A stretch of DNA of 64,000 nucleotides. It comes from Trichosphaerium sp. ATCC 40318 (Eukaryota; Protista; Tubulinea). The DNA lies in assembly GCA_038496445.1 (NCBI GenBank), contig JALMLS010000315.1, positions 1 through 64,000 of the forward strand. Direction: 5' to 3'. Under the pieces are notes generated by a model. The model made no database searches. It saw only the letters and a program-made list of their open reading frames with translations, and was not told the origin of the DNA. Shown one piece after another: positions 1 to 64,000 of this stretch. Both the position numbers and the translations under genes were made by a program. How positions within the stretch are numbered: position 1 is the stretch's first letter; the number at the start of each line of letters is the position of its first letter.

Positions 1-188
1 GCGATCATCTTCCGTGGGTCTGTTGAAACTTACTTTGAAAATTTTGCTATCACTTACCGTAAGGTACCTAAGTCATACAATGAAATGTAACACAAATAGT
101 TCACATTGTGATAGATCTACACCATTTGACAGAAGTGTCAGATCTTGCTAGATCTGCTGAAAGTGCTAAAAACTCAAATATTTCTTAG
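1..188 (+). CDS. 3' end of an unknown gene (partial, runs in from the left edge)
   Basis: Open frame AIIFRGSVETYFENFAITY from base 1, a short GT..AG intron ending at 114, then a stop (TGA or TAG depending on the donor used). Confidence 0.3.
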
Positions 189-341
189 AAAATATTAGTA
201 AAACTTGAATGAAACAGACAATATGTTAGTTTAAACATTCTATCGATTGTCAACAATAATGTGACAGGATAGCTGCAAATCCTACTGATTTTTTTGTTAC
301 CTTGGAGATTAGTATGTGAAGCTACTAACGACAAACAAGTC

Positions 342-940
342 TTACTTTTTATTTTTGGAATACATACGCCCAGCTGCACCTACAGCTGCACCACCGACAA
401 CAGCACTAACCGCAATTATAGAAAGAGGAGCTGCAGCTGTAAATGCAATGGCACCAAATCCGACAGCACCAAGTGCAACAGAAAGCATTGTACTTGATGA
501 CAGTTTAGATTGTTCAACTTGTTTTACAAACTCAAATGAAGCGCATGCATAGTCACATACTACCATACCATCATTTGGATCTAGGTATTTTACAACACGA
601 ACTGTTTGAAGTGAGGCTGTTCTGGTCTAGCACAGTGTATAAATAAGTGAAAGGAATTTAACGCAAGTAAGGTGACGTACAAGCCTGAATAAGAATATGA
701 GAATGTAGTATTTATTGCCATCTTCTCAACCTCGCTAACCACGTGTTCAATATCTTCTTTATGAGAGAATGGGTCGTTTCTTATTATTTTGTTAAACGTG
801 CTTATTTCTGATCGTGTTGTGGAGGAACTCCAAGCTCCACTCGAGGATACTGCCATTTCGTCTTTATATTGTTGCCAGTCTTTGTGCATACCATCTGCAT
901 TAAAAAAATCAGATGGCGCGCCTGTTAGTGGGTCGGTCAT
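342..940 (-). pseudogene. Glycine-zipper/hydrophobic-hairpin family copy A, apparent 1-nt frameshift
   Basis: Clear paralog of 8894-9516 with the intron (628-680) at the same position. After splicing, HF-KQFVL* reaches TAA; one extra A in TTCAAACAGTT restores HFKTVRVVKYLDP, which matches the paralogs. Confidence 0.65.
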
Positions 941-1710
941 TGCTGTTGTTGTGTATTTTCAATTTTGGTAACTTTCTGGCTCGTGAATTCTCGCCAATAT
1001 TTTTGAGAATGCTGTTTTATCTTCGGATCTCGTGTAAAGAGTGCGCCACACTGCGTGATATTTGTTAACAAAACGTTTTTTTTTGCAGTTTTATTTAGAA
1101 GGGCCTTCGACGTGTATTGTAGTATCTGTACACCGTACCAAAGCGTAATATCACGTTTTTTTGCGTTGGGTACCCACACCAAAAAAAATCGCGTCAAGTT
1201 TGTGAATTCATACATTGGTAGATAAGCTGTATTGACTCTTATGCGTACCTTCAAATAAAATCTGCGAAAAAACAAGGTAAAATTTTGCGAGCCGTGAGGG
1301 TATTTCCAATGAAGTTGCTTCATTTCCGCCATTGTGCAAGATTCTGTCATCCAACAGTGGATAAAATAATGTTCTTAAAACACTAATGAATAAAGTTGTA
1401 GAAGAGCATGAGAAAACTATGAAATTGTTGTTTTATGTATTGCTATCACAACTCTTGTTATTTACGTGAAACATTACTATGCTTTACAGCCACCAGTTCA
1501 CTCATACATTGGCAACACTTTTCACAGAGAACTACCTGTGCTACATCAAGACACTGTAATCCGGAGTAGCTCACATCTATATTATTTTGTTTTTTTACAC
1601 TTGCAGTAGACAACAATGTGACAAGCTACGGATGCACCAAGTGTCAATATTTTAAGTGGCACTGTGACAAGCAACAACACATCAAACGATGACATTTACT
1701 AGTAATGATT

Positions 1711-3692
1711 TTAGAAACATTTTCTTTGTACTATATCTGGACCACTGTCTTCATACTCTTCTACGGATACCCTAAACAAGCAGTGGTTAAAATAAATAAA
1801 GTGTACAACGCAACATAATAAAGGTGGTTCGTGAAAAAAAATAAGAAAAAAATGCGAAACTCTCATCTTGACATACCACATTTTTTGAAACGTAGATAAA
1901 GAAGATAATATCATTCCTCCTACCAGAGCAAATATATTCGACTTAGGATTGTACCCTTCGGTTGTAATCTAAAACTGCATTAGCTCCAAAGAAAAAAAAA
2001 ACACAAAAACACACCATTTTACCAGCGGCTTCAACTTCTCTTTCAAGTCGTACTTTCATTCCAGGAACACCAGAAGTAGCTCCTTAAATACCTCAATTAG
2101 ATAATGCATACTACTAATTTGTAGGTAAAAGATATAACGCACCTATTACAAAGTATTTGAAATCGGCTTGATCATCTTTTGGCGGTTGCCCACTTTTTAT
2201 GATTATCTGAAATCTGGTTAATGTACTATGGATTACAGTATACTGTAATATGTACCTCTGCAAACTCTCCGTTTTTAAACAGTACATCAAAACATGCTTG
2301 GAAAGCTCCTTCAGGAACACTTATACTCTTTCCATTTGGTAGAGAAACAGTTGACTTTACACTGTTGTTAACACTTGTTTTTGATTCAGGAGACACAGAA
2401 AACTTGTTTTCAAAGAACCAAGGCTCAAGAGCGAAACGATCTTCTTCAACTATTGCCTAAGAAGTATTAAAATTCATGTAAGTTCATAACCAAAGCTTGT
2501 ACCTTATCTTCTTCATCAAGGAAAGACAGAAACTTATCAAAGATTTGATTTCCTCCAACAGGATAGACAAGCGGTTTTTCTTCCACCCTGAATAAATCCT
2601 TCCTGAGGAAGAGATATCAGCTCCTATGTCTATGATAAACCCGGTTATCTCATCTAAAGAAAAATTAAATAACCAGAAAGGTGTGTCTTGAAGCAGCAAC
2701 CCAAAACACAAAAAGTAAAAAAAGAAAAAGTGTTTGATACACTTCAGTATAAATATAAAACGTACCACAATTCATTAACGACAAACACGATGAATTACCT
2801 ACATACATTGAAAGTGCTTGGAACTCGTCAAACAGGATTTGACATATGCGAGATTTTGCTTCCGCACTGTGTTAAGAATTAGTAAAAAGAAAGAAAACGT
2901 TCAGCACTGAAACAAAAAAAATAACGTACGAAGAGTTATCAGGTAGTGATACCATTATTCCACAATCCACAGTAATAACCCCAAGCTTAATAAACCCTTG
3001 TTTTAATAGATTGATGATAGCATCCCAATCTTCTATCACACCATTCACAACTGGTCTTGACAGTTCAAGTTGTTTTATTCTTGAAAAGAATTAGACTTAA
3101 CAAAAAACAAAGAAACCAATCTAACCTGGGGATTACATCGTCTCCATAGTAAATATTGGATGTCTCAGGGTCCTTACCAACCAGGGAAGGTATTTTAACT
3201 ACTCGTGGACCTTTATCATCGTCAATACCCACTCCAAACCTTTAAAAAAAAACAAACCAGTTAGCAGCAACATTCCAATATTTCCTTTCAAAAAAAAAAA
3301 CTTTACCTCACTTGGTTTGTCCCAATATCTACTGTTACGCGGTTATCTTTTAAATCACACCTAAATTATAATGAATTAGTCTTTATAATAATAGCCTCTA
3401 AACGCTGTACCTCTTAAATACTGTCCATGGTTGATACCTCAAATAGTCAAGCGTTTGAAAGCATTGGTAGAAGTTATCACTAACTTTAACATATTCCTTG
3501 ATACTCAAACTACAATCCAATATAAACTAATAACTCTTATGCAGTTATTTCAAAAACGTACATAGATTGTCTTAATGCATGACAAGTAGCAGCACAAGAA
3601 TGAAGAGAAGTAAGCGAAGAGTACTCCCAAAAATGCTGTAAAATTTCTGGTGCCAGATCTGAAAAAGGACATTGTTCTAGTGCTAATGACAT
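1711..3692 (-). CDS. Divergent actin-related protein with N-terminal F-box-like motif (multi-exon)
   Basis: N-terminus FSDLAPEILQHFWEYSSLTSLHSCAATCHALR. Actin motifs VTVDIG, IPSLVG, PVVNGVIEDWD, TGFIIDIG and the actin C-terminus [34 protein letters not shown]. Confidence 0.85.
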
Positions 3693-3758
3693 ATCATGTG
3701 ACGGTGAAACTAACACGTGTATTAGCATAGTCTTAACATTAATGTTAAAACCTAAAGA

Positions 3759-5044
3759 CTACATTAAACAAAAATTATACTCACTGTCGGCTTCATATCT
3801 CTCAGCTGAAGAATTCTGCACACGAGTCCTTGAACAATAGGCATAAAACCACTTATCTTTTTTTGGTACTGGCTTTATGTTTTTAGGGCCGTTACGGAAT
3901 TGTAAGCTGATTCTTTGAGATGAAAATTTGTCTGGCAGATAATCTGGGTATGTATCCTTGGGTCCAATTGATGAAACACCTAAGTCAAAATTTAACAACA
4001 AAAAAAATAGATATGTCTTCTTTTGCTGTAGTACCATGTGTAATACCACAAGCAGCACTTCCATTGAACACAACAGCATCACCACTTTTTACAGTAAACG
4101 CTTTGAAGAAGTTGTTAGATAGTGCAAGGAAGAAAGGTCAGAATCCACGTGGGAGGATTTTGTATCACTTACAGATTTTCTCACAATCTGGCTCTTTGTA
4201 CCAAAACTCGGCACTGCGACCTAATGAAATAACCATAATCCATCCTCTAGACAAAAGGAAGAAAAGTCAATTATTAAAAAAGAAAACAATCAGAGACTGG
4301 CCAGTAAATTGTGTTTTACAAAAAAACCAAAAAAACATAGTCACAAGCTTGATAGTGTACGTACTGTATAAAGTCTACATGACCGCCAAGCTTACCTTCG
4401 TCGTCATAACTATAGCAAGTAGTACATATAGCGTTATAGTTTTTAGGTATAGCTCCTACAGAGGCATTAATAACGGACGGCGTTTCACTTTTTTTTTTTT
4501 GAATGAAGAGTTTTTTTTTTTGAGATATAAATAGAACCGTTTATTTGAGGCTGAACTGCTTAACGTACTTTCTTGCTGATGCGCTTCCCATGAAATAGGG
4601 CGTATAACGTCTTTAAAGGACTCTGGAATACAGTCTTGTGTAAAATCGCGTACAAATAATTTTTTGTAGTTAGAAGTCTTGTTAGACACTTTCTTCGTTT
4701 TTGGGTAGCTGCTTGCACTGTAAGTGATGCCTTTTAATAAAGTTTTAGCATCTGGTATGCGAACGCTTATTAAAGCTCATATATACAAGTAAATCGTAGC
4801 AACGTACCTTCTAGAAGCGTTTTTTGCATGTCGGGAGTAACCACGCCTTCCAACCGTACAAACTGGTATTTCTTACTCGCACTAGGTGTGTGGTGCGACT
4901 ATTACAGTAATTAGCGTTGCAAGCTACCGTAACGTACATTTCCCATGTGATGTGTTGTAAAGAAAAACTGTTGATCTCTTGAATATTTACTGGCGAAGAA
5001 ATATCAGCGGTCTTGCAAATTGGGGAAGTAGTTTGACCATTCAT
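3759..5044 (-). CDS. AlkB-like 2OG-Fe(II) dioxygenase (multi-exon; 5' end uncertain)
   Basis: Spliced frame gives CYSYDDEGKLGGHVD (HxD), VISLGRSAEF, SGDAVVFNG, THGV and RISLQFR. Confidence 0.75.
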
Positions 5045-6156
5045 CTTCCAATTGCACTCTCTATCGTGTAACTTCTCCGTGACCTGTAAAACTAGTCAAT
5101 AAACTCGCCAGCAACACCTCCGCCGCCGCTCCAAATCTCCATTCTTACAGATTTTGGTCTGGACTCTTGGTTTTTTTTTTCGTTTGGATACTGGTTGATA
5201 ATTTAAGTGCCTTTTGGATAGGATATGTGTACCCACTACTAAGCTGTCGTCAATGGAGGTTGTTGCTTAGCCGTTTAATGTTTTGGGACCTGTCATAGCC
5301 CGCCTTCAAGAACATTTCATGAATGCACAAGCAAGCACATACCAAAAAGATCTAGGTCCCTTGCGAGACAATTTTACGATGTCGCCACTCTACCACAGAC
5401 CCAATAGACCTTCCAGGCTTCAACATGGGATTTATGTAAGAACTTTGCTACTAGATCTGAATACAGAAAGCGAGTTTGCTAATTTAAAGATGTCATTTTG
5501 CGGAAAAAAGTAATTGTGGTTTTGCTTTTTGTTGTGAGACCACATAGCGTCTAGCGACTATGAAATTAAGCTTTATAGCAATATTTGGGTTCACATAGCG
5601 CTACACGTTTGTTGAACATAAAAGGGATAAAGTAAAAAAGCGGTGTTAAGCAGAGTATTGTTTAACTATTTTACAAATACAGAGTCTTTACTTTGTTGCT
5701 TGAGTCAAAGATTCTTTAACAGGAATACCTTCTGAAATGGTATCGACATTGTGCTCTAGAGCGTTTTTGTTCTTTCGGTCAAAGCTTAGTATTGTTTTGA
5801 CAGATAATGGATATACATGAAGCGTTTTACTGTGGTGTCTATAAGCGCTATTCAAGCCTCACATTCGTACTGAGAATGTACTGCAACCTTGGTACAGTAC
5901 TTGTGCATTAGCTGTGCAACTTAGCTGCATCTATAGATAAAATCTCAAGTAGTTTAACAAAAACGTCTAGTTTGTGAACTGTAGGTTAACAGTAATTTGA
6001 TAGCAACATTAAGTATTTACGTCGTGTTTTGCCTGATCAGTGAAGGATATTCGCGGTGAGTTACCGTTTTACTAGTGCTGAGAGGCACTCTAATTTGCCA
6101 TTATATTCACCCAAGACCGAGTCATTAGCCAACAACTCCATACTTCGCTGCTAAGT

Positions 6157-7236
6157 TTATTTAAAATACAAATGGAACAATTGCAATAGCATTGAAACAG
6201 CAATACTAGCTATTACACATATCTTTAATACATCCAATTTAGGCTTTCTATTTACCCTAACACGCCGTGATATCACAAGCAAAGCTTTTCGTAAAACATC
6301 ACTTTCTGCTCGTAAATCTGCAAGAAAGTTAATATCAAAAAAAGTTCAGCAGATTTCCAGTCATACTCATTACAGAGGTATCTATTCTATCAATAAATTC
6401 GTTATCCACCTTCATTTCCTTTATTTGTTGTTGTTGACGCGTGTTAAAGTCTAAAGGCAACTCAGCAATTTAGTCATGAAAAAAAAAGAAGAAAACAAAA
6501 AAAACGAATTAGGAGGAATTAAATGCCCGCTAACCACGTGAGATTGATACCTTTCTCAAATTGACGACGTATTTTTTGTTCCTTGTACATTTCACCCATT
6601 TTAACTGAGTAAAGTAAGTAGAACAAAAAATGTACTTTTCAAAAAAAAAATCACGTGCGCTGAAGCCGTATTATGTCTTCTTTTTGCACTTTTCTCTTCT
6701 CTTTCTCCAACCAAACTTGTTCTAAACGCAACATACGTCAAATTTTACGAATAGAATAACGACATTTACGGTAAATTACACGGACCTTTAAGTGCCTTGT
6801 TCTGCTTTTTCAACGCTGTGAAAAGTAATAAGAACGCGTGTCACCCAAAACAAAAAACAAAGGCAATCTTTTTTTTGCTTTTTGTTTTTGTAACGAACTT
6901 ACCTTCTATTTTATCTGCCATACGCACAGCCTCTTGCACCTGTTTAATCCCACGGGACCCATTTTCTTCTGTACCGTTTTCTCCGTAAGATACAGTGTTT
7001 CTACGCCGTCTATCACGGCTAGGACGATTTCCAGAAGTCGGTCTTTGTTGTTTTTCTTTTTTATCTTTTATGGGTACTTGTGGGTTGCTACTATGCTTTT
7101 TCCGCCTATCAGCTCGCTTTCCATTATCACCAGACCTTCTACGTGTACGTGGCTGACTCTTTGATTTATTTCTGTTAATAACATCTTCAGTATCTCCTTT
7201 TTCATCTCCTGATGGTTCTTTACTTCCCGATTTCAT
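6157..7236 (-). CDS. Tail-anchored coiled-coil protein, unknown function
   Basis: Basic low-complexity N-terminus and coiled-coil exons; last exon ends KICVIASIAVSMLLQLFHLYFK*. One intron (6605-6658) needs a GC donor. Confidence 0.6.
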
Positions 7237-7510
7237 GATAATAACTCTGTTTCTTTATTGAGAACAAATCAGATAGAAGAAAAAAACTTTTGAAAACCAT
7301 TGACCATGGCCTCTTTCAGCGCTGTTTCTTACGCGCAGCAAGTGATTTAGTTTTATATGCACTGATGTATTATATGTTATCGATACGAAATAGTAAGCTA
7401 ATCTATTCGTCAACTGAGGCTACTGATTCTATTATCTTTGGTTTTTTGCTTTTCTGGCTTTTATTATTGGTACAAGCTATTTAAGCAAACACAAATCGCG
7501 CTCTTTAATT

Positions 7511-8257
7511 TCAGCATACCCTATCTTCAAGATCGTAAATGAAATTCCCCTCCAACAAGGTTTGCAACCTTTTGTTGGAGGATGTATCGGCCGCCAATCT
7601 CGCCATTGAAGCTCCTTGAGTTGTCGCGTAAGCACCTGCAGCACTTATTGCGATGCCAGCCAAGCAGCAGCACCACCAGTACTTAGTGTAAGAGCAGTAC
7701 CGCCAACAATAGTAGCCATCGCCAAACCCGAAATCCCAACTACATAGCCAGCGTATACACCAGTGTTGTCTACCTCAGTTGAGTACGTGTATGTGGCTAT
7801 ACAGCTATCACAAACTTCGACATTTTTCTCTGATAAGTACATGCGCACTGCAACAAAGGAAGTGTATCTCTTTTTTTTCAGCATTGCTACAACAAATTTG
7901 AGTTACTTGCTTATTACTCCACAGACAGGACCTACCTATCGCTTTGAACGACAAATAGCTTTACTTCGCCATTGCATTCCAGCTCCTCAAGGTCGTCTTG
8001 TAAGTTTTCCAGCTTCACGTGAGCTTTGTTACTTTTGAACAATCTGATAATTTCCAACTTAGCACTCTCAGTTAACTTTCTTCTATCCACTAACCAAGGA
8101 ACACTAACTATAGACGATGTTGGGAGGAAAAAAAAATGTCTAGTGGCTCTAACGCAGCGCCAAGCATTTGTTATATTATACAAGAACACTTGGAAAATAA
8201 AAGAAAGGTTTTTACAGTTATTGAAAAGGAAATTTTTGGGTGATTGCTGCTCGCCAT
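7511..8257 (-). pseudogene. Divergent glycine-zipper family copy B with frameshifts
   Basis: KKEIHF..VAVRMY..VCD..YTY followed by a Gly/Ala-rich hydrophobic tail parallels copies C/D. The frame breaks near 7859 and 7663. Confidence 0.5.
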
Positions 8258-8893
8258 GTTGTTTAAGCTTTGTAAGTTGTTGTTGTTGATTTATACAAAG
8301 TCAACTGAAGTTTATTCAAACGTCTGTAACGGAGTAAAACACGTATACAGCCAGTACGAGCGCAGCAACTTTTACTTTTTTACATGACGCAATGCTCACA
8401 TCAGATTTCACCGCTAAACTGCCTTCTTTATGAGACTGATATACCTTCCAGGCATCTGAAGATATACCATGAACATGGACGCTGATTTGTTTAACTTGCT
8501 CTGCGATTCTAGTGATTGTTTGGAACTGTTTTTATTTTGACACACTTATCGTTCCCAACGCAACAATTGTTCACCTTCGTGGTTTACCGTTCGCTATCTA
8601 TGTAGCTGCTCAAAAATAAAACAAAAAAAGTACACAGCACTTAACAGTGATAGCAATAATAATCGCTTTCATCGCGGTACTCACGTGTCTCATTGGTGTA
8701 GTGTTAATATCTTACGTTTTTAAGAGACGCACAAACTAGAACCACAAGAAACGGCCTCATAGGGCAAACGCCGTGAGATTTTAGTCAGTTCTATTATGTG
8801 GTACTTTTTAAGAAAGTGTCTTTAAAAAAAACGTGCCAGCGAACTGCACAACCTGCAACCTGAAACAAAATATAAATTTTTTCAACGTTAGCC

Positions 8894-9516
8894 ATGACCG
8901 ATCCTATCACAGGAGCACCGCCTCATTTTTTTGATAGAAGCAATATGTACAAAGACTGGGAACAGTACAGAAAAGAAATGGAGTTATCCTCGAACTCAGT
9001 TTCCAGCAGTTCCTCGGCAACAAAGTTAAAATTAAGAGGGTTTATCAGAACTGTGAGAAACGACCCATTCTCTCGCAAAGAAGATATTGAACACGTGGTT
9101 AGAGAGGTGGAGAGTATGCCACTCAAAACTACATTCTCATATGCTTATGCAGGACTGTACGTTATAATTATTTTGCTTCCAGTATACTACTAAAACTAAC
9201 GAACTATGAAAGGCAAGATAAACCTGAAATACATTTCACAAGTCTTCGTGTCGTAAAGTATGTTAATCCACACAGTGGAAATGTTGTTTGTGACTACTCC
9301 ATGCTCCAATTTTCGTATGAGAAACTAGTTGAACAACCTAAAGTATCATCAACAAGTACAATGATGTCTATTGCACTTGGTGCTGTCGGGTTTGGTGCCA
9401 TTGCTTTTACAGCTGCAGCTCCTTTCTCTATTATCGCTGTCAGTGCCGTTGTTGGTGGTGCAGCTGTAGGTGCAGCTGGTTGCATGTACTCAAATAATAA
9501 AAAAGCACATTTGTAA
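8894..9516 (+). CDS. Glycine-zipper/hydrophobic-hairpin family copy C (intact, 2 exons)
   Basis: MTDPITGAPP..., intron 9157-9212, C-terminus ALGAVGFGAIAFTAAAPFSIIAVSAVVGGAAVGAAG. Confidence 0.8.
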
Positions 9517-10211
9517 ATCGAAAAAACGGCATCTTTACTTCGTTTTAGTTTATCATTCCATGATGTTATTGAATGCATAAAATTGTGGCACCCCAGAAAG
9601 AAAAACACGTGATTATGTACACTGATGTATATGGGTTATCAACACAGTTACGAATAGTAAGTTAATCTGAGGCAACTGATTCTATTATCTTTGGTTTTTT
9701 GCTTTTCTGGCTTTTATTATTGGTACAAGCTATTTAAGCAGCAAACACAAATCGAGTTCTTTAATTTCAGCATACCCTATCTTCAAGATCGTAAACGAAA
9801 TTCCCCAACATGGTTTGCAACTACCTTCTTTAAGAGACTGATATACCTTCCAGCCATCTGACGATTTCCCGTGAACATGGACGCTGATTTGTTTAACTTG
9901 CTCTGTCATTCTAGTGATTGTTTTGAAACTGATTTTGCACATCGTTCCCAACTGTTGTTCACCTTTGGTTGGCGTTCGCTATTCTACGTAACTTGAAAAC
10001 AAAATAAAAACTTACACAGCACTTGCAGTGATGGCACTACGAATAGCTTTCTTGGCTGTACTTCATTAGTGCTAAACGTGTCCCAGCGTACTGCAAAACC
10101 TCCAAACAGCAAATTATAACTATTCACCTAATAAGCTGCTTATTGCGATCATTCTTATTTTAAAAAGGGGTAGACAGCATCAAACAGTTAAAAACAAATA
10201 AAACGTTAGCC

Positions 10212-10818
10212 ATGACCGATCCTATCACAGGAGCCCCACCTCATTTCTTCGATGGAAGCAGTATGTACAAAGACTGGGAACAGTACAGAAAAGAAATGGA
10301 GTTATCCTCGCACTCAAGAGCTAGCAGTGCCTCAGCAACGAAATTAGAATTAGAAGGGTTTATCTCAATTATTAGAAACGACCCATTCTCTCGCAAAGAA
10401 GATATTGAACATGTGGTTAGCGAGGTGGAGAGTATGCCACTCAAAACTACATTCTCATATGCTTATGCAGGACTGTACGTTACAATTATTTTGCTTCAAC
10501 ATTGTTGTACTAACGAATTATGAAAGACAAGGTAAACCGAAACTATATTTCACTAGTATTCGTGTCGTTAAGTATGTTAATCCAAAAAGTGGAGATTACT
10601 CCAAGTTCAGATTTTCGTATGAGAAACGAGTTGAACAACCTAAAGTATCAACATCGAGTACAATGATGTCTATTGCACTTGGTGCTGTCGGGTTTGGTGC
10701 CATTGCTTTTACAGCTGCAGCTCCTTTCTCTATTATCGCTGTCAGTGCCGTTGTTGGTGGTGCAGCTGTAGGTGCAGCTGGTTGCATGTACTCAAATAAT
10801 AAAAAAGCACATTTGTAA
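10212..10818 (+). CDS. Glycine-zipper/hydrophobic-hairpin family copy D (intact, 2 exons)
   Basis: Paralog of copy C with the same intron and a short in-frame deletion (loses NVVC). Confidence 0.8.
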
Positions 10819-10971
10819 ATCGAAAAAAACGGCATCTTTACTTCGTTTTAGTTTATCATTCCATGATGTTATTGAATGCATAAAATTGTGGCACCCCATA
10901 AAGAAAACACGTGATTATGTACACTGATGTATTATAGTTTATCAACACATGTTACGAAATAGTAAGTTAAT

Positions 10972-13131
10972 CTATTCGTCAACTGATGCAACTGATTCTA
11001 TTATCTTTGGTTTTTTGCTTTTCTTTTTTTTCCGTTTTGGTTTTGGTTGTGGTTGTTCTATGTCATTTGGAACACTTTCTATATCAACCGAGTGCTCAGC
11101 TTCTTCTTCAATTGATTTAGCCTCACTTGAGGAATCTTCGGTAGCCTCAGACTCTCCTATTAGGCGTTGTTAAAACCAACCGTACACTTTAAAAATAAAG
11201 TACCCGATTCAGCAATCAAAAGGCTGTTGTGTTTACTGACAGGCTCAACTTCATCATCGCTAACTCGTTGCAACGATGCAGTGTTTAGGCTTTTAGTTGT
11301 TGAATTCCGTGAGCTTAGCCTAAAAGTCGTTACTTATGCTGTAGACACAGAAAAAAAACGATTACTTTCTGGCTTTGCCTTCCATAGTCCAGAATAGCCG
11401 TAATACAGGCCAAGCAAGCATTATGAGTGTCGCACAAGCTGTAATCTCAAGAACTAATGCTATTAAAGCAATAGAAAACTCAGTAATAATGATAGCTAAT
11501 CGACTGTCTGTTCTTCTTTGAAGCTTATCACTAACAGAAAAAAAACAAATTAGAAATATCTAGTTTTGCTTCTTTTACGAAGTAGCGTACAACAAATGGA
11601 TTCTAATTTTAGATAGACCATCTAGAATAACAGTGTAATTGCCAAACCAGTCGTTTGCTTCAATAGGTATCTTGTTTGTTGGCGAGAACTGAAGAGGATC
11701 CTTTGCAAACAATAAACTTTTAAAACATAATATTGTTGTGTACGTACAGTAGCAGCTATTGCTTGAGCTATTTGAAGGTTCCTTATAGCAAGCCTGACTC
11801 GTTGGCTACTCTAAAAACATAATCAGAATCGTGGGGGTTTTTATTGTTAAACAAAAAAGAACGAACCAATGCTGCAATCAATACATCAGTATCGTCATCT
11901 TCGAATAATACATTAAGCTCTTCCAAAGCACTTTCTCTAGCTGTATTAGCTGTTCTTATGCTTAGAATTTCATCATTGTCAAAATAATAGCCTAAATAGG
12001 ACAATCAGTACCGAAATGCAATAACTTGTTTTGCACCTCTTGAAAAAACACTTCCAAGAGCTCCCCGCACTCTACCATGCGATTCTAACAGCTTTACTAT
12101 GTCAGAAAGTATATGTTCATTAAACTAGATACAAAAAAGACGTACAATGCTTTCACGAACAACTGCATTCAGAACACGGTTAATAGCTTTAAAATCTGTG
12201 AAACTTTGTTTCAAAGTGAACCTTTGAAATAACCTGTTTGACTCAGTGTAAAAATTAAAGATTTCTGCTTCAGTGGTGTTACTATCGTCAACCTAGGAAA
12301 ACAACTCATAAGCTTATTACGTTTCAAAACCACTATGACTTTCTTTTTTTTTTCTGGTCACGTGATAGTCGTAAAAATAGTGTTTTTTCTGGTCACGTGA
12401 TCAAAAAGAAATTTTTGCCTGCAACTAAGGCGAAGTGCACATGTACTACCACTGCAATGGCTGCTATCGCAAAGGTACTTGGTAACCACCAAAAGCCTTA
12501 TTAGGCTCGCAAGTAGGATTGTTTTAAAAAAAAAACTCCAAACTGACGTACAGCTTGTCTGATTACAGAAAACGTCTCCAAGTACCCAATGGCCATATCC
12601 AAGGTTGGATAATGGTCCCCACGATCGTACTTGTCATGTAGAATACGTGTTCTATCCTCCACAACAGCTCTTGCCTGTACTGCAACAAACAGAGTCAAAC
12701 AAAAAATGCTGAACAACTCGAATGTACACTACTCTGAAATAGAAATTCTACGCACGCAAAGCATCCAAATCAGTTCCATTAAACCCTCCAGCAGCATACA
12801 ATAAAGATCGACCACGTTCTTGTCCAATTGATTCTTCCAAGTTTATAACAGCCCGTATTGTGTTTACACGGTGACGAAACTCTTCAGAATCGTGTAATGC
12901 GATGTTTATAAGTACAAAAAAGTACATGAAAGAGAGAGCGCTCAAAATACCTGAACGAAATGTCACTTTTGTGGTTTTGCTCAAACGTCATGAAACTTTT
13001 TTCAGAGCTTCAAAAAACGTACCTACGCCAGCGCGAAACAGTCCAGCACGTAGTCTACTCCGAACACGCTTTTGACTTCTATTCGTTGAGCCTACGCAGC
13101 CGCATAGTAACGAGCATTGATATAACACCAT
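10972..13131 (-). CDS. Two-TM membrane protein with NIT (nitrate/nitrite-sensing)-like domain
   Basis: TM1 (GILSALSFMYFFVLINIAL), IGQERGRSLLY, FNFYT, LESHGRVRGALGSVF, WFGNYTVILDGL, TM2, then an acidic/basic disordered tail ending ASVDE*. Confidence 0.65.
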
Positions 13132-13570
13132 AGTTGTTCGTATTGCTTTAAAGTGAAATAGTGTACACAACTCCTTGGAAACCTGAAATACAGTAACTTG
13201 TTGACTATTCAACAAGAGAAGGTGTAAAGACGAAGTGTATTCCGGTTCTTTTTCTTAAAAATGGCTTAACTACTCTCATTCATGGTTTAAAAGGATGACT
13301 GTAACTTGCATTATACTCTTATACTTAAAAAGCTGTCCTAAAATAACCAAGTTCTCCCATAAAGGCAAAAGCATTAAAAACTATTTTCTGCAATTGAACT
13401 GTACTTTAAAACCATGGCATGGTCATTTCTTTAACAAGAAATGCGGAAACAAGCACTTTTGATGTGCTTACTGCGGGTTTTTGTAAAAAAAAAAAAGTTG
13501 AAAAATTTCGTGTTTGCATAAAAGAAACCTACGTGAGATAGCTATTGAGTTTTATTGTATGCGTATATAT

Positions 13571-14469
13571 TCACTTTATCATTGAGGTTGCAACCCTAAT
13601 GAAAACGTTAACCAACTGTTGTCTGGCAATCTGTTTTTGACGACTTTTTTATCAGACATGTTCATAATGTCTGAAAAAACTTAAAATACGGATTGACGTA
13701 CTTTGTGGTTGCCTTTCGGGCGTATTTCTGCTTTGTTTTCTTTGCTTTATCCTTTGCTTTCACTTTTATATCCTTTAAGGGTACTTTAGCACCACCTTTA
13801 GCCGCAAGTTTGGCGCGTTTTTCAAACAATGTTACAGCTACCCTAAACGATAAAATATTAACGTCATACGCTTTCCCTACGCGCAGATGTATCGTTACGT
13901 ACATAAAAACTATTGTCATCGCTACATTTACGCCTAAGTACCCAAACACGTATGCAAGCTTAGTAGATAACGGATAAACCGGTCTCAGACCATCTGTTGT
14001 GATTATACTGCTAGCTAAACATAATTAAATGGCGAAGAATTCAAACGTTCTTTTATACCATTTGCGTCAATTGAGGGTTCTGTGCCATTCAACGTTACGT
14101 TGAGTGTCGGTGGTATTACCGTAGGTGTTTCTGTTGGCGTTTCAGGCGCAGTAGGTTGCGCTGGCTCCAAAGATGGCACTGAAGTCGTAGGTACGCTTGA
14201 AGGCGTTGCAGTAGGTGCTGAGGTGGGTATTTGGGTAGGCACTATATTAGGCGCACCGGTTGGCACCACAGGTGACGCAGTAGCGTTACTTGGAGCCTCT
14301 GAAGGCGGTATTGTAGGTGACTCTGTAGTAGGCGTTGAAGGCGCTACAGGCTGTGTAGGTTGTGTTACACACAAATACAGCACACAACCTAGGCATTTAA
14401 TGTGAGTGGCAGAAGCGCTTGTGGAAAGGAACTAGTACTTGTTAAGAGCAACAAATGTGCGCCAATCAT
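13571..14469 (-). CDS. Mucin-like type I membrane protein
   Basis: Signal peptide MIGAHLLLLTSCVLYLCVT, Pro/Thr/Ser-rich ectodomain, TM (LAYVFGYLGVNVAMTIVFMVAVTLF) and Lys-rich tail. Confidence 0.75.
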
Positions 14470-14686
14470 ATTGTTTGGCCTACTTCCGCTAGCAAGCGTT
14501 TAAGTGAGTTTAAGTGTATTCGCTGCCGTTCACAACACCATCACGCGCGCTAGGCAATCAAGGAGAACCGTGTTGTTGTACAAATAACAGAAATAGATTT
14601 TTTCGTTGACACGACAGTCAGTACGTTAGGAAAACAGTTTGGTTAACGTATTGGTTGATAACGAAGAGGTTTAAGCTAAAATAGTA

Positions 14687-16370
14687 ATGGAAAAATCTGC
14701 CATAACGACAGACGATGATGAGAAGTTAGAGGGCAGGTAATAAACTGCTCTGACAACATTCTTGTAACTCTTACAAGAACACAACATAAAGTACAGGCAA
14801 AACAATGGTTCAAAGGTATTGGATATCCAGTAGATCTAGCAGAGATTCAAGATAAAGGTATTAGAACACTCATCATTTTTGTTAACCGCTTTTTGTTGAT
14901 TGTCTGTTCGTTTTTTATTAAAAAATGCTTTTAAATAGGTTACGGTATGGTGGCGACGCGTAATATAAGTGCTTCACAAGTTATAATGCAAAGGCAAGAA
15001 AAATAATATGGGATTTTTGTAACTTTTTTTTCACGTGTTTTTTTTTTTCAAACTGACGCCTTTAGTGAGCCTATGGCTCATTGTCCTTACCAGCCGAGGG
15101 TTAATAGTGTTTGCGCTTTTTGCGTCCGTAGATTTTCACAGCCAACAGAAGACGAGACATCCAACAAGTTACGGAAAAAGATGTTTAAGTTTTTGAACAA
15201 TTATTTCGTTAAAACTCCTTTATTAACTCTCACCCAAGGCCAAATCTAACTACACATAAACCATCAAGGCCTGTACGTGAAGCTTCAAAGAAGAAAAAGG
15301 AGGTGGAGGATTTTGCGGACGATGATAAACGCCAATGTCCAAAATGTGAAAAAGCAAGTTTTGCCAAAAATTAAATGTCACGTGATACTCACTTTTCCTT
15401 TTTTTCTTTTAGGTTTGGTATTGTTCAAGCGAATGTCAAGAAATGGATAGGAAAAATCATGATAATATAGAATGCCATGCACTTCAAGGAATGGATTTCG
15501 AATGGATTGCTGATTATTACCAATTTTGTGAAGATTTAATCACTGATCTACGACTGCTCATACGTGCTGCAGCTGTAAGATATAACTGTATAGGTACACT
15601 CACCAACGAATACAATTTACTTGCATTGACATAAGCCTTAAACTCGAAAAGTTGTAAGCGGCTCGAAAAATCTATTAAACTGTTCTTTTTTAGAAGAATC
15701 AAAAAAGAAAAACAAAAAAACAAACAAGTTCGACTCAACTTATGGTCAACTTATATCAAATAGAAGCTGTTATACTGAAGAGGTACTATTTTCATTGAGG
15801 TACGTAATAATAATAGTACAATTACCAATGATTTTTAAAACACTGAGTGGTATATCAGTGAAACTAAGTGACAAACTTATTTTTTAGGAGTGTTGTACAA
15901 CTTGTCAATTATTTGTTACCTCCAGAAGGTCAGGTGGATGAAGATCTTCTCCTTGATGTTTACTGTAAACATCGAGTTAATATGTTTGGTGTATGGGGAG
16001 CGCATAATGGAGAATGTTTGGCTTATGGAGTCTACCCAACAGGTACGAGAAGTCTTACCCAAAAAAGCAAGAAAAAAAACAAGGACTGGCTTCAATTAAG
16101 TTTGTTTTAGGCTCGTTTTACAACCACTCGTGTGGACCTAATACTACTTTCTACCGATGCTCAAGGGAACGTATACCTTATCTACAGTTTTTATCTACAG
16201 AGCGGATACATAAAGGCCAAGAAGTAGCAATATCCTATATCGATATAACAGATGGAGTTGAAGAAAGACAAAAATGTTTGGAAGAAAAATACTTTTTTGC
16301 ATGCTCTTGTGCGAGATGTATTTACCAGTTAAGTAATATAGCAGAAGATGGTGATACTGATGATGATTAA
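14687..16370 (+). CDS. SMYD-family SET/MYND lysine methyltransferase
   Basis: KGYGMVATRNI, CAFC, CPKC..WYCSSECQ, NMFGV, FYNHSCGPN, ISYID, post-SET FACSCARC. Confidence 0.9.
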
Positions 16371-16779
16371 ATTACTTCAAAAGATTATTAATAAAGAGAA
16401 CGGTTCCGTGCTTAAAACAAATTAACTTTCGTTCCCTAAAGTTCAACATCATTCATGTTAGACATACGCTCAATACAAGCCTTTTTTGATGTCTGCATTC
16501 TGTAACGGTTCTTGTCATTAATCCATAGCCACAAACAGCTAGGTTAAACCACAAGTTACAGCTTTTTTGCATATCAAACTTAAACAGCTACAAATTTTTT
16601 AAGTAATTCAGTATTTATTAGTTACATTAGTGGTACATTACAGCCAAGCAGCGAAGGAAGAACAGTTAGCAAATAACTTATAATATGTATTAATAAACCT
16701 ATAATTTGTATCATTATTTACAATGGTGGTGCATTGTAAACAACGATGCATTAAAACTACCAATGAAAATATATGAAAT

Positions 16780-17190
16780 CAGAAACCTACATACCATTTT
16801 GCAAGCTATCACCTTGGCTACACCTAAAATGTATGTACCCATCCTGTGCATCCACACTCTTGCACCCTACCTAACTGTTACAGTATGACGTACCATCCTA
16901 TGAATCTATACCCTTTTGTACCCATTGTAAGCCAAGCCTTGAAAGTAGAACAGTTAGTATGTAAACTTTTATACATGTATAAACACGTGCCTATGATAAT
17001 CTATCCAATTACAGAATCTCCACCTTGCCAAAATCTTGAAGCCTTGCAACCAACCTTATCACCCAAGCCAATAAGAAGCCTAACTTACGTACCACCCTAT
17101 GAATCCCCTTTTGGTACCTACCCAATTACTTTACCAACAACCTATACGTACCATCCTGTCAATCCACATCCCTTGTGGCTACTCATACAA
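16780..17190 (+). repeat. Degenerate C-rich dispersed repeats
   Basis: About 4-5 copies resembling (A)CGTACCATCCTRTGAATCC..CTT at ~16812, 16888, 17087 and 17147. Confidence 0.55.
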
Positions 17191-17216
17191 AAGGTTAGTC
17201 ATAAATTCATATGATA

Positions 17217-17536
17217 TTGTTGCCCACAAGCAAAGGCACATGTCCAAGTACTTGTTGGAAGGTAAGACACCTGTGGGCAAGAATGATGCCCTAGTGAGAT
17301 ATATTTGAAGCACAATGTGCAAGGTACATGGTTGGCATTACAAAAGGTATGTACTGAAGCCCTCAGAGCAACACTGCATGTATAAATAAATATATATTTA
17401 ATACATACCTTTTGTAATGCATGCAACTTGCACTCATTGCAATTTCAAATATAGCCTGCAAAGGCATCATTCTTGACACACACGGTGTCTTTCCTCCAAA
17501 CAAGTACCTAGACAGTACCTTTCCTTGTGGGTACAA
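17217..17536. repeat. Long imperfect inverted repeat (foldback), ~140-bp arms and ~40-bp spacer
   Basis: 17217-17358 aligns to the reverse complement of 17398-17536 (CCCACAAG, CAAGAATGATGCC, TATATTTGAA, GCATTACAAAAGGTATGTA). Confidence 0.9.
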
Positions 17537-18435
17537 GTTGTACAAAAAATAAGTTATCTTAGACACGTATGTCACCTTTCAACTATCCATCAACCGCTAC
17601 GCCTAGGTAAGACAACCGTGGTGCGTTACCCAAAGTACTTGACAAATGTAGTTCCTCTGAGTATCTGAATAATTGTGCAGCTTAAGACTACCAGGAACAC
17701 ATGTCCCCTTCATCCACTGAACGGAATCGAGCGCTACTACATTGCTGAAGCAAAACCTCACACAGTGCTCACGCATTCTCCAACTTCCCATTGCTTACGC
17801 AATGCTTCTCATCGCATGCATTTCCCATGACCAGAATCTCCTCAAGCATTTATACACGTGATTAAACGCCAGCGGAGAAACAAGTTCATGGTTGTCATGT
17901 ATTCATATATTCAATATGATTGGCATACATGGGTGGATAGCATTCGTTTACCCTAAGGCTCACTCAATACTAAAAGTACTCGCTTGCCCTAGGGCTCACT
18001 CATACTGGACATACTCTCTAGATATATGTGCAACACATAGCATGACTCCGGCACTCAGTTCAGCATAACTCCTTTCAAAGATTTTATAACACCAAAAGAG
18101 GAACCAACTTTCATAACATAGGCATATAGTTGTCGACGGTTCGTTGTCAACAATGCATACTATCATACTCCCAGTCGATGGTCCAGGTGGAAGTATGGTA
18201 CTCATGTGTAATACTAGCGTACACTCAGATGTGATGTGCATCTGAGACTATGTTCCGTGTACTCACTCCGTAGTCCCTTAGGCAGTGATTAATGACCCGA
18301 TTAAGAAGCCCCCCCGATATACACGGCTAATTGTTGCACATACAAGCTGTTGTCCCCTAAGAGGGGACTTCAACTCACTTATTTTCTGCACAACTGTCAA
18401 AGATTGTGGCCCGCTGGGAGCATCAATCTAATCTA

Positions 18436-19035
18436 GCTGCTGATGACACGTACCTGTTAGGGTACAATGTCCTCATAGCGGCGGCCTGTGAAGGTCGCCA
18501 CTGTGGTTACAAGAGAAGAAACTCGATTAACATATTCATACTGCATTGCTGCTGTACACATGAAAGAAGAGCTGCTTCTTTTGTGGCTGCTTATGACATG
18601 GACCTGTTAGGGTGCAATGTCCTTACAACGGTGGATCATGGTCACCGCTGTGGTTACAAGAAGAGTAACTCGATTAACATATCCATACTGCATTGCTGCA
18701 ATATATTATATATGATAGAAGAGTAGTACTCTCTTGCCAGGCTGCTTACTTACCAACATCACAAAGATGCTGAGCTGCTGATGACATGTACTTGTTAGAG
18801 TGCAATGTCTGTACAACGGTGGATCTCGGTCACCGCTGGTTACAAGAAGTAACTCGATTAACATAGCCATACTGCATTGCTACAGTACCATATGAAAGAA
18901 GAGTTACATTCTTGTGCACTAACATCACAAAGATGCCAGTGCTGTTGTTGTTGTCACAAGGACAAAGTCATGCAGAACCCACAACTCGATTAACATTTCT
19001 ACGCCTGCATGGGCGTTCTAATGATAGAAGAGAAA
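18436..19035. repeat. Tandem repeat of ~150-190-bp units (3 full + 1 partial)
   Basis: Units start GCTGCT(G/T)ATGACA at 18436, 18586 and 18774 and share TGTTAG, GGTTACAAGA, AACTCGATTAACAT and ATACTGCATTGCT. Confidence 0.9.
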
Positions 19036-20041
19036 GAGTACAACACAACCAACAATAACATTTTGAAGGCACAGTACGAAGCTGCACTGTCACATCATGG
19101 AATCGTCATGATGGATGTACTAAGGGCTTGCCTTTTCTATCTCATCTAGAGTATCCAGTTTTTGTGGTACAATGCGAGTGTTCTGTGCTCATCTACCAAG
19201 GTACTTAAGACATGTCTTGTTCCCAAGGAGTATGACAATGCATGATGTAGTTACATCACACATCTTGCAAGCTGGAGGTCGATTAACACTGCCTATGCTA
19301 TGTTTTTTATGCATTTCTCATAGGGGTTATGTGATAGAAGACCAACTGCAAGCAGAAGAGAAGCGACTGCAAGGGCACAACACAAAATTCTTTGTGTTTG
19401 GCGAATTTTTTTTTTTTCGTCAGTGCCTCAAAGTGCTTTCTTCTTTTATGCTGTATTAGGCTACACGGTTGTAAGACTGAGGGTATTATGTGAAAATATT
19501 GAGTTTTCATGGCACCTCTAATACCATTGTAGGTCTCGTAGCTCTCTGCATACGCGTTGTGTGGTGTGGTTGAGTGTGGAAAAAAAACCCAAAACAGCAA
19601 TTGCTTTGTTGTTCCTGTGCTTTGAGCCCCTTTTTCGTTGTTGACAGTATCCAAATAACTACTTGTGGGTTCGAGTACCCGCTCACAAACACCGTCACTC
19701 TATTTTATTGCCTTTCTATTGCGTATAAATAGTAACAAAAAACCAACCGTTTTTTCTCAAACTGCCTTTATTTGTCTCCGCTTGGCACTTACATCTATTT
19801 GCGCGTTGTTTCACCAACTCAATTTGCTGTTTTCACTGTTCCTCTCCACGACGAATTTCAGTTGACTATCAAAACCTCAAAAAAAAAAAAACAGATCCAA
19901 TCTCATCTTTTAGTTGCACGCTGCACATAATAATTGAACGCTTTCCTTGATACGCACTGCAAGGCTATTTTTTTAAAATATTTGCTATAACAACGAATAG
20001 TTTACATGTTAGTACCATTTATTATTTAGTTTATTAGTGCG

Positions 20042-22057
20042 TTACAGTTGCCTTACACGAGGTGCACAGACACATCTTATATTACAAAAAATTAGAATAA
20101 AATAAGAAAAAACAGCCGCTTGTGAGAAGTGGCTTTTATGTACCTAAGAATGCTTGCATGGTACATCAGAAGTGCTATGAAAAATAGAAAAAATGCAAAT
20201 ATTGAAGCACCCCAATTAAAACCGACACTTTGAACCAATCCACCGCCAAGTAAAGGGCCAATAAGTTCACCTTTTTTGAACAATTTAAAAAAAAAACAGA
20301 AACATTTTCTAAGTTGATTCTCATTACTTACCCATCATTAGAGCAGATCCTACATGAACAAAGTTAATAAAAATGGTTTTAATAGTTTTAAAGCTGTAGG
20401 GGTTTTTATGTGGGAGCACCAGACTGACGAGTATTACATTTAACAGCATTAAGTTACGTTCAAATACATATTCAAGAGTACCTGCTATACCAGACACTAT
20501 ACTTGTCACATCTCCAAGATGCTTTGCTTCTGCCAACATAAGTGGTACAGTAGGTATAAAAGCAAATGCAGCACCAAGCCCCAACAGCATCAACGCCTTT
20601 AAAAATAGGTTTAACATCAAAGTAGTATGGGAAAAAAAATGGACAATCTGTATTGCATGTCACGTTTGTCTCCCTAAAATCGTACCAAGATAATAACCCA
20701 TAGTTTAGAAGGCACAAACTTTAAGAATGGAGCAGGTCCAATAAGGAAAAACGAAATAGTTGTCAATACAAGTCCTACAATAATAACAAATGGTTGTCCT
20801 ACTTTATCAGAAATATATCCTGATAAAGGAGCTGCAACTGTGAATATACCAGAAGCTAACAGGAATAGTAAGCCTATATTAGTAGGATTTACATTAAATT
20901 TTTCCAAGTGAGGCGTCAAAGTAGGCTCTAAACAGCAGGTAAGACATTGTTCAACAAACAAAAAAAAAGACTAACCTAAAAAAGCTAGCGAGGCATTCGC
21001 TAAGCAATTGCAAATCATTACTATCCAAAAGAAAGGTAACTTTAGTATCTCAACTATAAGGTTCTCTATAACACGGTTTACAAGAATATACGGAAGTTGA
21101 TTAATTATAGGCGTACTAGCTGATTCTTTGTTGTGCACAATTTTGTCACGTGGAATAAGAAATAACACAACAAAAAACGTTATTAGCAGGCATGGTCCTA
21201 ACACAAGAAAGGGCACAATGAATCCTCCGTGTTGGTATAATATACCACCAATCACAGGACCTACCATTACCCTAAACCTCATTCAGTAACGATGAACGCC
21301 ATTCAACAAATGAATAAAACAATAAAAACTATCAAAATGGGACTTGATTTTTTAATCGTTTCTCTTACCCCAAGCCTTCAAACACTTCCAAGAAGCCTAA
21401 AACTGTTCCTAGCCTTTCCTTATTAGGGCAGAAATGCACCAAGACTTCCATTCCAGTAGTCTCAACTAGACCAGCAGCCAATCCTTGAGCCATCCTTATA
21501 ATGATAGATACAACTATAAACCACGTTCCATCCAGATAATTCAGAGCAGCAAAGCTCGTTGTGGACAAAAAATCTATAATCAAGCCGACTAACATTAAGT
21601 TTTTCGCACCAAGAGGTCTTATCAAAAATCCAGCCGCTGGAGCACTAAAAATACCAACCAAAGGGAAAACTGCAAAAATAATCCCAACAACAAACTGTGA
21701 TACCTTTTGAAGTCACGTTTTAAAAAAAAGCCTCACGTGCCAGTCATAAGATACGTACTCCCTTGGACTTGGCTTCAGTTGGATAAAAAGGAGCTAGAAG
21801 GCTGTACGCTGTAGAAGCAAGAAAGGAACCTATGCTGACAGCTACCATAACGTTGAAGAAGTCTTGAGGAAGACCACAACGCGTTTTTGTAGTACTTGGA
21901 ATATCTTCTTCGGAGATAACGCGCTCATATTGAATAGTACCTTCTTTGGACGTTAATAAGGCTTCTGACGAGCTTGGCAAGAAATATAAGCGGTTTAACA
22001 GCGTAGAACATGCGAATAATCGTACCTACGTAAAATCCTAGCTGAACCTTGTTTCAT
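20042..22057 (-). CDS. MFS transporter, SLC18B1-like
   Basis: SLLAPFYPTEAKSKG, LGFLEVFEGLG, VGPVIGGILY, LEPTLTPHL, GYISDKVG, GELIGPLLGG; about 12 TM helices across exons. Confidence 0.85.
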
Positions 22058-22442
22058 AATGCAAAAAAGCGCTAACTGATGTGAGTAGTTTATTCAAAGA
22101 ACAAATGTTAAGTCTCAACAAGTCGACTTCCAGCAAGTGTATCTTTGACATTATCTGTAGCTATTGTGCTATTATTACAATGGTCCTGAGATATTCTACT
22201 TTTACGTTGTAGAGCTGTGGAAACGTATATCGCCAACGCCTTGATTCTGGCTCCAACGAACTTGGTTGCACAACAACCTTTTGTTCTTTCTAGCACTCTC
22301 GCTTAATAAATAAATACTACTTTCAATTGGTGGCAATGTGTTTTCACAAAATGGTCACGTGGAAGGACGTTTAAGGCAGTCGCAGACTAAACGGCTAAGC
22401 AAGAATTTTATTTTATTTAAACTCGATCTGTATCTGCGCAAT

Positions 22443-23384
22443 ATGTCTAAAAGGCGACGAAAACAACAACAGAATGCAGTTGTTACTCCTCCAGCACCTA
22501 TAAACCTTCAATTACCAGCAGATGATGCAAATTTGGCCGGACCAACGAATTGGTCGAATTGGGTTAGTAATATACACTTTGCAGCTAAAATACCGTATTT
22601 GTGTTTTCTCAATTGTACTTTTAACTGAAATCGAAGGTAATACCAGGACACTTGCTAATGGGCGCATATCCAAAGTCTACTGCGCTACTAGAGAACATTC
22701 TCGGTGCAGGTACATCATTAGCACCTTTGTACTAATAATACGAGGCTAATACGCGGTAGGAGTGCGAGTATTCATTAATCTAGTAACAACGAAAGAGCTG
22801 GATCGAATTGCACCAAAAGGACCTTATTCAGGTATTTGCCCCAAGATAATGGCCAAGAACGCGGAATGGGGTATAACAATGAAGAATCTGGAGTTTATAC
22901 ATCACCCTATCAGAGGTATTTTTGACACATTGTTGTTCGCCATGTTTTAGAAAAAGACAAACATCTTCTTAGATAGAGACATTGAAGATGATGATACAAT
23001 ATCCAAACTAGTTGATGATATAATAGATATGCTACGATCAGGTAGAGTAGTTTTTGTTCATTGTAGAGGTATGTGGTGTCAACCAAATGAACAAAATGTT
23101 CAAACTTTTTTGTTGGTTTTCTTTTTGTTTGATAATTGTTTGGAATCTCTCGCTCTTAATCTCATTTATTCTTTTCTACAGGTGGTCACGGGCGTACAGG
23201 AACAGTTATATCAATACTTTTGGGCAGATTATTTAGCTTAGAAGCATACGATGCGATGCAACTATGTCAAAAGTTCCATGATAATAGAGGAGATATGGAA
23301 GAAAATAAAAATCAAGCACACTACAAAGCACCTCAGACATCTGTACAAATAAACCAAGTATACAGGATTTTAGGTAAATCCTAA
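22443..23384 (+). CDS. Cys-based (dual-specificity/PTP-like) phosphatase
   Basis: Spliced active site VFVHCRGGHGRTG (CX5R); SNWVIPGHLLMGAYP; C-terminal PQTSVQINQV. Confidence 0.85.
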
Positions 23385-23544
23385 TTCATCATATTGACGC
23401 CATGTTATATTTACTTATAGTTGTACCAAATAAAAGGGAAGTAACAACTCAAAAATCATGATAATAATGATTACTTTAGACATCGATGCTTGTTATTTTA
23501 TTCAAGCTGACATACAGTGTTTTATATACATACAAGTGTCGTTG

Positions 23545-26054
23545 TCAAAATTCGCTCCTTCGCGGAGGTGCATTGCTTACTGCTGAAGAATATTAGCAAA
23601 CAGCGTATTCATGAAAAAAAAAGAAAGGTTGATTTCGAACTTCTAAAAAACCAACAAATAACTACTATTGCGTACCAGTATGTATTGGAGCAGAGTCCGG
23701 ACTTCTAGTTGTTATATTAAAATTAATATCCTCTTGTGATCTATTACTACCACCTGCCAGTCTAGCTGGCATCTCCTTTATTTTACTGATACTTTCAGAA
23801 TCAGCTAAAAAACAACAATGTCAGTATGAAACATCAAGAAAATCATTATCAATGATTTAATAAAAGCATACCATGTGTAGGAAGAAAGACGTGTAATCGG
23901 GTAGCTATTCTTTCAACAGCAGCAGCTCGGTTATAATGAAGACCCACACGATCTGCATGAAGCATGACAAGTTTGATAATCTCTATGCACAACGGCCATA
24001 ATTCGGCGAAGGCTATGAAGCCATACAACACCTAGAAAGTTTTAATAAACTCAGCCGCGTTTCAACTCTAACTAGTCAAGTGTACATCATTGAATAGATT
24101 AACATCAAGTGTGTAAGCAGCGACTAGAGCACAATCCTGGAATATGCAAGCAGCTAAAGGGAAATGGATGAAGATTGACCATCTATCTCTTAGCATACAC
24201 CAAGCTCCTGATACAACCTAGAAAATTGTAAGAAAGGAAGGTACTTAAACAGGTCATAATATTATAAAGAAAAATAATGTGACACGGTTAATAAACACGT
24301 GGGGATTTTTTAAACTAAATCGTACTAGCTTTGACGTTTGAATTTCGTTGCCACCAAAGTGAGCAATGGCTTGAATAGCATACAAGCAAATCTGTGCAAC
24401 TTCAACAGCGAATGTTGCTCCTTTACCAACAAGTTCAAATCGAATAAACTCTTCAAGCTTACTTAAATCAAATAAAATTGTTCTATACTCGCCCTCTGAC
24501 TACAAAATTACATAAGATAAAAAATACAAGCGGTACACAACAGTGTTTTTAACAAACTCGAACAAAAAAAATTATCAAGTCGTACAAATGTTAAGCTTGC
24601 TAACTCCGGTCTGGTAGAATCCAAGTTAAATACACGAGGAGTTATGCTTGATCTTATCTAAAAGTAAAAGTAAAAATGTGATTGTTTTGTCAGGGCTTTT
24701 AAAAAAAAACGGTATTTTGAAAAGCTGCTGTGGTAATCTTCTTCTTTCGCCGTACTATTGAGCCTGCACCCCATAGATAGTGAAATCCCTCTGTTATTGT
24801 CACATTCTTTTTTTTCATATCTTTAACCGCATCTTGAAAAACAGCAACACGTGCTACACTAAACTAAAAATAAGTACAACAGAGGAACGATAAGGTATAA
24901 AAATAGAACCTACACATTCGGTTGAAAATCGGCTGACAGCAATTTACAATACGTCTTTGTAGTATCAACTATGAGTTCTAGATTACTATCACTACTATTG
25001 AGTTTGGGAAGCATATCTAAACGAACAATGAGCTCCGGAAAAACAAAAAAGTTTTCACGCCAACTCGCTCTACAAAAACTTTGCATTACCATTAGCCAGC
25101 GCCAAATAGTACCTATGGCTTGTGTTAAAGAAGACACAAAGAAAAGAATGTGTACCCAACTACGCTAATATCTCCAAAGAGAAAGTGGTATGTTGACATT
25201 AGCGCCAGAGCGCTTGCAATACAAGGATGATTTGTTTGACCCAGGCAAGCGAAAACTGTGTTTGCCATGTTACAAAACTCCACTCCATGCTCAGGACGTC
25301 CTAAAAACAACACTCAGAGTTCATCTGACTGGAAACAGAGGCGGCTAACTAAAATCGTACCACGTAAATGCGCTCCAATTCCAACAAGAAGAAACACTTC
25401 TAGAATCACAGGATCTGCCACCCAAGCTAAGAAACGTTTAGAAATACTTCCAAAACTGCGAATTGTACACGTACTTGAACCGCGTAAAGATTCTAACAAT
25501 GATTGAGCTGTCCATTGGCCAGCGTATACGCCCTATCAATAACGTCAGTTATTTTTGGCAACGCTAAAAAACTGTACCTGCCACGGCGCGTAAATGAATT
25601 GATACGTATCAAGATAACTTGTAACTTCCGCTGCAATGTTAAGAGATGTACCGACTCTTGGTATTATTGTCTAAGAAGCAGAAATAAGCGTTTACAACTA
25701 AAAAGCAATCAAAAAGCACGTGTGGCCCCAAAAAACGCTGTTTTGTCTTTGTACCTTTGCATTAGTCAATAATTGGACTTCGTTACGTAATTGTAGCAGT
25801 TCCTCACGTTGACCCTGTATTCTAGCCCGTAACTCCTCTCGTTCTTTCACAAGCTTATTTTTATAACCTTTTACAGGCCCGCGCTTCTTTGCAGCGGTAT
25901 ACACGCACTCTATCTTCTTTTTCGCACAACGGCCACAGGGCGATTGGTTATCGCACTTTAGATGATCTCTTCTACATGCTTGGCATGCTACCGACCGTTG
26001 TTTGCGTTTTATGCCCCTGCTTGTATTTTTCTTTCCCTTCGTTCTGTTTTGCAT
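23545..26054 (-). CDS. Zn(II)2Cys6 (GAL4-type) transcription factor
   Basis: ACQACRRDHLKCDNQSPCGRCAKKKIECVY followed by KKRGP, a coiled coil and multiple helical exons. The 3' end is approximate. Confidence 0.85.
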
Positions 26055-26288
26055 CCCACAAACTGTTTTACTTCATGTACGTGGCAATTGTAAATTGTTC
26101 AACACGTGTGGTGTAAAACCCGTCTATGCTTCACTGACGAGGCTTCCAAATGACTTGGTGAGCGATGAGCGATGCTTGATGTGCTATTTGGCAAACACAA
26201 CGTACACTTGCTTAAAACAACGCAGAGAAAACCAGAAATTTACAATTTTTTAAACTTCGCTTTGCCAACACGCTTCAGTTTAAAACAA

Positions 26289-28498
26289 ATGTCAGACGAC
26301 GACAGAGACCGCTCTAGCAGAAAGCGTAGGCGGACACGCGATAGTGACCGTGATCGCCGCGATACCAGAGACAGGGATAGTAGAAGTAGTCGTGATGATG
26401 ATAAGGACAGAGAACACAGGCATAAACGGCACAAGAGCAGTAGACATAAAAGTAGTAGAAGCCATAGAAGCTCTAGAGATAGTAGAGATAGCAGAGATGA
26501 TAGGGACTACGAAAAGGACGTAAAACGTGAAACAAAAGTTAAAAAAGAGCCAAAAGTTGAAGATATGTTCAAAAACGATGATGAGGAGGTTCCACAACAA
26601 GCCTCCAGTATAGAGAGCAAGAAAGCGAAGCTAGCAGCAATCAGAAAAAAATTGGCTGACAAGAACGCTCTACTCGAGAAGCTACGGTTAAAAAAGCAAG
26701 CAGCACAAGCAAAAACCGCCGCTGCAGCAAAAGCACAAGCTTCTGGGCCAAGACCGCTTTTACTTGACGACGAAGGCAGGGAAGTAGATGAGCATGGTAA
26801 CGTTATTCAAAGCCGCACTACTATAGTGTCAACACTGAAGGCTAATCAAAGAAATGACATTCGTGATGGACAAAAAAAGACAAGAGGTCGTGTATACGAT
26901 CCAAGAATGAAAATGCCAGCGGCAGAGCGTAAAAAGCGTTCATTTAATTTCATAGAGCCAGGAAAATACGTCCGTATTTCAAAGAGGATAAGATGGTTCC
27001 AACAACAAGTACAACGGGATAATGCTGCCGACACTGCAGGTAACATTTTTGATTATAATTATGTTGACGATACTAACCTCTTACTAGGTGATGGAGTGCA
27101 AGCTGCCGCAGTAAACCTGGCTGAAGCTGAACTACAGATGAAAATGAAAAGAAAAGGAGAAATGCTTGCACGTGAAATACCGGCAATAGAATGGTGGGAT
27201 CGTCCTTTTACGAAGCAAGGAAGTTATGAATCAGGACCTGATTATACTACATTGAATGTTTATGTTGAGCATCCTATTCAACTCAAGCCTGCAGCTGATC
27301 CTGGCGCACCTGCTCCACAACCTTTAAAACTTACAAAAGTTGAACAAAAGAAGTTGAGAAAGAGGATTCGTCAAGAGAAACAGAAAGAAAAATATGACAG
27401 GTTTATTCTTGGTTTAGATGAGGCTCCTGAAGCGAAGGTTAAGATTAAGAATATGATGCGTGTTTATGGTTCAGAGGCAGTTCAAGATCCAACACAGATT
27501 GAAGCAAAAGTACGACAAGAGATGATGGAACGTCAGCGCCGTCATGAGGAGAGAAATCAAGCTAGGAAACTAACACCTGAAGAGAGATCCGCTAAGGTAA
27601 TTTTTTTTTTGTCTTTTCTTTCTTTTTGTTTATTTGAGCTTATGATACCTTTAGAAACGTAGGAAAATGCGTGAGGATACCTCTCTAAAGACTAAGGTAG
27701 CTGTATATAGAGTTGGTAAGATGCACTTGGCCGATCCAAGAAAGAAATTTAAAATTGACAAAAATGCACAACAGTTGAACCTTTCTGGCTGTTGTCTTCT
27801 GTGTGGTACAAGTGAATTTGCTGTTGTCATTGTAGAAGGTGGACCTAAAGGTCTAAGGAAGTATAAGGTAATAACAAGCTCACAAATAGGAAAAAAGATG
27901 AAATTTTTGTTTTCTCATTTTTTGGAGATATTGAATTCTTACCTTCTGTATTAGGGTCTATTGCTACGTAGAATGAAGTGGCTGGAAAGACAAGATGAAG
28001 ATACAGACTTCCCTGAAGGAACAGAGACTTGTGCATTGGCATGGGAGGTGCGTGATATTTTTTTTTTGAATGGTTTTTGATTTTCTATCATTGTCTGCAA
28101 ACGCCTTCAAAACGTAGTGTATAAAACCAGTTTATTGTTTGCGTACTGCGTACAAACTTTTAAACGTGATAGCTGCAAGTACAGAAAAAACAAAAAAATT
28201 AGAATTTCAAACCTCAATTCGACCTTTCTTTTGCTACGCCTTCGTTTTATGCGTCACAGGCGATTTTAGTACTTTAATTTCTAAATAAGTAATTTGTGCA
28301 GTACGATCTATAAACTGTACCAAATATGACGTGTATGTTATTGTTTACTAATGGCGTTTACCTTAGGGAGAAACGTTGAAGGCCGCTTTTAGAAATTTTG
28401 CATTTTATGCCTGTGATACAGAATTGGAGGCTAGAAAGTACCTTGAAGATAGAGGCGTTGTACAGTATTTTGATATGTGCAAGAACCACAACAATTAA
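26289..28498 (+). CDS. PRPF3: U4/U6 snRNP protein Prp3
   Basis: IPAIEWWD, YVEHPIQL, KVKIKNMMRVYGSEAVQDPTQIEAKVRQEM, NAQQLNLSG, VIVEGGPKGLRKYK; RS/RD-rich N-terminus. Confidence 0.95.
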
Positions 28499-28704
28499 AG
28501 GCGAACCAACCAAAAAAAAACTTCAGTACACCTTTACGTGACCGCGTAGAAAAAGTAATAATAAAGCGTATTGTGGTTGTTTAGTGAGTTAGGGTTATAA
28601 ATAGACGAGTAAAAAATCTGGCAAGCACAGAATATCGACAAAGTGAAAGTCAATATAAATAGAATATTCTTTTGTAGTTCTAAGTCCATCATTGCTTCTC
28701 GGCA

Positions 28705-30501
28705 ATGGCCTGCTGTTTTCAACTCGGTGGACCGAGTGGGAAAAGCGAAGGAGAGCTCGCAAAGGACAGAAAGAAGTCACGTATGATAGATCAGGACCTC
28801 CGTAATAGAGATGGTACTCCAGGTAGACAACACAAGTTGCTATTGCTCGGTACGTTGCTAACGGTACTTTTAACTTGTAAAAAACGTAATTTCTCTCGTC
28901 AGGTACCGGCGATTCGGGTAAGAGCACCTTTGCGAAGCAAATGAAGATACTATTCCTCAATGGCTTTAAAAAGAGAGAGATTGAAGCTTATCGCTTGTTG
29001 GCAAAAGAACAAGTGATGCAAACAATAATACGCCTAGCACAGGGTGCGGAGAAGCTTGGTATCAAGGTTGGCAAAAAGGTAAACGAGCCCTACCAATCAA
29101 ATTGATCATTTTTATTTTTATAAATGTACTATTAGCCCTAATTATTTGTTTTAGAAGGATATTGAGAGCATTAATGAAGCAACGGAGCTCAATATGGAGA
29201 ATGTAAAACATGTAGAGGCTGTATGGGCTGATAAAGGTATAAAAGAGGCTTGGGCAAAGCGTAGAGAGTTTCAGATCGATACTTGTGCAGACTAGTACGT
29301 CAAGACGGACAAGAGAACTCTTTTACTTCAGATTCCATCATGATTATCATATTTTAAATAGTGACATCTAACGCTATGTAGCCTTCTAGATAACGTCCGT
29401 CGTATCGCTAGTGAAGACTTCCAACCAACAGAAAAGGTCAACTTGATTTTTTTTGATGATGTTTTTTTTTGGACGTCGTTTTGTGGTTTTAATGTAACCT
29501 TTGTGTTTAGGATATTCTCCGCCTCAGGAAGAAGAGTACTGGTATTATTGAAATCAAGTTTGAGATTGAAGACTCTCAGTTTTGTTTGGTGGACGTGGGA
29601 GGACAACGGAGCGAGCGTAGGAAGTGGTTACATTGTTTTGAGGTACAACTGACATTTTGGTTCAGTACAGGCGAAGCAAAGCGCTTTTTTTGTGGATTTT
29701 TTTTCAAAATTTAGCATTTTTTTTTCTGTAACTATCATTGGCACTCTTCTAAGGCATTTGCGCTTTTTTAAATAATAATAGGCCCTTGTTCACATTTTGT
29801 TACTAACGCTCTTATTTAGGATGTGAGCGCAATAGTTTATTTTGTAGCTTTGAACGAATGTACGTTAATCTCAGATTTTTTTGTGGCTTTTGGCCACATT
29901 TATATTTTTATTTTTTTTTGGACGTAATAGTTTGCTTTTGTGGAAGCAAATAACGTTGATTTTGAGACCAAAATCATTTTATTTTTTTTTTTTTTTGTTG
30001 TTTGTTTTTGTTGTCTAATGTCATGAAGATGATATGAAACTTGAAGAAGATGAACGTGTTAACCGTATGCGTGAATCATTGGAACTATTTCTTGAAATAT
30101 CAAGCTCAAAGTGGTTTAATAAGACGCCGTTCATTATGTTTTTGAATAAGTCTGATTTATTCAGAGAAAAAGTAAAAGAGGTCCCACTAACAGACTTATT
30201 TCCAGAGTACAAGGGTAAGTATATAATTGCGCGAACCACATTTACGTGTTCATTACGTAATGTTTTTTCTAGGTGGTAAAAACTATGAAGAAGGTCTCAG
30301 CTACATCAAAGTATGAACGTTTATTTCAGTTTTTTTTTTTGTTGTCTAATATTTTATCTGTAGAAACGATACAAGGATGAATTTGAAGGTAGAGGTCATT
30401 TGTATACTTATGTTACGTGCGCATTGAGCACGGAGAATGTCAGCAAGGTGTTCGAATCTGTAAAGAACACTGTAATCCAGCAAGAATCACTGGATCTGTA
30501 G
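28705..30501 (+). CDS. Heterotrimeric G-protein alpha subunit (8 exons)
   Basis: [56 protein letters not shown]. Confidence 0.97.
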
Positions 30502-30640
30502 TAGTAAAAACATGTAAAGTAAGAGATGAATTTGTATTTTGACAAACGACTTGATTATGCGCTAGTAACTTTAGCATGAAGCCTGTCTTTCTTGTGTAAG
30601 GCCTTGATTAAGAGTTCTAGCCTCTGGAAGCATGCAATTA

Positions 30641-30713
30641 GCTCTAATAGTACAACGGCAGTATGACAAGTTGGCGGAACTTGCAGATCCGGGTTCGATT
30701 CCCGGTTGGGGCA
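30641..30713 (+). tRNA. tRNA-like Pol III gene with atypical anticodon arm (identity unassignable)
   Basis: Acceptor stem GCTCTAA/TTGGGGC+A, D arm GTAC-AACGGCA-GTAT, T arm CCGGG-TTCGATT-CCCGG, and a T-run terminator at 30719-30723. Confidence 0.8.
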
Positions 30714-30978
30714 TTTACTTTTTAGAGTACCAATAAAAGTTCAACATTAACCAAGGTATTCCAAACAATGTAATGTTTGTTTGGTTTATTTGACTTAAGC
30801 AAGCTAAAATACACGCGCAATCCGCGTAGATTACGTGAATGTGAACACGTAAAATAGTGCCGCTTTTCGTGTAATCCGCGTTACAACACAAGCTCCAAAG
30901 CTCTACCAAACAATTCATCTCGCGTGACAGGCGTCAAAGTAGGTCTATGGCCAACAGTGCGCTCACTATTGTACCACT

Positions 30979-31874
30979 ATGGATGTATCTACGTTACAAC
31001 ATTGCATAGCCAAACCTAAGAAACAACAAACGTATTTTGCCCCTACCTCTGGTAGTTTAACTATGAAACGTAAACGTGATTCATCTGACGCTACAACACC
31101 AACTGAATCTGGTGGCTCTGTGAAAAAGCAACGTACAACCACTCAAATTCCACGCTCTGTGATAGTATTGGATGTAACGAATGGTTCTATGCAAGCTTTA
31201 GGTTCGTGTACATAATGTAAACGCTTCATTTGAATTTCTGTAAACGATTTTGCTTAACGTTACTCCTTTACCTTTAAACAGCACCGCTTAGGCTAAACTC
31301 ATGTTATTTAGTTACATACAGCCCACACTTTCTATCTGGTGAAGAAATCTCTTGTCTTTTTCAAGAACTGAACTCTCATACAGACGACTTTAATCAAGAC
31401 GTGTTTAAGCTCTATGGTAAAGAGTATAGATCACCAAGGCTCGTTGGAGCATTCGGAGATAGAAAAGGCATCTCTTATACATACTCTGGTAACACTAGAA
31501 CAACAGTAGGGCAATTCACACCGACAATGCTTGCTGTTAAGAAAAGGATTGAGGAAATCGTAGGACACCCTCTTAATTATGTCCTAGTGAACTGGTACAG
31601 GGATGGTAAGGATCATATAACATGGCATAATGATAAAGAGAAAGATTTAGTTACAGGATCAGCTATTGCTTCTATCAGTGTTGGTGCTGTCCGAGATTTT
31701 AAGTTAAGAGTGGAGAAGACTAAAAAAGTGACTACTGTAAAGTTAGGATCTGGAAGTTTATTACTGATGCTTAAGGATACTCAAAAACTATGTAAGCATA
31801 GCTTACCTAAACGTGTACGACTTAAAGATGTAAGGTTCAATCTTACATTCAGGTACATGGCGCTACCAAATTGA
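30979..31874 (+). CDS. ALKBH2/3-like DNA/RNA repair dioxygenase (start may be 31063)
   Basis: PRLVGAFG, YTYSG, NYVLVNWYRDGKDHITWHNDKE, IASISVGAVRDF, KHSLPKR, RFNLTFR. Confidence 0.92.
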
Positions 31875-31991
31875 CAAGCAACCTCACTTAGCAATGTTGG
31901 CAAAAAAAACAATTTATACAACCGTTTCTCTCTGGATATCATAGGTTTAGTTACAGTAGAGCATAGTTTTAAGTAAAATTTCGTAATTTTG

Positions 31992-32113
31992 CTGGTCAGC
32001 ATGTTGAATAAAATAAAACAAAATAGCTCAAAAACTATGAGTGCTGAGTCAATCCTGGTCACTGGGAATAAACAACTATAAGTTTAGTTTATGTTTTCTA
32101 TGTTGCACGTGTT
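31992..32113 (+). repeat. Dispersed ~125-bp element, copy 1
   Basis: Closely matches 55030-55160. Confidence 0.9.
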
Positions 32114-32165
32114 TAGAAGAAATGTAAGCTGTACAAATTTCATAGAATATATTTATTCTTTCTTT

Positions 32166-35100
32166 TTAGTCACGTGTTATGAAATCAGTATCAATTTCTA
32201 TACAAGATGTGATAGCATATGTTAATTTACGTCTTGCTATTTCTGCAGTTGAGTACTTTGGCCAATCAAGAGCAAAAAAGCAAGTATGTGCTTGAGGTAA
32301 AAAGTCGTCATGGTTTCCGCTGTTATTGAAGTTACAGATACAAAATGTATATTCTCCATCAGCTGGTAGTCTAGAGCGACCTATTAAAAGTATGTCAGAA
32401 GGTTACTAAGTAATGTAAAGGGAGATTAAAACCATGTATTTTAGCTTTTTTTGTCTTTTGTTCTTTTTTTTTCTTTCTTCTTCTTGTACTTGCCTGAAAC
32501 GAAACGTAGAAGAAGACGGCGCTGTTCATCTGTAAACTCTTCCATGGCAAGCCAAAAGTATTTTACATGCTTAGACTACGTTGTATGTAAACAAACAAAC
32601 CCAAGATAGCAGAGGGAAGAAATATTAAAAATCATCGTACAGCTGGGTCAACTTGACGGTAGATTGTATTGTTCTTAAGTTGAGTAATATCAATACTATG
32701 CATTCCACAGACGCGCTGTTCAATCTCCTTAGCAGAAAGTATATTCAAAATTTCAATAGGCATAGTCTTGGCAATGCCTCTTGCAATCTATGTCAAAGAG
32801 TTAGATCAGTATTGACATCAATACAAGAAAAAATCCAAAGAACATACCTGACGAACAGGTTCAGAGAACTCCTCAAGCTTATACCTAAGTAGCAGCTTGA
32901 TGTATTCATTTCTATTCTTAAAGGTTACGGGAGTATCTTTACCACCTGAGCTTAGGGCTACTTCTCTACCATCTGCTGAATACGTTAAGAAGCTTTCAAA
33001 GGCTATTGCAGCAAAGCTCTCTTCTGATTCAGCTGCTACATATCATAGTTAATAACGAAGGTAAACATATATACAATACTAAAAGCCTAAGCTATGGACG
33101 TACTTTCATACATGCGCATCAGATTAACACAGTTCAAATCGACTGTTTTTAGATCATCAATGTCCACTAAGAGGTAGAAAAACAAATGTCAATAGTAAAC
33201 CTTTTTTTTTTTTGTTTAAACTGTTAGACAAAACTCACCTTTTAGACCAATGAGAGGTTTCCAGATAAGCGAAGGCCAATCAAATTCTAATGGATTCCTA
33301 GTTCTTATAGCGATACCTAGTTGGAATGTTAAAACGTGAATACATAAGGAAGTGGTAATGAAAAAAAGATCGTAAAACAAGTACCAAGAAGAATGCCAAT
33401 AAATTCGAAGAAAAATGGATGTTTGCCAACAGGATTAGGATTTGGTACAAATTTATCTGTATCTGTACCAACATCACCTTGATTATTCGCAGTAGGAACG
33501 AATAGATCCGTATTATTCTACAAAAAAATGAGAAACAACAAAAGAAAAAACTGGTTTAGTAAACAACATAATTTTTTACAACGTACTTGGCACTCCCTGC
33601 AAATTGTTGATAAAGTCTCACGGTATGGTCCACCGACGTCTTGAGATCCTTCACTAACAAAAACGACTTCAAACGCTCTATCATCAAGATGGAATCTACG
33701 TGGATCAACTTGTTGGACCTACAAGTGCAAAGACATTTAGTACTAAATGATAAAGAAAAATAAAGTTAAATAAGTTACCCTTTCAAAGACTTGTTGCCAT
33801 ACTGGTATCTCACTTCGTCTATCAATCTTAATTTTAGGTCTTACAATTGTTGTAGTTGTTTCACGAAGAGCTTCAGTGAGCCACTCCATCTTCACAGTGG
33901 TAAACACAAGCCCACGAAGTGCACCTTTAGTTTTTATTAGCAAACAAATTCCTTTGTTTTGAAGCGTTGTGTTTTTAAGACATACCTAGGTATTTAGCTA
34001 CACTCCACTGTTCTCTCACTGGTTGTAAATTTATGATTGGAAGTATACAAGACATCTTAAAGTTGAAGTACTTCAAAACTTCAAATCTGGCCTAATTGAG
34101 ACTTTAAGCACACGAACCGTACTTTCTGATTGTTTGGTTAACACAATACTTACTTCGAGGACATTCTCAGGCATATCTGCTAATAAATCTAGAGCTTTGA
34201 GTTGTGCAATATCACAATCAGAGAATCGGAGTCTAACAGACTCGTGAACTCCATGTGGCTTCGATTTTTGGCTGTGAAGGCGACGATTCTACAACGAGGT
34301 ACTTTAACAAACAAACTATTGAGCTAATATCCAAAACTGCTTACCTTTCCTGTAGCATTAACCCAAGCAACTAGATGCTGGTCCTACATAGAACCCCAAA
34401 GGTTAGTTGTTGTACAAAGGACAAAAGAGTAAGCTGATGTTACGTTACCTTGACAATATCCCAACTATCTTGAGAAGCCAATGCAACTGTCCTCATTGCA
34501 GTCCATTTTTCCTTGCGTGTGTTTTCTGTGACATCACTAAATACTGGTGTTGCAGTGAACCTGAATCCCCATTCTGGATATACTGCCTTGGATACAAACA
34601 TCCAAACAAAACTGTTACCAGGTATGTTTATTTGATACGACCAATTATATCCTGAGAACTGACGCAAGAAAGTACCATTAGGTAATTGGAAAATTAGCAT
34701 AGCGCCACCAGGAACCAAAGCACAACGTGGATCAAACTCAATATTAATAGACTTGGCTCCACTTGAGAAGAAAAAAAGGGTAAGAAAAAAGAAAACAATC
34801 TTGTTATTTGTTTAAATCATATCTGTCTTACCGGAAGGATACAACACTAGTGAGACTTGACGATGGGAGGTAAGGGTGTTTTGTTTCTTCTATCCAAGAC
34901 TCTTGTTTCTTTTGGTACTCACTGGAGAACGTTTCACGAATGAATTTCTCAGGAAAGTTTTGACCTACAATGTTTAGTAAGAACAAAATAAAAAGTCAGA
35001 TGCACTTACCCAGGTTTACTGCTTGCATAACAGTTACCATTTCCATTACATCCCTTAGGAAAACGTTGTGTTTCTTGGTTCTAGGAGTTCCTGTCTCCTC

Positions 35101-38100
35101 GTGTTCGATTTCTTTAATCTCTTGAACCTAGCACGACTTTAGAGCAAAAACTTCCTGTCAAATAGTGCGCACCTTTGCTAAACACTCAACGAGTCTCTGA
35201 AGGTACAACGAATGTGTGCTTGCGACAGATTTACGTTCATGACTGTAGGCTATTCTAAGATGTTCCTATAATCACGTGATTTAGTGGTAAGGTAAGAAAA
35301 GAGAAAGGTAGTACAGAAAGATCTGCTACAAGACCATCCAAGTCAGGTTTGTTATCAACATCAAATAGTTTATATTGAGATAAGAGCCGTGTTAGCGCCT
35401 GTAATATACGTATGCGTTTACTGATAAACATATCCTCATTAAAGTGGTTGAGAAGAGTAGCATATAGCTCAGTGATGTACATTGGCTTGACCCTAATATG
35501 TGAAAAATAAGAACTTTTTTTTGGCGGCGTATAGGACGTACCATACAGGCTGTAATGTCAATAACCACTCCACAACGTACATACCAAAGTCGAAATTAGG
35601 CTTCACGAGAATATCTTCATCAGAGTACTTCCTGTTGAGTGGGATAACATAAAACTTAAATCCCCAGCATTTGGCTGTTTTACCACTCTTGAAGAGCATC
35701 CAAAACGAGTTTGTATTAAGAACCGTTACCGGGAAGCACCGCTGACCGGATCCATGGAACAATGCCAAGTATTTAGTTAAATTAGAGTCTTCATAGAACC
35801 AAAGTATATCACTACCAATATCCGTCTTACACCGTGGATCGAATACAACAGCAACACTTTGTGCACCCTTTTTTCGAAAAAAAAGTTAGTACTTCGTGTT
35901 TGTTCGTTTGGTTGTCTCTGTGCAGAGAATAAAAGCTGTCTTTGTTACCTCTAGTTCAACATATCTCTTCTCTTTTGTTCCTTCCGTGTAAGGATGTTGA
36001 GATTCTACAGTAACATAAGGTACATCTTCATTTTCTGTTTCCATCATATTATGTATTGCTTCCATAATGAGAAGTGCTGTAAACGTGTCAGGATTACTCC
36101 TAGGCGTTTTCGGTTGATGTTTTTCTGCAACAGCAAAGCTTCTTGGTGTCAAATCACTTAGAGACTTGGATATAGAGCGTCTAAGCAAAAAAGTGAACAA
36201 CCATAGTCAAAAAAAAAAGGTCGGGATTGAAGTGGAAGTACCTTAAAGATCTGTTTTCTGAAACACGTTGCGGCTCAGCAGCGTTTCTAATATGTGATAT
36301 CCAACCAGAACAAGAACTAGTATCGCTTGCAGCGAATGTAAGGCTCTGTGATGGAGATGTAACTTGAAAACAGAAGTCTCTTCCTATTTGTAACTTGTTT
36401 AGTACTTCCCTGTTAAGACGATAACGTTCTTACCTCTTGTCTTGGCAATAGCTCTAACAGTTGTGATATCTTTAAGCTCTATCGTCGTTGGTTGTGCTAT
36501 GCTATTATCGAGGCTATACGCTAAGATAGTGTCCTTGAGTACCAAGTTACATTTGGTCCATTCTTGTTTAGACAACTGTCCGCCATCGAACTTCCATACA
36601 ACACCACGTGGTGTAGATACAACTCTGCTCTTGATAGGACTCATAGTTTGAATAGAGATATCCTTGTCACCCGTCTAAAACAAGTCAAAACGAAACAGTT
36701 AACACTCTCTTCAGCGTACTGCTTTTTCTAGTGTTGCCTTCTTTGCTAGACTTGCTCGAGCAATTTTAAGCCATGCTTTTGCAATTCTTTTAACCAGAGC
36801 TCGTTTAGCTGATGTAACACGTCTGCAAACAGTCTCTTCTTTGAGGATTTTACATATCTTATGTTTGATAAGCGTAAGATCCTTGTTTTCGTCTAATCTA
36901 AAATCAAGGGTTTCCGGTTGTGCATTGGACAAAGAATCAAGAACAATGAGCTTTAGAAGGCGCATAAGACTTGCTCCATTTCCAAATAGTGACATTGTGA
37001 GGTCATGGGAAGGTGGCATGTGACTTAAGAATGTGTTTGCGCACTGTCTGGCTTGAAGAACACAAAGTGATTTCTAGGTACACGTGATAATTAGTACATT
37101 GATTGTGTTGTAAGTTGGACGTACTTCAATCTCAATACGCTTGCTTCGAAGCTCTATTTTTGTCATTTTATCATATTTTTCAATAAGTTTCAAGCACTTT
37201 GTTGGAATCCAGTACGATGTAGCTTTAGGTGGTACTTTTGTTGATGTATTAAAGTCAAGAAGAACCATATCATTCGGAATATTAATATCCATTACTGTAC
37301 CACGCATACCCTTCAAAGCGAGCTCATTCATTTCCTTCATATGAAGTAAGCAGACATTACAAAAAAGCATCTTAAGAAGCACCTCTAGCCAACAGTTGTT
37401 ATCAGAAACATCTTCTTTTGTAACTATCAGACGCCAGCCTTTACGTATGTTTGCAGTTACTAGTGTAGACTAATTGATGTTAGCGTTATCAACAAGACTG
37501 GTAGGAACATTACCTCATCATCAGTATAACCTTCAGGGTACAAACTAGGCATTAAAGGTGCTGGTTTTTCACCAAAAGCATTCGCTGCAATTGGTCGGTG
37601 TATTAATAAAAAGACACCCTTTGGATTCTCTATCATCTCAATGGCTTCACATGTTTCGCATAAGTTATAATCTGGCCTACATAGAACGAAAGGTTAAACA
37701 TATACAATCAAAAAAAAGTCACAAAGAAACTAACCTGTTTATGCACTTATAGCGTATACCCTCGACAACATTAGCACACCTAGAGCATGAAATACCCACA
37801 TGCACTTTATTGTAGTCAACAGGACCTTCATCCTTATACATACAAGAGAACAACGGAAACCGAGCTTCCTAGAAAAGCGCATAAACAAAAAGGACTGTAT
37901 AATAAAAATCTAACATACAGCTGGTGGGTATAGTATATTCGCAAGTGTGTCCGAACACTGAGATTTTGGAGGAACAGGTGTACGTATTCGGTAGAATAAG
38001 TGCATATCATTACGTGTTGCTGAGTTATAGCAAGATTCACACAAGTCGTAGTCACCTGAATTAGCATCTTTATATCTATCACCAATAATAGGTTGTTTTG

Positions 38101-41100
38101 TGCATCCATCACAGTAATGCAAATGATGTGAACCTCTTTTCCTTTCTACATACAAGTCAGTTATGTCATTTTTGTTTCATGATTTCAACACACGTGATCG
38201 CGTACCTTTACGTCTGACAAATCCTTTGGTACCACATAATTTCTCATAGTACCTCAAGTGATCAATAAAATGAACTTGTTCTGAGATACCAATAGCTGTG
38301 AGAATCTAAAACAGCAAAAAAACAGGGTCAGCTTAGGTTAAAAAAAGACAGTAAATGGCCAAGCTATAGGCCATCTCAGTGTACCTCTTTGCTGTTTTCT
38401 ACAAGAAGCTGCAAACCGAAAAGTGCTGTAACATATTCATTACTGCTAACAGCTCCATCGCGATCATAATCAACAGAAGAAAATTGAGCTTTCAAATGAT
38501 CTATTTCCTTGCTCGACAGATTAAGCTACAATCAATGTAAGGAAAATCCTCAAGTAACCACACCCGTCATTTGTACCTTATTTACAATTCTTAGGTAGTC
38601 TGGTGTATCCTTTTCTGAGAGCAGGTTTGCTATAACGAAAGTAAGAAAGAAATGAGTGCCGCCTTAAAAAAAATGCGTACGAAACATGGGATCGTTAATA
38701 GGGTTGAATAGTTCGCAACCTATTGCCTCTGACATCTCAATGTTAACTAGAGTTTCGCTTACATCAGAAAGCTTTTGTCTCTTCTCATCAGATATTGGGC
38801 GTAGTGCCAACTCGATCAAAGGTGCTAGTACATCTACAAGGAATGAGTTGGTGAACAGGCTTTCGTGTAAAATTTTACGTTGTTGCACATCGTTGTCCAT
38901 ATTGTTCAGAGGTGATTCAAGAAGATATTGAATGACTTTCACGGCTGTTGATTTCAGTTTAGCAAGATCATCTATAGCCCAATCAGGTGTCTTATCAACA
39001 TCAATATCAGTAACCAGCAGTGGTAGTAGACTTGATCGCAGCTCCTAAAATAATAATCAAACCGTGTTATTATCAAATACAGGCATACGCTTAGTGAAGG
39101 AAGATGGGCAATATTGGGCCTTTCTTGATCAAGTAGAGTTATCCCTGCGCCATCAAGTGTATAAGCATAAACGGGAGCAGTAGGAGTTCTCCAGAACTTC
39201 TCCTGTAACTAAGAAAAATCATTAGCCTGGTAACAAAAACAGTTTGACGCACTAGTATTCGATGACATGTTCCAGTATTAGCAGGTAAGCAGTTCATCAC
39301 TTGTCCTGACTTTTCAATTACCGAAACCATGCTACCAACATGCTTAAACTCTGATGTGCGCGCGCCAAGAATATACAATGCCGTATAGATATTGGTCAAG
39401 GTAGCTTCATCAAATACAGCTTTGTCTTCCTTTAAGAAAAATATGAGAAAAAATAGAACACTTTTTAGTTGAAGCAAAAACACGTGCTTTTACTGCTTTT
39501 AGAAATTGTGGCGTTGCACTTAGTGCGGTTATGACAAGTTTCCTAAGGTAGAGTCAGTAGCCCATACAATTCATTAAACAACTCGTACGTCATTGAGTCT
39601 CTCCATTTGTCATACTTAAAGAGAGATCGTAGCGTGTTGATAATGTCTGTAAGATAAGCAGCTCGCTGGTGGTGTTTGTGAAGACGTCCGACAACTAATA
39701 AAATCATATAAGTAACAACTAATTATGATAGTATTTTAAACTCACAAGGAGGTGTAAGCTTCGGCCTCATCCAATCGTGCACATCAAACACAAATGGAGA
39801 ATTACCAAAATTGACTTTGCAAACTCCCTAATAAAGTTAAGAACTATCGTCGTGCTTAAATGGGAGACTTACACCACGGACTGCTATTCCAATAGCAGGG
39901 TATAAAGACCCAAAAACATTATAAAAGGCAATTCCTAAGAATCTCCCGTTCAATGTAAAGGCAATAGTCCCTGATTTAGAATCGTAAAGAAGACCAGCTG
40001 TATCATCTGGAGAAGATTAGTAAATAGCATGATCTGATATTTCTTTGCTCTGAGCTTAATTAAAATACTACGTACTGACGTCTGCCCATGAAGGACCATA
40101 CTTGACTGCTTTATTACCGTCCATTCTATAGTTAAATATATTACCATCATCACCATGGTACCTACTCTCATAAGAATCTTTTAAAGCAAAAAAATATAAA
40201 AAAAACATGACTTACCCGTAACTACCATGACACCAACCAGGCATACCACTCATTTTGATAAGATCCTCAAAAGGATACACACCAAGAGCAATAGCACCTT
40301 TTTCATTACCTTCACCTGGGTCTACTACCGTAACTTCAAAGTAATAAAACCGACCAATACTTGGAATGGCTTGATCCCTAAAAAACACCCCGGTCAATCA
40401 TTTCTTTACAATAAACGTTTATCACTTACGAGTGAACCATTGTTCCTTGATCCTTGAACGACTTGTTTTCTCTATAGTACGTAAGTCCTTCATCACCTAA
40501 ATGACTAGGACCAGTCATATGGAAACTATCAAGTCTTGTAGGTTGATCAACATTATAACTAGCCGTAAGAGAGTACGGAACACTAGACGTAGGTACAGGC
40601 ACTTTGTTGTGCCAAGTCGAAGCACTTGGTGGAAGCGAATCTGGAGCCTAAAAATGAACTAAGAAGAAACTCATTGAAGTACACAAACTATACCTCAGTG
40701 CTACCTGCAATAGCATATAATATTTGTGCGATATTATGAGATTGTCCTTCAAGGACAGTTGATGGATCAACATAAGGAAGTATCATTTGTAATGAAAATA
40801 TAAGGTTGCTTCGTGCAAATATCAGATTTTGTTTGGAGACTAATCTTAATAGAACAGAAACACGTTCAGGCTAAGTTCAAAGTTAGATTTTTCGTTTTTT
40901 GGGCTGTAAATAGCAGTCATGTACTCACCGTTGATAACGCTTTTGCGATATGTTTACCAGCGCAAGACTTGCGTAATATGAGTATGAGAGACTTCATTTG
41001 ATGGTGAGACATTATTGCTTCTTTGTAATCCAACAAAAGAAGTAACTTTGATAATAACACTTCCTGTATTGGATGTGCCTATTCAAAGAAGTTAATTTGT

Positions 41101-44100
41101 ACAATCATGTGACTATACTAATTCTTGTACCTGTTTATAATTACAAAGAAGTTCTAAACACATAATATTAAAGTACTGTGTAGCACTTTGTTGTTTCTTG
41201 ACAGCCTATTTTTGAAAAAAAGTAAGTTGTACAAGTCTACAAAAAACAGTCAGTCGTACTCCATACGAAATCCATCTTGCATAATTCTCATCATTACTGT
41301 TACATACAGGAACTTGTTGAACAATTATCTATATTGTATATTATCAGATCATGTACGAAAACTTAAACAAGAATTTTGAACGTTATAAAATTATACGTAC
41401 ATCATAAACATACTCAACTACACCAGTTTCTAGAAGCATATCAAAGTCTTCCTTAGTGTAAGCTTGTAGTAATGCATACTCAAGTTCATCAGTAACAAAC
41501 GACATATCTTTCTTTTCTATAAAACAGATGTTACACAAAAAACTCTGTGGAAGAAAAAAACGTACTCTTCAAAGCAACCATCAAGGTTTTAAAGAAGGTA
41601 TGATACTTGGCGTGCATGGCTTGACATCTCTCAAGTGATACGCCTTTTACGCCTGGAGGATACTTGTACTTTGTCTTACAAGGGTATACACTACATGCAG
41701 CACGTGAAAACAATTGATTTCCTTGAAGCTTTGAAACAAGGTTTGTTGCGATGTCAAGAGCTTGTAAGTATTGATCATGATTTTTTGACTTCTCAAAGAT
41801 CAGCTCAAGTAACCCATCAACTGATACTCTGCTAAGCATCATCTCTCTAGCACCATTTTTAGATATTGTAGCAAGCAATTAATTTGTCGTTCGTACCTTA
41901 TTGTTGATGCATTGTCTTCGCAAGGGTTTGGTAAAAGTGTTGTTAAAAACTTTGCTTTTAGAATAATATCTTCTGAAAGTTCAGCGTAGATTTGCTTTCT
42001 GTTCTCCTTGAACGTTGTTGATTCTGGATCGTCATCCATCTTTGATGTCTCTTCTTGTGCTGACTGGATAAGATTATTACGTATCTACAACGTGAATGGT
42101 TAGGTGGTGAGCTCAAAGCCTGTAAAAATGGATGATTACCCTACGAACAATACCCCAGAGCCTTGTGAGTTTGTTGAATATTGGATTACCAACATAAGCC
42201 TTAGGGTTGTCTACCACTATCTTAGCTAGTTCCTCGGCGTCTTTATCGTATCCGGAATGAATCAACAATGCAACAATAACCATACGCATGGCCGACGATA
42301 CCTTTTTTTAGGGTTATAAAAAAATATAAAGATTTGTCTTTCGCACTTCCGGAGCGATAGCTCTCCCACCAAGTGTTTGTCGTTCCATAAGATTTGCTAA
42401 TGTCTTAGCCGGTGTATCCTTTTCGGATTCAGAGCTATTCATCATATCTTTCAAGAACTCAGTAAACTAAAAAAAGTAAATGAAAAAAACCATAGCATTT
42501 GATAAGATACTTACAGGATCACCATAACGCCTTATTCCGTTCAGGAATAACTTTGTACGTAAGAATTTCTTCTCTGCTACCCAGAAAAGCTCAGGTTCTT
42601 CAGCAGCATGAGCCATCAAATCCAAAGCGAAATAAACAACAGTAGCAATCTTTCGACAACAAATAAGTTACAAACAACCACAAGAAACAGAAAGTTCAGT
42701 TGTTTAAAAGAGAACTTACCCTTGTACTTGCATCTACAAGCCACACATTGAGGTTAGAAACTAATGGCTTTGGTCTATGACAAGGTATAACACGACAACT
42801 GAAACCCCAACATTTTTCATAGATCTTTTCAGCCTTGAATTGAATCTGAACTGCGTTCACAGGCAGCACAACACGGTTAGGTACATTGCCACTGTACGAA
42901 GCTAACAAATGTTTTTCTTCAATATCAGAGTATAATCTCAAGTGAGCTCCATGTGATAATTCAGTTCGCTTGTCGAACAATAACACAAGATAATCGGCGG
43001 AGTCTAAACAAAATACATTCAGTACCTAAAGGCATGACAAAAGGTAGACATACCATAGCTAAAGAATTGACCATATGCAAGAGACTCTTTATGAGGATGA
43101 GAGCTTGCCATTGTATAAATCTTTTGGCTAAACGGAGGACTTAAAGCCATACGGTGATACTCTAATTCGTCTGGTGTTATACCAAGCCTCTGAAGAAAAA
43201 ATCTATTAGACAACAGATTTGAAGTGAACCCTTTGTGGTGTTGGTACTATACCTTGATGTTAATCTTTGATTCAAGCTTGTCAATCAGAATAGCCATTCT
43301 AAAACAAGGAGGTTAGTTAGAAAGGAAAAAAAAGAAGAAAAAAAAAGGAATTTTTTCTGCCGTACTCTTCAATGGTTGGAAGAAGTGACATACATGCATC
43401 AGTTGGATATTCAACATCAAAACTCGATACTTCATTAAAAGGATAACCTATACTTGATAGTATTGCAGTAACAAGAAGCTTAACATCTTTGCTTTTATCA
43501 GCGATATCTTCATCGCTTTCAAGCTAAAAAATCAAAAATAAGAATAAAACTGTTGCTTCAAAAGATTAAATGGCGTGTACCCATTCTTCTAGGACAGTAC
43601 GACATCTCTTCCATATACTAACAACGATTATTCTATGCGTGTCTTGTATACCATCATTCTTATATCCAGAAGATGCAAGAAGCTAGAAGCACTTGTAAGG
43701 CCACAGTAAGCAAAATTATTGAAAAACTAACTTGATTTTGCAATGCGATTAGGAAATGTGTTGCGCTATTCATAGCAACTTCAGGTGCAGTTTTTGTTGT
43801 TACTGCGACTCTAGTTATATCGTCTATAACAGCCATCTTAAGCTCATCGCCTGCATCTCTTGACAAAAGTTACAAACAAAGGTATCAATAGTAATAAAAA
43901 TCCCAATAGAAAAAGCGTTCAAAAAAACCAACTAGAACGCACTCAGCAATCAATCCAATATGTGTCATCAAATCATGAGGAAGACGAAACTCTATTAGGT
44001 GTTCGAAGAAAGCCTAAAGTCATGTTGTCAATGTTGTACACCGTAGAGTTTTGCCAAAAGTTGTTGGTTGTTGAGCATACGTTCATGTCTATTTTCTTAC

Positions 44101-46812
44101 TAGCCAAGAAGAGGAGTCTATCCATAGGGCTTGGGTATAGCGCAGTAAGAGCAACTACAATGCACCGTAAAGCCTTATCATTAACTTCTTGAGGACTACT
44201 TCCCTCTGAAGTAAAAATAAGCAGCAAGTTGCGAATATCTACAAGAATAGGTACACCTAGAAAAGAGAAGAAAAAAATTAAAACAAGAAGCTTGTAAAAG
44301 ATGATAAGATAAAGCATACTTGAGTTCTCCATATCAAGGCCCTTATCAACCATGAAGTATAGTGTTGTTTTAAGTATATCTAGTAAATAGCATATACCCT
44401 TTGAACTAGACACTGAATCTTTCGAGGCTTTGCTAAGGTGAACTACCAAGTCCTCTAGTAAAGGTATTGATGTGTTAACTATAAATCGAGATGGAAGAGA
44501 TTCTAATTGAGCATCAACAGTAGGTGTTATTGCGCTTGCATTATGTGATAAGAAAGCCAATAAACTAGAAAAAAGGGTTAGTTACAAGTCGAGGATTTTG
44601 GTGAACTTTCTGGCGAAACTAAAAAAAAACCAGAAAAACAACAGTACCCATTCTCTTCACCCTTGAGCGTTCCGACTTTAGATACAGTTTGCTCAGGCAA
44701 ATCAACATAGTGTATATTTGTTTGGTAAGAAATAGTCTTCTCAGCTGGACCCCACGTGTAACTAAAAGACAAACAACAAACTTAGCAATAAAATTCATGG
44801 GAAAAAATCAAGAAAAAAAATCCTTCGTACCAGTATCTTATATTGAACTTACTGTTGAAGCAAACAGTTAAGGCTATTCAATAAAAAAGTACAGTTAGTA
44901 CAAAACCCAATGTAGCAAGAGATTAAGACAAATGAAATCAAATAAAAAAAGAAATTCCTTCTTCGTACCAGAATCGTCATCATGTGACTCTTTGTGCGAA
45001 AATTCACCGGACATTGCGTTATATAAAACACAGTTACTTTGCCATACGAATTCTTGATCATCCTCTTGCTTGTAATACTGTACTACTAATAAATAACCAA
45101 CGCAGTATAACTCATAAAGTCGTTCCATCAAAGCTATCTCAGTCAGTTGTAAAAAAACCCGCTTTTCTTTTTTGTTGCTCACCTTTCTTTTGACATTCAT
45201 ATAGGAATATAGATACTGTTCTCTTATGCTTTAACTTATAAACAGCATCAGTTCCAACAGTGTAAGTTTGTATACAGCTCTCCTCTGGACACAAAACATA
45301 AAGCTCTCTGCCGTCAGAGCAAATCTCGTAATTCTTTGAATCAATGTTACTAAGCTCTACAGTAATACCAGCAACAACCTATACATTGATTCATGAGTAC
45401 TCTTTAATGTGATATTAGAATCTTTAGAGCAGTAACGAACCATGAGGTCATCATTCAATATCCTGAGCTTCTTCTCACCGGCAACTTTGTAGTAAATTAA
45501 ACCTCCCAAAAAAGCCATTGATGTTATATTCTTTGTACACTCCAAAAAAGGACGCTGAAGCACAAGGTTGCATAAAAGGGTATCTTCGAAACCAGTTCCT
45601 ATCTGTTAAATATTGTGATCAGCATAACAAATATAGTAACAAAAACAAAACCATAAAACTTTACCTTCAACAACCCAGCTGTTTCATCTGCAACGTAAAT
45701 GTATTTGTCGCCGCACGTGATACTACAATTCTTATCAGAAGACTCCATATCTATATTTGAAGATCCGTTTGTAGTAGAATCACTTGGTAATGCTATAACC
45801 TTGAAATGACCTTCATAATCGCCCATTCCTATAGCAGGAGAAATAGTAGAAATTGATTTACTCAGTGAAGGTAGAATATCTTCATTAACTAGCTTCTCAA
45901 GTTCAGGAGATGTATCCACAAGGCTAACACATGCTAATGCTCCTCTAACAGACCCTTAAAAAATATGGATTAGTATCACAGTACACCAGAACACAACGGA
46001 CAAAAAGTTACTCCGGAAAACTGCTAAAGTGGAGAACTTTTTTGGTATTCGCAAATTAAGAGTTAGTTTCTGATTTTAAGAGGCATACCAATACCACAAG
46101 ATAGCTCCAATAACATAGTAAACGCTCTATCTTGATACGGCTGTGATTCTTTAGCGTAGACGGGTGAACGTGTAATTGTAATCAAAATATCCAGGATTTG
46201 TTCTACGTCAGGCATTCCGGATGATACTTTCTGCCACCTCTCACGGTTCTGTGTTATATACGCTCCAAGTGTATCAAGCATAAGGCCGCATGTAGAAGGG
46301 TTTCTAGGCAGATTTCCTAACATTATCGAAATAAGCTTATTGTGCTCATAAACGAGCGAAGCAGCGACTTGGTTGTTTAGTTTAGCGTTTGTTATTTCCT
46401 ATTGGTAGCTGTGAGGTTATAAAAAGCGGTTTAAGAAGCGTACTTGTGAAGTTCTGTTTGGTGAATCTGAAGTGTTTAGAAATATGTTCATTAGACGTTC
46501 GTGGGACAGCATTAGTTTCATAACTAGCGTTTCTAAGTGAATATGCCAAACGTTGGAATCTCTGATGCGACGTAAACGTTTTCGTGAGTCTTCTATTGAT
46601 ACATCACATTCCAAGTCCTGTGGGCGTGGTGGATTGCTTATTTTAGTTTTGTCAACATTGTAAAATTCTAGATCCCGCCATGATACCGTAAAATCGCATA
46701 TTTCGTTCAATGACGTGCGTTCAACGCAATGATTAAGATATTCAGGGTTTTCTAATGTCAAAGCCGCTAATGAGCGATGCCATTGCGCTGTATTTACGTT
46801 GGACGTGTTCAT
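32166..46812 (-). CDS. Giant HECT E3 ubiquitin ligase (HECTD4-like): HPY/CUB-like repeats, SPRY, two ZZ fingers, PH-like domain, HECT
   Basis: HECT motifs DVGGPYRE, FEFIGILLG, RFVSGRSRLP, LPQAHTCFF..IEIDTDF; SPRY FYYFEVTV..MPGW..SYGYHGDDG; ZZ CDGC..YDLCESC; many short introns. Confidence 0.92.
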
Positions 46813-46986
46813 ACTGCTAACATGATGCTTTGATATCCATAGGTGTTATATTTGGTGCGTTGACTAAAGTTGTCAGATCAGTCAGATCATAACGCGTCTG
46901 TATCATATATATCGCATACGGCGCTAACGAATGAAATAACGCTGTAGGTAAAATCGCGTATTATTGTAGCAGCCTGACATCACTGC

Positions 46987-49900
46987 ATGTTTTCAGCGTT
47001 ACGAGCGCGCCATGCGTGTATTATCGCTCCTGGGTATGAATTTGGCGTTATAACCTTGTACAAACGTATTAACTCCCAACCGCAGAATTTTGGAGTTTAA
47101 TAGCGTAGGTAGCGTAAGATGTACGTATTTTAACGCTATGGACAGTTTGTAATTCATTTAGATTACGCAAAGAAAACAAAGAAGCAAAAATTCAAAAAAG
47201 GCCAAGAAATATACAATCTAAAGGATTTAAGTAAATTCACGCCTGAAAGAATCCGTAACTTTTGTATTATTTCACATATTGGTACATTAAGCCTAAAAGC
47301 GCCATAGATAGCTTACAGTACATTAGATCACGGCAAAACAACGCTTAGCACGCAATTACTGTTAAAAACTGGCACTTTGGCTTCAGACTACAATTCTACG
47401 TACCTTGATAAGCTATCAGTTGAGCAAGAGCGTGGTATAACAGTTAAAGCACAAACAGCGTCTATGATTATTAAAGAAGACGGAAAACGATATTTATTTA
47501 ATCTCATCGATACGCCAGTACGACCTCAAACAATTAATTGCGTATTTTTTAAGTTTTGACACATTTCATCCAGGGTCACGTAGATTTTAGCTATGAAGGT
47601 ACTAACCCTTTTCTATGCGTTTATTGTAATGTACTCTTATATTTTCATTAGTTTCTAGGTCACTTGCAGCTTGTGAGGGCGCTATATTATTAGTTGACGT
47701 GCGTCTTATTTTTTTTTGCGGATAGAAAAACATTAATAAGTTTTAATTTTTTACGGCTGTCTACCGTTAGCAATGATTGTTTTTAGTCCTTAGTCACTTG
47801 TACTACATTGGTTAATATTATTTTAGGCTATAAAAGGCGTTCAAGCACAAACAGTTGCTAATTTCTGGCTTGCTTTTGAGCAAGGACTTCAAATTATTCC
47901 TGCAATAAATAAAGTTGACTTGCAATTGGCACAAGTCGATAGAGTTACCAGCCAATTAAATGATTCGTTTGGATTTAAACCCGAAGAAATAATGAAAGTA
48001 CGTTCTTATTATTCTTACTACCTTGACAGTTTTGACAAGCCCAAAGACATTGAGTCTAATTTCAGAGAAATTTCATTTTTTTTGTTCTAATTAACTCTTT
48101 TAGATTTCTGCAAAAACTGGTTTAGGACTCGATCAAATATTCCCAAGAATCCTCAAACAACTGGCATATCCAAATGTAAATGAAAACGATCATTTGAAAG
48201 CACTGTTATTTGATAGTTGGTACATTAAGACATGTTCACTCTCTTTGTTATTATTTGAGCTCCGTTTTCTTTCTTTGTTCAAATTTTTGACTTATCAATG
48301 TGTCCTTAGGTATGGTGATGCATTTTCAGGTGTAGTATGTTTATTTAGAATTTGCTCAGGAACAATAAAGAAAGGTAAGTTAGTAACTTATGTATTTTTC
48401 TGGGAATTTATTTTTTGGTGTTGATTTTTGTACATTTATTTATGCCTTGTAGGTGACCAGATACGCTCTTCGCATACAAAAAAAGTGTATCAAGTAACTC
48501 AAGTTGGTATTATGTATCCTGAACAAGTTCCAGCTGAAAAATTGTACGTCTTTTGAACAAAAAGCTTAGTTTTTTGTTACAGGAGTTAAGTTTATGTTTA
48601 GACATGCCGGACAAGTAGGATATATTCATATGGGTATGGATTCTTCAAAAGAAGCACATCTAGGGGATACCTTCTCACTTCTAGAGCACCCTCAAGAACC
48701 CTTACCAGATTTTATGGCACCAAAAGTAAGCGCAACCATTGTACAAACCTGTTCGTTCATACTTTTATTTTTAGCCAATGGTGTATGCTGGTATATTCCC
48801 TGATAGTATGGAAAGATGGGATGACCTCAAGGCAGCTATAGATAAACTGTCTCTAAATGATAGAAGTGTTATACTAACTCCAGAAACAAGGTAATTCTCG
48901 TTGTTAAGTAAAAAATACAACCTATTGATTAACAACCTGATTAGTGATGCACTTGGTTTGGGATACAGGTGTGGTTTTCTTGGGTTACTTCATATGGATG
49001 TATTTATGCAAAGACTTAAACAAGTACGTACCTTATCGATCTTAGCATCGAAGTCATAGTGTACTAGGAATATGGCGCTAAAGTAGTTGCTACACTACCT
49101 ACAGTACCTTACAAGGTTATATTAAAACACACAGGAGAACAAATAGTCAATAATCCTTCTGACTTTCCTGAAACATTACCAATGACAGCTAAATACGAAC
49201 CATATGTTATGGTAACACTTATAACACCAAAAGGATACGCTACAAGTCTAGTTCAGCTTTGCCAGGTAACATGAAATTTTGGACATCTTTTTTGGTTTGC
49301 TTTGCGGTTGTGTTTGTTGTTGAGCTTATAAAAGACCTACTAAACGTTCTAAAGGGTAGAAGAGGAACACAAGAAGATATGTCAGCTGTTGATGAAGAGC
49401 GAATGCAACTCAAATACAGAATGCCTCTTTCAGAGATAATATCAGATTTTTATGACAAAGTTAAGCAGTCTTCTCAGGGATATGCAACGTATGTATAACA
49501 TCAAATATGGTTTATTTGCTTTAAGCCTATAGTACTTATATTATTATAGATTTGAGTACTCTGACATGTACTACGAGGAAGAAGATCTAGTCAAACTTTC
49601 TTGTTTGCTGAACGGTACCACTTTTTTTTTAATGTGGTTGATGGATCTAATGTCTTGTTTGCTAGGTAAGAAAGTAGACTCACTTAGTATTATTACAATC
49701 CGCGAACAAGCCTATGAACGCGGTAAAGTGCTTTGCGAGAAATTAAGAAAGGTACTGAAGAGGCAATTATATGAAGTTAAAATCCAAGCTGCAATTGGTG
49801 GTAAAGTTATCGCCTCTGAAAGGTACTACAACCATTGACATCCCTCTTTTCATTTTATCTGAGCTGTTATACATTCATTGTTGTTGTATTTACTGTTCCA

Positions 49901-50072
49901 CAGGATTCGTGCTTTACGTAAGGATGTTACAGCAAAATGTTATGGTGGAGATGTAACAAGAAAGTTAAAACTATTGGAGAAACAAAAAGCAGGTAAAAAG
50001 AAGATGCGTATGGTTGGTAATGTAGAAGTACCACAAGAAGCATTCTCAGCTATTAATTCAATAGATGGTTGA
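46987..50072 (+). CDS. GUF1: Mitochondrial translation factor GUF1 (LepA/EF-4)
   Basis: [77 protein letters not shown]. Confidence 0.97.
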
Positions 50073-50561
50073 TGAGTAATAATAATAAAAAACAATACAA
50101 AGTACTGCAGAGTCAGTTAACGTGAAGTCTTAGACAAGCTGAGTCATGGCTGTGAAGCTGAGTCTGTAATTTCGGTATTTACAAAGGCGGTAGTGTAAAT
50201 AGTCCAAAAAATTACATAGAACAATTCCATAGCCCAAGCGCGATTAACTTTGGAACAAATGTCGTACTAGTGAGCGACGGGGTACCACTTTGTAATTAAG
50301 TGCAATTGCTAGGTTAAGAACAACTAATGCACTGTGGGAACCAAGTTTTGTCATGTACCACGAAGCACGTGTTCGTTCGTGCACTTTCGATGTTATCTGA
50401 AACATTTTAACCTCACTACGATATGTTTTAAATGCGAGAGAGGTAGGTATTGAACTATGCTTCCTATTCCTGATATACGATCCTATTGCTAGCAGCCTTC
50501 ACTGAAATCTTGTTTTTTGGCTAGGTTTTATTCCGGTCAAAATAAAGTTCTATGCTGTGGG

Positions 50562-52957
50562 ATGACGCATCAAATAACGTATGCTGTTACACTGTTCTGC
50601 TGTGTAGTATCTGCGCTATCCCAAGAGTATCAATTATGCGGTGAGAGACAAATCTGGTGGGAGGACTATTATTCTGTAAATTGTAGTGTTAATGGCGTGG
50701 TGGAGTATTGTAACTGTCTGCGAACCGAATATTGGGTACAAACTAAGCTGTTCGGTGATTTTTACCACCAAACTAAAAATCAAGCCCATTAGGTACCTTC
50801 AGATAGATTGTGCCGCACGTGTCCTAAAAAAAATCAGTTTGACACAGTAACATGTCCAGATTACGCAAACAACTGTAGTACGTTACATTATCACGTGTTT
50901 ATAAGTTTAACAACTGTTATAGGATTAACAATGACGTGTAGATTTCCCTTTAGGTTAAAACAAGGAACAAACATTACAGGTAATGAAAATAGATTTCTAG
51001 TTGAGTTACTAATAGTCTTGTAAGCTGATAGATGCGTTTGGACTATTGGTGATTGGGAGTCTGGATTCGTTGATTTCAACAGGCTTCCGTATGTCATTTG
51101 TGCGGTTGGCTTTGGTTTTCTCATCTTTCTGGTTGTTGTTGCTCTTCAAACGAGCCAAATAATCGCTTGGTATAACGGCACACATACCGATGGTGAACCT
51201 AAGCTCCTTGTGAATGAAGAATCAGGCCTTGTCGACCAAATTGCGGAAGACAAAAATGAGAATTCTAAGCTTGTATACTACAGAAGCAATGGTGGAAGAG
51301 GTGTTGACTTTATGTTATTGTTTTGGAATTTAACAACAACAAGTTTGATCATGCTGTCCAACTCAGTACAGCCTCATGCGGTACGTTGTAGTAATAACGG
51401 TCCTGTACCTCGGGATAATGACAGTTTTGAATAGGACAACTTTACTTACAGATGGGAAGAAGCAATATTTAAGTTCCTAGCTGGTCCAGGGGCAATGTGG
51501 ATTATCTTTATTCTTGTAGTTGTACAATACGTGTTAGTACTTTCTTGGAATTTTCTGGGACCGCTACTGCTGTCATCGCTGTTTCATCTACCATTGGGAA
51601 AAGCAAAAAATCAGACACGGGTTTTTATTCGAAAAGCAGTGTCAAACGCTGCAATTGAGGTAATTTACTTTACACTTATGTTACCCCTTTGAAACCCACC
51701 ACAATGTGCCGGAACACTGGTGGTTTCTCAGAATTGTAGTTGAGACAAAGAGTGGTTACAGCGGTAACAATCGAGTTCATTCCTTTTTTTTTTTGTTTAA
51801 TCACGTGACTAATTTTTTTCAGGTTATCAGCCTTGGGCTTGGCCTCATGGTTAAACATATTATATTCATAGTATTGCTACCACCGCTAATGTTTATTGTT
51901 GCGGTTAATTCCTTGAGTGGTGAAACAGTTAACATTCTATTTTTTACTTTCAGTATAGCGTTATATGTTGTGCGTCAATACCAAATACTCATACATCCTT
52001 TGCAACAATTGACGCATTATTTAGCTCCTCATACCTTCATTGATACTGTCAATGACAGTACAAGGGTATTACATTCTTACAACAAGAAAGTACTTGGCTA
52101 AAACCCTAAAGTTTATTTGGGGCGGAAACAGTAAACCCAAACCAATAAAGGGCCAGTTCTGTGGAAATTTTTATAGGAGCTTCAAGTATTCCTTATGTAC
52201 AACTTTGTTTTTATCACGATAGAGCCTAACTCATTACTTTTACTATTACAGATTCTGGATTTGGTGGATTTGTTTTCCGAGCTATACTAGGCTCATTTGT
52301 GTTAATTCCTTTTACTGTAAGCTTTTTTTTGTTGTTTATGAAATTGATCGTTAATCAACGATACTTTTAGTTGTACTACCTTGGATTGAGAATAATTGGG
52401 TATCCAGAAAAACCCACTAGGCCTGTTTTGAAGTATTCTTTAACATCTCATCTTGCTGATAAGGTAAGCATTCAATTTCTTTAATTAGACCTAACTAGTT
52501 AAAAAAGGTTACTCTTTTTGGATTCTCACGCTTCAGCAATAGTTTCTCATGCTCCTTTATCATTGTGCGTCTAAATTAATAGGTATATGAACTAATTTAT
52601 ATTAGGTGATCCCATACATCGGACCATACTTATACGTGTTATGTAGAATGTCAGCAAAGGTAGTTTTTGTTCAAAACACTTTTTTTTTTCAGTCGGGAGA
52701 AATTGTTTCTTAATAGGTTTAGTGTGGGCTTTGGTTCTGGCCTAAATGGTTCAAGCCATCTGATGGTAAAATTATGAATATTGCTGATGAACCTGGTCCT
52801 CTTGTTCGGTAACAGATCACACAACTGTTTTTACACTGACTTACCTCCTCATTCTAGAACTGCTTCATTGTTGCTGTACCCATTAATACCTTTACTGCTT
52901 CTAGTAGTCCCTCAAGGTTTCAGTATTAATCATCTTATATTTAGTCTGTTCACATAG
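50562..52957 (+). CDS. Multi-pass membrane protein with signal peptide and Cys-rich ectodomain, unknown family
   Basis: Signal-like MTHQITYAVTLFCCVVSALSQ, Cys-rich exons, then many hydrophobic exons with canonical introns; ends LIFSLFT*. Confidence 0.6.
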
Positions 52958-53090
52958 TGTATGTAAAATAATACAAACAGTAAAAATAAAACTAAATTTA
53001 TGGTTCTTTTTCATTTTGGGATAAAAGGTCAATTTCTCGATTGTGTCTTAAATCTTGTTCTCATGTTTGTGACATCTAACAACAAAGTCT

Positions 53091-53580
53091 TTAATAATTT
53101 GCTTGTTTACCATTGACGAAATTACACTGCTTCCACAATTGGCCATTATAATACCATTGTTTGTATTCTCCATCTTTCTCACCATTTACAAAACTATATT
53201 GGTTACGTAATTGGCACCATCTCAATTCTCCTTCAAGTTTACCATTGATGAAATTACACTGCATCTGCAATTGGCCATTGATAGACCATTGTTTGCATTC
53301 TCCTTCTTTTCTACCTCTTACATAATTACACTGCTCTTCCAATTGTCCATTGTCATACCATTTCTTGCATTCTCCATGTTGTACACCGTGTTTCCAGTAG
53401 GTTTGCTCTGTGAGAATGTTATTGATTCGAAACTGCCATTTTCCATGCTTGTTCATCTCACTATCAAACCTTGTGGTCATTGCCGCCTGTTTCGAAGTAA
53501 GTGGCCAAATTAAATACAAATGAGTCCAAATCGATAATATCAAGTTGAATCTCAATTGGAAGGTTTAATAGGGACGATTT
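53091..53580 (-). pseudogene. Intronless MORN-variant (MORN_2/YwqK-like) repeat gene with F-box-like N-terminus, frameshifted
   Basis: Repeats WYDNGQLEEQCNYVRGRKEGEC. Upstream LLNLPIEIQLDIID lies in another frame and has no in-frame ATG. Confidence 0.7.
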
Positions 53581-55029
53581 TTGTAAGCAGTTCACACTTT
53601 CAAACAATTTCTAGGACACCTCAAAAATGTTATTTATGTCCAATCTTTTAGTATACTTCAGAACACATATGTGTCTATAATATATATTAACCAGAACTTG
53701 CTGGTAATTAATAGTGTGCTTCAATCAACTATTTCATTGAAAATAAAACTGAGTTATTTCTGCTTGGGTTCATATTCTTATCCTCTAGCACCACCATGTT
53801 TTGCAGGTAACTCTTTTACATTATGATGATTAAGGATTACATTCTTTCGTTTAATGCATTTTTTATCACTTTCAGTGTCCCACATAAAGCTATCGTCACC
53901 TGTCTCTAGACCTGATTGTTGTCAATTGGTCGTTCTTTTGAACAATCATTCCAACCCACAAAAACCTTTTTCAAATCATTTCTTTTGGCGGCAGGTGCTC
54001 AATAAATCATGGTGTACGTACGCGCAGTTATAGCGTATTTGATAATTTTGGTATCAAAATACAGAGGTTTCTTTTTTGAAGAAGTTGATGAACATAATAT
54101 TTACATGAAAATGTCAAAAAACTCACTCTTGCTTGGGTACTTTATTGCATCAGATGGCCAAAAAGCTTGATGTAGTTATTTTTTACCACTATAGGAGTTT
54201 TAGAGACAGAACTTAGTTTTTGAATGGAGATACGTTAGGATTTACCAAAAACAGGTTCAAAGAAACTGTGTCACTACACTCCATCAACTATTGCTATAAA
54301 TTACACTGTGTAATACCACACATATTGACTATCACTATGAAAACTGTGGGATGGTCAATTAGCTCTTGAGGTATTTAAATCCAAAAATCGCTTAATGGTC
54401 CATTAGTACAGAATATTGGAATTTATCAATTACACAATGCTCGACAAGCTTAAAACTAATCTCAATACATGACAAATAGCATTAGGCGACACTTCAGTAA
54501 TTTAAACACTTGTCAAAGCTTGTGTAATTGTTAATTTTGGGAACTCGCTTTTTCTTCATTCTTTACGCCACAAACTAACGTTTTCAGCGTTTTCCGTGCG
54601 ATAAACGTCATTTGCAGGTACTTTATAGAAACGCCCTCGTATTTTGGTAGCATATGCTCTGTTTTTGCCAATAACCCGTGAATTACATTCCAAGCACTTT
54701 ATATGGTGACACAATGCTTGAATCATCTGTTTGTGGGCAGTGAAGCTCAGTTGGTGCTTTTTTAGTTAAGTCAAAACAAAAACCACAAACAAACTCGTAA
54801 AATAGTAAATAATTTATTTTACACTTAGATCTTAACAATGGAGCTAGCCATTCTAGGAGTACCTTCACATACGCAAAATCATTAATATGAGAGGTGTGAA
54901 CCGCATACAAAAATCGTCCCTAGATGGCAATCGTCTGATTGCGCATAAAATCTCTACGTATTGGTTGTTAGGTACTTCATCTTGTGATTAAAAAGATTCG
55001 GTGATACCTTGGTTACAATAGATTTGGGA

Positions 55030-55160
55030 CTGGTCAGCATGTTGAATAGAATAAAACAAAATATCTGGCAAACTATGAGTGCTAGCGCAGTCAACCTTGG
55101 TCACTGGGAATAAACAAGTATAAGTTTAGTTTATGTAATGTTTTCTATGTTGCACGTGTT
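55030..55160 (+). repeat. Dispersed ~125-bp element, copy 2
   Basis: Closely matches 31992-32113. Confidence 0.9.
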
Positions 55161-55478
55161 CTGACGAAATTTAGTACCTTCTTTTAGCAATGAAAGGATC
55201 TATATGGTACCTATCGCACAGCGCAAAAAAATGAGATTAATATCCTGTTTTGAATAATATCATTCTCTTTCTGTCTTGAAGTATTCCTTTGTTTTTTACT
55301 TTTGTATAAAGTGTGCAACTTGTCTGCTTTTGCACTTTGAAACTGTAATGTTGGTTTATTTGAACAACAGGGCATTTACATATCAAGTGCTCCCGGGGTA
55401 CTAAGCTATCAAAATTTAATTGCAAACATGGCGTGGAAACCGCTTAGTATTTGTTATATGTCAGGCTGCATTAAGACA

Positions 55479-56342
55479 CTAAACTACAGCCTTCTTTTTG
55501 TGTAGCCTGTACAATTTTCTGTACTGTGATAATACTAATTTAGTATGCCTACCTCCAGTAATATACCCAGCAGGCCCTACGAATATCCCTGGAATGGCTA
55601 ATCCGAAGAAACTAACCAATATTACAACTGAAAAAAACCCAGCATGATGTCTGATTAATCCCAATGTGTCATACTTAGGCCATCTTGTCTCCCCGTTTGG
55701 CCAGGTCCTCTCTGATTTGTAGAATATTCTTGAAGCATGCTCACCATTCATTAGACTAAACAAGAAGAAAGTTGCAGGTATGATAGAATGCATAGCAACC
55801 TTAAAACCAATAGTACATCCAAAACTAAATGATGATTTTCTAAACTGAGATAGAGTAACATGTGACCAGTGTTGGCTTCCAATAGAGCCGCTTATACCAG
55901 CTACGCCTAATACACATGCTCCCATATAAAGATTGTACTCCCAGTTAGGCATATAACGTAGCAGTTGCATGCTTTTTGGCTCGCTACCTGAATTATCATA
56001 CAAATCAATGTCATTCACACCCCTAGGTAAAATAATACTTGTTGTATCGGCATTGTACCATTCTGGTACGTATCCTTGCCACCATCCTACATTGTTTGTA
56101 CTTATTGCGTATATTTTTAGGTATTTTTCTTCTTGTCTTTTAGCTACTGTGTATACGTCATCTTTAAATAGTATAGTATCAGATTCTATAGGTACGACTT
56201 CTTTTTCTGAAAAAGGTGCATAGTTAAAGTAGCAGAGTATAGCGGCCATACTTATGCCACTAGCGCACGCATAAATAGTAAAAGGCCGAGACTTGGAAAT
56301 TGCTTGTTTTAAAAGCTGGGCGCGTTTTGCGTTGTTAATCAT
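55479..56342 (-). CDS. Intronless hypothetical membrane protein (~287 aa)
   Basis: Long ORF with 4-5 hydrophobic segments and an Arg/Lys-rich N-terminus; no recognised domain. Confidence 0.65.
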   Translation of the reverse strand: MINNAKRAQLLKQAISKSRPFTIYACASGISMAAILCYFNYAPFSEKEVVPIESDTILFKDDVYTVAKRQEEKYLKIYAISTNNVGWWQGYVPEWYNADTTSIILPRGVNDIDLYDNSGSEPKSMQLLRYMPNWEYNLYMGACVLGVAGISGSIGSQHWSHVTLSQFRKSSFSFGCTIGFKVAMHSIIPATFFLFSLMNGEHASRIFYKSERTWPNGETRWPKYDTLGLIRHHAGFFSVVILVSFFGLAIPGIFVGPAGYITGGRHTKLVLSQYRKLYRLHKKKAVV

Positions 56343-56681
56343 GATGATTGTTGTGTTAATAGAACACTTTTGACTTTTTCGCTGCTTTTTCCTTCGCAAA
56401 AAAGTGGTCTTTGAAAGTCCGTTTCAGTCAAGTTGTAACGACAGGTTTATTTTTTGTTTTTTTTTTTGCTATTCATTTGACATTTTTTTTTGTAGATCTA
56501 CCTACATTTGACAGTCTTTTGGAAGTCTGATCAACCAACAGTTATTTCGTTTATTTTGTTCCTTAAAAGTGCTCTAACGATAAGGTAGGTAAAAAGATTC
56601 TAAAAAGTAACTTGACTAAAAGAAGGCGTTGTACTCAACAAATATAGAAATGTTTAATGATTTGATAGAAGTTGTTTGACT

Positions 56682-58313
56682 CTAAACAATTTTTTTCTTC
56701 CTATAGAACAACAAACATGCTCGGTCTGTAACTAGTTCAGATGCTTCTATTTTAGATACTCTACTATCATCAAAATGATACCACCTGTTATCATCAGAGT
56801 TACGACAAGCAGCTGTGGAGTGCATCTTAGAGTACTACAGGAGATTAAGTAAGTTGCTTTGTAAAGTAATTCTCAGAATAAAATCCGGAGATTTAAACGT
56901 ACTACAATTCCATAGAGCTCATAAACAAAGTTCTCTTCAGGTTGTATTGGTTTTTTAATAAAAGGAGCCATGTCAAGGGTATCAATAGGGAATGTTATGA
57001 CCTTGGATAGAGAACCTTGGTCCCTTCTATTAAAAAATATTACAAATACCTTGAGACTCATTGTTAGCTGGTAGAAACGAAAGGTGGTTTAGGTACCTCA
57101 GGTAATGTCCAAATATCTCGTCCAACCGTCGCACGTACATGGTTTTTACAGTGCCTGCAGTACCTAAGCAAAATAAAAAGTCAAAAAAAAACAAGTACAA
57201 GTTCAATTGAACTTACCATTCGTCACCCTCTATTAATTTAGATTTTTTCGAGAAATCTTTCATGCAATCTTGAAGAGTAGCAGCTTCCATACCAAATATT
57301 TTATATTCGAGCACGACAAACATATCAAACGCTCTTGACATGTTCTTTTAAAAAAATTTAATAAGGGAAACAGGAAAAATATTGCAGTACCCTTACCTTA
57401 CAATCAGGGCAACAAATTTGAGTCCTGGTCTGCCCGTACATTATATCTGTAATATAAGAATCATTGCGAAGAAAAAATGCTCGTCTATAAGCAGCAGCAA
57501 GGTCGACATCATCAGGTATTGACCTACAATTGTTTAGAAAGATAAATAAGAAAAAAACACGTGTCCGTGGTCTAAACACTCACTGGTCTATCTCTGTGTA
57601 AGGTTTGTTGATTATTCTGTTCACATCCTCATGTACCGCATCTACGATAAAGCTTAAGACCTCTTCTGGACACTTGTGATGATATCCAGCCAGCCTCGGA
57701 CAGTGCTTTTCAATCGTCTTCTTGGCCTCTCTAGGCTGTACTGGGTCACGTCCGCTTGACCACAACGCCTAAGGAATCCACTATAAGCTTCTTTGATGCC
57801 GTACATACGGCCTCTCGGGCGTGATGTTGCTTGCAAGACAGCAAAGAAACTGAAGTCTTGATGAATAATCGTACCTTGACAATTTTGGCAAAAGAGTCTG
57901 CAATTTCACCATTGCAACCAAGAGGATTTGATTTATTAATTTGAGCTTTATACGCATCGCTTAAAAAAGGCGCTGCTATTTTAGGGTCACTAACGAGACA
58001 TTGAAAAACGGAATTTAAGCTGCTTGTATTGCCTGAGAACCAAATTGTTAATGAATGACTTTAAACGGTAATTCGAGGTACCCAGATTCATAATACCACG
58101 TAGGCGAGTGCGTTTGGCTTGTATTTCCTTGTCTTGCTTAATCATTGCCTCCCAAGTTTTAGAAACGCTGCAACATGGTAATAAATCCTTATAAGATAGG
58201 CATTGAAGCACTGCTAGAGTTATTTCAATTGGTAAAATTTCGTCTGTGGAGTTATAAGCTTACATATGCCCTAGTTCTACCTGATAGATACCTGTTTCCG
58301 CTGTAGTAGACAT
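56682..58313 (-). CDS. F-box fused to catalytically inactive USP (pseudo-deubiquitinase)
   Basis: F-box ILPIEITLAVLQCLSYKDLLPCCSVSKTW. USP boxes GIMNLGNTSSLNSVFQCL, INKSNPLGCNGEIA, VHEDVNRI, CPDC/CRHC, YELYGIV, WYHFDDSRVS, CLLFY. Confidence 0.88.
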
Positions 58314-58523
58314 TTTTTACGCCTGAGTGCTGTCGAGTATGTTTTTGGGATTGAATTGTCAGTTCATGAGAGTCCGTAGTTCAAAGAACCTTTCAGTTTT
58401 TCTGACAGGGCACAACAAGAACCCTGATTACAAACAACAAAAAAGTTGACACGTGTCATTTCTCAAATAAGTAAGTGACAAAAATAAACGCTATGGCTGT
58501 TTATTGTAACGTGCAAGCTCTCT

Positions 58524-58910
58524 TTCAATACTTGCTCGGTATTAACCATTAAGAGCATTGTTTGAATGTACCTTAGCTATCTTACACAAGTGGTCGCTTG
58601 TCTGTACTGTACACGAGCTCTACGTGACCCTTGTGTAAGGAAGTCACTTCAGTGAAGCGTACTGTCCTTGATGATGATCACGTCATCAAGGCCTTTCACC
58701 TTACGGCCAAGGTGCACTTTGCGGCCTTTGCGGCCCGGGAACATACATGTAACTTGAATAAACTTAATAAAGATAACTTTAACAAGAGTTACAACGTTTA
58801 TTATCTAACAAGTAAAGAAGAACCCTGGTCGGGTACGTACCTCTTTACACCTTGACCCCTTTGTTACGTTTCATATTGAATGACTGGCACTAGTTTTAAT
58901 CTTTGAGCAA
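58524..58910 (+). ncRNA. Candidate structured non-coding RNA
   Basis: Several strong helices whose non-Watson-Crick pairs are G-U on the + strand; no credible ORF. Confidence 0.5.
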
Positions 58911-58988
58911 TACAACTAGAGATTTAAAATTTATGTTTATTTGCCTGCCTTGTTGCTCTTTTTGTTTTACAATTTCATAAGCGACAGA

Positions 58989-59577
58989 TTATCTGTATGC
59001 AGTAATATGAGCACTACCGCTAGAATTGCCTGAAAACGGACAATTGCAGCTGATGAACAGTCTTTTCTCAGGAGTAATTGGTAGCCAAAAATGTTCGCTG
59101 TTAAAGGACCATGCGTTTTGCCTTGGGTAGCATTTACAACCCAACTTGAACGAATATTCCTTGTCTTCATGCTTAGTGTAAACCTTAAATGTTGGGTTAT
59201 TGTCTGTTCCTGCGGTACCAGAAACGAAACGGATGTACACAAGTACTTCCTTGGCATGATCTGGGATGTCTACAAACGATCGTCTTAGAAAGGAAGTTTT
59301 TGTTTCTTAATCACGTGCCTGATATGTCGTATGTCGCAGTAGTCCCATTAGGTATAGCGAAGTCTTTATTGTGTGTTGTCCAAGACGATAGCAAGTTGCG
59401 TTGTTCTAGTTCGTTTAATCTATTCTCTAGCTGCGCAACACGATTCCTTAAGGCCTGTAGCTCTGTTTCTGGCAAGCTTTCTCTAAAGACACTGTTTTCG
59501 TCCATGTAGCCCAGTATTTCTGTTTGAGCTTCGCCTTTATAGATGACTTGCCAGCCTGTTGGTATTTGTGGCTCCAT
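58989..59577 (-). CDS. Hypothetical protein (coiled coil + small beta domain), 2 exons
   Basis: A GC-AG intron (59270-59318) joins the two ORFs in frame: ...YDISDIPDHAKEVLVYIRF...QNAWSFNSEHFWLP. Confidence 0.7.
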
Positions 59578-60049
59578 TAGTATCTAGTAATTATTTTAGA
59601 ATACTTGAGTGTTCCTTTGAGGAACTGCAGTTCCTACAGAAGTTGTTTTGTCGAATATTTTTAACAACTTTGACTTTGACTGTAAATCAAAGGTTCTAAT
59701 GACTAAACAAGCTTCCTATTATTTTATGTACAAGTAACAAAATCTCTACTAGCAAGAGTAAGGCGTTTTTTTTTTCCAATTGAAACTTGACATTTCATGG
59801 AAGGTTCTTCTCAAAAATTAACACAAGAGGTGTCTTCAAAAGCTTTTCATTAAACGTGATGCGTTGCATCAAATAATATATTAATGTGTATGCTTTTACA
59901 TATGCATCATTTACTTTATTTATTTCAAGCACCTAGTGGTATGAATTGAATGACACTATTAGGAATACTATTGAGGACAAATATCTTGATTATTTATTGG
60001 CGCTTTCTAGTTTAGTGGACTGCCCTAGCTATGCATCTTTCTACACTTT

Positions 60050-60741
60050 CTACACTTTGTTTTCGGAAAATTCGGAAAAAACTATATCCCCGTTGACATA
60101 GTTACACTGATGACGTAGTTGGCCATTATTATACCACTCAAGTACCTCTCCATCTAATATACCATTAACAAACGTGCCCTTCTTACGCAGATTGCCATTT
60201 GGGTGCCAATTCTTTAACTCCCCGTCTGGTTGACCATTAATGTAATTACTCTTCTGCGCCAACTGACCGTTGTCATGCCATATTTTACTATCACCTTCAC
60301 ATACGCCTTCAATATAGTGGCGCTCAGACAGTAATTGTCCATTTTCATACCACTCCTTGTACTCTCCATGTAAATGACCATCAACATAACAAATCTCTTT
60401 CCTCAATTGGCCATTGCTGTACCAAGCGTACGCTGTATGTGGCATACCATGTTTCCAATTCGCTTGATATTCAATATACTGCCTTATTGATCTTTTAGTA
60501 GAAGTATGTTTGGCGTTGCAAGCACTGAAATCTCTAAGTCGACGTCATCGCTTTCTTCAATTGTTGAATATTTCAACCACTTTCCGTGGTTTTCAAGCTC
60601 GTCGTCAAACCTTGTTGTCGTTGCTGTGTATTTAGACAATAAAGGCCATTTTACGTACACTTCAACATCTGTATCCATGAGAACGAGATGTAGCTCAAGA
60701 GGTAGGTTTAACAAGCGGCACTGCTCATATTTTTCTGCCAT
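60050..60741 (-). pseudogene. Intronless F-box-like + MORN-variant repeat gene, one frameshift
   Basis: LLNLPLELHLVL..WPLLSK..TTRFDDELENHGKW is homologous to the 53091 copy. The frame shifts between ~60490 and 60545; five WYxNGQL-type repeats follow. Confidence 0.75.
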
Positions 60742-61112
60742 GTTTATTTATTCGCAAATGATTTAAAACAACTAGTATCCTACAACATGCGGCAATGTGT
60801 CGAGAAATATCGACCACTTTTTCCAAAATATAGACCTGCAAAAAAAAAATTTTCAACTTTTTTCAAAAAGAAAAATGTCCCTTTGCAAGTTATTTGAGCA
60901 ATTTGACTTCGTTTGTTTTATTTTGGCTACTACTAGGTTGACGTAATAATAAAAGACTAGGCAGCTGAGAAAAAATGGCGTTTATTCTTGAAAATTAAAA
61001 CTTAGTTGACTGACTTGTCATTATCACGTGGTAAAAGACGTCTTCTAGATCGATCATTTATAATGGTCAGACCACTGTTGACCGCATTTGTTGCAAGTAC
61101 ATTAACTTGATT

Positions 61113-62123
61113 TCAGTTGGGTACAGCCTTTGCCACCTTAGGTTTCTTCGCATCTGATCTTTCCAACTCATCATTTACATCTTGCTCTGTTTGTCGTTTC
61201 CTCTTAGATCCATGAACCAACAACAACTTTCTCCTTTCTACCCACTCATCTTCCCAATCCTGTGGAGGAACACTATATGCTGTCGCTGCCAAGTGCTCAA
61301 ATATAACGAAAAGCAACTCAGGTGGTAAGCTCGAAAAGAAATTGTCACCGTGGCGATCAGCATTAGCTATCATCAAGATTGTAAAAACACGTAATCTAAA
61401 TCCAAGCGGAAAATAGCAATGTATAGCTTTTTTCCATCTAGGCACCAACAGCTGGCCCTGGTCATAAGCAGTTGTACCGTCACTAGAGGCTTCAATACCT
61501 CTAAGCCATTTTTCATCAGTCATCGTAACCTTGTATGTCGCATTAACCACCTCAACGTTGTCCCAGCTTAAGTCAGGGTTATCAGCTCTTAATCTACCCA
61601 TTTCTCTTTCATTAACACCTGACTTGCTTATCCTCTCCACGTGATGTATATACCGATAAGTGTGCTGTTTTAAATCATAGCAAATATTATCAACGCTTAT
61701 ATTATAAGAAATAGGAGGGTAGTTGTTTTGTTTAGCAAAAACAATCCAACGTCTTTGTTCATCTCTTTTTTCTTCAGCTACTTTTTCCAAATAGCGTGCC
61801 TTAACTTCTTCTGAAGCATTTGCCCATTCTTCGAATATTTGAGATGAGTCCATATCCGGTGTTTTATCCTTTAAATCAGCCGCGAAGTCGCTTATATCTT
61901 CGCCGTTTGTCTTGAAAGAGCCGTACTTGCGTACAGGTTTTTTAACGCCCGTCCTGTACGCTACCTTGAATGGCAGTGTATCCCAGAGTATCATTAAAGC
62001 GATTTCGTAAAGATCATCCGGTAATTCGACAGAAGAAGCGAATGTCGGTTCAAGCCAAAGGTAGAAGGTTCTACCGTTGATGTTAGACACTCTGTACCTA
62101 TAGACATCACTAGAACCGCCCAT
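61113..62123 (-). CDS. Intronless protein with HMG-box-like segment and C-terminal F-box-like motif
   Basis: DLKDKTPDM..EEWANASEEVKARYLEKVAEEK (HMG helices 2-3 like); W...IHCYFPLGFRLRVFTILM...FSSLPPELLFVIFEHLA; NLS-like KKPK. Confidence 0.7.
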   Translation of the reverse strand: MGGSSDVYRYRVSNINGRTFYLWLEPTFASSVELPDDLYEIALMILWDTLPFKVAYRTGVKKPVRKYGSFKTNGEDISDFAADLKDKTPDMDSSQIFEEWANASEEVKARYLEKVAEEKRDEQRRWIVFAKQNNYPPISYNISVDNICYDLKQHTYRYIHHVERISKSGVNEREMGRLRADNPDLSWDNVEVVNATYKVTMTDEKWLRGIEASSDGTTAYDQGQLLVPRWKKAIHCYFPLGFRLRVFTILMIANADRHGDNFFSSLPPELLFVIFEHLAATAYSVPPQDWEDEWVERRKLLLVHGSKRKRQTEQDVNDELERSDAKKPKVAKAVPN

Positions 62124-62512
62124 CTTGTCAATTGTCAACTGAACGAATGGATTTGCCAAGAATAATTGAATGTGGTTGACCCTCCTCGATTTGCTATTAT
62201 CAACGGCCACACTGACAGTACTTTGTACAACTATTTTACGGGAGCCCTTAACCTTGAAGCAGCAATATTGTAATTACCAAGCAAAAAAATGGATTATCTG
62301 TTTTGTCGATAATCAGTGTCAATTCCGTAGGCTTGTTGTTCTTCTTCAGTGTTATAAGGTTAAAGTACAACAAAGTACCGAGATAAGGTGACTGATAACA
62401 ACAATGGAGGTTCTGCTAATTGTGATAGTATGAATAGTTGGTAAATTTCTGAAAGAAAAAAACGACTTAGCAGTGTTACACAAACTTATACAAACCAATT
62501 GTAAGTACACCG

Positions 62513-62854
62513 ATGACATCCATTTACGTAGTATTTCTCTATATAGACTACAGAAAGGACGTAACAATAAAACACTTGAAGGCATTCGGAGATAGAACAA
62601 AGGCAATTCAGTTTGCACAAAAATTCAGTGAGAAAGCGGACAATGATGACGAAACATACCTTCCACCAGGCGCTATTGTTCAACCTGTAGCACCTCCTGA
62701 GCCTAAACGAGCTGCATACGTTACAATTGACGACTTAGAGTTTGACGAGCCAACTGGAGGATCAAAACGATGTAAAACTGCTTTTCAAGGTACAAGCGGT
62801 GAATACAGCTCATACAAAGCGCGTATTGGCGTTAAAAAAATACCTTTCGAATAA
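62513..62854 (+). CDS. Intronless hypothetical protein (113 aa)
   Basis: ATG-TAA ORF with natural protein composition. Confidence 0.6.
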   Translation: MTSIYVVFLYIDYRKDVTIKHLKAFGDRTKAIQFAQKFSEKADNDDETYLPPGAIVQPVAPPEPKRAAYVTIDDLEFDEPTGGSKRCKTAFQGTSGEYSSYKARIGVKKIPFE

Positions 62855-63022
62855 AACCTGCCTATAACGTATCATCATGCTTCGTTGTAGCGAAGCGCGT
62901 ACGGTACGGGTTTCCTAGAAACCTCAGAACAATACAATCTTGTTTACATTAGTTGACCATCTGCGTTCAGTACCGCGCTTTCTTTCAAGTAGAAAAACAT
63001 TTTCGGACCAGTATTGCACTCA

Positions 63023-64000
63023 TGTCTCGCAATCCTTCTCTAGATAAACTACAAAACCCAGAAGAAGCAACAAAGGCACCTTTTTTAAACCAAAACAGTA
63101 CCTGTTCATAATTAACACGTGACGAACGTTAGGTCATATCGTGGATGTGTAATGGGCCTGTTCCTGAGCCGAACATATCGAATACTGATACAGTAATAGT
63201 AAAAAGTGATAATGTGAAAGAGGTAACGTTCTACAGTGCTCTCTTGGAAGGTTTTAACGTAAGACATAGCTACATAATTTATTAACGTGCCACAGAGAAA
63301 TAACAGGAGCTGTTGCTCAATCAGCTCTTATTTGGCGTATAGTTTGTACATTAACTCTTCCTGGAGGTGATACGTATCTCAATTTCCTTAAAAGCATCTG
63401 TGAGGATATATACGTACGAATACACAGTTCGCTGCATTACGTTAATACTAGATATCCAGACTCCAGTTCTGGTTTTCGCACCAACGGAAAAAATTGATGA
63501 AGTCAAAAAAAAATTAGTGCACGTGATAAAGAAATAATTTAACCTTACACGTCTGAGAACCTCAACAACATTTACCGTATAATATTATCACCTTACACAT
63601 ATTTAAGGTCATTTCCTAATTGCCCATTTGTAGTTACTTCAGATAAAGCAGTGTTAGAAAGGCAAGTCAAGAGTGAAGTTTATTCAATTCTAAGATTTAA
63701 CAGGTTTTGTTCATTTGAAAGTGTTATATGGATATCATCGCCTCAGCATACAGTTCCTACCGTAAGTTTTGTTCTTGGTTTAACACTTGCTAAAGCAATG
63801 TTCCTTTTCTTTAAGAATATAGCGCTATCAATTAGAGATACTGGTGTGGCAGTTGCTGAGAACAAAGATGATGATTGTGATGAGTTTATTACAAGTAGCA
63901 TTTACGATTCAATAGGAAGAATCAAGAAGGCACCAGTATGTAAAATAGTAGTAGATACACGTACGCTTACACATTGTTGCAATAAATAAAGAAATAATAT
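63023..64000 (+). CDS. 5' part of an unknown multi-exon gene
   Basis: MSRNPSLDKLQNPEEATK followed by short exons bounded by splice signals; the frame is not fully resolved. Confidence 0.4.

Follow-up and report, generated by a model that had tools for sequence, protein, structure and literature searches.

One F-box-USP fusion and one probable F-box-actin fusion among five probably independent genes of Trichosphaerium sp. ATCC 40318

Five strings of the pattern L[PA]xE[IL] lie within 64,000 nucleotides of a single contig of Trichosphaerium sp. ATCC 40318 (the window), which raises the question whether the corresponding genes belong to one system of F-box proteins. The initial annotation had suggested such a system, with F-box motifs attached to a USP, an actin-like protein, two MORN-variant arrays and an HMG-like protein. 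The strings at 3656, 53562, 58235, 60705 and 61328, all five on the minus strand, are indeed present. Of the partner domains, the USP and the MORN-variant arrays are real according to Pfam matches, and the actin-like and HMG-like ones are probably so, from sub-threshold Pfam matches and, for the HMG-like protein, an AF2 model. In the six-frame translation of the window, L[PA]xE[IL] was seen eight times. With 6.1 occurrences expected, and no more than 11 reached, in 30 simulations under a first-order Markov model, the motif is by itself not above chance; a stricter pattern occurred once against 0.43 expected. As F-boxes, the motifs fared differently: that of the USP gene was confirmed and that of the actin-like gene is probable, whereas HMM, profile and structure tests were negative for the remaining three, i.e., both MORN modules and the HMG-like open reading frame (ORF).

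The F-box-USP gene (56682-58313, minus strand) is intact, spliced and expressed. It comprises nine coding exons (58313-58292, 58243-58082, 58032-57875, 57768-57584, 57523-57397, 57344-57217, 57163-57097, 57049-56903 and 56834-56682) encoding 382 amino acids; a 1220-nt spliced transcript contig from run X2 revealed eight GT..AG introns, and the 382-codon frame is unbroken once spliced. The F-box (58131-58238, minus strand) is matched over its full length by Pfam F-box-like (PF12937; 36.1 bits, cut-off 24.3) and F-box (PF00646; 32.3 bits, cut-off 20.5), and among the five motif genes it is the only one to pass the Pfam threshold. Pfam UCH (PF00443) matches are collinear on exons 3, 4, 8 and 9 and sum up to 77.7 bits, and the exons containing the Cys box and the His box find their best PDB sequence matches in USP4/USP15. 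In the alignment to these chains the position of the catalytic Cys is occupied by a Ser codon, AGC (58022-58024, minus strand; NTSS for NTC), which aligns with the Cys of NTCFMNS and is identical in the X2 transcript, bearing out the earlier description of a dead USP with regard to the replaced nucleophile. The catalytic His is kept in the His box (56820-56822, minus strand; USP15 alignment, Pfam UCH match of 30 bits in the same exon), with HSTA aligning to HYTA, as are the Asp of FDDS downstream of it and the zinc ribbon with both CxxC pairs (CPDC and CRHC). The His box has lost its first His and, judging by the spliced junction as we read it, has a loop about six residues shorter than that of USP4/15 in front of the catalytic His, which could also weaken binding of the ubiquitin tail. 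Both differences between gene and transcripts are synonymous, a hint of purifying selection on the gene.

The F-box of this product would dock on Skp1-Cul1. The Ser-variant USP fold would be unable to cleave and yet may hold ubiquitin, by analogy with Cys-to-Ser USP mutants, and could serve as a substrate-binding module, by which F-box-USP may recruit ubiquitin, or proteins that bear it already, to the SCF ligase. Such a receptor logic might be likened to that of cyclin F with its non-activating cyclin box. Cyclin F is likewise an F-box protein with a functionally altered conserved domain as substrate receptor, although the partner fold is a different one, a cyclin box without CDK-activating function. 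Similarly, USP39/Sad1 and PAN2/USP52 have kept the USP fold for binding or as a scaffold after loss of the catalytic Cys; however, they are not known to carry an F-box, and the amoeba USP retains His and Asp with the Cys specifically changed to Ser. The cores of USP4/USP11/USP15, which are the best sequence matches to the Cys-box and His-box exons, differ in that F-box-USP is devoid of DUSP, UBL and core insert and has Ser at the nucleophile position. No report of an F-box fused to a USP, be it active or a pseudo-USP, was found in the literature.

The F-box-actin-like gene (1714-3692, minus strand) was modeled by eye with 11 exons (3692-3562, 3360-3307, 3239-3126, 3079-2930, 2866-2766, 2653-2503, 2456-2256, 2206-2143, 2082-2015, 1968-1878 and ~1771-1714) from GT..AG sites and reading frames in the genomic sequence, and in this model the F-box is joined to the actin part by one hand-placed intron of 201 nt. 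Exon 1 probably encodes an F-box (3564-3692, minus strand): Pfam F-box-like matches below cut-off (16.6 bits, E 0.007, profile 6-33 of 47), and all Pfam-bearing clusters among its hits in a language-model atlas were F-box or F-box-like (scores 0.86-0.87). Pfam Actin (PF00022) is collinear on three exon pieces (profile 56-86, 107-138 and 373-394; E 0.004, 0.26 and 6e-6), with each exon, scored exon by exon, below cut-off, and one exon weakly matches Arp2. The strongest of these matches (6e-6) corresponds to the last ~50 residues, which by eye we take to be near conventional actin; the remainder is very diverged. The nucleotide-binding loops DNGSG and DSGDG of actin (compared by eye) are presumably replaced by DIGTN and DIGAD, and no match from an alignment tool confirmed the register of these loops. 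Within exon 6 (2575-2590, minus strand) the actin-like frame switches between ..IYSG and ..PLVYPVGG, and if exon 6 is read unshifted the following exon meets a stop. The gene may be freshly broken; however, the frameshift is located at GGG and AAAAA runs, so that an assembly error is possible.

A comparable architecture, an N-terminal F-box followed by a diverged actin-family domain, occurs in Arabidopsis ARP8/SUSA2, which binds ASK1, a homologue of Skp1, and is required for autoimmunity through paired NLRs; the pairing of an F-box with an actin domain has been stated to be restricted to plants (PMC7562919). The amoeba gene differs from ARP8/SUSA2 in its non-plant origin, its frameshift in the assembly and its apparently conventional-actin-like C-terminus, and this last resemblance suggests that the amoeba fusion arose independently of the plant one.

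The two MORN genes, MORN#1 and MORN#2, contain MORN_2 repeats (PF07661) in units of 22-23 residues. The Pfam scores of 97.3 bits (E 5e-29) for MORN#2 and 55.1 bits (E 2.6e-15) for MORN#1 both exceed the cut-off of 29.6. MORN#2 (60050-60741, minus strand; exons 60741-60544 and 60463-60050) encodes 203 amino acids with five MORN_2 repeats, and its GT..AG intron of 80 nt (60543-60464, minus strand) was assigned from the homologous sequences of MORN#1 and P0022, a eukaryotic transcript which is the nearest relative of both window genes. In the assembled MORN#1 (53091-53610, minus strand) the N-terminal module is frameshifted (~53517-53523), one repeat is shortened and the first open piece lacks an ATG. 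In MORN#2 this module (60544-60741, minus strand) follows the pattern LL.LP.E..L...D.D..Y..WPLLSK...T.RFD in alignment with P0022 and MORN#1, and its overlap with F-boxes is limited to the LPxE(I/L) core. Neither module matched any Pfam F-box model, MORN#1 giving only a faint PRANC match (E 0.09), and a profile search of PDB sequences with the module returned no F-box chain. The hhalign alignment to F-boxes reached a probability of 3% over 14 columns, and the module's own HMM scored the true F-box of the window at E 5.4. The AF2 model was unusable (pLDDT 59); the atlas neighbors of the module belong to the F-box clan, with scores of 0.81 at most. The LPxE core is kept in four diverged members of the family, including P0001 at 26% identity, and this conservation hints that the module may be underrated as an F-box; we put the odds that it binds Skp1 at about even. 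Many transcript contigs of the family, 90-95% alike, occur in X2, and the MORN genes are part of a large MORN_2 family which is expressed, has expanded in the lineage and is marked by an N-terminal module of its own.

The remaining string resides in an orphan single-exon ORF (61113-62123, minus strand) of 336 amino acids from the first ATG, with 386 codons free of stops. No homologues were found in the libraries searched, which lack this lineage, and the atlas was also empty. Compared to run X1, the ORF showed two synonymous and two conservative differences. It includes an HMG-box-like region (61743-61907, minus strand) with a sub-threshold match to Pfam HMG_box (PF00505; E 0.012, 16.5 bits, cut-off 25.4). 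Only this stretch was modeled with confidence by AF2 (pLDDT ~64-86), and it aligns to the HMG boxes of SSRP1, HMGB1, Abf2p and BAF57 with Z-scores of 4.1-5.0 (model residues 73-127; Z up to 5.0, with 54 residues aligned at an rmsd of 2.0). The motif itself, LPPELLFVIFEHL (61290-61328, minus strand), lies near the C-terminus and corresponds to the first F-box helix only: the Pfam F-box-like match spans positions 1-18 of 47 (E 0.04) and thus falls short of the three helices, and the pLDDT of the region is ~30. Most likely, this is a chance or remnant match.

What, then, do these genes have in common? The initial annotation had proposed, as a hypothesis, SCF receptors that form a repertoire of high turnover and have partners mimicking host proteins targeted by pathogens, so that an effector seizing such a mimic would end up ubiquitylated and degraded. 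On this reading the amoeba would make many SCF adaptors by fusing F-boxes to inactivated versions of conserved host proteins, such as a deubiquitinase and an actin, as bait to catch and degrade effectors of intracellular bacteria or giant viruses. This shares with the integrated decoys of plant NLRs the idea of a built-in copy of the pathogen target, and with F-box families that have expanded and evolve fast in nematodes and plants that of a diversified receptor family, both by analogy only and with no NLR involved in the amoeba fusions. Two of the partners are indeed altered copies of conserved host proteins, and the plant F-box-actin SUSA2 works with NLR pairs (PMC7562919). The two genes described as decaying, the actin-like gene and MORN#1, do carry frameshifts in the assembly. 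Lineage specificity would agree with the lack of orthologues in the libraries searched; however, this argument is weak, as these libraries lack even the proteins of the organism's own genome and, with the Trichosphaerium lineage itself missing, the absence of orthologues is uninformative. In addition, no more than one or two of the genes have a demonstrable F-box, and failure of most motifs in HMM or structure tests is what the initial annotation itself had named as refuting its proposal. The USP gene, where both differences are synonymous and the zinc ribbon is retained along with the other triad residues, has the look of a conserved gene and not of a rapidly evolving one. We consider the bait scenario highly improbable; if true, it would place integrated-decoy logic on a ubiquitin ligase instead of an NLR. 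It appears very unlikely, too, that the USP with its Ser-His-Asp arrangement is still an active isopeptidase which, tethered to the SCF, trims chains or shields the adaptor from auto-ubiquitylation. In its favor, the zinc ribbon is retained together with the triad His and Asp, and USP53/54, long classed as pseudoenzymes, are reportedly active (bioRxiv 10.1101/2024.07.07.602376), but Cys-to-Ser is the standard exchange by which USPs are routinely inactivated, and the loss of the first His and the shortened loop in the His box also argue against activity.

A different origin has to be considered for the MORN genes and the general wealth of F-boxes, namely gene exchange with giant viruses, with a role in manipulation of the host rather than its defense. 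F-box and MORN are the commonest domains among the putative viral transfers of Trichosphaerium, and the abundance of such genes has been read as giant-virus gene exchange (PMC10521059). Poxvirus and giant-virus repeat families with F-box-like termini combine a short LPxE-type module with a repeat array in multiple copies (PMC5753266), and in this the viral MORN, ankyrin-PRANC and FNIP proteins resemble the MORN genes of the window. Furthermore, MORN_2 relatives occur on IMG/VR contigs of giant-virus size, and on one contig of 1.47 Mb genes arranged in tandem combine an LSDDIL..SKRF N-terminus with MORN_2 repeats. The window genes, however, are cellular, one of them with a spliceosomal intron, albeit placed by homology, and P0022, their closest relative, is itself without a close viral relative. 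The best-hit 'alien index' is weak for repeat proteins, and the USP and actin genes would be left unexplained. None of the N-termini of the viral and amoebal MORN proteins reached any F-box model. A viral source is, in our view, unlikely. Distinctly unlikely is that the five lack any functional link, with the motif occurring by chance in unrelated genes of which several are decaying into pseudogenes. The chance frequency of the motif, the frameshifts that the assembly shows for the actin-like gene and MORN#1 and the orphan ORF without relatives found would be in line with this, but the USP gene is expressed with eight correctly spliced introns and a full-length F-box, exon 1 of the actin-like gene scores as an F-box by two methods, and the LPxE core of the MORN module is kept across diverged members.

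We therefore favor, with a probability of roughly 60%, that the window contains five independent genes of an intron-rich amoebozoan, one with an established and one with a probable F-box fusion, which do not form a single system. The genes are unrelated except for the two MORN paralogues, and their neighbors are housekeeping genes in ordinary chromosomal surroundings (PRP3, EF-Tu-type GTPase, MFS, SET and ZZ genes). The GC content of the window is 0.35-0.40 and the introns of the RNA-backed USP gene measure 46-106 nt; the published Trichosphaerium genome has a GC content of 37.69% and a mean intron of 75 bp, and Table S3 of that study mentions 'F-box' at least 139 times (PMC10521059). The domain matches support the view that SCF-adaptor-type fusions are real in this amoeba, one with an altered USP, where the F-box exceeds the cut-off, and one with a diverged actin, where the F-box is probable. 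The local crowding reflects the genome-wide wealth of F-box and MORN genes already published for Trichosphaerium.

The L(P/A)xE(I/L) strings on which the initial annotation had built an 'F-box decoy' system are present at all five places, on a pseudo-USP gene, a pseudo-actin gene, two MORN-variant genes and a gene for an HMG-like protein, and all lie on the minus strand. The pattern L[PA]xE[IL] occurs eight times in the six-frame translation of the window, compared to 6.1 occurrences expected (30 first-order Markov simulations, maximum 11). As this count is close to expectation, the motif alone is uninformative, and extended evidence was needed for each case. With such evidence the F-box is certain in the USP gene and probable in the actin-like gene, but unsupported in the two MORN_2 repeat genes (MORN#1 and MORN#2) and in the single-exon HMG-like gene, the orphan ORF. 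Most of the motifs, three of the five, therefore fail as F-boxes, which by the annotation's own reasoning speaks against its proposal. The genes are also unrelated to each other, except for the paralogues MORN#1 and MORN#2, and are placed among housekeeping genes, which argues against a single system.

The F-box-USP gene (56682-58313, minus strand) comprises 382 codons in one open frame after splicing. A 1220-nt spliced transcript contig from RNA run X2 revealed eight introns of 47-106 nt, all with GT..AG ends, and the start ATG is preceded by an in-frame stop. Within the RNA comparison, which covered one stretch of 5,901 letters (56500-62400), only two differences to runs X1 and X2 occurred in this gene, both of them synonymous, and in exon 3 transcript and window did not differ at all. 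Exon 2 was matched by Pfam F-box-like (36.1 bits) and F-box (32.3 bits), each exceeding the curated cut-off. Pfam UCH matches were collinear on exons 3, 4, 8 and 9 and sum to 77.7 bits, the scores of this gene and of the actin-like gene being those of single exons. USP4 and USP15 were the top PDB sequence matches of the USP core. The intron at 58033-58081 interrupts the Cys box, which places the junction between F-box and USP within exon 2 rather than between two exons. Neither a HMMER search of 1.84 billion representatives nor a metagenome scan yielded a relative of the F-box exon. The lone match of the former, library entry P0034, was rejected: in its 902 residues a small F-box protein of about 150 residues, unrelated to the exon, is repeated exactly six times head to tail, an evident assembly artefact in the public library.

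The description of the USP part as a pseudoenzyme was borne out. In the alignment to USP4 and USP15, NTSSLNS is placed against NTCFMNS, so that serine takes the position of the catalytic cysteine; its codon, AGC, is one change away from TGC. The catalytic His and the Asp of the FDDS motif are retained in the alignment, the zinc ribbon has its two CxxC pairs, and the loop ahead of the catalytic His is, as judged by eye at the junction of exons 8 and 9, shorter than in USP4 and USP15. Structure, expression, F-box and catalytic-residue state of this gene are thus directly documented. Its product may act as a substrate receptor of an SCF complex, in which the USP fold would bind ubiquitin, or proteins modified with it, but leave them uncleaved. 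Cyclin F, in which an altered cyclin box is used as receptor domain, offers a likeness in that an altered copy of a conserved domain stands alongside an F-box, and USP39 and PAN2 are likewise pseudoenzymes with a USP fold. Alternatively, the protein, with serine as nucleophile next to the retained His and Asp, might keep some residual Ser-based activity, or it might serve as a scaffold. A function as decoy for effectors, which the initial annotation put forward as a hypothesis, would be a further alternative but finds no support in the present data.

For the F-box-actin-like gene (1714-3692, minus strand), an 11-exon model was drawn by eye from GT..AG sites and reading frames. Exon 1 probably encodes an F-box, as suggested by sequence comparison: the Pfam F-box-like match (16.6 bits, E 0.007) is under the cut-off, and the language-model neighbours, i.e., matches in a protein cluster atlas, that carry a Pfam family were all F-box clusters, with scores of 0.86-0.87. 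Pfam Actin matched three later exon pieces collinearly (profile positions 56-86, 107-138 and 373-394), each under the cut-off. The proposed pseudo-actin fusion is probable, the join of both parts coming from the by-eye model. The strongest Actin match (E 6e-6) covers the C-terminal approximately 50 residues, which by eye appear similar to conventional actin; divergence is strong in the N-terminal and middle regions. When exons were compared individually to PDB sequences, one weakly matched Arp2, most exons being too short to score. The phosphate-binding loops, positioned by eye, read DIGTN and DIGAD, presumably the counterparts of DNGSG and DSGDG in actin. Two of the genes had been regarded as decaying, and the assembly indeed contains frameshifts in exon 6 of the actin-like gene and in the N-terminal module of MORN#1. 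In exon 6 the frame switches between ..IYSG and ..PLVYPVGG, and if unshifted, the next exon meets a stop; as the site contains GGG and AAAAA runs, an assembly error is possible. A plant counterpart of this architecture is ARP8/SUSA2, an F-box and actin protein that binds ASK1, acts with paired NLRs and has been called plant-specific (PMC7562919).

MORN#2 (60050-60741, minus strand) consists of two exons, separated by an 80-nt GT..AG intron, and encodes five MORN_2 repeats. MORN#1 (53091-53610, minus strand) also encodes MORN_2 repeats, one of them shortened, and its first open piece has no ATG. Both share an N-terminal module of about 45 residues with the MMETSP protein P0022, and the more distant relative P0001 has the LPxE(I/L) core alone in common with it. 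No Pfam F-box match was obtained for any member of the module, and only a faint PRANC match (E 0.09) occurred on MORN#1. A profile of the module alignment detected no F-box chain among PDB sequences, the corresponding HMM ranked the true F-box of the window within noise (E 5.4), and hhalign of the module against an F-box alignment aligned 14 columns at a probability of 3%. Atlas neighbours belonged to the F-box clan at scores of at most 0.81, and the AF2 model was unusable (pLDDT 59.5). The module is hence conserved and has an F-box-like core, yet it is not established as an F-box, since Pfam, profile, HMM and hhalign comparisons gave no such match.

Many contigs of X2 resembled a short part of MORN#2 (60119-60439) at 90-95% and diverged on both flanks, indicating an expressed multi-copy MORN family with varying repeat number. 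In one such contig 60367 is connected to 60119 through 39 letters of different sequence, and there are about three repeat units fewer; these contigs represent expressed paralogues whose MORN units vary or have been shuffled. A search restricted to the N-terminus of P0022 returned P0022 itself alone, a viral scan with P0022 gave no match, and a metagenome scan matched the MORN part and nothing more. MORN_2 relatives sit on giant-virus-sized contigs, e.g., an IMG/VR contig of 1.47 Mb (L005), on which three tandem MORN_2 genes are located at 2115-4686 (plus strand). Two of these three have near-identical N-termini, MESLSDDILFYNI..SKR.N.LSK (LSDDIL..SKRF type), for which Pfam made no F-box call. 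A giant-virus insert at 53-62 kb of the window was rejected, as the genes there carry spliceosomal introns.

The orphan ORF (61113-62123, minus strand) has 386 stop-free codons, and neither the protein library search nor the atlas yielded a homologue. Its description as HMG-like holds: Pfam HMG_box matched with E 0.012, under the cut-off, and residues 73-127, the sole confident part of a single-sequence AF2 model, align to many HMG boxes with Z 4.1-5.0. Its F-box, however, found no support, as the C-terminal LPPELLFVIFEHL matched positions 1-18 of the F-box profiles alone (E 0.04), a stricter pattern was observed once compared to 0.43 expected, and the model is not confident at this segment. 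Two synonymous and two conservative differences to X1, numbers that are small, suit a real gene.

The window is intron-rich eukaryotic DNA with a GC content of 0.35-0.40, few long ORFs and a single tRNA, and the genes around the five motifs, encoding PRP3, an EF-Tu-type GTPase, an MFS transporter, a SET domain and ZZ fingers, form an ordinary, housekeeping-type context. The tRNA, tRNA-Arg at 30641-30713 (plus strand), has the anticodon GCG, which is unusual in a eukaryotic nuclear genome. Three paralogous genes at 345-958 (minus), 8876-9513 (plus) and 10164-10815 (plus) start with MTDP.TGAP..FF and end in a Gly/Ala-rich hydrophobic segment; Pfam assigned no family to the piece tested. The exon at 25701-26072 (minus) encodes a binuclear cluster domain of the fungal Zn(2)-Cys(6) type (E 3e-10) in a probable amoebozoan. 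In a very large multi-exon gene at 34400-46850 (minus), one or more ZZ fingers accompany repeated modules that terminate in ..CWGF.F or ..EWGFRF. A small two-exon gene at 58942-59652 (minus), comparatively well covered, has an intron with GC..AG ends (59270-59318) that is spliced identically in X1 and X2; its N-terminal half is coiled-coil-like, it differs from X1 at six positions, five of them synonymous, and Pfam found no family.

The published Trichosphaerium sp. genome has a GC content of 37.69%, a mean intron of 75 bp and a mean exon of 154 bp, and its abundance of F-box and MORN genes has been interpreted as giant-virus gene exchange; Table S3 of that study mentions 'F-box' at least 139 times (PMC10521059). 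The GC content of the window, the USP-gene introns, the abundance of F-box and MORN sequences and the close relative P0022 fit this organism, the probable source. Exact look-up of two single-exon products of the window in protein libraries gave no record. As these large libraries do not contain this genome's own products, the lack of homologues is weak evidence.

Five residues of the LPxE type do not make an F-box, and dense 'F-box' calls on this genome, those of the F-box/MORN family among them, require profile or Skp1-binding evidence before they are interpreted as a repertoire or in terms of immunity. An F-box and actin protein outside plants, apparently of independent origin, would qualify the published statement of plant specificity, and such a second case bears on the target recognized by the actin module of SUSA2. 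If the proposed receptor function is true, the combination of an F-box with a Cys-to-Ser USP would be a new way of building a receptor for a ubiquitin ligase, in which SCF is wired to a natural trap for ubiquitin.

What the first reader, a model, noticed from the sequence alone, without database searches (positions are those of the whole stretch)
1711..3692. F-box fused to a degenerate actin
Seen: an F-box-like N-terminus precedes a shortened, very divergent actin fold. The phosphate loops are altered (DIGTN vs DNGSG; DIGAD vs DSGDG; GATS vs GGTT), yet the C-terminal ~35 aa are near-conventional actin, down to RKCF*. Known: plant ARP8 is an F-box-actin fusion. Inference: an independent fusion that keeps the surface bound by profilin/cofilin-type partners and could route actin-binding proteins to SCF.
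Basis: partly seen in the sequence, partly recalled or inferred. Interest (0 to 1): 0.75.

Follow-up and report, generated by a model that had tools for sequence, protein, structure and literature searches.

The report
Oxygenase–F-box–actin fusion gene in an amoeba
The F-box plus degenerate actin is real and expressed. It is only the back two thirds of a larger amoeba gene that starts with an AlkB-like oxygen-using enzyme domain, a three-part protein I found described nowhere and whose function is untested.

Summary
The altered loops DIGTN, DIGAD and GATSG are there as described.

Spliced cDNA-type contigs from public runs join seven upstream exons to the F-box exon in one open frame. One of these contigs is 2051 nt long. 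My model has 19 exons (5044..1711) and 691 aa:
- **AlkB-like Fe(II)/2OG oxygenase**, with H140-x-D142, H191 and R214..R220.
- **F-box-like segment.**
- **Actin fold** of 353 aa.

The organism is Trichosphaerium sp. ATCC 40318 (Amoebozoa).

The assembly lacks 4 nt (ATAT, between 2585 and 2584) that contigs from three runs carry. As assembled, the frame breaks in the DIGAD exon. This is either a null allele or an assembly error.

The actin part scores best against conventional actins, and no ARP chain appears among the 60 best matches listed in either PDB search. I found no close relatives and no publication.

The scan had already noted paralogous oxygenase–F-box–actin-fold genes on other DNA of this genome. 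This locus adds RNA support for the junctions.

The proposed mechanism, a Skp1-docked oxygenase targeted by an actin decoy, is inferred and not shown.

The parts
4938..5044 (-). Exon U1 with the proposed start ATG (5044). It encodes a 35-aa N-terminal extension.
   Evidence: Inferred from the ORF, a GTACGT donor and frame continuity into U2. The X1 contig reaches only about 42 nt into it, and the 5' end is not resolved.
4808..4881 (-). Exon U2, start of the AlkB-like domain (FVRLEGVVTPDMQKTLLEG).
   Evidence: Covered by the X1 2051-nt contig. The X2 loose end at 4733 reads the end of this exon. The acceptor at 4881 was chosen by frame and by a 56-nt intron.
4569..4730 (-). Exon U3.
   Evidence: X1 record 1 (positions 117-278) and X2 record 6 lie on it.
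4365..4455 (-). Exon U4, carrying H140-V-D142 (the Fe-binding HxD).
   Evidence: X3 record 11 and the X2 loose end at 4365. hhalign puts it in register with EcAlkB H131/D133.
4173..4246 (-). Exon U5 (WIMVISLGRSAEFWY, a core beta strand).
   Evidence: Record arithmetic: 230 nt lie between the anchors. Aligned to EcAlkB IVSVSLGLPAIFQF.
4035..4100 (-). Exon U6 (SGDAVVF...GITH191G, the distal Fe-binding His).
   Evidence: The joint 3977>4033 is seen in X1, X2 and X3. Aligned to EcAlkB HGDVVVW...YH187G.
3785..3979 (-). Exon U7 (R214-I-S-L-Q-F-R220, the 2OG-binding Arg pair, then a linker).
   Evidence: Pieces of X1, X2 and X3 lie on it. Aligned to EcAlkB R204..R210. There is no stop before the donor.
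3562..3709 (-). Exon F1, the F-box-like motif.
   Evidence: The X3 piece starts at 3709. X1 record arithmetic (415 nt between 3785 and 3079) fits F1+F2+A2+A3. Pfam F-box-like E=0.006. Atlas look-alikes are all F-box clusters.
3411..3509 (-). It holds the end of the F-box-like region and a linker.
   Evidence: X2 record 4 has 267 nt between the pieces at 3079 and 3562, which equals A3+A2+F2. It has GT-AG borders and keeps the frame.
3307..3360 (-). Exon A2, phosphate-1 loop VDIGTNQVR.
   Evidence: Joint 3237>3305; translation.
3126..3239 (-). Exon A3, subdomain 2 with a shortened D-loop.
   Evidence: Joints 3079>3126 and 3237>3305.
2930..3079 (-). Exon A4 (PVVNGVIEDWD...).
   Evidence: Pfam Actin E=0.004 on the exon alone. 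The best PDB match is Arp2 at E=0.05, which is not significant. Pieces in X1 and X2.
2766..2866 (-). Exon A5 (Q455, the counterpart of actin Q137; MYVGNSSCLSLMNC).
   Evidence: Joints 2653>2766 and 2866>2930. Identical to P0001.
2503..2653 (-). Exon A6, phosphate-2 loop IDIGAD. The assembly lacks ATAT between 2585 and 2584, which causes a frameshift.
   Evidence: 'Put in behind 2584: ATAT' is seen in X1, X2 and X3. P0001 reads IYSGYMEEKP across the site.
2256..2456 (-). Exon A7, a trimmed and very divergent subdomain 4.
   Evidence: Joints. 100% match to P0001 residues 95-161.
2143..2206 (-). Exon A8.
   Evidence: Joints 2081>2142 and 2206>2256.
2015..2082 (-). Exon A9 (GATSG in place of actin's GGTT).
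   Evidence: A 46-nt intron is confirmed. The cDNAs read AAG (Lys) where the window gives ATG (Met641), so this is either a SNP or a cut shifted by 2 nt.
1877..1968 (-). Exon A10 ([11 protein letters not shown]).
   Evidence: Joints in X1, X2 and X4.
1711..1771 (-). Exon A11, ending ...[11 protein letters not shown] and then the stop. The 3' UTR runs to about 1670-1695.
   Evidence: Joint 1770>1876 and the X4 piece 1695-1770.

Best explanation
**Shown.** This is one expressed, 19-exon, minus-strand gene of the marine amoeba Trichosphaerium sp. It encodes about 691 aa in three modules:
- aa ~36-256: an AlkB-like Fe(II)/2-oxoglutarate dioxygenase domain. Its metal and 2OG ligands are present (H140-x-D142, H191, R214, R220).
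- aa ~257-338: an F-box-like segment (LAPEIL...).
- aa 339-691: an actin-derived fold. It keeps D11, Q137 and D154 equivalents, IYxGY and the C-terminal helix. Its phosphate loops are altered, and its D-loop and subdomain 4 are trimmed.

The window assembly carries a 4-nt gap that breaks the frame in exon A6. The cDNA contigs do not have this gap.

**Inferred mechanism.** The F-box docks the protein on Skp1, either as an SCF subunit or as a Skp1-stabilised enzyme like Dictyostelium JcdI. The non-polymerising actin-like domain acts as a bait or targeting module for proteins that recognise the barbed-end face of actin, or for actin itself. The oxygenase domain hydroxylates or demethylates the captured partner in an O2- and 2OG-dependent way, with or without ubiquitination afterwards.
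For: **Gene structure**
- The X1 contig (2051 nt) covers 4729 down to about 1670 with introns removed. X2 and X3 contigs support the same junctions. Record arithmetic fits every exon (model).
- MMETSP0405 peptide P0001 equals model aa 437-691 except M641K.
- Window versus cDNA differences are 13 synonymous to 8 non-synonymous.

**Organism**
-.

**Actin fold**
- Pfam Actin E=3.5e-26.
- The best PDB matches are all conventional actins.

**F-box**
- Pfam F-box-like is the only hit on the exon, E=0.006.
- Atlas look-alikes are all F-box clusters.

**Oxygenase**
- blastp against E. coli AlkB gives E=0.007, in register.
- A profile built from 80 bacterial AlkBs ranks the model above all but 3 of 2000 shuffles.
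- hhalign gives E=0.0057 over 158 columns and matches all five catalytic positions.
- The motif with its spacing occurs in 8 of 200000 shuffles.

**Precedents**
- Dictyostelium JcdI is an F-box dioxygenase bound to Skp1 (PMC9485057).
- ALKBH4 demethylates actin K84me1 (PMC3674258).
Against: - The F-box score is below Pfam's cut-off, and no PDB F-box chain matched the exon.
- Exon-by-exon Pfam and PDB scans of the oxygenase region were blank. The AlkB assignment rests on weak local statistics plus motifs.
- hhalign reports a probability of only 6%.
- The N-terminus (U1, the start codon and the U1/U2 splice) has no direct RNA support.
- Half of the actin target-binding cleft (Y143-T148) is changed, and actin K84 is not kept (it is Asn).
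- No biochemical data exist.
- The assembled allele is frameshifted.
- The single-sequence AlphaFold2 model was useless (pLDDT 43).
Confidence: 0.6

Rival explanations
1. The locus as assembled is a broken copy. The 4-nt deletion in exon A6 is real in the sequenced haplotype or copy, and the intact message comes from the other allele or from a near-identical second copy.
For: Contigs from three runs carry ATAT and the window does not. The window also differs from the cDNAs at about 0.6% of exon positions, in a mosaic pattern typical of alleles. The site is not a homopolymer. The assembly was collapsed with Redundans (PMC10521059).
Against: The assembly is Canu long-read with Pilon polishing, so small indel errors remain possible. 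X2 contig 5 is identical to the window over 3785-3977, so this haplotype is transcribed. Contigs show presence, not absence, of variants.
Confidence: 0.3
2. The F-box-like stretch is only a helical linker that does not bind Skp1. The protein is then an AlkB-type enzyme with an actin-like targeting or regulatory domain and has no link to ubiquitination.
For: The Pfam score is below the gathering threshold. There is no PDB F-box match. The conserved Trp of the third helix is Leu.
Against: F-box-like is the only Pfam family hit. The LPxEIL-type core and the spacing of hydrophobic residues are kept. Atlas look-alikes are uniformly F-box. Paralogues noted elsewhere in this genome keep a similar segment between an oxygenase and an actin fold (unchecked notes).
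Confidence: 0.25
3. One reading: a stand-alone F-box-actin protein starting at ATG 3692, acting as an SCF receptor for actin-binding proteins.
For: An in-frame Met exists at 3692. The X2 contig 4 begins at 3675. A shorter isoform from an internal promoter cannot be excluded.
Against: The exon begins at 3709 with an AG acceptor and is joined to exon U7 in contigs of X1, X2 and X3. The upstream ORF has no stop before the donor. The X2 contig start is just a contig end.
Confidence: 0.07
4. The long cDNA contig is an assembly chimera or read-through of two neighbouring genes.
For: Contigs across two genes do not prove one transcript (caveat stated).
Against: The U7-F1 junction is a precise GT-AG splice (75-nt intron) that keeps one open frame. 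It is supported by independent contigs from three runs in three studies, and no stop codon or 3' end lies between the two parts.
Confidence: 0.03

Closest known systems
Paralogous oxygenase-F-box-actin-fold genes of the same genome (scan notes s1-390485 AlkB type, s1-387267 and s1-390618 ankyrin/2OG-hydroxylase type)
   Same: The same order of modules (2OG oxygenase, F-box-like, degenerate actin fold). The AlkB-type paralogue also has 19 short exons and a similar size (665 aa against 691 aa).
   Different: They lie at other loci. No second copy lies in this window.
Arabidopsis ARP8 (F-box-containing actin-related protein; Kandasamy et al. 2008, cited in PMC8066076)
   Same: An N-terminal F-box-like motif followed by a divergent actin fold. 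An ESM Atlas cluster named 'putative Actin-related protein 8' is the second-nearest look-alike of the C-terminal half (a lead only).
   Different: As I recall its description, ARP8 has no oxygenase domain; I could not read the paper here. It is a plant protein reported in the nucleolus. The present fold keeps actin's own C-terminus (RKCF) and scores best against conventional actins. Common origin was not tested because no ARP8 sequence was at hand.
Dictyostelium JcdI/Fbxo13 and animal KDM2A/KDM2B (FBXL11/10): Fe(II)/2OG dioxygenases that carry an F-box
   Same: A non-haem dioxygenase and an F-box in one polypeptide. JcdI is amoebozoan, binds Skp1 directly, and its effect needs the oxygenase activity but not the F-box (PMC9485057).
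   Different: Those enzymes are JmjC-type, not AlkB-type. Their partner domains are not an actin fold (LRR/CXXC/PHD in KDM2, from my own knowledge). In JcdI the F-box is N-terminal to the enzyme domain.
ALKBH4 / C. elegans NMAD-1 (AlkB-family actin demethylases)
   Same: An AlkB-family dioxygenase functionally tied to actin, through K84me1 demethylation (PMC3674258, PMC10278977).
   Different: These are separate proteins acting on real actin. Whether the present domain belongs to the ALKBH4 branch could not be tested. The actin-like domain here has Asn at the K84 position.
Conventional actin
   Same: Pfam Actin E=3.5e-26. It gives the best PDB matches. D11, Q137, D154, IYxGY and 24 of the last 35 residues are kept.
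   Different: The phosphate loops read DIGTN and DIGAD, and GATSG replaces GGTT. H161 is Ser. The D-loop is about 7 aa shorter and subdomain 4 about 16 aa shorter. Cleft residues 143-148 are changed. The fold is fused to two other modules.

Membership tests
Actin superfamily (Pfam PF00022) | A significant match to the Actin profile across the fold. | tested here: met
   P0001 (model aa 437-691) scores 92.2 bits, E=3.5e-26, against a cut-off of 27. The N-terminal exon A4 alone gives E=0.004. PDB actins match at E~1e-23.
Conventional actin | Canonical nucleotide-binding loops (DNGSG, DSGDG, GGTT) and a full-length D-loop and hydrophobic plug. | tested here: not met
   The loops read DIGTN, DIGAD and GATSG. 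H161 is Ser. The D-loop and subdomain 4 are shortened.
Known ARP classes with solved structures (my expectation, not checked here, is that Arp1-Arp11 are represented) | A closer match to that ARP class than to actin. | tested here: not met
   The 60 best PDB sequences listed are all conventional actins, both for the whole C-terminal 255 aa and for residues 1-180 without the conserved tail. No tree could be built because no ARP sequences were retrievable.
Plant ARP8 | Orthology: grouping with ARP8 in an actin/ARP tree. | not tested
   Only an ESM Atlas look-alike at score 0.93. No ARP8 sequence was available by reference.
F-box (PF00646 / PF12937) | A profile match at or above the gathering score over the ~45-aa three-helix motif. 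| tested here: inconclusive
   16.4-16.8 bits against 24.3, E=0.006-0.008, covering profile positions 6-33 of 47 and cut by the exon end. Atlas look-alikes are all F-box at 0.86-0.88. There is no PDB match. The joined F1+F2 sequence could not be scanned.
F-box (functional) | Binds Skp1. | not testable with these tools
   Needs co-expression or pull-down, or a confident complex prediction.
AlkB family / 2OG-Fe(II) oxygenase (PF13532) | An HxD...H iron triad and an RxxxxxR 2OG-binding pair with AlkB-like spacing. | tested here: met
   H140, D142, H191, R214 and R220 align to EcAlkB H131, D133, H187, R204 and R210. The motif occurs in 8 of 200000 shuffles (the pattern was chosen after seeing the sequence).
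AlkB family / 2OG-Fe(II) oxygenase (PF13532) | A statistically significant profile match over the domain. | tested here: inconclusive
Exon-wise Pfam was blank. Local blastp gave E=0.007. A narrow bacterial AlkB HMM ranked the model 4th of 2001. hhalign gave E=0.0057 but a probability of 6%.

The most novel reading that the evidence does not exclude
This would be a new class of Skp1/SCF-linked enzyme. A degenerate, non-polymerising actin serves as a molecular decoy that captures proteins reading the barbed-end face of actin, or actin itself. A fused AlkB-type dioxygenase then oxidises or demethylates the captured protein, and it may be ubiquitinated. This would couple O2 and 2-oxoglutarate levels directly to cytoskeletal turnover in an amoeba. 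A whole paralogous family using different oxygenase heads would work the same way.
Probability: 0.2. Interest if true: 0.8.

Novelty: new variant of a known kind. Interest (0 to 1): 0.62.

Why it matters
F-box proteins and actin-related proteins are both well known, and oxygenases with an F-box exist (KDM2, JcdI). An AlkB-like oxygenase, an F-box and an actin fold in one expressed protein is a combination I could not find described.

If it works as inferred, it would link oxygen and metabolite sensing, Skp1/SCF and the actin cytoskeleton in one molecule. It would also give a natural example of actin reused as a recognition module.

The locus also gives RNA evidence for the domain junctions of a gene family that the scan had so far seen only as gene models.

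For annotators, the public assembly has a frame-breaking 4-nt gap here. The only database protein for this gene is a 255-aa fragment.

Tried and rejected
**Gene model**
- My first 11-exon model had a wrong end for exon A5, a wrong donor for A9 and no exon F2. The read joints corrected it.
- I first supposed a homopolymer (A5) frameshift. The real difference is a 4-nt ATAT insert 10 nt upstream.
- An acceptor at 4898 for exon U2 was rejected because it gives a 39-nt intron and a stop codon.

**Searches for relatives and annotation**
- Exon-by-exon Pfam and PDB scans of the oxygenase region were blank.
- The representative search with exon A7 found only P0001 plus low-complexity repeat proteins.
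- The look-up of encoding contigs for P0001 found nothing on record.
- The word search with P0001 found only itself.
- Metagenome and viral scans found nothing, so there is no sign of a giant-virus 'viractin' origin.
- tblastn of the model on the window found no second copy.

**Testing the AlkB assignment**
- The word search with E. coli AlkB and the genome scan returned only close bacterial AlkBs (58-98% identical). The profile built from them was too narrow, so this was a poor use of a search.

**Structure**
- AlphaFold2 on P0001 alone gave pLDDT 43 and was not used. No fold search was run.

**Literature**
- The search for AlkB + F-box + actin-related protein found nothing relevant.
- The ARP8 paper (PMC2953251) is not held.

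**Left out**
- Any scan, search or fold of the joined 691-aa model.

Full report
**What is in the sequence**

The region is AT-rich eukaryotic DNA with short GT-AG introns.
- LAPEIL... in the F-box-like exon.
- VDIGTN, IDIGAD and GATSG at the three nucleotide-binding loops.
- ...[11 protein letters not shown] at the end.

The window sequence does not give one open frame. Exon A6 needs a +1 shift between IYSG and PLVYPVGG.

**RNA evidence**

Public runs hold this stretch as intron-free contigs.
- One X1 contig of 2051 nt runs from at least 4729 down to about 1670.
- X2 has a 1242-nt contig running from 3675 to the 3' end.
- X3 and X4 cover parts of the gene.

The joints confirm introns at 1772-1876, 2083-2142, 2207-2255, 2457-2502, 2654-2765, 2867-2929, 3080-3125, 3240-3306 and 3980-4034. 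They also confirm a 46-nt intron between exons A9 and A10.

Record coordinates require two things:
- A 99-nt exon (3509..3411) lies between the F-box exon and exon A2. The 267 nt between the X2 pieces at 3079 and 3562 equal A3+A2+F2.
- The F-box exon begins at 3709 and is joined to an upstream exon ending at 3785. The 415 nt between the X1 pieces at 3785 and 3079 equal F1+F2+A2+A3. An X3 piece also starts exactly at 3709.

Contigs from all three runs that cover the site carry four extra letters (ATAT) behind 2584. This restores the frame and gives ...GRIYSGYMEEKPLVYPVGG...

**The full model**

I followed GT-AG sites, reading frame and record arithmetic upstream. This gives 19 exons (5044..1711) and 691 aa with no stop.

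The first exon, the start codon and the U1/U2 splice are inferred only. The X1 contig ends about 42 nt into exon U1, and no contig covers 5020-6019.

Differences between the window and the cDNA contigs are 13 synonymous to 8 non-synonymous. That pattern is expected for a gene under purifying selection.

**Identity of the organism and database status**

A search with exon A7 against 1.84 billion representatives found one true match, P0001. This is a 255-aa MMETSP0405 peptide of Trichosphaerium sp. ATCC 40318, in Amoebozoa. It equals model residues 437-691 except M641K, and it includes the residues encoded across the ATAT site.

No other relative turned up in any search:
- The word search in the 140-446 aa length range.
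- JGI metagenome contigs.
- IMG/VR viral contigs.
- The window itself.

The published draft genome is a Canu long-read assembly, polished with Pilon and collapsed with Redundans (PMC10521059). The 4-nt gap can therefore be either a residual error or a real allele.

**The three modules**

*1. Actin fold (aa 339-691)*
- P0001 matches Pfam Actin at E=3.5e-26.
- The 60 best PDB sequences listed are all conventional actins (E~1e-23). This also holds when the near-conventional tail is removed (E~6e-8).
- I therefore read the fold as actin-derived and not as a member of an ARP class with a solved structure.
- The counterparts of D11, Q137 and D154, the IYxGY motif, and 24 of the last 35 residues are kept.
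- The phosphate loops, H161, the D-loop, subdomain 4 and cleft residues 143-148 are changed.
- Nucleotide binding is altered but cannot be ruled out. From my own knowledge, DIGTN resembles the DxGT loop of MreB and Hsp70.

*2. F-box-like segment (aa ~257-338)*
- Pfam F-box-like is the only family hit on the exon (E=0.006, below the cut-off, truncated by the exon end).
- The ESM Atlas look-alikes are all F-box clusters, at sub-threshold scores.
- No PDB chain matched.

*3. AlkB-like oxygenase (aa ~36-256)*
- Exon-wise scans were blank.
- The joined domain, built only inside scripts, aligns with E. coli AlkB in register at all five catalytic positions:
  - blastp E=0.007.
  - Rank 4 of 2001 against shuffles with a bacterial AlkB profile.
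  - hhalign E=0.0057 over 158 columns, but with a probability of only 6%.
  - The motif with its spacing occurs in 8 of 200000 shuffles.
- I rate this assignment at about 0.8.

**How it may work**

Only the architecture is shown. Precedents guide the inference:
- Dictyostelium JcdI is a dioxygenase with an F-box. It binds Skp1, and its effect depends on catalysis and not on the F-box (PMC9485057).
- ALKBH4 and NMAD-1 are AlkB-family enzymes that demethylate actin (PMC3674258, PMC10278977).
- Plant ARP8 joins an F-box to an actin-related fold (reference in PMC8066076).

My best guess is an oxygenase docked on Skp1, with the actin-like domain supplying recognition of actin-binding proteins or of actin. 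It ignores the enzyme head, and only half of the relevant cleft is conserved.

**Relation to earlier scan notes**

The scan had already noted, on other DNA of this genome, genes with an oxygenase, an F-box and an actin fold:
- s1-390485 is AlkB-type.
- s1-387267 lies 2.5 kb beyond this window's end.
- s1-390618 has a similar architecture.

I did not test their claims on their own loci. This locus adds direct RNA support for the junctions.

**Limits**

- No actin/ARP tree could be built.
- The AlphaFold2 model of P0001 alone was too poor to use.

Noticed in passing
window 2584-2585 (exon A6): The assembly lacks 4 nt (ATAT) that cDNA-type contigs of three runs from three studies carry. As assembled, the gene is frameshifted. 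The site is not a homopolymer.
   Followed up: partly
window 2014-2017 / 1969-1970: At the A9/A10 junction all contigs and P0001 read AAG (Lys) where canonical splicing of the window gives ATG (Met641). This is either a SNP at 2016 or a non-canonical cut shifted by 2 nt.
   Followed up: partly
window 6150-7270, minus strand: The upstream neighbour is a separate spliced gene, with five joints shown in the table (four CT..AC, one CT..GC) and the highest contig depth in X2. Its first exon encodes a Lys/Arg/Ser-rich 111-aa stretch with no Pfam match.
   Followed up: partly
window 1711-5044, intron donors: Seven of the 18 introns begin with GTACGT and 11 of 18 begin with GTAC. Introns are 46-118 nt long. 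This is an unusual donor consensus for this genome.
   Followed up: no
window 2552-4454 (run X3, 'organism C'): A large 2024 run holds contigs 90-99% alike over several exons, with their own substitutions and a different junction at 4098/4177. It is probably a related strain or an environmental Trichosphaerium.
   Followed up: no
window 30641-30713: The scan's index lists a first-reader note of a tRNA-like gene with an enlarged anticodon arm in this window. I did not examine it.
   Followed up: no

Follow-up and report, generated by a model that had tools for sequence, protein, structure and literature searches.

A transcribed F-box protein with a predicted pseudo-deubiquitinase domain in Trichosphaerium, a probable SCF-type receptor or scaffold

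Results

A spliced gene joins an F-box to a USP fold

A transcribed gene in a 64,000-nucleotide stretch of DNA from Trichosphaerium sp. ATCC 40318 (contig JALMLS010000315.1, hereafter the window) encodes a 382-residue F-box protein whose sole other domain is predicted to be a pseudo-deubiquitinase. Judged from its sequence, the protein is probably an SCF-type receptor or scaffold. The F-box is the handle of SCF ubiquitin ligases, and the fusion joins two known kinds of protein, the F-box receptor and the pseudo-deubiquitinase. The initial annotation of this DNA had proposed the fusion and knew of no characterized family built this way. The papers searched on F-box and USP proteins likewise yielded no described protein or characterized family with this architecture, and an F-box was found in 0 of the 79 nearest USP relatives.

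The gene model was obtained by reading the minus strand in three frames and joining the open stretches at GT..AG sites, starting at the ATG at 58313. An in-frame TAA lies 6 nt upstream of this ATG and thus fixes the amino terminus. The joined coding sequence is 1149 nt (382 codons), with GT..AG ends at 8 of 8 introns. Four public sequencing runs matched the gene, and their contigs were aligned to positions 56300–58700; X2, X3, and X4 are three runs from one sample, and X1 carries a different organism label. The features of the gene are as follows.

56682–58313, minus strand: F-box/pseudo-USP coding region; nine exons, 382 amino acids, TAG stop codon at 56682–56684
58292–58313, minus strand: exon 1; M1 to the first base of D8, with the junction 58292/58243 present in X2
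58082–58243, minus strand: exon 2; F-box and linker, up to the first base of G62
58131–58238, minus strand: F-box proper; I10–D45, LPIEI...VSKTW, above the curated cutoffs of PF12937 and PF00646
57875–58032, minus strand: exon 3; Cys box, then the thumb helices, aligned without gaps to USP4/USP15
58019–58024, minus strand: codons AGC AGC for Ser65 and Ser66, in exon 3
57584–57768, minus strand: exon 4; region of the switching loop ('QQD' box) and HEDVNR helix, aligned to USP4/USP15
57670–57681, minus strand: H144-H145-K146-C147, in place of USP15 Q377-Q378-Q379-D380
57397–57523, minus strand: exon 5; ends with the first zinc CxxC (C214, C217)
57217–57344, minus strand: exon 6; site of the large UBL insert in the USP4/11/15 clade, an insert that is absent here
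57097–57163, minus strand: exon 7; second zinc CxxC (C263, C266)
56903–57049, minus strand: exon 8; FFNRR in place of HLKRF, and a shortened BL1
56682–56834, minus strand: exon 9; truncated BL2, His box YSKMHSTA, WYHFDD, C-terminal strand, and stop codon

Intron-free contigs of 1220 nt (X2), 1149 nt (X3), and 959 nt (X4) jointly confirm 8 of 8 junctions, with GT..AG ends on the gene strand, and the transcript extends at least from 56638 to 58341. Run X1 contributes short pieces of exons 3 and 4, both spliced and unspliced. The initial annotation had described the frame and the introns as intact, and this is borne out by the 382-codon open reading frame, the eight GT–AG introns, and the spliced contigs. 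The junction that it had predicted ahead of the nucleophile position, G/GC AAT ACA AGC, is confirmed by transcripts at 58082/58032. These data show that the gene is transcribed, with spliced contigs in three runs.

An acceptor for exon 8 at the upstream AG at 57067 was ruled out by the transcripts, which place the start of this exon at 57049. The intron before exon 8 is 57050–57096 (47 nt), with its acceptor 18 nt downstream of 57067; compared with the 57067 acceptor, the protein has six residues fewer, and the normal USP spacing after the LP motif is regained.

The window and the transcript contigs differ at two coding positions, 56999 and 57938, and both differences are synonymous. The contigs are identical to the genome across the Ser65 and Ser66 codons, which read AGC in both. 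Two minor splice forms are present in X4. One uses a donor 6 nt downstream (window positions 57391–57396) and adds two residues in frame; the other skips 112 nt from inside exon 7 to inside exon 8 (57026–57139) and shifts the frame, which makes part of the transcripts non-productive. Codon usage, when tested, did not clearly separate the reading frame.

The amino terminus is a canonical F-box

Domain scans were run exon by exon rather than on the joined protein. Exon 2 scored 36.4 bits against PF12937 (F-box-like; cutoff 24.3) and 32.7 bits against PF00646 (F-box; cutoff 20.5), and the F-box named in the initial annotation thus scores above the cutoff of both profiles. The solved F-boxes of FBXW8, KDM2B, Cdc4, and Skp2 are weak matches to this exon. 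A canonical F-box directly before a compact USP domain had been claimed, and one spliced mRNA does encode both: the USP core is preceded by only 56 residues, and these hold the F-box.

A loose-pattern search of the window found no F-box besides the one in this gene. The neighboring gene at 53091–53607 (minus strand) has the N-terminal stretch LNLPIEIQLDII, which resembles the F-box start LPIEITLAVL; it gives a weak PRANC match (E = 0.09), and clear MORN_2 repeats (55 bits) follow the F-box-like start.

The USP core is closest to the USP4/11/15/Ubp12 type

The USP profile PF00443 matched colinearly on exons 3, 4, and 9 (profile positions 8–55, 59–108, and 214–254) with scores of 13.5, 21.1, and 30.0 bits, which upholds the assignment of a USP domain. 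A local phmmer comparison of the spliced model with retrieved proteins scored up to 215 bits against a DUSP-USP protein. The best-scoring proteins are 1100–1700-residue DUSP-plus-UCH proteins of the USP4/11/15/Ubp12 type, with 33–36% identity. USP15 and USP4 lead the solved structures matched by exons 3, 4, and 9; USP8, USP11, and USP2 come next. Exon 3 aligns without gaps to USP4 (2y6e) and USP15 with E about 1e-9, exon 4 aligns to the same two proteins with E between 7e-10 and 5e-9, and exon 9 aligns to USP15 with E of 9e-8. The relatives in this clade align as two blocks with 300–500 residues between them (the UBL insert), and the present protein is continuous at residues 231–239. No exon of the gene matched a DUSP domain. 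By these alignments, the USP core is a descendant of the USP4/11/15/Ubp12 type.

Conservation was scored on an alignment of 16 full catalytic cores, of which 15 were counted and the divergent P0049 was left out. A column was called strongly conserved when at least 80% of the relatives agree, and 92 columns qualified. The consensus residue is retained at 55 of the 92. The retained positions include the flanks of the Cys box (G57, N60, G62, N63, T64, N68, S69, and Q72), the HED.N helix, the four zinc cysteines, His337, T339, A340, W350, F353, D355, and the C-terminal LFY. The zinc-finger cysteines (C214, C217, C263, and C266) and the WYHFDD motif had been reported as intact, and the spliced model agrees.

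The nucleophile and the loops of the cleft are rewritten

The position of the nucleophile is occupied by Ser65, and 15 of 15 aligned relatives have Cys there. Ser65 stands at the position of USP15 C298, and Ser66 replaces a conserved Phe/Tyr. The annotated Cys box GNTSSLNS, in place of GNTCFMNS, aligns without gaps to USP4 and USP15, and the transcripts encode Ser (AGC) rather than Cys at the nucleophile position. His337 and Asp354/Asp355 align with USP15 H891 and D908/D909. The USP15 triad consists of C298, H891, and D908/D909, and C298S is a catalytic-dead mutant (PMC13582858). As predicted from this alignment, the F-box protein is the natural equivalent of the engineered dead mutant USP15 C298S.

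The switching loop GYQQQD has become GYHHKC, with H145 for Q378 and K146 for Q379; Glu150, the counterpart of USP15 E383, is retained. The initial annotation gave the QQD motif as HHK. The motif is indeed altered, but its register was one position off: in the gapless USP4/USP15 alignment HHK pairs with QQQ and Cys147 with Asp, so the canonical QQD corresponds to H145-K146-C147. In exon 8 the HLKRF motif has become FFNRR, and the loop from this motif to the FP motif (BL1) has 10 residues versus 15. Within BL1, R292 replaces USP15 F838 and Q294 replaces Y840. The stretch from the LYAV strand to the catalytic His (BL2) has 5 residues versus 10, M336 directly precedes H337, and the GGG is lost. 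In the His box GHY has become MHS, so that the Tyr after the catalytic His is Ser; alignment to the relatives supports the annotated reading YSKMHSTA without glycines before the His. Aligning the protein independently to metagenomic USPs gave both 5-residue gaps again. Across 79 relatives, conservation at the His-x-Gly and Gly-His-Tyr positions is 90% or higher, and the H-x-G...GGHY context is lost here. Five cleft motifs make up 31 of the 92 strongly conserved columns and contain 13 of the 26 radical changes (odds ratio 2.7, one-sided p = 0.035), a clustering that is only an indication because the motifs were picked after the data were seen.

The 5-residue deletion in BL2 coincides exactly with the exon 8/9 junction (between V332 and Y333; intron 56835–56902). 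If the AG 18 nt before the exon 8 acceptor were used, six in-frame residues would be added. Shifts of exon boundaries may have contributed to the reshaping of the loops.

The ubiquitin-tail groove is predicted to be dismantled

The USP15 residues at the altered positions have assigned roles in holding ubiquitin. Q378 helps to coordinate the ubiquitin C terminus, the switching-loop residue Q379 touches R74 of ubiquitin, and E383 forms a pair with R72 (PMC13582858). L71 of ubiquitin is gripped by the BL1 residues F838 and Y840, and mutation of the latter to Ala (Y840A) reduces activity drastically (PMC13582858). The BL2 residues M887-G-G-G890 form hydrogen bonds to the main chain of ubiquitin R74–G76 (PMC13582858). 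According to the alignment, nearly every USP15 contact to the tail of ubiquitin is altered or deleted in the F-box protein, and basic residues stand where the arginines of ubiquitin would lie. With Q378/Q379, F838, Y840, and the BL2 GGG changed or deleted, canonical binding of the ubiquitin tail is doubtful.

These contacts bear on the possibility of a ubiquitin-directed SCF, in which the dead USP would still bind ubiquitin in the manner of a Cys-to-Ser trap and the ligase would extend or edit chains on ubiquitinated proteins in an E4-like way. The zinc-ribbon fingers, which hold the body of ubiquitin in USP15, are retained, as is Glu150 with its potential partner R72. However, none of the elements that clamp ubiquitin residues 70–76 (Q378, Q379, F838, Y840, and the BL2 GGG) survives unchanged, ubiquitin Arg72/Arg74 would be confronted with Lys146 and Arg292, and in USP15 the Y840A change by itself is enough to cut activity drastically. 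We regard this reading as rather unlikely. The initial annotation had inferred an SCF receptor that uses a dead USP as bait for ubiquitinated substrates, USP partners, or USP-targeting pathogen effectors; its F-box and its missing Cys stand, the gene is expressed, and the canonical capture of ubiquitin is the part that the altered tail contacts put in doubt.

Relatives in sequence databases

A search with exon 9 against 1.84 billion representative proteins returned no self-match and no near match. The top-scoring exon 9 matches were concatenated multi-copy USP models, and the best single stretches came from ordinary USPs about 50–56% identical. JGI metagenome contigs gave nine loci, all of them ordinary USP4/15-like sequences with the Cys, LKRF, and GGGHY wherever these are covered. 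A tblastn search of the window found no paralogs. No relative of the gene was found among viral contigs; together with the eight spliceosomal introns, this makes a recent viral origin unlikely.

An independent gauge of sampling is available in the same window. An intronless open reading frame at 26172–27662 (plus strand; 496 residues) encodes PRP3 (PF08572, 190 bits) and is 36–40% identical to the nearest of 5.8 billion proteins. The identity of the F-box/USP protein to its nearest homologues (33–36%) is similar. Because PRP3 is only 36–40% identical to anything, the lineage is poorly sampled; the missing orthologs are thus a matter of sampling and are not evidence that the F-box/USP gene is unique.

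Other features of the window

A 48-nt stretch at 56495–56542 lies between the 3' end of the F-box/USP gene and the next gene. It occurs inside contigs of all four runs, one of them 972 nt long, and the flanks of these contigs match nothing in 56300–58700 or in the rest of the window. Candidate explanations are a short dispersed repeat and a small exon that also belongs to a transcript from another place. The open reading frame at 55479–56399 (minus strand; 306 residues) adjoins the F-box/USP gene directly downstream; neither it nor the one at 61113–62210 (minus strand; 365 residues) has a Pfam match. A 2OG-Fe(II) oxygenase domain (PF13532, 88.7 bits) is encoded at 31401–31874 (plus strand). 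The only tRNA of the window is a tRNA-Arg with anticodon GCG at 30641–30713 (plus strand; ARAGORN; Rfam tRNA 46.8 bits). This anticodon in tRNA-Arg is, to our knowledge, unusual for a eukaryotic nuclear genome.

Discussion

The loss of both the catalytic Cys and the grip on the ubiquitin tail makes the USP domain most likely a binding module rather than an enzyme. In the proposed arrangement, the F-box would dock the protein on Skp1-Cul1-Rbx1, or place it in a Skp1 dimer, and the inert USP fold would act as receptor or scaffold, offering a surface through which a bound partner reaches the ligase. With its groove for the LRLRGG tail dismantled and richer in basic residues (H144, H145, K146, R291, R292, and K335), the fold probably does not hold its partner in the way a USP holds a normal substrate. 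One candidate partner is ubiquitin or a ubiquitin-like protein, whose globular body the fingers would hold; another is a former partner of the ancestral enzyme. The USP fold might also be a reader for a non-standard ligand, such as the ubiquitin body or an acidic-tailed ubiquitin-like protein or peptide, and would then aim the SCF at modified proteins. We consider this more specific version doubtful. If true, the protein would be a genetically fused 'reader-writer' of the ubiquitin code made from an eraser fold.

The signs of constraint on the gene are an open reading frame intact over nine exons, the 55 of 92 conserved columns, four of four zinc cysteines, and an identity to the nearest homologues close to that of PRP3; the two synonymous sites (2 of 2) are a weak sign. 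The opposite view is that the gene is a decaying lineage-specific fusion, in which an F-box exon landed on a drifting USP duplicate that is transcribed and functionless. The databases searched contain no relatives, radical substitutions are many, and one run (X4) contains the frameshifting splice variant, all of which would fit decay. However, although the changes went deep enough to rewrite four motifs, they left 382 codons and 16 splice sites undamaged, the structural core and zinc ligands persist, and the only two variable sites are both synonymous. Transcripts are also found in three runs of one sample and, in part, under a second organism label. On balance, decay is an unlikely account of the gene.

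An active hydrolase on the SCF, in which Ser65, His337, and Asp354/355 would form a triad of the serine type and the F-box would tether a deubiquitinase to the ligase to shield its adaptors, much as Ubp12/USP15 does through the COP9 signalosome (CSN), is attractive because these parent-clade enzymes act with the CSN on cullin ligases, because the His and both Asp residues are retained, and because some pseudo-deubiquitinases proved active (PMC10919355), as did USP53/54 (PMC12037411), but it is very unlikely given that the same substitution in USP15, C298S, is catalytic-dead, that the substrate-tail groove and the BL2 glycines are gone, and that the Tyr after the His is Ser.

The F-box/pseudo-USP protein can be placed among known systems from four sides. 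USP15, USP4, USP11, and Ubp12/UspA are its best matches over the whole catalytic core at the identity given above, and they share with it the flanks of the Cys box, the HEDxNR helix, two CxxC zinc pairs, the catalytic His, and the FDD pair. They differ in carrying a DUSP, a UBL, and a UBL insert within the core where the present protein has an F-box, and in lacking its changes of Cys to Ser, QQQD to HHKC, and GHY to MHS and its shortening of BL1 and BL2 by 5 residues each.

The pseudo-deubiquitinases USP39/Sad1 and PAN2/USP52 (formerly also USP53/54) are alike in having a USP fold without the canonical catalytic residues. USP39/Sad1 and PAN2/USP52 work within the spliceosome or the PAN2-PAN3 deadenylase, where they are accompanied by ZnF-UBP or WD40/exonuclease partners. 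We know of no F-box in USP39/Sad1, PAN2/USP52, or USP53/54. The present protein has no specific sequence relationship to this group, and its nearest relatives are instead active USP4/15-type enzymes. The USP-family pseudo-deubiquitinases are regarded as scaffolds or binding modules (PMC10919355), the kind of role that we favor for the F-box protein. Scaffolds and allosteric partners are familiar roles of pseudo-deubiquitinases.

F-box proteins that serve as interchangeable SCF receptors are alike in having an N-terminal canonical F-box followed directly by one protein-interaction domain. This partner domain is usually a WD40, LRR, or Kelch domain or the like. In the present protein, by contrast, a USP-derived domain takes the partner position. 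A physical link between the two worlds has a precedent: published work describes a USP4/15-type deubiquitinase (Ubp12/USP15) joined to cullin ligases through the COP9 signalosome (Zhou 2003 and Wee 2005 in PMC2266742; PMC6627422). In both cases a USP4/15-type domain is physically brought to an SCF ligase, as far as the F-box here predicts it; in the CSN partnership the link is non-covalent and the deubiquitinase is active, whereas here the link is a gene fusion and the deubiquitinase appears disabled.

The weight of these findings is that of one gene in one unsampled lineage. Within that scope, the gene is a natural experiment on what becomes of a USP core once the demands of catalysis and tail binding are lifted. 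What has stayed here is the core together with the zinc fingers and the His/Asp pair, and what has been rewritten is the nucleophile, the switching loop, BL1, and BL2. If the natural fusion works as proposed, the USP fold, which serves to remove ubiquitin, would be recruitable as the recognition module of a machine that adds it.
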